Counted from the first letter of the stretch, positions 1 to 33,000 are shown. The stretch is DNA of 33,000 bases from Dicyema japonicum (GCA_011109175.1 RDEW01000042.1:471504-504503), one strand, 5' to 3'. Numbers and translations are program-made. The notes: a model not told the origin generated them from the sequence alone.

Positions 1-186
1 GGAAACCCCAGCCAACTCCAAGGCACGAGCGCCAGTGCCTTATCCCAAAGGCGCGGATGGAGGTCTAGAGAGCTTCAAACATCCGAGGTGAAAAAAACCT
101 CCACAGACAGAACAAGAAATTCCGAACTTTCTCAAATTGCTCATGTTGCAGGCAGAGCAATTAGACAATGACTCTTCAAGTAACAT
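1..186 (-). mobile_element. PHD-finger coding fragment (LINE ORF1-like or host relic), truncated at window edge
   Basis: Minus strand reads MLLEESLSNCSACNMSNLRKFGISCSVCGGFFHLGCLKLSRP, i.e. C-x2-C-x11-C-x2-C-x4-H-x2-C, followed by a stop/frameshift. PHD fingers occur in ORF1 of CR1/L2-type LINEs; that origin is inferred. Confidence 0.55.
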
Positions 187-240
187 CTCACTGAATAAAC
201 AATAGGGTAATAGTCAAGAATAGGGGGATTAATTTTAATA

Positions 241-345
241 ATAAATTTTAATAATTCATAAATATATTCATAAATTTTAATTTTTTTTATTAATAAATTA
301 ATGTAACAAATGCGTCTAGTGAGATTATCTCAAGAAAAATTAAAT
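241..345 (+). repeat. Dispersed ~105-bp AT-rich repeat, copy A
   Basis: Aligns by eye with 11924-12026 and shares the core aaatgcgtctagtgagattatc. Confidence 0.85.
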
Positions 346-559
346 TAAATTTGTAACAATTTAAACCTAGCATGAAATATTATACCATTTGACGTATTTC
401 AGCATAAGAAACTCTCTAAAAATCTCTCTATCATGACATCATGACACCTTTGATGGTATTTATATTTCATGCGGTTTGTGGTTCTCCTTTATTTATACTC
501 GGGAGAACATATCCACGTCCAACTTTCCAATTCTAAATAACATTATAAGAGTGCAAAGC

Positions 560-2000
560 ACTCTGACACCAGTTATCTCACTGGTCTCATACATAGAGGT
601 AGTTTGATGTATACGGGTTTTGAAGTACAATTGAAGATAATCAAGAAAGCCATTGAAGAGGAACAAGACTGTCTCAAGAACAATGTTTAAGGGTAGAAGC
701 AAGCAAACTAAACACCAAAGACCCCTCGTTCTGGAAGTTCTACAAAAGAATAACTGGCAAGAATAGGAATGACATAAAATCTCCTTGACCAAGCCAGAAG
801 GTGGACTATGTTCTACTGAAGAAGCCTTTAAGAAGCAACTGGACAGCATTCAGGGAGTCAACCCGATGGAGCTTATTCCAAGGGAGATGTTAGATTCTTC
901 ACGTGAAGTTTTAACCTACTGTTTGGACGATCTCAAAGATACTGAAATGAAAATAACTACGGAAAAAGTCATGAGTGCAATCATGACAAGCAAGGCTAAC
1001 GCTCCGGGACATGACCATCTAAGCATGAGATTGTTCAAGGAAGGCCCAGAGGCTCTATTTCCCATACTGAAGAATTTATTCAATGCAAGCATTCATCATG
1101 GCCATGTTCCAAAACGATGGAAATTTCTATAATCAGAATGATTCTGAAACCGGGAAAATCGAGGAGGGACCCACTCAGCTATAGGCCGATGAGCCTCATC
1201 TCTTCGATCTCCAAGATTATCGAACGAATTATCTTCAGAAGGCTTAACGACCACGAAGAAAAAGTATTTTCCCTCACAGAACAATGTGGCTTCAGACCTG
1301 AAAATCATGCACGGACTGCATCTACAAGATCATTCAATGGTACTGAGAGGTCTGGAATTCAAAAGACTATTCAACCTGGTATGTTTGGATCTGTCCAAGG
1401 CTTTTGATAGCGTGTTGTACGAAGCCCTCCTATCAAGGCTAGCAGCTAGCATAAAAAAACTTTTCATGTGGATAAATGACTTTCTAGCAGGACGGACTTC
1501 CCAAGTACGTGTAGGAGCAAATATGTCAAAAGATATCATACTGAAGAGGGGAGTTCCACAGGGATCTGTTTCAGCTTACTTCTGTTCATCGTATTATTGC
1601 CAGACCTCCCAACTTACCGGATATGAACACCAGATTATTGATATACGCTGATGATATTCTGATCACGGATACATCCGGGAAATCAACTCTCTCGGAAAAA
1701 AGAATAAAGTTATTCAGTGAATAAGCACAGGACTGGTGCATCAAGAGAAGGAAGAGTCAGTCGCCTAAGGAAGCATCAGACCCAGCTTCAAACATCACTA
1801 AGAGATTTTCTTAAGTAAATTCACTGCGCTACCTCGGGGTAGTAATCGACTGGAGAGGTTTCTTCATGGAGGACATTAGACGAAGAAGGCGCTTCAAGCA
1901 CTTTTATGTACAAGAAAGTAGTTTGTAAGCTTGGAAACCTTCTTGTTCATCATCATGAGAGTCATTCTTCCGGAGCTGCTATATGGATGCGAAGCATAGA
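560..2000 (+). mobile_element. Decayed non-LTR retrotransposon ORF2 (linker, RT and thumb), frameshifted
   Basis: Successive frames give KDPSFWKFYKRITGK, APGHDHL, KPGKSRRDPLSYRPMSLISSISKIIERII, QCGFRP, CLDLSKAFDSV, GVPQGS, YADD (1644-1655) and VILPELLYGCEA*. Confidence 0.92.
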
Positions 2001-2549
2001 TTTTTCTCTTGCCAAAGAGAAAGAATTATAATACTTATAAAAAAAACCAAAAGGTCGACAATAAAGTTGGCTTTGGGGAATAGGCTTTTTGATGTTCTCG
2101 GTACTAAAGAAGACAAGATTCTAACATCGGTAAAAATCTTGTAGAGAAAAGGATCGATGGGATCCCACGATAGAAGGAGACTAAATGGAGTCGGGGTGCA
2201 TCAGAAGTGTCCAGGTAGCATAGGCGGACACGTTTAAACATCCCTTAAACTAACTCCTTACTTACTGTTGAATAAATTGGTTTCGGTTTTACTGTCCGAG
2301 CGGCAGTAATATAATAGTTTGTTAAAGTTCCAATACTTAATGGGTCGCATTTAACCGTAATCGTTACTTTCGGTCAAACGCTTAAACGATTTTAACGGCA
2401 ATATCGATGTTACGGATCGTACTCAACCTGGAGTCGTTCTCAACCGGTGACATTTATTTATTGTGGAAAATAAAATTAATTTAAAATTAAATTATGTCAA
2501 TAGAATTTTAACTTATTTTAAGGTTTCCATTATGGCAGCAGTAATTTAA

Positions 2550-2930
2550 GACACAATGTGAGTTATCAATAATGATAGAGAACCAATTTTCTGGAAGAGC
2601 CATCGTGTCATTCTAGACTCCTCCTTCCTCAGACTTCAATCCTCCCAATCAGCCCGATAAACTTTGTTGTAATAGGACCAAGCATTCGGTCGTCTCAACG
2701 GAGATCGGATGTATGCCAAAACCGATCTCTAATGCAACAATACCTCCTCCTTTTCCAATCTTTAGCAGTCAACGGAGCAGAACCTTTACACAGCGATAAT
2801 CATATTCGCGTTTGAGAATGTACCAGCATATTTTGAATCCCAAGCAAGACTCTTTACTTGGTTCCACGGCATGGTAGTTACGCCATTCGGCCTCTTTCCA
2901 CAACCTTTGTCCGTCGGGATCCAGAAGACA
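2550..2930 (-). mobile_element. CRE-type non-LTR retrotransposon C-terminal restriction-like endonuclease (RLE) relic, copy 1
   Basis: Across frameshifts: GKRPNGVTTMPWNQVKSLAWDSKYAGTF, KGSAPLTAKDWKRRRY, HPISVETT, GPITTKFIGLIGR, RWLFQKI and DNSHCV. This follows the GKRPDG-PW-WD-ETLG-FQRIS-GN pattern of CRE/MoTeR RLE domains. Confidence 0.7.
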
Positions 2931-3513
2931 AATAATACCCCATTACAATCATATAACTGGTCTTAACTCTAATAAAGTGTGTCTCGCGTGAAAAAAACAG
3001 TTATTTATATTATTATTTTAATTTCTATTTAAATCTATCACAATTTATCCACGATTGTTTAGTAATCATGCGAAAATCAAATCTGTTTAATATTTAATGG
3101 TTTTGTGAGAAAGAAAACTGAGAAGCAACATGAGACTAAGACTTGGTTTCAATCAGTGTTACATAATTTAGGAACATGGTTAAAAAGTCTAAGTTGAATC
3201 TCGAAGATCTATAATTGTTCATTCTCTGTCTCACCATAGACGAAAGTAAGAATCATTGTGAGTGAGTAGTTACGCAGCAATAAGTTGTCGGAGGAATTCT
3301 CAGTAAAAACGATTGAATGATTTCTTTTGGAAATACCTGATTGCACGATAGAATGCTTATCAAGATGATGATAGATCATTTGGGAGTTGTAAATATGTCA
3401 ATCTTATAATGAAGACAAAATAATAAAAACAGAGGGTTTTTCCGCAATTATCTATTCAACTGAAATATTACTTTCGTTCTTAAACTATTCATTGTAATGG
3501 AACGCCAGGAAAC

Positions 3514-3586
3514 CAGGGCTGCGGAGTCGAAAAATAATATTAGAGGAGTTGGAGTCGGTCTATATTTTACTGACACCACAGCCCTG
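3514..3586. mobile_element. 73-bp TIR mini-element (hAT-like MITE)
   Basis: 15-bp TIRs cagggctgcggagtc / gacaccacagccctg match at 13/15. Flanks caggaaac (3506-3513) and caggcaat (3587-3594) match at 6/8, consistent with an aged 8-bp TSD. Internal GGAGTC subrepeats. Confidence 0.65.
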
Positions 3587-4379
3587 CAGGCAATATTCAG
3601 TCGAATGGATTGGTCATTTTTAATTCTTGAAAAAATAATAACAAAATAATAGAAATTTCCTTAACAAAAATGTATCATGTTATATAATTTTGTGTTTTAT
3701 TATTTTTGCAAATCGCTACTTAAAAAAGTTATCTCTTCGTCGCTTCTGCAACATCGTGGACAATGTCCCATGTCAGATTCATCCACGATTTCCTTGAGAG
3801 GCGATTGTTTGAAAGACATCAGGTCGTCTGTATTTTCGAGTTTCTTTTTTGACAGTAACAAGATCACGATAAATTGCAATAGGAAGAGAGTAGCGAGGAT
3901 GTCCGCGATGTCCACAACTGCTCTGAAAGTAAGCCTCATAGCATTGATTGTCTCAACTGTTTGTCCATTCTTAGGATATGCTGCAGTACAGAAGCAAGCA
4001 AGTGCATCTCGATTTGGTTTCTTTGCCTCCATTCGTGTTTATCCTCAGTTTCCCAAAAATGCAACTGCTCTCCGAATTGCAATAGATCATGGAAAAGATG
4101 AATTTTTCGAATTTATGTGATGATTATTTTTTCTATAATAATCTTCCCATGAATACGACCCAAATGAATGATAATCATTTTCACAAACGGTATTTATTTT
4201 TTGTGCTCTTCCAAAAAACACTATCACACTATTTGGTATGATACTGATTCTATAGCTTTGATGGGCAACACCACAAGTTGTCTAGTTTTTAATTAACTAA
4301 CCTCTAAAATGTCTCAAATAACTTAATCACTACATGGGGATAAATTGTCTTTCGATCAACTTTCAGATAGTCACGTGTA

Positions 4380-4660
4380 GTCCGAGATATCACGTGTGTA
4401 GATAATTTGAACATCTTCCTTCAGAGTGTTCCAATGGCTATTAAGCCGCTGCGAAGGTCGAAGCATTAAAGTATCGGACCTCTCCAGTGATTCGATGTTT
4501 GTTCCTATCGCTACGAAGACTTTCTGAACTCTAGGACATTTGTTTTTCGCTTTCCTCAAAAAACTCGGAAAATTTATCACAACCCAAACAGAAGAAATCC
4601 ATGAATTCGAGCAATCCAGAGACGGGATGTCCATTTTTTAAACGGAGAACCCTTGTTTTA
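4380..4660 (+). mobile_element. CRE-type RLE relic, copy 2
   Basis: Plus-strand frames give VRDITCVDNL, AAKVEALKY and FVPIATKTF*TLGHLFFAFLKKLGKFITTQTEEIHEFEQ. The supplied minus ORF 4371..4634 is its antisense shadow. Confidence 0.7.
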
Positions 4661-4715
4661 TCGTCTCCACAGTTCTCATCATTTTCACTAGTAAGTTTAA
4701 GTTCTCTGGATCACT

Positions 4716-4752
4716 TTACTTGGATGAGCGCTTTACTGAAACGCGTCAGGAT
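4716..4752 (+). ncRNA. Degenerate minimal type I hammerhead-ribozyme-like motif (Penelope style)
   Basis: ttact-TGGATGA-gcgctttact-GAAA-CGCG-TC-aggat. The GAAACGCGTC half with a palindromic stem III is exact. The CUGAUGA box has 2 mismatches and stems I/II pair weakly. Confidence 0.35.
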
Positions 4753-4938
4753 CAAATGATTAGTAATCTGTTTTACCCCTGGTGTTTTAAATAATTTCAT
4801 TTCACATCTTTTGCAAGTTCGTTGAATTTGACTAAATGGGGGAAAAACAGCTTGATATAGCTTAAAAGAACGTCAAATTATCGACATATGAAATATTTAA
4901 GAAAACTGATTAGAATTTAATTAATTAAATAAGTTAGT

Positions 4939-5320
4939 TTATATACTCGCACAAACAACCATTTGCTGGTCGATCCCCAAATACTTTAGAGCCTGAAAAT
5001 AAGAGAAGGAGGATTATTTCACTAAACTCATCAAATGAGAGCTTTCCGTCTCCGTCCTTATCTGCGTATAGAATTGTTCTGTCGATTACTTGTTCGAGTT
5101 AGTTATCTCTAAATTATCCCCGAACATCAATTTCATCAACTTGAACATCCCCTCACGTGTTAGGAACCCATCGTTGTTTACGTCGTATATTTTAAATGCG
5201 ACTAGAGCTTTAAAAACGTTACTCACATGTAAGCTTAGCGAGGGGGTCGTCCTTTATACAAAACAGGGATATCCCCTTGATAAATTTTAAAGGAACAACG
5301 CCACTAACTTTCCGTTCCGT
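4939..5320 (-). pseudogene. PPP3R1: Calcineurin B regulatory subunit relic (C-terminal two-thirds, EF-hands 2-4) with two 25-nt introns
   Basis: Spliced reading: KFIKGISLFCIKDDPLAKLT|FAFKIYDVNNDGFLTREGMFKLMKLMFGDNLEIT(fs)LEQVIDRTILYADKDGDGKLSFDEFSE|ALKYLGIDQQMVVCASI*. Introns at 5202-5226 (GT-AG) and 4993-5017 (AT-AG, donor apparently mutated). 1-nt deletion near 5100. Confidence 0.9.
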
Positions 5321-5329
5321 CCTGCACAT

Positions 5330-5880
5330 AACGGGGATCCATGTTAGCTATCGCACCCCAAGCAGAACGCACATTTGACATAGAAAGCTGAGTGACATTT
5401 TGAAAATTTTTAGCAGTTTTATCATCAAATTTAAAATTTATATTGCTCTTATATTAGAAAACAATAAAAAACTGAGTTATACTCTGAGATAAATTCAAAT
5501 GAAATAAAAATCCCAAGTGATGAAAAAGTCCGCCAAATTTATCGAATTCAGTAATGCTTCGCTTGAGCCACAATGGTAACTTCTCTATCAATTTATTATT
5601 TGAGTATCTAGCATTCAAAAAACTAACAACCGTTTTGTCAAACAATGTTTTAAGCCATAATCAAGCCTGTCTCTCATAAGTTTCCCAATTTACTGATTCA
5701 CAGCTCTTGTGACTTCTCTGTTGTACCAGACTCTCTTTTCCTTAGTATTTAACAAAAAGGCACAATTACTACCTTCTCGTCGATAAACGCAGTCTTTACT
5801 TTTACTTGGCTCACTGAAGGCATAGGGCAGTCCAATGGGAATCAGAGTCCGCTCAAAGTCGTCGATAAAATCCAATCCTC
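5330..5880 (-). pseudogene. Unidentified intron-bearing gene relic abutting calcineurin B
   Basis: Removing a 32-nt GT-AG segment (5741-5772) joins supplied ORFs 5690..5875 and 5454..5645 into one frame with a single TGA (RQA*LWLKTL). No family recognised. Confidence 0.35.
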
Positions 5881-6299
5881 GCTTGCTTGAAGTAAAATAA
5901 AATCTTCAGACGACAAATGGCCTTATAATGGGGCCTTTTGTATTATTAGAAATAGAACCATAATAATTATTTATAACCTAAACAAATAAATATTTAATAA
6001 TCTATAATTTGATGGCAAACCTCTGATAATTTGTTCTTTTTTCGCTTTTCTCCAAATTTTCCTTCCATGAGCGATCCCTTAGCTCAGTGAAAACAGATTT
6101 GGCGTAATTAAGCAGTATGTAAAAACTTGTCATCTATTTATTACTATAAATAACACCCAATAAGATTAAGTAGCATAAAATGTCATGGCTACCAATAGTT
6201 TCCCCAGAGACTTAATGTAGGCCAATTTTCTCGATTTCCACAAGTAGAGATCAATTCCACTTTGTCAGATCCCTTCAATAAGTTTTCATGTTGATCACG

Positions 6300-6830
6300 T
6301 TGCAATAATGATTTTGTACTTTAAATTTCCTCAACTTGTTAGCTCGTAAATAATCCATAATCGACTTGTTGAACAAGTCGTTAGGGTCGAGTGTCTTGCT
6401 TGGGAGAATAACTGAACAGGTCTTTCAGACTGCAGTATAGAAGTACCAATAAGACAAAGTTTTGCCTGTTTAACTGCAAGTGTGTCTGCAAAGTCTCTAT
6501 CAAGGTGAATGAGCACTCGTGAGACTGATTTGCTTAGAGACCATCCAAATCGTTAAAAAATCTGCAAAAAAACATGTTAATACTTCCAGTGCGTCAGATA
6601 TATGTGAGAGGGCGAGCCCCTTGCTGTTCACGTTCATTGATGCTATGGAATGAGAGATATAGTAAACATGTTGAAGAAATTGAGTTCACCAGCTTTTCGT
6701 CAAATAATGCTTTTATAGCATGAGAACTTGACCTCTTGAATTGAACCTTAGTAAAGATGTCCATTACATTACTTAAATGACTAAAGAAATACAACCTGCC
6801 TTGTACAACCAATCGGGGTTTCTCTCGTCA
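6300..6830 (-). pseudogene. Unidentified gene relic with probable micro-intron
   Basis: Removing the 22-nt gtattaacatgtttttttgcag (6562-6583) links GLALSHISDALE to IF*RFGWSLSKSVSRVLIHLDRDFADTLAVKQ. No family recognised. Confidence 0.3.
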
Positions 6831-7289
6831 GTTTATGAGATTGAGTGGCTTGTACGAGTTTTAGTGATTTCACTAAAAGTCAATATAATCAAATAAAGTA
6901 GAAGTCATAAAATAGTGGCATTGGAATTATAAATAAGCTATTTTCAATGAATTGAATAATTTTCGAACAAAAATAACCAATAACGTATTATTGGAATTTT
7001 CAATCAATTTACTAACATGCTAAATAGTGTACTTGCAATATTTAAGGTTTTTCAATCAATTTAATAATATAGAAAAAGTGTAGATTTGTGAGCTTTAAGT
7101 TGTTTTTAACCAATGGAACAACGTTTCAACCAATAGAACAAAGTAGAAAGCTAAAATATTATTTCAATAAATTTAATAACATTTCAAAAAAGTGAATAAT
7201 GCAATATTTTGCGATCAAATGAATAATACTAGTAAAATATTACTTTTTAGTTGCATCACTTCAATGGCAGTAATGGCTAAGTATATATG

Positions 7290-8746
7290 TCCAATACCCA
7301 ATTTGTGCTCAACAGACTCCTCAGAGCTAGCATTCTTCACGTGTATTCGTTCATCCATTTCATAAATGTAGTCAACTCAAGAATAGTCCAGCAAGAATTG
7401 AAGAAAGCTGCCACACAAATGACTTTCTTTTCAAAAACAGCAAATCAACCAAATTATGAGAATTGTCACAAATTTAGACATTTCCTTTGATTTTAACGCC
7501 ATGTATAGCTGTCAACTAGACGTTAGTTGACCATAAAATACGTAGGTCGATTAGGTAGTTATAAGGCAAAAATATATTTCGGAACTTTTCATTTCCTTAG
7601 CAAAGTAATATAGACAAAATCTGCGGCAAACTAAATTAAAATTGTCACTTCAGTTCCATTCTGTATGAGATCCTTAATGTCATCCGTGGAAGCCAGATCC
7701 TCGTATTGACTTTTGCCAAACTATGTAATGATCAAAATTAAATTAAAATTATTCCAAAGACCGAAAGTAACCAAACTATCTCCTTGATCCTGACTCGTTC
7801 CAGCGCTCTAGAACTTGTCTCCAGGAATCGATATTAGAAGAATAATCGGATCATCTTGATGCCAGCCAGGCATTGGACGTCTCTTCATGAAGTCGATCCA
7901 ATTACGCCAGCGGATGGAAAATAATCTATGACCAACTAACCAAATAGCACCACATGATGCAACGGGGTCAATAAGTAATTATTTAAAAAAATTTAAATAA
8001 AATTTAAATAAAATTCTCTCAAAAAATAAAAAAATTACAAATAATCGAAATTTAGAAAAAAATAAAATATTTTAACTTAAACTCCTCTACGTCCAATACA
8101 AGAGGAATGTCCTACTTGGACGGTCTCCCCACTGGCCTCTCTCTCCTGCCTTGATGGAATCCCACCTAATGCTTTCTGGCGATGTGAACCCCAAGTATTA
8201 TTATTATATTAAAATAATAATAACTTAAACTCAATTGTATTTCGTGCTTGTATGGGAACGCGCTTAGAGTTGGTACATATTGTCTTTGACGTTGTTGGAA
8301 CATTCTTTCTTGACAACAGAATGGATGCACATTTGGTCTCTCGAGGCAATAACGCAAGTCTTCATTCTACTACATTCCCATCAAATATACAAATCAGCAA
8401 ATATTGTCCTCTTGAATTCACCCACCGCGTGACTCTGCTGAGAATGTTTACAAGAATAGTATATTATTTTTGGAAAATTGACATCGTTCGGAGTACCAAG
8501 TAATCTGATAATGTATTTAAGTTGTAAAGCAACGAAGATGCGCAAAGCAGCGATAAAGTTTTCCCGGTTCCGGTGGGGCTTTCTAAAAGTCCGTTTGTAT
8601 TCTTCCACAAGAAATAAGACATACATTTTTCAGGAACTCAGTAACAGATAAAATCTTTACTTATATACGGGCGTGAATGTTATTTGTGGGGCATATAGAG
8701 TGTAAGGAAGTTAATATCAATCCCATTAATCGTTGTTATATTCCAT
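7290..8746 (-). pseudogene. RTEL1: RTEL1-like (XPD/FANCJ family) DNA helicase relic, N-terminal part, split by a ~0.5-kb insertion (~7721-8229)
   Basis: ATG at 8746, [27 protein letters not shown] (Walker A, 8557-8583), [31 protein letters not shown], then past the insertion DLASTDDIKDLIQNG, FCLYYFAKEM, LPYNYLID (7546-7566) and HGVKIKGNV*ICDNSHNL (decayed DEAH). Introns 8602-8624 (23 nt), 8367/8370-8390 (24/21 nt), 7621-7648 (28 nt) and 7509-7531/7532 (23/24 nt). Confidence 0.9.
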
Positions 8747-9420
8747 TTTAATTACATCTACGATTAAAAATTAGTACTCCACATCAATGCAAAAGTTTCC
8801 TTGTTAACTTTTAAAAATGTTTAAAAATGTATACCAAAAAGGATAATTTTCTCTTTTCCACTAAGCTTGATCATTTTTTAATGAGTTTCCAAAACTGTGA
8901 TTCTGGGTGGACTTTTGGTTGAAGGACTATTCGCAACTACGACTATGGGAAATAGACTTAATTTTTTGTTTATTATTAATTTTTTTCTATTGTATAAATC
9001 AAATAAATTAATTCTTTAGTTGAGATTATGTAGTAATTTGGATTTTATTGTCTAATTGTGATAATAAATGCACTTCATAAAGAATGTACTAAATTAGTTG
9101 AATTAATTCTATTTTATTCATATTCCTGTATTTTAGTTCTTAAAAGAGTAAGCACCAAACATTAACTGACAGAACAGTTCTTCATTGGATTTTTGTTTAG
9201 ACACCTGGATTGTTTTCCCTTCACATTAGAATATGTGTTAATAATCGGGTATCCTGACATGTTAGAACTAGATCTCACGAGGGATAACTCTCTCATGCTC
9301 AGCGCTTGTAAGGTTTATTATTTTGCAGATCACTGAGTTGAAGAATAGATAAAACTCATTAACTAGGTGATCTCGGTCCAACAAATAGAAATATCAATCA
9401 GACGGGGAACCTGTATTACT

Positions 9421-9568
9421 ATTTTTATTTGATTTAGTAACACAACGTATCTTAAGGAGGTTTCAAGGTATTTGAATAGGATTTTGTTTAGACGACTTTA
9501 ATGACTTCCGTTGTTGTTCATGACCATTTTTATTTAATTTAGTAACACCACGTATCTTAAGCAGGTTC
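9421..9568. repeat. Imperfect direct duplication with 105-bp period
   Basis: atttttattt[g/a]atttagtaacac[a/c]acgtatcttaag[g/c]aggtt at 9421 and 9526. Confidence 0.85.
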
Positions 9569-9574
9569 AAAATT

Positions 9575-9760
9575 TTTTAAGAAGGGTAATATCAAACCCA
9601 TTAATTTTTTGACACTTTCCTCCATTTCCTTAGAAAAGTAATATAGAGAGATCTGCGGATAAATAAATTTAAATACTTCAGTTCAGTTCCCTTCTGTATG
9701 AGATCTTCATTGACCATGAAAGCCAGATCCTTTTATTTGACAATTGCAAACTAATAATAT
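9575..9760 (-). pseudogene. RTEL1: Second, rearranged RTEL1-like fragment
   Basis: 9623-9760 aligns with ~7590-7730 (EDLIQKGTELK|..YYFSKEM, 24-nt intron 9653-9676). It is followed by attaatgggtttgatattaccc (INGFDIT), homologous to the gene start near 8715-8732. Confidence 0.8.
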
Positions 9761-11043
9761 AAAACAAATTCGCAACAAGAGAAGTAATCAATTGAAGTCG
9801 CTATTGCCGCATCCCGGATTATCATTGTCGTCAGACTCCTCCACGCTTTTTTTGAGATTGCGATTTTTGGAGGTCGTCTAGTTCAAATCGAAGTAACTTG
9901 TAAAATCATCTGTCAGAAGCTGCACGAATAGGATGATAGTTAATATTACTCTAATAGACCAGATTTGCATGTAATTTTAATTATGCAGCAATTAGTGACC
10001 CATGGAGTATCATATGAATGATCACTTCTCTACAAAATGTTTTGGAAACTAGTATTGTTTTTTTCAAAGTCACTCTTGCGGTGAAAGACAACTAGTCTAG
10101 AAATAACATGTGATAAAAATTATTTTTCCGTGGCTATAGAACTAAGAAGCCGTAGGATTCTTCACTGTGCCCTTTCTGAAAGAAACGAAGAGTTGAGAAA
10201 AATTACCCTGCGAATCATTCTGGCTAAGACAACGAATCGGGATTATTTTAGTTAAAAATACAATATTAAACACCTGTAGATTACCATCATTGTTATTCCA
10301 CGTTTGAAATTATCTTATTTTACATTAAAAACATTTTTTAAACGGCAGCTTGTCGACATTTTGTGCTATACGGCTAGTTAGTTAAAATTTATTTTGTCCC
10401 TCTGATGCCGTCATTGAATCCACCTTATTAAGAAAATTCAAATGCCTCGTCAGCATCAAAAGAATCCAACTTTTCTTTTACCGGCAACAATATCCTCTAT
10501 GGAGACAATTTCTGGAATCATTGGAACATATCACGATTAAGGGGTTAGATCAGTTTTTACTTTTGGTCTTTGGAATTATATTATTTTATTATTTATATAG
10601 CTCAATTTGAATACGAATTTTGGGTTTTATTGCGATTAGATTCCAAATTTAAGATTATTTGTAAAAAAAGTATATATTTAAAATTTTATCGTAAAATTGG
10701 AGCTCATTAATTTCTCTTAATCCAATCTTTTTATTTATCTTGAGCACATAAAAGGATTCTTGCTATTAATTTAATCTAGGATTTTTTTTCCGCTTTCTGC
10801 AAGCTGCCCAATAAGCCTGATTAACCTTATGTGCAGGGACAGAACACATTGTAGAATTTGTGTTCATATTGAAAGCAAATACTGACTATGCTAAACCTAT
10901 CCCATAAGGAAGAAGAATATTAGTTAAAGGAGCTGGCTGATTTAGCTTGGTTTAAATAAACTAAAGGAACATCTAGTAGTTGTTAAGTGTGTTGTAGTTA
11001 AAAATAAAATATTTTTATTTATTAAAGTGATAAGCACAAAACA

Positions 11044-11313
11044 TTAGTTAGCTGCCGCCCACACTGCGTGGCTGTTCCCTTTCAGAATTGCTAGCGAGAT
11101 TCGCGCAAACAGCCAGCGGCGTTCGCGGAGATTTCCAGTGCATGAGGTGATCCGTTTCAGAGCAGGATCTTGAAGCGCACTTGTAATGATTGTTCTGGGC
11201 GAACGTATCTGTACATCTCACGTCCCAAATAACTGGTTTCCCGGCTTCAATGGGAAGTTGGTCATCCCTCCCGTCTGGTCGTTTCCCGTCACTTTTGCAT
11301 AACCCGACCGGTT
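11044..11313 (-). mobile_element. CRE-type RLE relic with stop codon, copy 3
   Basis: PVGLCKSDGKRPDGRDDQLPIEAGKPVIWDVRCTDTFA, then (internal deletion) RITSCTGNLRERRWLFARISLAILKGNSHAVWAAAN*. Confidence 0.8.
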
Positions 11314-11315
11314 AT

Positions 11316-11480
11316 CGATTCTTGGATGAGGGCAATGTCCACTCTCAAATGAGACAAAAGAGATCGTAATTCCAATACTTTATTGCGGACTCCATTTACA
11401 TTTAGTTGTAGATCACTTAACGTGCAGTTGGGTCCCGGATTTGGATCTACATCACCAGACAGTAGTAGAGAGAAAATGGA
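11316..11480 (-). mobile_element. LINE ORF2 5' fragment: 2A-like peptide plus start of APE endonuclease
   Basis: SIFSLLLSGDVDPNPGP (11430-11480) followed in frame by NCTLSDLQLNVNGVRNKVLELRSLLSHLRVDIALIQES. Confidence 0.85.
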
Positions 11481-11661
11481 GGAGTTGGTAAGCCACCCTT
11501 CTGAATTTCGCAGAAAGGTAGGGAAAGTTAAACGGCTCTCTTCTATGCAGAACTTGCACTGAGCGCCACGACAACAACAGGTGAACCGTATGACGCCACG
11601 TTATTTTTACTTATTTATTTAACCCTAAGACTACTAGGAGAGATAGGTCAAAACTAACTAA

Positions 11662-11885
11662 TTAAGTGATCCCAGCTTCCAGCAACATCCGGACTCTCTT
11701 CAATTGGTCCTCTGATAATCCAACCGCACTTGGTTTAGGTGTGTCTGAACAATTGTTACAGCCATAAAGCAAGGAAGGAGATTTATTTCTTGCAGCGATA
11801 ATTAGGTCGTCCGCATAGGACAAAAACATAGTGTCCTGGTCATTGGTAGTAGGTAGGTCATGTAGAAATAGGTTGAAAAGACGTT
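11662..11885 (-). mobile_element. LINE RT fragment joined by deletion to ORF2 C-terminus
   Basis: LFNLFLHDLPTTNDQDTMFLSYADDLIIAA (YADD 11806-11817), then AVGLSEDQLKRVRMLLEAGIT*. Confidence 0.85.
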
Positions 11886-11923
11886 ATTCTTGATTTTTTG
11901 TTATTGGATTTTAAAAGATATCT

Positions 11924-12026
11924 ATAAATTTTAATAATTCATAAATATACTCAAAAATTTTAATTTTTTTATCAATAAACTAATTTGATAAATGCGTCTA
12001 GTGAGATTATCAAAAGAAAAATTAAA
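11924..12026 (+). repeat. Dispersed ~105-bp AT-rich repeat, copy B
   Basis: Aligns with 241-345. Confidence 0.85.
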
Positions 12027-12269
12027 TAATCACAGTATTTATCAATTCCAAGTCTGAAACTAGGCTTTCCACCAGAATAGGAGTACCGACAGTAATCCCT
12101 TTGCTCATGTAATTGGTAACAATGTGTGTATTCTCAGAGGTTCGGTTTGTATTCAAGGTCGATATTTTCGCGTCTATTTGGGTTGAAAAATCACAATTTA
12201 TGGGGTGTGTAGATTTTTCCCAAACACTTTCAACAGTCTCAGCTTTAACCCACTTAACGGGTCGAGCAC

Positions 12270-12700
12270 CTTTTTTTTCCTTGCAAAAATTCGCAATGTG
12301 CCCAAACTATTGACATCGGTCGCACCTTGTAACCGGTTTTCTGTATTATTCAAAACGAATTCTCTGGAACCCAAAGACTATCCCCAGTCTCACATACTCT
12401 AGACTTCAAAGTTAATTTTACAACAGGAAGACTGCGCCAGTCCTTCATAAAACGTTGGAAATAGAAACCAGGTCGTAGGGATTCTTTAAATTAAGATTCA
12501 AGTGATCATCTGAGACCCAAGAAAAGATACCCTTCACAACAACAGAGGAAGGATATAGGAAGGAAGTAGTAAAAACATGTCCATCATTACCAAATGGGGC
12601 TCTCAAGCCAAAATCATCGACAAAAGAGTCGATATTGTCTTTTGAGGCAAATTCAAGCGAAATTATGCTTAATTTTCTTAATGTAATTCGTGCCTTACTG
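12270..12700 (-). mobile_element. LINE ORF1 (gag-like) relic with CCHC zinc knuckle
   Basis: Mostly open frame (SSVVVKGIFSWVSDDHL...) ending in KPVTRCDRCQ*FGHIANFCKEK (C-x2-C-x4-H-x4-C at 12283-12324). Confidence 0.7.
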
Positions 12701-15074
12701 GCTGTCGCTGAGTTTGATAGTTTATAAAACGTTTAATCCGTCCCAAAGCCATGTTTTTTCAATTTCCAGATTCACTACAAAAAAATCATAAGCTAAGAAG
12801 ACGAAACAGATCCTCCTGATACAACAATGTCATATAGTTCATCGGTGGGTATTTCAATTTTTTAAACTTTCAAAAACGAGCCTTAAAATTTTGCTTACAT
12901 TCTGCAATCCAGATCCCTGAGTTGCAAACAGACATTGGTGATTTGGAAAGTTTGTGTTAGAAATTTCAGGTCTAGTTGCGTAGAAGATAGAAGAATCTTA
13001 AAATATATGGAATACCTCTTTGAAGGCTTAATATGATCAGTCCACTTTAGGACATTTCATAACAACCAGAAAAATCGCAACATGAAGTTATTATAACTAA
13101 TCGTAAAGGGAGAAACTAAGGAATGCTCTTAATTTCTTTGCTTTTTCTTTTTCTCGTGTGTATTTCCTTTTGACTATCCAGTTCCGCCGTAAATTTATAC
13201 TGATGACAGCGTCATTTCGTCAAGCCTAGCGAAAGGGTGTCTTTTTTATACTGGATTTCAAGGATTCGAGTGAACGGAACAACCTTGAGTTAATTATTCA
13301 AAAAGAATTTCTCAAAGATTATTTCTCTAAGAATTCCCCTCTGAATTAAATTCCGAACTACACTTTAGTTATGATTTGGCCGATTCAAGTTAGTGTAAGA
13401 CGGACTTCAATGGGTGCTCAAGCTCGTGGCGTAGATGTTGTGCGAATTTCATTCTCAAGTTGAACTTGGTGTGATTCAAGCTGTCGCTGTATCTGTAAGT
13501 TTGTGGAGAAGGATCCAGTTTTGTTTGTTTGTTTTGGAGTATTTGATAAGGGTTAACCCAATCGGTGGTCTAGAAAGGGGGCATGGTTAATTTTTATTAA
13601 TTTTGTGCTTCCTTTTACTGTGTTCTTTATGGGTAGGGAAGATAAACGTCCTCGTCTTCAAGGAGTGCTTTGATCAGTTTCGGAGTCTTTCAAGAGAGTT
13701 GCATTAAATTTCCTGGTCTTAATATTTTATTATATGTCACCATTTTGGTTTATATTGCAGTATTCGAAGTAAAATGACGATGCTCCTTATATAGTCAATA
13801 CTCCCATCATCATTCAGAACTGTTTGAACATATTCCTCTTCATTGAGAGTAATCATGTGTGAATAAAGCTAGTAGTTTAAGTCCTTATATGATTAATTAG
13901 GTTATTGCATACGCCGTTTTGCATAAATCTGAGGAAAACCGTCCGTTCTTTAACACCTATCAAAGTCGATTACTTCTGTAATCGTTTTTTAAGTGAAATT
14001 ATTCTTTTAGAGACAAAGTATAGCTGTGTGATTCAGTTGTCCAACCAGGATAATAATTAAATCATAATAAATTTGAATTAATTAAAACCATTTTATATCC
14101 CAGAAAAATGAACGATTAAGTTAGTTAAATGTTAAATTGAACTCCACAAGTTCCAAGTACATTATACTTGTTTTTAATGGCACTGCAGACTGAAATAACA
14201 TTATTAATTACGTAATTCACTTGTCGGCCTGCCGTATTTTCTAAATATATTATTTTCTAACATATACAATTTATTATCTTCGATAGATAATTGTCTAGTT
14301 GCTTCTATCTATACTAATATAATCTCATACGCCTTAGGATTATGAATGAATCAATGCAAACGATAACACTATATTATTATTAAAAATACTCATTTAAAAT
14401 AACAAAGTTGGAATAACTTTAAAAACTTGAATAACATTTATTCCTCGAGGAAAGATCTACATTAATTACAAAAAATACAATTCAAGTAATGATAAATTTT
14501 CCGCAAATTCGATCGATATGAATTTGAGGGAATACAGTATTCAAAATCTAAATTTAAAAAAATATATAACATGTACTTAATAGTAGGTGGAATGTTTGGT
14601 TGTCTACAGATTTTAAACTTTCATCATAATAACCACAATTACTATAAATATTAATAATTGATACAAAATCTAATTCAATCTTATTAATGAAAAGTTGACA
14701 TCAGGTTCAAATTTAATATTTTGAACTTCTAATCCAATTACTTTAAAATCAGATAGGCCAGTTATCGAAACTGTACAATCATTCCAATATCTTAATAATT
14801 TATATTTAATACAGAATTTATTACTGTTAATTCGTTTGGGCAAATATTCTGTGATGTCAAAAAATCGAATGACAAGTTTAACACGAAAAAAGTGAACATC
14901 TATGAGATTAAATACCAAAATAATGAATATACGATTACCACAAGAAATAAAAATTATTACATGAATTACAGTCGTCATAATTATTTATAATTTTATTAAA
15001 TGAAGTGTTGGATTAAAAAAATAAAATTAAAAAATATTTTAATTAAATTTACACAATTAACATGGTTTTCAAAT

Positions 15075-15210
15075 TTGTTTAATAACTTTACCATAAAATT
15101 TAATAAATTTGTCAAAAATGTCTAATAACTTTGCCTTAATGTTTAATAAGTTTATCAAAATGTTTAAAAATTGTGTCAAAAAATTAATACTTTTGAATAA
15201 TGTTTAATTA
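15075..15210. repeat. Degenerate ~21-nt minisatellite, about 7 units
   Basis: taataa-like anchors at 15080, 15101, 15123, 15144, 15165, 15185 and 15205. Consensus is close to aatgtttaataantttgtcaa. Confidence 0.7.
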
Positions 15211-15269
15211 CAGGTCAATTTGCACGAAAATAAAATTTTAAGTGAATATGAAGAGGCTACGCACATTGA

Positions 15270-15500
15270 CACTTCAGAAGTCGACTCACAATAACCAATC
15301 CTTTTGTTGTCTATCTGGAAGCTGCTCTTCGTAATCTGAGAAATAAAAATTGTCCTACTTTTATCTAGGAACTAAGATATGCGTATGACCTGGATTTTGT
15401 TTTAGAAGAATGATGATAGCTATTTCTTTTTCTAACAAGAGTACTGCAGGCAAAATGAAATTATTTTTTTCAGACAAGAGTACTGCAAGTTAATTAAATT
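15270..15500 (+). mobile_element. RTE-like RT fragment (motifs 4-5)
   Basis: PFVVYLEAALRNLRNKNCPTFI*ELRYAYDLDFV resembles LF.IYLE.ALR...YADD.DF of RTE elements, with YADD decayed to YAYD. Confidence 0.5.
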
Positions 15501-16947
15501 GGTCTAATTTTAGAGAATTAGACGTGAAGTCAACACAAAGCAGTCTGAAGTAGTTAACCTGAAAATGATAAGAGAATCTTTTGCCTTCTTTAGAATCAAA
15601 TAGATGATATTGTTCCAAGTAACGAATGACCAACATTCGCTCTCTCGAATTGATTTTATGTGAAATATTAAAAAATCGAATAAGGTAATCAATTAATGAC
15701 AAAAATTTTTTGTGCGATTTTGGCTACATATCGATTATCAGGACTAAAAGATTTTTAACCTCCGATGTTCTTTTTACTTGAATGTAAAAATAGGTCATAT
15801 TTCTCCTTGACCGTAAAATTAGTCAACCGTTAAAGTTTTTTTTAAATAGACAATTGATGACTATAGATGCTCTTAGTATCCTTAATATTATTCGCAACAA
15901 ATGTAGATGCCATTGGTTTATTCTGACGTTACCACTTCTCTTATTTCAAAATCTGTGGACGTTTATGAAAACATTTCCATAATGATCTAAATGACCGAAT
16001 TAATCTGAAATCACATTAAGATATGTTTTTGAAAAAGAAAGAGTTCCTTGAGAGCAACATGATACTAGAAGGTCTGCTTCAAGACGACTAGAAATTAATC
16101 AACAAATATTGGTTGAAATGTTTATCAATGTGGTAAAATTGGCAACGTTCTGAGGACGAGGCAGTGAGAATAGCTGGCTCGCTCCGATTTGACCTTATTT
16201 TGTGTTAATGAAAATTCATTTGTGGAAGCAGAATCGATGGTTATCATCCTTTAAGCTGATTTATGGCTGTCCCCGACATGAGGTAATAACTTACATTAAA
16301 AATGCACTTTTTCTGCTGGCCACCACTAGTTTCTTCCTTTGCGATGGCGACGCCCCGAAGGGATAACGATATTCCCATTCGCTAATGGTTGAAACATTGC
16401 TTGGGGCGTTACATATGTTAAAATATACTAGTATCTCGTGGGACTGATTGTTTCCAGGTCTAATCTAAAATACCTAGCCATTAAAGTCGCTCAATATAAT
16501 AATTAATTTACTAATCGAAGATATGATTACACTAAAATGCTGACAATTAAAAATTCATGTGACTATACTGCAGGGAGCTCGTTAACTTGATGCTTTCGGT
16601 TAATCTATACGTACTTGGAAAAAAATGTGGAATGTGGCCTATTCTATGGACATCTTTTTTAGCTGAATTTTATCGAAGATTGCTGTCGACTTGTGATCGG
16701 AAACATTCAGGCTATTTGTATCTTTCACATTTGAGAGTTTTGGTTAAACGAGACTGTTGCGGGAAAACATGCTAAAGATAATTTTTGAGCTGTCTATTGT
16801 TTTCGAAAATGAGGATGGAGTATATCTTTTTATTTACATAATGCTTTTAATGTCTATTTTTATTTACAGTCCTGTTAATTAATTAGCTGATTATTATTTA
16901 GCAGCCTCAGGACCACTCAGAAAGAAAGGCAAAATAATGTCAAATTG

Positions 16948-17250
16948 TTAGGTGATCCCAATTCACGCAAGCAAACATGCCATCCAAATCCTGTGCGTCT
17001 CTATTGTTCCCACTGCCGAACGGAAATGCCGTCATTAATCCATGCAGAGGAAATCGATTGCGTGAAACAGTGAGAGGCCGAGTGGATGTCCATCTTTCTC
17101 GTCAATATGGAGAAATCCGGAACCACATATACGATTGTAGATTAAACAACTTGGTCCACTAGGAAATTTTGAGAGACAAAAGACGGATCAGCACAGTCTT
17201 AACAAGTTCATGAAATATTACGCAAATATAAGCCACAAACCTTTTATGAA
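16948..17250 (-). mobile_element. LINE ORF2 3' end (GIT* family)
   Basis: Ends RHFRSAVGTIETHRIWMACLLA*IGIT*, homologous to the ends at 11662, 22343 and 22557. Confidence 0.6.
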
Positions 17251-17339
17251 AATGGGCTTTCTTTATCTTCAATAAAACAGAAGAGATTACTTCCGATTAA
17301 CTTTATCTCTCATTCAGATATCAGTGAGGTTTAAAGAGG

Positions 17340-17680
17340 ATGAATTCTTCCCTCTCATGTGGGACAGATTCTATCCCTGGTATTTTACTAAAACATCTTG
17401 GACCTATTGCGATTGATGCAATTGACAGTGGATATATTTATCAACCAGACAAAAATACCTTTCTCGAAGAAACTGAAAATCTTGGGGATCATTTTCGACA
17501 CACAGATGTCCTTTTCATCTCACGTCGACGCTGTCGCTGAATGTTGCTCAAGAAAGCTAGGGATAATCAAAACTATTTTCGGTGGCATTGAAACCCCTTT
17601 CCCAGCTTTGAAATTGTTGTACAAACAAGTCATTGATCCATCTGTCAGCTATACTGGGGGATCAATAATATCCTAATGTG
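17340..17680 (+). mobile_element. Internally deleted LINE ORF2 (RT N-region fused to RT motif 7/thumb)
   Basis: GTDSIPGILLKHLGPIA is directly followed by KLKILGIIFDTQMSFSSHV...LKLLYKQVIDPSVSY. Confidence 0.8.
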
Positions 17681-17749
17681 GATACTTGCGAGACATAAGA
17701 AAAACCCAGCTTCATTCAGGCGTGTTTCTCTGTTACTAGCATAATGTTA

Positions 17750-18110
17750 AAAATATTGGAAATAGACTATTCCCCAATTATTAAGAACGTTGTATCAACA
17801 TGTAATTTCTGCGGTATTCATAACTGAACGGTCTTCTTCCATCCATTTAACCTCGTTGAAGTATTCCATCCGTACGGGATTCTCAAATAAACTCAGACAT
17901 ATGAAAACTGTCATCTATTTTGTAGATATTCATTAAGCGTTTGACTCCGAAAAACTTGAAAAATATTCAGTCGGATATTCCTGGACGCTTTACGGTTAGT
18001 TAACATTTTTTGGCGCTGGAAAAAAAGTGATTGTTTTGGAGATTTAAGATCGGTAACTTTTTTACAAATTGAATCTCAAGCATAGATCGGAAACTTTCTT
18101 CATGGTAAAA
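17750..18110 (+). mobile_element. Heavily decayed LINE RT core fragment
   Basis: KTVIYFVDIH*AFDS corresponds to the RT D..KAFD motif. The flanks are frameshifted. Confidence 0.5.
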
Positions 18111-18420
18111 ATAGTATCAGGTGATACAGCTGTCTCATGAAGTACCTAGTGCAAAGAGGGTATCAAAAAACACTTGTACTTTTCATTACAATAGAGTTTG
18201 TATTGGAAATCCACTTCAGAAATCAACGAAACTGAGACTTTGCTGATTACATTTTCTAACGACATCCTTTCATCATCGAGTACGTTGTTGTACTCGTATA
18301 GAGAATGTACTCGGTCAGTAAGGGTACTTAATTTCACGGAAAATTCGTCAACGTAGGATATCATATCATTTAGGTGGTCTTCCGCCGCAGAAACAAAATT
18401 TCGCTGTGTTTTATCATTCC

Positions 18421-18900
18421 TTAAGTCAATTTCAGAGAATCCCGAATGTAAAAGTCCAGATTATCCCTTATTTCTTTGATATTCGCCAATTCCTCTTCCA
18501 TGGAGTCCTCAATATTCCTCAAACGAGTAAACATCTCCAGTCTCTTCTCGTAAATATGTTTCCGCCTTTCCTGTTCATTTTGTTTATGTACAATCTGTTC
18601 TCTAAGGTTCAATAAGGATCTCCTAGCTGATCTACGTCCTCCCACTCCCTGCTAATTCTCTCCTCAGTCTCCTTTATGGTTCGACTCAGCTGACGAGAGA
18701 CTTCAACATACTGCGATATTCCGGTACGGAAACCTCAGAGACGATTCTCTCGCGATCCTTGATCTCCATCTTCAGGTCCATGGTCTCCGTAATCCGAAAG
18801 TCCAATTCATTAGTCATTGTTTCATGAACCTGAGAATTCATTACAATCGTTTGATTCTCTGTCAGTCTACCCCATTCTTCCTTTAATCGCCCAATTTCAG
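18421..18900 (-). pseudogene. Intronless coiled-coil-like coding relic, unidentified
   Basis: Three consecutive frameshifted E/K/R/L-rich frames (EIGRLKEEWGRL..., RQLSRTIKETEERISREW, RRSLLNLREQIVHKQNEQERRK...). Confidence 0.4.
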
Positions 18901-18956
18901 CGTTAAAAAACTACATTCGATATTTACTAATACTTTTTCGGGATCACTGGTCTTGT

Positions 18957-19618
18957 TTAGTGTAATAACGTGGGTAATACCCTTATCTTCCTCGCAAAAC
19001 ACATCAGACGAATGGTTTTCTCCAAACATGAGAAGGCTGGGGATATTGAGAAATGAAACTGTTCATGTGGTTTCCTACCAGCGATTCTCTCAGGTATTTT
19101 GTCAGCCGTGACTCCTTGTAGGGGACATATGTGGCTTTTTCGCACAACGAGTTAAGGACATCTTCAAATACGGACAGATTCGATCCTAGAGCAGTGTTTG
19201 TGTTCAGGTTGTCCGATTCGTTGTATATGAATGCCAGAACGAGTGTTCCAACGTCAGTACTCGCTTCATGAAGTGTAATTATGGTAATTGTGTAAATTGA
19301 ATGGCGGGGACCACTGGGGTGATCTTTGAGTGTCTCAAGTATATGATCCACATCCTTCATATGTGTTATAGTTATTTCAGTGGGGGCTTTGAGTAGATTG
19401 TAGTCATCTAATTCATCCTCCTTTATGAGGTTTTTAAGTTCCCTGTCACATAAGTGGATAGCTGATATTCGTACGGCTCTCTCTGGACAGGGCCATAACT
19501 CTGACACGATAAAAGAAAGTATCTTAGCTGAGTGATTTTCGAAAGAAATATGATGGATACTTAAAACTAGCTGAAAAAATAGTACGGAATAATGTAAAGC
19601 GAAAGCCAAAGTATTCAT
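18957..19618 (-). pseudogene. Divergent kinesin-like motor domain, frameshift near 19050
   Basis: VRISAIHLCDRELKNLI, RHSIYTITI, NLSVFEDVLNSL and YVPYKESRLTKYLRESLVGN (cf. [20 protein letters not shown]), then a frameshift to SISPAFSCLEKTIRLMCFARKI. No GxxGxGKT, SSRSH or DLAGSE. Confidence 0.75.
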
Positions 19619-19907
19619 GTGCTTATGGGAAATTTGGAAGTGCTTTTTTAACTAACTGAATAACTAAACTAATACTTTAAGGTTCTTTTTCAATAAGTAA
19701 GTGAAAATTATTCCCTGATTTAGTTTAAATCCAAAAATCAGAAATTTAAATTAATTATATAGAAAAATTATTTTTCCATTTGATTATTTTTATTAAAATA
19801 AAACAATGGAACAAACACAAGACAATTTTTTATTTTTGGTGCTCAACTTATAAAAAAACTCTATAAAATAACATCTTACATAATATGGAAATAACTCATT
19901 CATTCAG

Positions 19908-20130
19908 TTACCCATGAATAATTTTCGTTTTTTCAGCATCTCGAGGTTTTCCGGCAAGGATAGGTTCAATCGCGGGCTTAGTAGCCATTAGCTTTTTCGA
20001 CTGACAGTGAAAACACTTTATAAGAATTTTGTCGACCTCAAGTCTCGAAATTCCGTAAATTTTACTTTTGGGAGACTGCATAGTAAATCGCATCCGAAAT
20101 GGATCAATTGATGTTCATATTACTATCATG
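19908..20130 (-). mobile_element. Integrase HHCC zinc-finger fragment (Ginger/Gypsy, SCAND3/KRBA2-like)
   Basis: HQLIHFGCD (frameshift) KIYGISRLEVDKILIKCFHCQSKKLMATKPAIEPILAGKPR. Confidence 0.6.
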
Positions 20131-21169
20131 AAAATACTACCTCGATCATTTTACTTTCAGTTCTCTCTCTTGAATCGAAAAGTTCCGGTCCCTAGTAAAA
20201 ACAGTGGTTCTCTCCAATGATCAACTACTCATTTACAGCGTCCTTTTTTGGATAACTGTTATTTTCTCGACATTTGTCCATGAGATGAATGGATCTCACT
20301 AAGCCCACCAGTAAGAATTACATTCCTCGATATACTGTATTTATAACTTTCTAAGATAGGGTGTTGAGATCTTCCATATCTCTGAGAAGCTTTTAAGTAG
20401 GTCGACCTCACATTTTGCCATAGAATTTTCGATGTTCTATGAGAAGCACATGTGATTGAGTGAACAGGAAAAATTATTAAACAAAAATAATATTTAATTA
20501 TTTATTTCAATGACACTCTGAAGCTACTCATAGTAGGAGGACTCTGTGGGTAATAGGTAAGAACTGCTTGTTATCTAAGAACCTACCCAGAAAAGGACGT
20601 TCACAGTGATGGAACGATAGACTTTTGGAAAGAAATGATCCTCGCAAACTTCTTTAATTCTACGTACTTGAGTGGCAATAATGAAGACCAACTGGAGCTA
20701 AACGTTCTATTAAAGTCAATCTCCTCTACCAACAGGTCCACACTTTCGACTTATTTTGCACGAAGATAGGAAGACCTATCAGATGCATTTAAAATGCAGT
20801 CGCTATATACACCTGAGCGTTACAGACTGATTTCCTATTGGCAACTTATCTGCCACCTTTAACCTGAAACTTCCAACGAAAATGCTCGATAGGTAACATT
20901 TTCGCAATTTTAATACGTACTTGACATTCTAATAACACTGGTTTTACTGTCCCTCTGTTCCTCCCCGAGCTCATTTTTTGACATTGCCTTATCGCTTAGC
21001 CCATTTACTCCCAGTAAATCTCCAAAATGACACTGTTATCCGATTAATTAATATATGGTCTTAGATTATAAACTTGTCAGGATGAATTACTAATACACGA
21101 GTTTAAGTGTAATTAAGCACATTTTTAATTTATGTTAATAAGTGATTTAGCTAATGAACGGTTCTCTCA

Positions 21170-21440
21170 TCAGGATCTCATACAAAAATCTACAAGAATT
21201 GGGGATGTAAGATGATAGAATCTCGCTGGCACATCCTGAAGATGGAGTTGACCTAACGGAGCAATGGAAGAATACTCTTTCGCCAAATGGGCCGTTTTCG
21301 TGGAAGGGCTAGGATAACTTTGACATTCGTCTTACAAAAGGACTTAAAATTCGTAAAATGAGAATTAAAATCCGCTGACGTCCTGGACACACTAAGAACC
21401 GTAGATAATAGAAATGTGGATGAGATTGACTTCCAAATTC
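21170..21440 (+). mobile_element. RTE-like ORF 3' end
   Basis: GRFRGRARITLTFVLQKDLKFVK*ELKSADVLDTLR is homologous to KRFRGRSRTTLRVVLQNDLKAVKKTLASGDDLDSLR at 31543-31640. Confidence 0.75.
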
Positions 21441-21783
21441 GATGTCAATAAATGGCTTTCGTGGAAGTTCTAATAATACCATTTTTAGTTTCCAGTGGAT
21501 TTTATCCCATCACGACCACCTACATTCTGCCATTCTTCAATGGGGACACCGCCAGTCAATCGGGTCTCTTACTCTTTGTCATTCCCAAATGGGGACATCG
21601 TAGTCAATACGGGAAACCCATCGTCTTCAAACCAGACATACGGAAAGTCAAGACTGCTGAATCATGTTTGTGAATCGCACAACCAGCTAACAATCTCCGT
21701 CAGAAATATTAAATAAAATGTTATGGTTTAACGATGGGTTTATTCATTTAAATGAAAAATTAGTTATAAATTATCATCCAATT

Positions 21784-22030
21784 TTAGTTTGTTTTGGGTT
21801 CTTTGCGAGAATATCTGGAAGAATTGTGCAATCTAGGGTTTGGGTTAGCACTGTGGCGATTTCGACTTCTTCTGGAAGAAAAACTCATGTTGCAGCCAGG
21901 AACTGTACAAAAATGATTTTCATGCAGATGAATCGCATTCACGTGGGATTTTAAGGCTCATCTATCACAGAATGTCTTTTCACAACCTTTGCAGACAATT
22001 CTCTTCTTTCCGGACTCTTCGATGATTCCG
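21784..22030 (-). pseudogene. disco: disco/basonuclin paired C2H2 zinc fingers with premature TGA
   Basis: [61 protein letters not shown]. The TGA (21958-21960) replaces the conserved Gly of TFCDKGAL. Confidence 0.92.
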
Positions 22031-22089
22031 CCATAGTAATTTTTGCTTAACAGGCAAACTTGCACGTCTAACAAATTTACCCCCGAACT

Positions 22090-22343
22090 TTTCCCCCTAA
22101 TGCTTGACCACGCCGCAATCAAAAATAACGTCTTCGGCTTCATCGGTCTGTGTGATCAAGAAGCAAGTCGTTTCTTCCATTCAAGGTTGGAGGCTTCGAA
22201 TACACGAAATTTGGGGAAAAAACACACCTCTCTTCAAACTCTAATGAAAGATGATCGTTGTCTATTCAGGAAAGCCATAGGTACTCTGGAGGAACATAGG
22301 AAAAACCTCTCGATTTTTTTGAGGCGTACTTGGGATCACTTAA
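22090..22343 (+). mobile_element. LINE ORF2 3' end (GIT* family)
   Basis: DDRCLFRKAIGTLEEHRKNLSIFLRRT (frameshift) GIT*. Confidence 0.6.
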
Positions 22344-22429
22344 TTAGTTGGTTTACCTTTTCTTTTTTGGTGTTCCTTTTTTCGAAGTTATCAAATAAAT
22401 AAATAATAAGGAATTAGGAAACCCATGCG

Positions 22430-22557
22430 GGAGACTACCAGTCTCTCCTAAACGACAACTGGATTGAGTTACTCGAGAAACATTTCGAAAGGCAGTGAGG
22501 TCGCTGACGGTCCACCTAAGGAAAGTGTCAGAGTTACTAGAAGCTGGGATCATTTAA
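22430..22557 (+). mobile_element. LINE ORF2 3' end (GII* variant), tandem to previous
   Basis: RETFRKAVRSLTVHLRKVSELLEAGII*. Confidence 0.6.
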
Positions 22558-22609
22558 TTAACTCACTTTGGCACTTTCTTTCTTAGTATTCTATCTCCCC
22601 CCATATAGC

Positions 22610-22845
22610 CTAACGATGGAATCCCCATTCTATTTGCTGGCGACTTATCAGTTCGATCCCATCGGTTAGGGATACAAGTCACCGAGTCCAGTAAATACTG
22701 GAAATACCTTCACCCATAGATCCTCTGAATGAGGAACGTCGTGGATACAGGAATTTGGTGAAAACACCTAAATTCATCCTCTGTGATGAGGAATGGCGGG
22801 ATTGCATAACTTGTTAGGCTTAACGACTTGGCTTAGGTCATGATA
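22610..22845 (+). mobile_element. APE endonuclease C-terminal half relic
   Basis: PILFAGDLSVRSHRLG (cf. GDFNA.H..WG), TFTHRS..GTS, and a decayed L.SDH end. Confidence 0.55.
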
Positions 22846-23110
22846 CTAGGTCATGATATGCTTTTGTGAAGCCGGTCCTGTTATTTACCTCTTCCTGCTG
22901 GGGGGACCTCAGTCTCAGGAACCAAGAATCTTAACTCTCACTTACCATCCATGTTTTATGTATCGTACTGCCCAGCAAAAAATCGTTGCACATACTCATT
23001 TTCCTTACTTGGAAAGACAGGCAATAGAACAATAATAAACATTTCCATAAACAAACAAAGCGAGTAATCCAATTGAATAAATTAAATTCATTAAAATTAA
23101 ACAATAACAA

Positions 23111-24110
23111 CTATCCTTTGATAACTTCAATTAGACGAAATTTGATGCACTTTTTACTAACACACATGTGTCCACTATTTCGGAAACTTCTTCATATGAC
23201 TGGGTAGCCTCTTCCATTATCAACTTGGGGGAGGCCACTCTGATAGAGATTTCCTTTCAGTCTTATTACTTCCAGCACCGTGACACGTGGCTTTAAATAA
23301 CTCAGAAAAGCCCACGTCTGTCTTAGTCTGCACATAAGTACACGTGCCCATCGTCCTAGGCTGGTCAGTCAACTACTAATATAAACTCTAGCAAACTTGG
23401 TAATCAATAGGGGTCAAAGGTTATAAGGCGGAAATGGTCGGGATGATCCCATCCGTCTCCCATCAACCTCATGTCCTCCACTTTAGCGATGTTAACGAGA
23501 CGTCATATATCACATGCATGTCTAACTCTTCCGGGAAGTCTCAAACCGTTTGTAGAAGGCCTTCAAATTAGTGTGGACAATACCTGCCGCGTAAGAAACG
23601 TAATCGAGAATCGGTTCACTAAGGAATAGTTGACCGCTGCAGCCATCGCTTTTAAATAGTTCTGGCCTTTTGCTGAACTGATTCTTGCGCAGGCCAGTTA
23701 AAGTCATTCATATCAATCTGGTCTCTTCTTATAGACTTGTCCATTACAACCAGAGAATCTTGGTTGAATCAAAAGAATTAACCAGTAGCATCTTGGTGAC
23801 TCAGTTTTCGACTTCCACTGTGGATCACCACAAAGACTTGGCTTACTTTGTCGATCCCCATCTTGGAGGAGGCAAATTGTCGTAAATTGAATCTCTACAT
23901 AGTGATTTTTCGCACCCTATTTACATAGCTGAAGAAAATCTTTTTTCTTGGACTTGAAATTGACTTTGGAAGGGTCCGCCTGTAACATGCGACGTACTCT
24001 CCACAATACTCCTTACCCTCAGCCGACGAGTATCCCTGGGGGTCTATAGAACATCAACCTTGTCCATTCCACGCCCATCAACAGGGACTCTTCAGATCCC
24101 TGAATTACAA
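23111..24110 (-). pseudogene. RTCB: RTCB RNA-splicing ligase relic (C-terminal ~60%) with four micro-introns
   Basis: GYSSAEGKEYCGEY, RMLQADPSKV, NHYVEIQ, KMGIDKVSQVFVVIHSGSRKLSHQDAT|[40 protein letters not shown]|AFYKRF, DMHVIYDVS, NIAKVE, DYQ|[29 protein letters not shown] and VIKG*. Introns 24036-24058 (23 nt), 23759-23782 (24), 23561-23583 (23) and 23373-23396 (24). Many frameshifts and deletions. Confidence 0.95.
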
Positions 24111-24799
24111 GGTTAACTCGCCAGGGCAACCACTGTTCGACCATTTGTTTATTTTAATTTGTCATTAATAATAATATGTTGGCTTAATTTTTTATTTACT
24201 GAATAAAGAAAAAATAGAAAAATTATCCAAGAAATTAAAATTATTTATTAGTCTACTAATTGTAGACAATACGTTACGGATACGTGTAATCTTCATTTGA
24301 AATTATTTGTTAATAACAAGTGTTTTAAGCGTTTATTAAAAACATGCTTAAACTTTTGGAGGGACTCTTTAGATGCTAAATATTTCAACTTTCCTTCTTT
24401 TTTCGAACTGATAGTGACAAAATTTTCGCAAGAAACGTTGTTAGATGAGAACATGCTAATGGCATCTCAGGTTGATTATCTATTCAGTTCAAGGATGTTA
24501 TGATTCCTTACTTGGTTGATCCATTACGGAGTTCGAATTCTTGGTTAAATAACATTCATCCAAAAATAGAGTTTATAAAACAACAAATATTTGAATTTTT
24601 TACAAAAAAAACGATTTTGCAAAACGTCGGCAGTGTTGGAGGCTAATAAAATTAGAACAATTTTATATCAATATACAACGGGAAATAAAAATCTATGGTT
24701 TCTAATAATTTTTGATTTCAGGTCTCCACCGGAAGATTGAACTGGGGGACAAACTATTGACTATAATGAGATCTTTAGAACAAGCATGTCAGACAGGCG

Positions 24800-25060
24800 A
24801 ACCTCTGTAAGCAGGCGTGCGCCCAGCACAAGGGATTGTTACACATTCGACGACAGTGGGGTGGACATGTCATTAAAATGCGACCACCAGAGAAAAGTAG
24901 CGGATTTCTGTCAATGGCTTGTTTGAAAGACCGTCGTTAAGCGCGTTCACGTGGACAGAAGACGTTCATACACTCAAACTATACGTTCTCCCTATATACG
25001 AACGTTCCCAGGACAACGACAGTATTTTACAAGGTGCGTGCTTCCACTGTTTGTCGGACA
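24800..25060 (-). mobile_element. GIY-YIG endonuclease fragment, probably Penelope-like
   Basis: HLVKYCRCPGN (frameshift) SYIGRTYSL..SVHVNAL. YIG lies at 24990-24998. Confidence 0.5.
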
Positions 25061-25109
25061 CTGGTTACTTGCTCCATATTATTATTATTATTAATGGCAA
25101 TGTCCGTGG

Positions 25110-25265
25110 AACCAGAAAAGTTAACTAATTTGAGATTCCACTTTTTCCATACATCTCTGGACATGCGCTATGAGTCGTTTCCATCCTCCCATGTTTCTCG
25201 CATCCGCCCTCAGATCAACCAGATCCTCAATGTTTTCAATTTTCTTCCTACTTGGTCCATAACAT
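25110..25265 (-). mobile_element. RTE-like extreme 3' end
   Basis: KIENIEDLVDLRADARNMGGWKRLIAHV parallels the L.S..DL..LR..A.DR..W tail of RTE elements and the copies at 21.3 and 31.6 kb. Confidence 0.45.
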
Positions 25266-25399
25266 GATATAAATTGTTTCATTTATTGGCATAATTTTAA
25301 CAAATTTAAAAAATAATAATAAATTGTATCTTATGGAATTGTAGTGATCAAGAAGTATCGATTTGAAAGTCCAACCTGGTATGAAGGATTAAATGTCGA

Positions 25400-25720
25400 T
25401 CATTAATTTTTATACTTCCAAGACAGGTCTTGCAAACCACGTGACTGATTTATTTATCTCTTAGCTTCTGGAACTTACTATAAACATGAAAAACCTGATG
25501 TTGCATTAGAATTGGTAGAATCGGGGAATTGTATGTCTTTGGAGTTGATCCACCTCGAAGATTCTTTAATTCTGGTATATATTGATTTGAACTAGAATTT
25601 AACAAAATCCAAGGGAAGTATCCTCGAGGATTTGGAACTACTGAAACCTTGAATAAAATAAAGAAAAGTAGTCAAATTATTAGCAACTTCATCAAGTCCA
25701 CTCAAAGAAGAGGTCGATTT
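25400..25720 (+). pseudogene. Unidentified gene relic with 21-nt intron
   Basis: Removing gtatatattgatttgaactag (25575-25595) gives VFGVDPPRRFFNS|EFNKIQGKYPRGFGTTETLNKIKKSSQIISNFIKSTQRR. Confidence 0.4.
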
Positions 25721-26426
25721 TCACAGAATTTCTTGAATTTGATGTTTCAGTTTATTAACTACTGCACGAACTTTATAAACATGAATAATAAATATTATTC
25801 ACGATTATTCGAATTCCTCTCAATATTTCAGAAATCTCTCTCACCGTGTTCTGTACTGTTGCATTAACAATTTTTAGAGAGACTACAAAGACTGGTAGAT
25901 ATAATCAGCTTTTAAGCCATATCAAGAATTATTGTGGGAGACATTAAAGATGTCTGCACTATATCTACTATAATAACAGTATGACATTCGGATTATATTA
26001 AGGGCACTCAATTCATCCACAATTATTCGGAAACTCAGTAAAACGAATGTTTTAAGTGTTTATTAAGTAATGGGAGATATTCAATCAGATTGTGGATATT
26101 TTTAAGACTCTGAAGACTAAAGTTCAAGTTGGATTGTGAAGTATAGAGTGCGACTGGATTAGAATTTTGAAGGTATTCTGAAATAGGCAAAAAAGGATAA
26201 TTTACGTGAATATTACGCCTGCTTGAAATTGGAGAATGAAGGACTGTGGAAACGCCACAATATGAAAATGAGTTCCTCAACCTCATGAAAATCTCATCCT
26301 TCCAAAAATGCATATTAATATAGCACTCAGACATGACCTCTCAAACTGCCTTCAGTGGATTTGTCCTTCTTCCATCGGTTTACTTACAACATATTTCAGG
26401 GATCCCTGGATATCGTCCGACATTAT

Positions 26427-26775
26427 GAATGGACCACGTGACAGCACGTGAGGACAATAGTGGCAAACAAGTCAATGATTTTCGGAATCTCTCAGAGCAC
26501 AGTATTTGAAACTAGTGATGTAGAGGTCATGACTAGATTGGTTTCCCCGGATAACAGGTTTGGGTGGTAATGGATGATGCCCGAAACTTGACTGGACCAC
26601 GTGACACAACGTGTGCACGTTACTAGATATTGACACAACGATTTTCGGGAGTCTACAGGTCTTAGTTTTTGTAAGAAGTAAGATAGAGGTCATGACGAGA
26701 CTGGTCACTAACGGATAACAGTTTTGAAAGGTAATGGCTGATGGCCCAAAGATTGAATGGATCACGTGTGCACAA
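26427..26775. repeat. Imperfect tandem repeat, 163-165-bp unit, ~2.1 copies
   Basis: Units start at 26427, 26590 and 26755. Shared blocks: ggaccacgtgaca, gattttcgg, tagaggtcatgac, cggataacag and ggtaatgg. Confidence 0.85.
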
Positions 26776-28747
26776 TGTATCTTTGCTTACTGTTTGTCCG
26801 AGTAGGTCATCAATAATTATGTTATTCTTTTATTTTTTTATTAAAAAGACTGATGATTTAACATTTTAGTTCTACTTTTATATTAACTATGTCATTTTCC
26901 ACTTCTATTTTTACGTGATTTTTTTCAAGTTGTTTGATTTTAGTCGAAGTATCGTTAGGAGCTATACGTGACTCTTTTTCCTTATTCTGTATTTTGAATT
27001 GTTAATTCTGAAATCCCTTTGTTCCGAAAATAACGGCGATATTCATTCATTACTATTTCCAACAGATAATGTGTTATTGTTAGAATCTATGATTTGTTGG
27101 TACATCCCGTAAGGATAGTTGTTTAAAGTTATTATTTTGTTGTGGTTGGTTGTTTGTTTTTTGGAGTCTCATATTTCTCTTTAGTATTGTTTTTTTAATT
27201 TCAGCGTTTCGATCACTAAATCTTGTCCTACATTTATTCTACCCTTGGCTTCCTACTGTCGTTTCGTCGTTTCGAACATACCATGGGGTTTTCCCTCACT
27301 CTGCTTGTTTTCTTGACTATAATTTAAAACTCAGACCTTACATCCACCTACTAGTGGAGTTAGCCAGATTGGAGGGTTGCAGTTAAGCAATTTATATCAT
27401 TCAAAATGTTAAACGACAATGTTCGATCTTCTGATATTCCAAAACACCCTCATTGTTAAGTTTGAAGAAATGGATTTGGAGCACAAGACATTTGTAAAAA
27501 ATGCTCAAAAATTCCAAACTGTTCACAAAAGAAAGATCATAAACAAGTAATTGTTAAGATGCAATTTGAATGTCTGAAAATTCACTTACAAAACTATTAT
27601 GGAATCGTAAGTTAAGAGAATACTTCGGTACATACTCTATTTTTAAATATTTCAAATTCTACTAATGACAACTTTATTTTTGTTAATATAAAAATTACTA
27701 ACGTAATATGCATATTCTCATAATTGATTTGCTTATTGTTATATTGTTAAGAATAAATGTCCTATTTTGCTGCATGTGTCAGAGCTTGAGCCATACTTTC
27801 AACAACTTTCGCTGTCATCAGTTTCATAGACTTTTGTTTCTTCGGGACTGCTTATTACAAAGTCTGATCTATAAAGAAAATTTTTCCCTCTTTTTGTCCG
27901 ACTTACTCGATGTATTAATAAACATGTTTGTACCAGTTTATTTTATCTTGATTGAACGTGGAAACAAGAAAATCATATCTGAGACATCTCTCATATAGAT
28001 TACTAAGGTCATGTTCATAACCAACGTTGTTGTACATTCCGCAATTTTAAATTAATTTACTTTTAATATATTTAATTTTTTTAAACTTTGAGTTTTGTGG
28101 TTACTTTATGTCTGATTGTTTGCAAACAAATCCTAAGGGGCGTCTCATTAACGATCCCCTCGTGTAATCTGGGGATAGACAGTAGTTGATGTTTTTCTTT
28201 TGCCGCATGTGTTCTTGGGGGCCATAGCGCTAGATCAACCTGACAATCAAGTTCAATCTGCAGATTGCCCCGATAAGCATGTGATTTCGGATATACCTAT
28301 CCCTTTCCAGACTCAGTCCATGTCGGATACCGGAATCAGGTCTGAGGAACGATTGGCTTAAAACTTTTTGTAAAATGAGGGCCGTCTTCCGACTTCTTAC
28401 CTCTAATAGAACAGTATGAAGTTAACTAAGATGTCTTATTTATTTATAACCCCGGATACACAAGAAGAAGTTAAAGTAAACAACTAATTAAGTGTATCCA
28501 GTCTCCACTTTACAAAAACAGAGTCCATCCGGAATCAACATAAAGAATAAAGACGTCCATAGTTGCAGTTGTGGAAACCCCTCCAGTGGAGTGGGGGAGA
28601 AACTTAAATGTCTTCAATCACCTTGAGGATGTTAGTAGAAACAACCAAACAAATATTAAAACGAGAATAACTGATTATTTTAAAGTAAATTCATGTTTTT
28701 ATTTTTTAATTAGTCTGCTGGTTATTTGAGCGAACCTCGCTCGTCAT

Positions 28748-29790
28748 TCAAATAGGGAATAACCACGCAGTCAAGGCAGCCTCTATATGACCATTTGGGC
28801 AGGGCTTCGGCTCATATCTCCTGTTAGTCTGGAGATATGAGATGAGTAGCTCATGCAGAAAATGATCTGGCATCCTTGCTTCTATGATGAGAATTCTTTG
28901 TTTTGGATGAAAAGATCTTCTGTATATATAGGGAGATGTTGGGCCGATAATAGTCTTTGCGGCCTTTTGAATATTTGATGGTCGATGATCTTGAAACAAA
29001 GACCAAGCCTCACTTGCATAGAGCAATGTCGGCTGGACAAACTGTTTGTAGATCATCTGAAGGCATCCAGCGTCACTTCTGAGAACCTTGGTAACGACTT
29101 TTAATATCATCATCTCTTCAGTGCGTCGTTACCGGTTATCCAAATGCTTTGCGAAGGAGAGTCCCTGTCGAGTGTCACTCCAAGTATATTTGGTGTGGAA
29201 TTGATAAGAATTACTGTGTTATTGAGAGAAATGTTAGGTTTCAATGAATACTGCCTCTTGCACGTTGTAAATAGGGTAGTATAGGATTTTGTATGGGAAG
29301 CTTCAAGACAGAGTTTCTTGAGCCGAGAAGTTAAATTGTTAAGCGTGCTCTGGGCCATCGTGGTAGCAGTTTGTTACTTTTTGTCCTTTGCAGCGATATT
29401 GATATCGTTTGCGTATGATAGTACAAGACAATTTTCGTAGTGCGGTTTCGGAATGTCATTGATGTACAAGTTAAAAAGGACTGGCGATAATGGAGATCCT
29501 TGAGGGACTCCATTTTGATTTTATGTTATTGCAAATCACTTGTCCACGTCTCCACTTAAGAAGTTGGCAATCTACAGTTTTATTTGGGTGGATGCATGTA
29601 TCGTAATTTTCACAGTAAGGAGTTTTCTTAAGACTGTGTCGAAAGCCTTTGTTATATCAACAGAAACCAAGACTGTTTGTTGTTGCGGTTTAAAGGAATT
29701 GAATCCCTCCTCAATGAACTGGCACAGGGACGTTATGTTGCTGTGGAGTGTTTAGCCCGGAATCCATGTTAGAAAGGAGAGAGCAGGATG
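28748..29790 (-). mobile_element. Decayed LINE ORF2 (RT and thumb)
   Basis: HGFRAKHST, VLVSVDITKAFDTV, GVPQGSPLSPVLFNLYINDIP, YAND, TPNILGVTLDR and YKQFVQPTLLYASEAWS across frameshifts. Confidence 0.92.
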
Positions 29791-29883
29791 TAGTCCCTTC
29801 TTTGCTAAAAAATAACATTTAAATTAATCTTTAAAATTAAAAAAAGCATATATTAATTTATAAAAAATTCAAATTTGCCAATC

Positions 29884-29940
29884 GAATCCGCCGTAATTTC
29901 CCAGGTCCCAAATTTGGCGGATACGAGAAGTTTTACTGTA
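29884..29940 (-). mobile_element. Solitary Tigger/pogo-like terminal inverted repeat end
   Basis: Minus strand TA|CAGTAAAACTTCTCGTATCCGCCAAATTTGGGACC...GGCGGATT, with a TA flank and an internal atccgcc/ggcggat hairpin. I found no partner TIR. Confidence 0.4.
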
Positions 29941-30279
29941 CGTTGGAATTGTTTTGTATAAATGTAGTTAATTTTTTTTACATTCATGTGTTAGTGGAAG
30001 ACCAAGATTAACTTTTCCAGATGTATGACCTTAACTCTGAAGGAGTTGAAACCACGGAAAACTTTATGAGATCGTTGGCTGACGATCGAAAAGTATGGAA
30101 GAGACTACCATTTAATATTCTATTTTGGATTGCACATACTTCACGTGAATTGTGGGATTAGTGAATATAAAAATAAAACACAATTGTTAAACAATCATAA
30201 AGCAATCCTTCACAAACCATTTTGAAAATGTGTAATAATTAGATTTATTGTCACTTTTTTGAGTTGAATCTAGTGGTCG

Positions 30280-30660
30280 ATAAACATGTATGGAAATGCA
30301 AAAAGTGTAAGAAAAGGACGAGCATCAGAAATCTCTCATGATTTCAAGGTAGTGCAACTTTGATGATTTTTAGGTAGCCATCTAAGTCTTAGAACAATTT
30401 TGGAGCTAATGTGTATGTGGGCGAAAGAACATCTCGTTTGCGAAGTAGCTTTCGAACTTGAAATATCCAAGACAACTGTTGTGGACTGGAATACCTTTTG
30501 TCGAGAAACATGCGAGACATGGTTCGAGACAGTCCCACAGTTGCTTCGTGGACTTGACAAAAATAATCGTTTAAATTTATTTTGTTAATTAATAGAACCA
30601 AAAGTCGTGGAAATCGACGAGTCTAAATTCTTCCACCGCAAATACCATCGCGGTCAATGT
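30280..30660 (+). mobile_element. Merlin (IS1595/ISXO2-like) transposase N-terminal relic with two micro-introns
   Basis: Spliced: VDKHVWKCKKCKKRTSIRNLS*FQ|GSHLSLRTILELMCMWAKEHLVCEVAFELEISKTTVVDWNTFCRETCETWFETVPQLLRGLDKNN|QPKVVEIDESKFFHRKYHRGQ. Introns 30349-30373 (25 nt) and 30569-30595 (27 nt). Confidence 0.9.
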
Positions 30661-31329
30661 TGTCAAGATATCACTGACATACAAAATTTAGGATTTAGAG
30701 TTGAAATGAGTCATTATTGACTTGAGAAAGTTGATTATTTGTTCCCACATATTTATAGTCTAGACATTTCGTCCTCTCTCTTTTAATAGTATTGCTTAAA
30801 AAAGGGGCGGGGAATTTTAGTCGTAGTAGATGCAGCATTTTTCTGGGAACTTCAATAACACAAGTTAGCATAGCAGGTTTGAAAAGTTTCTCCCATAACC
30901 TGAGTTTTTTATTCTCAAAAAATTCCAATTTTTAGCAACAGACGAGTGTGAAAGGTAAAATTACCTAATTTCTAATTTTGAGAACTAAAATAAATACTGG
31001 TTTACTACTTTTCTGACTGTTTGCAAATCATCCATATTATAAAGGAAACTTTTAAAAATTTGTGCTTGATTCCCAGAATATCATCAGTCCATGATATAAG
31101 TAAATTATTTATCATTACTAATAAAAACATCTTAACAATTTGTTATGCATCCCGATTGCTTTTTATTGACAATGAAACTCAACGCACTCCACGTAAAATA
31201 TATTTTATATGGCAAAGTTAGCTTTTGTTACAATTCAACATACTTTAAGCTTGTTTCCATCATTCTGCATAAAGTAAGGTCCACTGATGACACAAGTTGA
31301 CCATCCTCATCAGTAGTCACGCTCTACAC

Positions 31330-31490
31330 TAATAATAAATGTTGTACGATCTTCAATTTGATAAACCAACCTTCATTCTCTGATTTCTTGTCATATTCTT
31401 CATAGCCATATCTTCTATCCAACTGTCAATCTTTGTTCCCCACAATTATTATTAGCACTTTCACGAGAGCCATAAAGTAGTCCGCATGTG
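31330..31490 (-). pseudogene. Possible Rab-type small GTPase G4 region relic
   Basis: AHAD..VLIIIVGNKD*QLDRRYGYEEYDKKSENEGWF loosely resembles HAD.NIVIMLVGNKSDL..RR.V..EE. No G1-G3 or G5 motif seen. Confidence 0.25.
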
Positions 31491-31509
31491 CAGCAAAAAA
31501 TATGAGAAA

Positions 31510-31957
31510 TAGTTAGGTTGCTCCAAGCTCTTCTGTTCTATGTTAGATCCTCAGTGAGTCCAGATCGTCACCAGATGCCAATGTTTTCTTCACGGCTTTA
31601 AGATCGTTTTGTAGAACGACCCTCAAGGTAGTTCTCGATCTTCCACGAAAGCGTTTTACATTGGAGGAGTAGTAATCTTCCATTGCGATATTCGGAGGGG
31701 ATATCGGGTCAAACCTCAGGAAGTGTCCAAGAAGTCTCCAACGAGAGCTAGTGATCTCGTGGCTTAATGGTGTACAGTCCATTCCGCGAGATCTTGAATG
31801 GCCAGGACATTCCAGTTATGTTTCTTAGATGATTCATGTGAAATGAGTATAGCCTCTCCAATTCCTCTTTAGAGGTGGCCCAGGCCCCAGAGTTGTATAG
31901 TAGGATTGGTTTGATGAAGTATTGTATAACATAATCCTTCGTATAACATGTTCCCAC
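31510..31957 (-). mobile_element. RTE-clade ORF 3' region
   Basis: IKPILLYNSGAWATSKEELERLYSFHMNHLRNITGMSWPFKISRNGLY and SRWRLLGHFLR...KRFRGRSRTTL. Confidence 0.88.
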
Positions 31958-33000
31958 AATTTGATTTATTTAAATATATATTTTAAATATTAATTTAATA
32001 ATATTAATAATATTATTTATCTATTCGCTACTTAGGATATTTTGGAAACTTAATTTTTAAGTCTTTCTTTCCGGGTTTTCAGGTTTCTACAGAGATTGCT
32101 CGAGAAAGTAAAGTGGATCGGTCCTAAACATGGACACCCAGATCAAGTTCCTTTGTAGGCATTTACGGAGTATTTATCGTTTAACATTTTAATAAACGAA
32201 AATATCAGCCGTCTGTTTTGTAGGAAATTCTTACACAACAAATTTCACCTTTAATAATTGGCAGCACAGAAAAGGAAAGCGACATAATTTCATTCTCTTT
32301 ATATAAAACTATAATCATAAATATATAACTAGAAATTAGCTCATCCTTAAGAGGAGTGCTAGATTCAAAGGGAAAAATAGTGAATTCTTGAATCCCTCGC
32401 TTGTATAATTATAACTCCTCCAATTTGTGAGTTCTCGTTACCATTGATGTCTCATCACCACTATCCACCAACTTCTAAACTACTAATTTAGTGCAACCTT
32501 GGACAATTTCCTTGAATTGATTAATTTGAGAAAGAATACACAATAGAGGTTCAATAAAACCTGAGGTTGTTTTTCACAGATTCTACGGTAACTTCAAGAA
32601 TTCCATAAATAAAGAAGACAATATGAGAGATCGAGCTCTGTATGCATATTCTGTACTTGTTTCATCAAACTGCTAATTTTGTTGTGTAAATTAATAATTT
32701 CTATCAATTCAGAACAATTTGGTCTCCCTGATATTAAATTATCTTTAAAACAAGTCTACAATGCTGTTGACAAGTGGTTATCAACATTTCTAATTTGCAA
32801 GCCAAATCAATAATTAACAAACTGTTCAAGAGCCGCAAAAATTTTGGCCTTTGTATTACCCTCACTGTTCCCTCAAATACCACGTGAGAAAGCGAATCAT
32901 ACAAGACAGCCGTTTCTCCTGGTCCCTCTTCGACGTCATCTACGAGTTCAGAACCTCTTAATAAGATGTTTCTGCTCGATTGTTATCACCACAGTTGTCA

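Follow-up and report, generated by a model that had tools for sequence, protein, structure and literature searches.

Ultra-short introns of about 26 nt were described in dicyemids by Ogino et al. 2010, in so far as that work is cited in PMC6543705, and introns of this size were reported for the group again by Lu et al. 2019 (PMC6736024), Zverkov et al. 2019 (PMC6543705) and Hadjez et al. 2026 (PMC13644364). The median intron of Dicyema sp. is 27 bp (PMC6543705). In D. japonicum the mean is 38 bp, in a genome with a GC content of 36.7%, a repeat content of 48.9% with many LINE ORF2 copies and a heterozygosity of 1.24% (PMC6736024). Splice signals in both D. japonicum and the myxobolid Myxozoa consist of little more than GTa...AG and weak A residues 5′ of the AG, and the myxobolid median lies at 22-27 bp (Hadjez et al. 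2026, PMC13644364). Myxobolids are, however, cnidarian parasites of lower GC content (29.1% in H. salminicola) with few transposable elements, in contrast to the sequence described below.

We analysed a single stretch of 33,000 nt from D. japonicum (hereafter the window). It shares with the published dicyemid state GT-AG introns of 23-30 nt, retention of ancestral intron positions (compared for RTCB), a GC content of about 36% and an abundance of LINEs, and its splice sites are compatible with the weak 5′ and 3′ signals of that state. Nothing essential differs, save that some of the introns, here read from DNA, belong to decaying copies and to a transposase gene. An earlier sequence-only reading had proposed a highly reduced, dicyemid-like parasite as the source, which fits both the GC content of the window (35.5%, against the 36.7% published for D. 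japonicum) and its heavy LINE load (at least five fragments, with LINEs carrying a 2A peptide). A myxobolid source (Henneguya, Thelohanellus or Myxobolus, from the other animal group whose introns are shorter than 30 nt) is improbable in view of that GC content and LINE load, and because four runs of one sample and a mixed PacBio/Illumina assembly agree with Lu et al. 2019, although Illumina data for H. salminicola are of similar date (about 2019-2020). Gene content is of animal type, including a kinesin with a KIF3-like neck and a disco/basonuclin-like zinc-finger pair. Tiny introns also occur in Paramecium (about 25 nt), Stentor (15-16 nt) and chlorarachniophyte nucleomorphs (18-21 nt), which likewise have GT-AG ends and sit near the physical minimum of the spliceosome. 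The window differs from these in its animal-type genes and in its in-frame stops, which occupy positions of Leu, Ala and Val. As no single residue is reassigned, a variant genetic code was rejected; introns were also rejected as the cause of the in-frame stops, since homology continues straight through them. No rRNA or tRNA was detected in the window by Rfam and a tRNA scan, and a 204-aa ORF had no exact protein on record.

Twelve short segments were retained as introns or candidates, with lengths of 23, 23, 23, 24, 24, 24, 25, 25, 27, 27, 29 and 30 nt. Eight (23-27 nt, all GT-AG) have good evidence from sequence together with homology or ORF structure, and a further four (24-30 nt) have moderate or low support. 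Ends are canonical GT...AG in 12/12, and half of the segments (6/12) are independently pinned by protein homology. At these six junctions, one in a calcineurin-B-like gene, three in RTCB and two in a transposase, two-sided homology and exact residue continuity accompany the GT-AG ends. The length mode of the 12 segments lies within the range of about 22-30 nt expected of dicyemid-type introns. The claim of ultra-short, spliceosomal-type GT-AG introns is thus borne out by the six pinned junctions and by a kinesin-like ORF. The same reading had counted at least 12 such segments in calcineurin B, RTEL1, RTCB and Merlin; several of these hold, whereas several others are indels or chance GT..AG pairs. 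Judged from the sequence, the short GT...AG segments are very probably ordinary U2-type spliceosomal introns shrunk to about 23-30 nt, a genome-wide state in dicyemids.

The RTCB fragment (23114-24093, minus strand) is truncated at its 5′ end and was delimited by colinear Pfam RtcB pieces and spliced alignments. The alignments place three GT-AG introns on the same strand: 24 nt in phase 1 at QDAT/D (23759-23782), 23 nt in phase 0 at TRQ/AF (23561-23583) and 24 nt in phase 0 at DYQ/LT (23373-23396). Comparison of these positions, the first given as QVAT/D in the earlier reading, with fragments from other eukaryotes showed that both position and phase coincide. At the first, read-through occurs in four fragments (P0021, P0042, P0075 and P0093); at the second, the exon stops at RQ in 118 of 154 database fragments and a V derived from GT comes next; at the third, a VDYQ/V read-through is present in P0092. 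Introns of 23, 24, 23 and 24 nt had been proposed for this gene, and three (24, 23 and 24 nt) are upheld. The fourth, a 23-nt GT..AG at 24058-24036, was discarded, being in the wrong frame, and a 13-nt insertion accounts for the break at that point. Lesions comprise an in-frame TAG (23919-23917), at least seven single-base frameshifts (seven breaks are 1-nt deletions) and loss of the KERTLLVH segment, a 7-residue loss that includes a conserved His, which in RtcB is catalytic. The N-terminal part (first ~170 codons) was found nowhere in the window. With its introns kept alongside truncation, stop and frameshifts, this copy is a true unprocessed pseudogene.

A kinesin-like gene at 18149-19651 (minus strand; Pfam Kinesin 247-302/327) encodes the C-terminal half of the motor, the neck and a coiled coil. 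Two 23-nt GT-AG introns in phase 0, TSDPEK/FFNAEIGRLK (18911-18933) and RERIVSE/YVEVSRQL (18711-18733), both on the minus strand and both absent from the earlier reading, emerged from an ORF test. Removal of these two segments together with the addition of four read-supported 1-nt insertions yields a single ORF of 487 codons, whereas intron removal alone or insertions alone yield 215-256 codons. In comparison with Illumina contigs, 14 of 18 substitutions fall at codon position 3, and the gene is under purifying selection. The description of the damaged genes as relics is therefore only partly right: it holds for RTCB, a real pseudogene, but not for this constrained gene, in which at least 2-4 of the frame breaks are contradicted by Illumina contigs. 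The kinesin alpha-6 piece gave no useful match against PDB. A search for homologous proteins, in which a length filter hides full-length relatives, found only four foreign fragments for an RTCB exon, no match for the kinesin-like ORF and no candidate for a piece of the transposase. Searches of Pfam and NCBIfam with single exons mostly gave no match, the exons being divergent and 25-80 aa long.

The calcineurin-B-like EF-hand gene (4937-5660, minus strand) has a clear C-terminal half, matching residues 91-127 and 129-157 of PDB chain 1mf8_B and the Pfam EF-hand, and a degenerate N-terminal half. A 25-nt GT-AG intron (GTGAGT...CTAG) in phase 1 at KLT/FAFKIYD (5202-5226, minus strand) separates ORF arms that are 40 and 37 codons long and is flanked by an exon matching calcineurin B. 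This confirms one of the two 25-nt introns previously proposed here. The other, at GDNLEIT/LEQVID, is a single-base deletion (GDNLEIT[aa]LEQVID, 5087-5118, minus strand): the two exon pieces lie 2 nt apart, leaving those 2 nt for residue 128 of the PDB chain alone. In the 5′ half, a GT-AG candidate of moderate confidence at 5446-5472 (minus strand; arms of 62 and 46 codons, without a homology anchor) is 27 nt long, not 25, and the 5′ piece had no useful match against PDB.

Two further introns lie in what is probably a dead DNA-transposase copy of Merlin/IS1595 (ISXO2-like) type at 30243-30720 on the plus strand, in which a frame map shows an in-frame TGA (30339-30341) and truncation after ~30720. 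The frame map places a 25-nt GT-AG intron at FQ/GSHLSLRT (30349-30373) and a 27-nt GT-AG intron of 11% GC (30569-30595), both on the plus strand; from the HTH piece to VVEIDESKF, the only stop lies within the 27-nt intron. Homology at the first junction is judged against the IS1595 zinc-ribbon/HTH consensus. Pfam, NCBIfam and word searches with the transposase pieces were blank. Among language-model look-alikes in the atlas, IS1595 sets take 71/100 for one exon piece and 63/100 for the other; these look-alikes, together with known motifs, suggest that the "Merlin" ORF encodes a Merlin/IS1595-superfamily transposase. As in the Merlin superfamily of eukaryotic DNA transposons, whose bacterial relatives are IS1016/IS1595, the N-terminus carries a zinc ribbon and an HTH, and the VEIDE... 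start of the DDE domain comes after them. The copy differs in its truncation, in-frame TGA and two host-style mini-introns, and in lacking an HMM-level match. The 25- and 27-nt "Merlin" introns of the earlier reading match those at 30349-30595 of the transposase; a reading as the NF2/Merlin protein was rejected, a FERM-like motif being present in no frame.

An RTEL1/XPD-family helicase-like gene at 5618-8751 (minus strand) is degenerate, and was recognised by Pfam DEAD_2 and Helicase_C_2, a weak FANCJ alignment ending ...NQ, and frame maps. The DEAH box reads DNSH, TAA codons stand in frame at two conserved positions (5692-5690 and 7476-7474) and there are several frameshifts; from its sequence, the gene looks dead. 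Two GT-AG candidates of moderate or low support lie on the minus strand. One is 29 nt long (8505-8533; arms of 34 and 40 codons) and joins what, by the motifs of XPD-family helicases, would be the motif I and motif Ia exons. The other, of 24 nt (8367-8390) or 21 nt (ending at 8370), precedes the DEAD_2 exon MKTCVIASRDQMCIH and has arms of 79 and 33-34 codons. Of the introns of 23, 21/24, 28, 24 and 23/24 nt proposed for RTEL1, the 21/24-nt one corresponds to this second candidate. The 28-nt GT..AG segment (7621-7648, minus strand) is ambiguous and was not accepted, as a 1-nt frame problem persists both there and in the corresponding 24 nt (9676-9653) of a second RTEL1-like fragment; the others were not located. 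Another ambiguous RTEL1 site lies at 7541-7516. Several RTEL1 and calcineurin B candidates could not be fixed to the nucleotide. A 30-nt GTGAGT...CTAG candidate of low confidence at 22537-22566 (minus strand; arms of 47 and 60 codons) separates two unassigned ORFs without a family match.

Most of the frame-restoring GT..AG pairs could be coincidental, with frames broken by assembly indels or decay and no systematic class of mini-introns. A reference-free ORF-bridging statistic over all 256 pairs of boundary dinucleotides lends this some weight: across the whole window, 113 ORF pairs are bridged by 20-32-nt segments with GT-AG ends, where the mean over all end pairs is 118.6, although the statistic lacks the power to detect introns. 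As GT-AG bridges ORFs as often as other dinucleotide pairs do, frame restoration alone is no evidence for an intron. A convincing 28-nt GT..AG bridge in the kinesin-like gene (18982-19009, minus strand; arms of 214 and 32 codons) was indeed false, because read-supported insertions after 19052 and 18979 make the ORF continuous through it, and the GDNLEIT/LEQVID break and the seven RTCB breaks noted above also favour coincidence. However, every homology-pinned junction is GT-AG. With GT and AG each at a frequency of ~0.05 in the window, both ends would arise by chance at only ~0.003-0.01 per pinned segment, and the six therefore cannot be chance. Moreover, three of the pinned junctions fall at ancestral intron positions, two segments are required for the 487-codon kinesin-like ORF, and the literature documents such introns genome-wide with transcripts. 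Coincidence as a general explanation is accordingly very improbable, and we retain the reading of these segments as shrunken spliceosomal introns.

Conversely, all genes of the window might be functional and every stop or frameshift an assembly artefact, leaving no relics. The assembly was made by merging Platanus (Illumina) and Falcon (PacBio RS II) components with four mate-pair libraries (PMC6736024), and the PacBio component is compatible with such artefacts. The reads come from four 2019 runs of one sample, which contain 33-37% of the sampled window words and align to the window at 95-100% identity. Some contigs match the window exactly over 320-360 nt bar one indel, and insertions after 18624 and 19052, which account for the whole or almost the whole depth of the Illumina contigs, restore the kinesin-like frames. 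The window is rich in 1-nt indels; those contradicted by all Illumina contigs probably originate in the portion of the assembly that derives from PacBio, and others are polymorphic in the reads. Frame breaks far outnumber introns because the assembled sequence carries single-base indels on top of gene decay, and a warning follows that such indels are about as frequent as introns in this assembly. Against universal function, RTCB has lost its first part and its His segment and carries an in-frame TAG, and the frameshift at 23420 is polymorphic among Illumina contigs, where it accounts for about half of the read depth. Depth over RTCB contigs is roughly half that over kinesin contigs, as expected of diverged neutral haplotypes. 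Moreover, DNSH and the two TAA codons at conserved positions in the RTEL1-like gene are not explained by indel errors. We therefore consider it unlikely that all the genes are intact, and a mixture of genuine decay and assembly error is retained. The four runs behave as DNA: depth is even across genes and the spacers between them, its ratio from run to run is constant, and indel variants stand at about 1:1. Contigs from them keep every mini-intron, and, the runs being DNA-like, the lack of 21-32-nt joints carries no information on splicing.

Taken together, the locus is a LINE-rich stretch holding a constrained kinesin-like gene, an RTCB pseudogene, an RTEL1-like helicase gene that is degenerate, a zinc-finger gene whose frame contains a stop and what is probably a dead Merlin-type transposase. 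A tentative reading, which we hold to be possible rather than probable, is that it is a graveyard of unprocessed, intron-retaining pseudogenes (RTCB, the RTEL1-like gene with its dead DEAH box and the zinc-finger gene with its stop), with gene loss under way and damage partly haplotype-specific. If so, neutral pseudogene copies could be used to tell the limits that mutation sets on the length and signals of mini-introns from those set by selection, and the transposase introns would reflect intron shrinkage acting on resident mobile elements too. Two leads are that conserved genes may survive here as intron-bearing pseudogenes and that a DNA transposon may bear host-style mini-introns.

Lastly, we considered the splice signals. 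Introns of about 25 nt probe how small an intron the animal spliceosome can handle, a point for which genome-wide and transcript evidence has already been published, from dicyemids (2010, 2019) and from myxobolids (2026). The mini-introns of the window add no new principle to this published dicyemid hallmark. Nor can a minimal spliceosome substrate be read from the relics, as had been suggested: decaying copies do not provide it, and genome-wide descriptions of it have been published (PMC13644364, PMC6543705, PMC6736024). The mini-introns interrupt host genes and what is probably a resident DNA transposon alike, retaining ancestral positions and phases (in RTCB, where these were compared) and, of the signals, only GT and AG. 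From the literature, splicing would be expected to rely on these ends and a few A residues 5-11 nt 5′ of the AG. The number of introns is too small for a logo, and in most of the 12, AA or AAT precedes the AG by 5-11 nt. Position 3 is A, T or G, and the acceptors are TAG, AAG, CAG or GAG.

GT-AG mini-introns are present in the window, with junctions pinned by homology in the RTCB, calcineurin-B-like and transposase genes and chance excluded. The phenomenon is real and was rightly recognised by the sequence-only reading, but it was already known, and several of the individual calls made there are wrong or not fixable. The RTCB fragment (23114-24093, minus strand; four colinear pieces matching Pfam RtcB) was aligned to RTCB reference fragments with a purpose-written protein-to-DNA aligner that chose among introns, frameshifts and gaps. 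Three clean GT-AG introns resulted: 24 nt at 23782-23759 (phase 1, between QDAT and D), 23 nt at 23583-23561 (phase 0, between TRQ and AF) and 24 nt at 23396-23373 (phase 0, between DYQ and LT). These three had been called previously and stand. The fourth call fails: excising the 23-nt GT..AG segment at 24058-24036 does not bring back the right frame, which is interrupted there by 13 inserted nt between MGVEW and SIDPQGY. Many RTCB database fragments are ORFs running through exon ends in other eukaryotes. The match ended directly after RQ, followed by a GT-derived valine, in 118/154 database fragments, after QVAT, followed by a GT-derived glycine, in 4, and after DYQ in 1. Since the fragments of other eukaryotes break at matching points, all three mini-introns occupy older, ancestral positions with their phase kept; conservation of position, which had been put forward for comparison, thus holds at three sites.

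In the calcineurin-B-like EF-hand gene (4937-5660, minus strand; PDB calcineurin B, Pfam EF-hand), a 25-nt GTGAGT...CTAG segment at 5226-5202 links KLT to FAFKIYDVNNDG, an exon matching calcineurin B residues 91-127. The second 25-nt intron claimed for this gene falls: the GDNLEIT/LEQVID break is a 1-nt deletion, the pieces on either side matching residues 91-127 and 129-157 of 1mf8_B (the PDB calcineurin B chain) and lying 2 nt apart. The gene called Merlin, with introns of 25 and 27 nt, is the transposase at 30243-30720 (plus strand). No FERM motif was found in any frame of the window, and an NF2 identity is rejected, whereas the intron lengths fit the transposase. In the protein atlas, both of its exon pieces are placed with ISXO2/IS1595 clusters, bacterial relatives of the eukaryotic Merlin superfamily. 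The 27-nt segment (30569-30595; 11% GC) contains the sole stop separating the HTH piece from VVEIDESKF, and the 25-nt segment (30349-30373) links FQ to GSHLSLRT; a TGA lies at 30339-30341.

With GT and AG each at a frequency of about 0.05, the chance of a homology-fixed segment having both is approximately 0.003-0.01, and six consecutive GT-AG junctions therefore cannot be due to chance. Frame restoration by itself is no proof here, as the window has 113 ORF pairs joined by 20-32-nt GT-AG segments, close to the mean of 118.6 over all 256 end pairs. Four further candidates with long arms and sensible flanks have moderate to low support, all on the minus strand: 27 nt at 5472-5446 in the calcineurin-B-like gene, 29 nt at 8533-8505 and 24/21 nt at 8390-8367/8370 in the RTEL1-like gene, and 30 nt (GTGAGT...CTAG) at 22566-22537.

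Four 2019 runs from one sample, containing 33-37% of the sampled words, were mapped to 18100-24099. Reads covered every bin, spacers included, depth ratios across the runs were constant (about 10 : 1 : 0.6 : 0.9) and some indels divided the depth approximately 1:1. The runs behave as DNA, so that the missing 21-32-nt joints are uninformative on splicing. In the kinesin-like gene (18149-19651, minus strand; Pfam Kinesin), third codon positions account for 14 of the 18 listed contig-versus-window substitutions, and 10 substitutions are synonymous, a pattern of genuine variation under purifying selection. Contigs making up all or almost the whole Illumina depth carry a single extra base after 18624 and after 19052, contradicting the frame breaks there; after 18979 and 18450, part of the depth does so. 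With these four bases inserted the ORFs grow, to 256 codons, and removal of two 23-nt GT-AG introns (18933-18911 and 18733-18711, minus strand) alone gives 215; both together yield one 487-codon ORF spanning the whole gene. The junction of TSDPEK with FFNAEIGRLKEEW also restores the kinesin neck motif. Neither intron had been listed previously. A 28-nt GT..AG segment at 19009-18982, bridging ORFs of 214 and 32 codons, was rejected because the read-corrected frame is continuous through it.

The gene copies had been read as relics, which holds for RTCB and probably for the RTEL1-like gene and fails for the locus overall, the kinesin-like gene being constrained; gene state in the window is mixed. 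The RTCB copy is a true unprocessed pseudogene. Its spliced alignment contains at least seven frame changes, seven of them single-base deletions, a TAG (23919-23917) replaces a conserved Leu, and the copy begins at about residue 170 of the full protein, with no N-terminal part anywhere in the window. It also lacks the KERTLLVH segment, in which RtcB has a metal-binding His. A read contig diverging from the window at 23256 continues upstream and encodes DEDLLEVIRQ, absent from the window's RTCB, and thus a fuller allele or paralogue is present in the sample. Depth in the RTCB contigs is around half that in the kinesin contigs, and they are polymorphic for the frameshift at 23420, consistent with diverged neutral haplotypes. 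The RTEL1/XPD-family helicase-like gene (5618-8751, minus strand; Pfam DEAD_2 and Helicase_C_2, weak FANCJ alignment) appears dead, with DEAH changed to DNSH, motif VI GR to GK, and conserved positions occupied by TAA at 5692-5690 and 7476-7474. A second RTEL1-like fragment at 9500-9800 (minus strand) aligns to 7480-7760 with 78% identity across about 200 nt and spans the putative 28-nt intron at 7648-7621, whose CCGCAG 3′ end is conserved. Removal of that intron leaves a 1-nt frame problem, as does that of its 24-nt counterpart (9676-9653), which makes the call ambiguous. In the C2H2 zinc-finger gene (21787-22155, minus strand), whose ORF encodes a disco/basonuclin-like pair, an in-frame TGA (21960-21958) lies within a finger where a sense codon is needed.

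Ultra-short introns in this group are already published. The D. japonicum genome has a mean intron of 38 bp, 1.24% heterozygosity, 67.5 Mb, 36.7% GC, 48.9% repeats and many LINE ORF2 copies (Lu et al. 2019, PMC6736024). Ultra-short introns were described for D. japonicum from 40 surveyed genes (Ogino et al. 2010, as cited in PMC6543705), and the median in Dicyema sp. is 27 bp (PMC6543705). In a 2026 comparison of 51 animals, myxobolids and D. japonicum were the only ones with introns below 30 bp, their signals being reduced to GTa...AG plus a few A residues ahead of the AG (PMC13644364). The twelve window introns fit this picture. The window's GC, LINE load, four runs and haplotype differences fit the D. 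japonicum genome, and a dicyemid source is very likely; the alternative, Henneguya salminicola, is a genome of 29% GC in which transposable elements are few. The assembly merged Platanus (Illumina) with Falcon (PacBio RS II) and used four mate-pair libraries (PMC6736024), which fits the identical stretches with isolated 1-nt indels seen here. Some contigs match the window fully over 320-360 nt save one indel, suggesting consensus indel errors from the PacBio-derived part.

Across the 6 kb of 18100-24099, contigs differ from the window at about 31 indel and 126 substitution places. Contigs from three runs omit 905 nt (18450 to 19356) with a 9-nt filler, CCAAGTCCA, and those of all four omit 115 nt (21250 to 21366) inside a LINE tail. 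At 22100-22299, depth is 50-100x that of neighbouring bins in all four runs; the high-copy repeat there overlaps the zinc-finger ORF on its 5′ side. Non-LTR retrotransposon pieces are dense across the window (33 kb, 0 Ns, 35.5% GC), in seven stretches (1-2000, 11050-12750, 17300-17700, 21100-21450, 25000-25300, 28750-29750 and 31546-31969). The ORF at 11292-11600 includes, directly upstream of a LINE ORF2 endonuclease start (LQLNVNGVRNK...), a self-cleaving peptide motif of 2A-like type, LLLSGDVDPNPGP (11430-11456, minus strand); a gag-like CCHC ORF1 is at 12025-12732.
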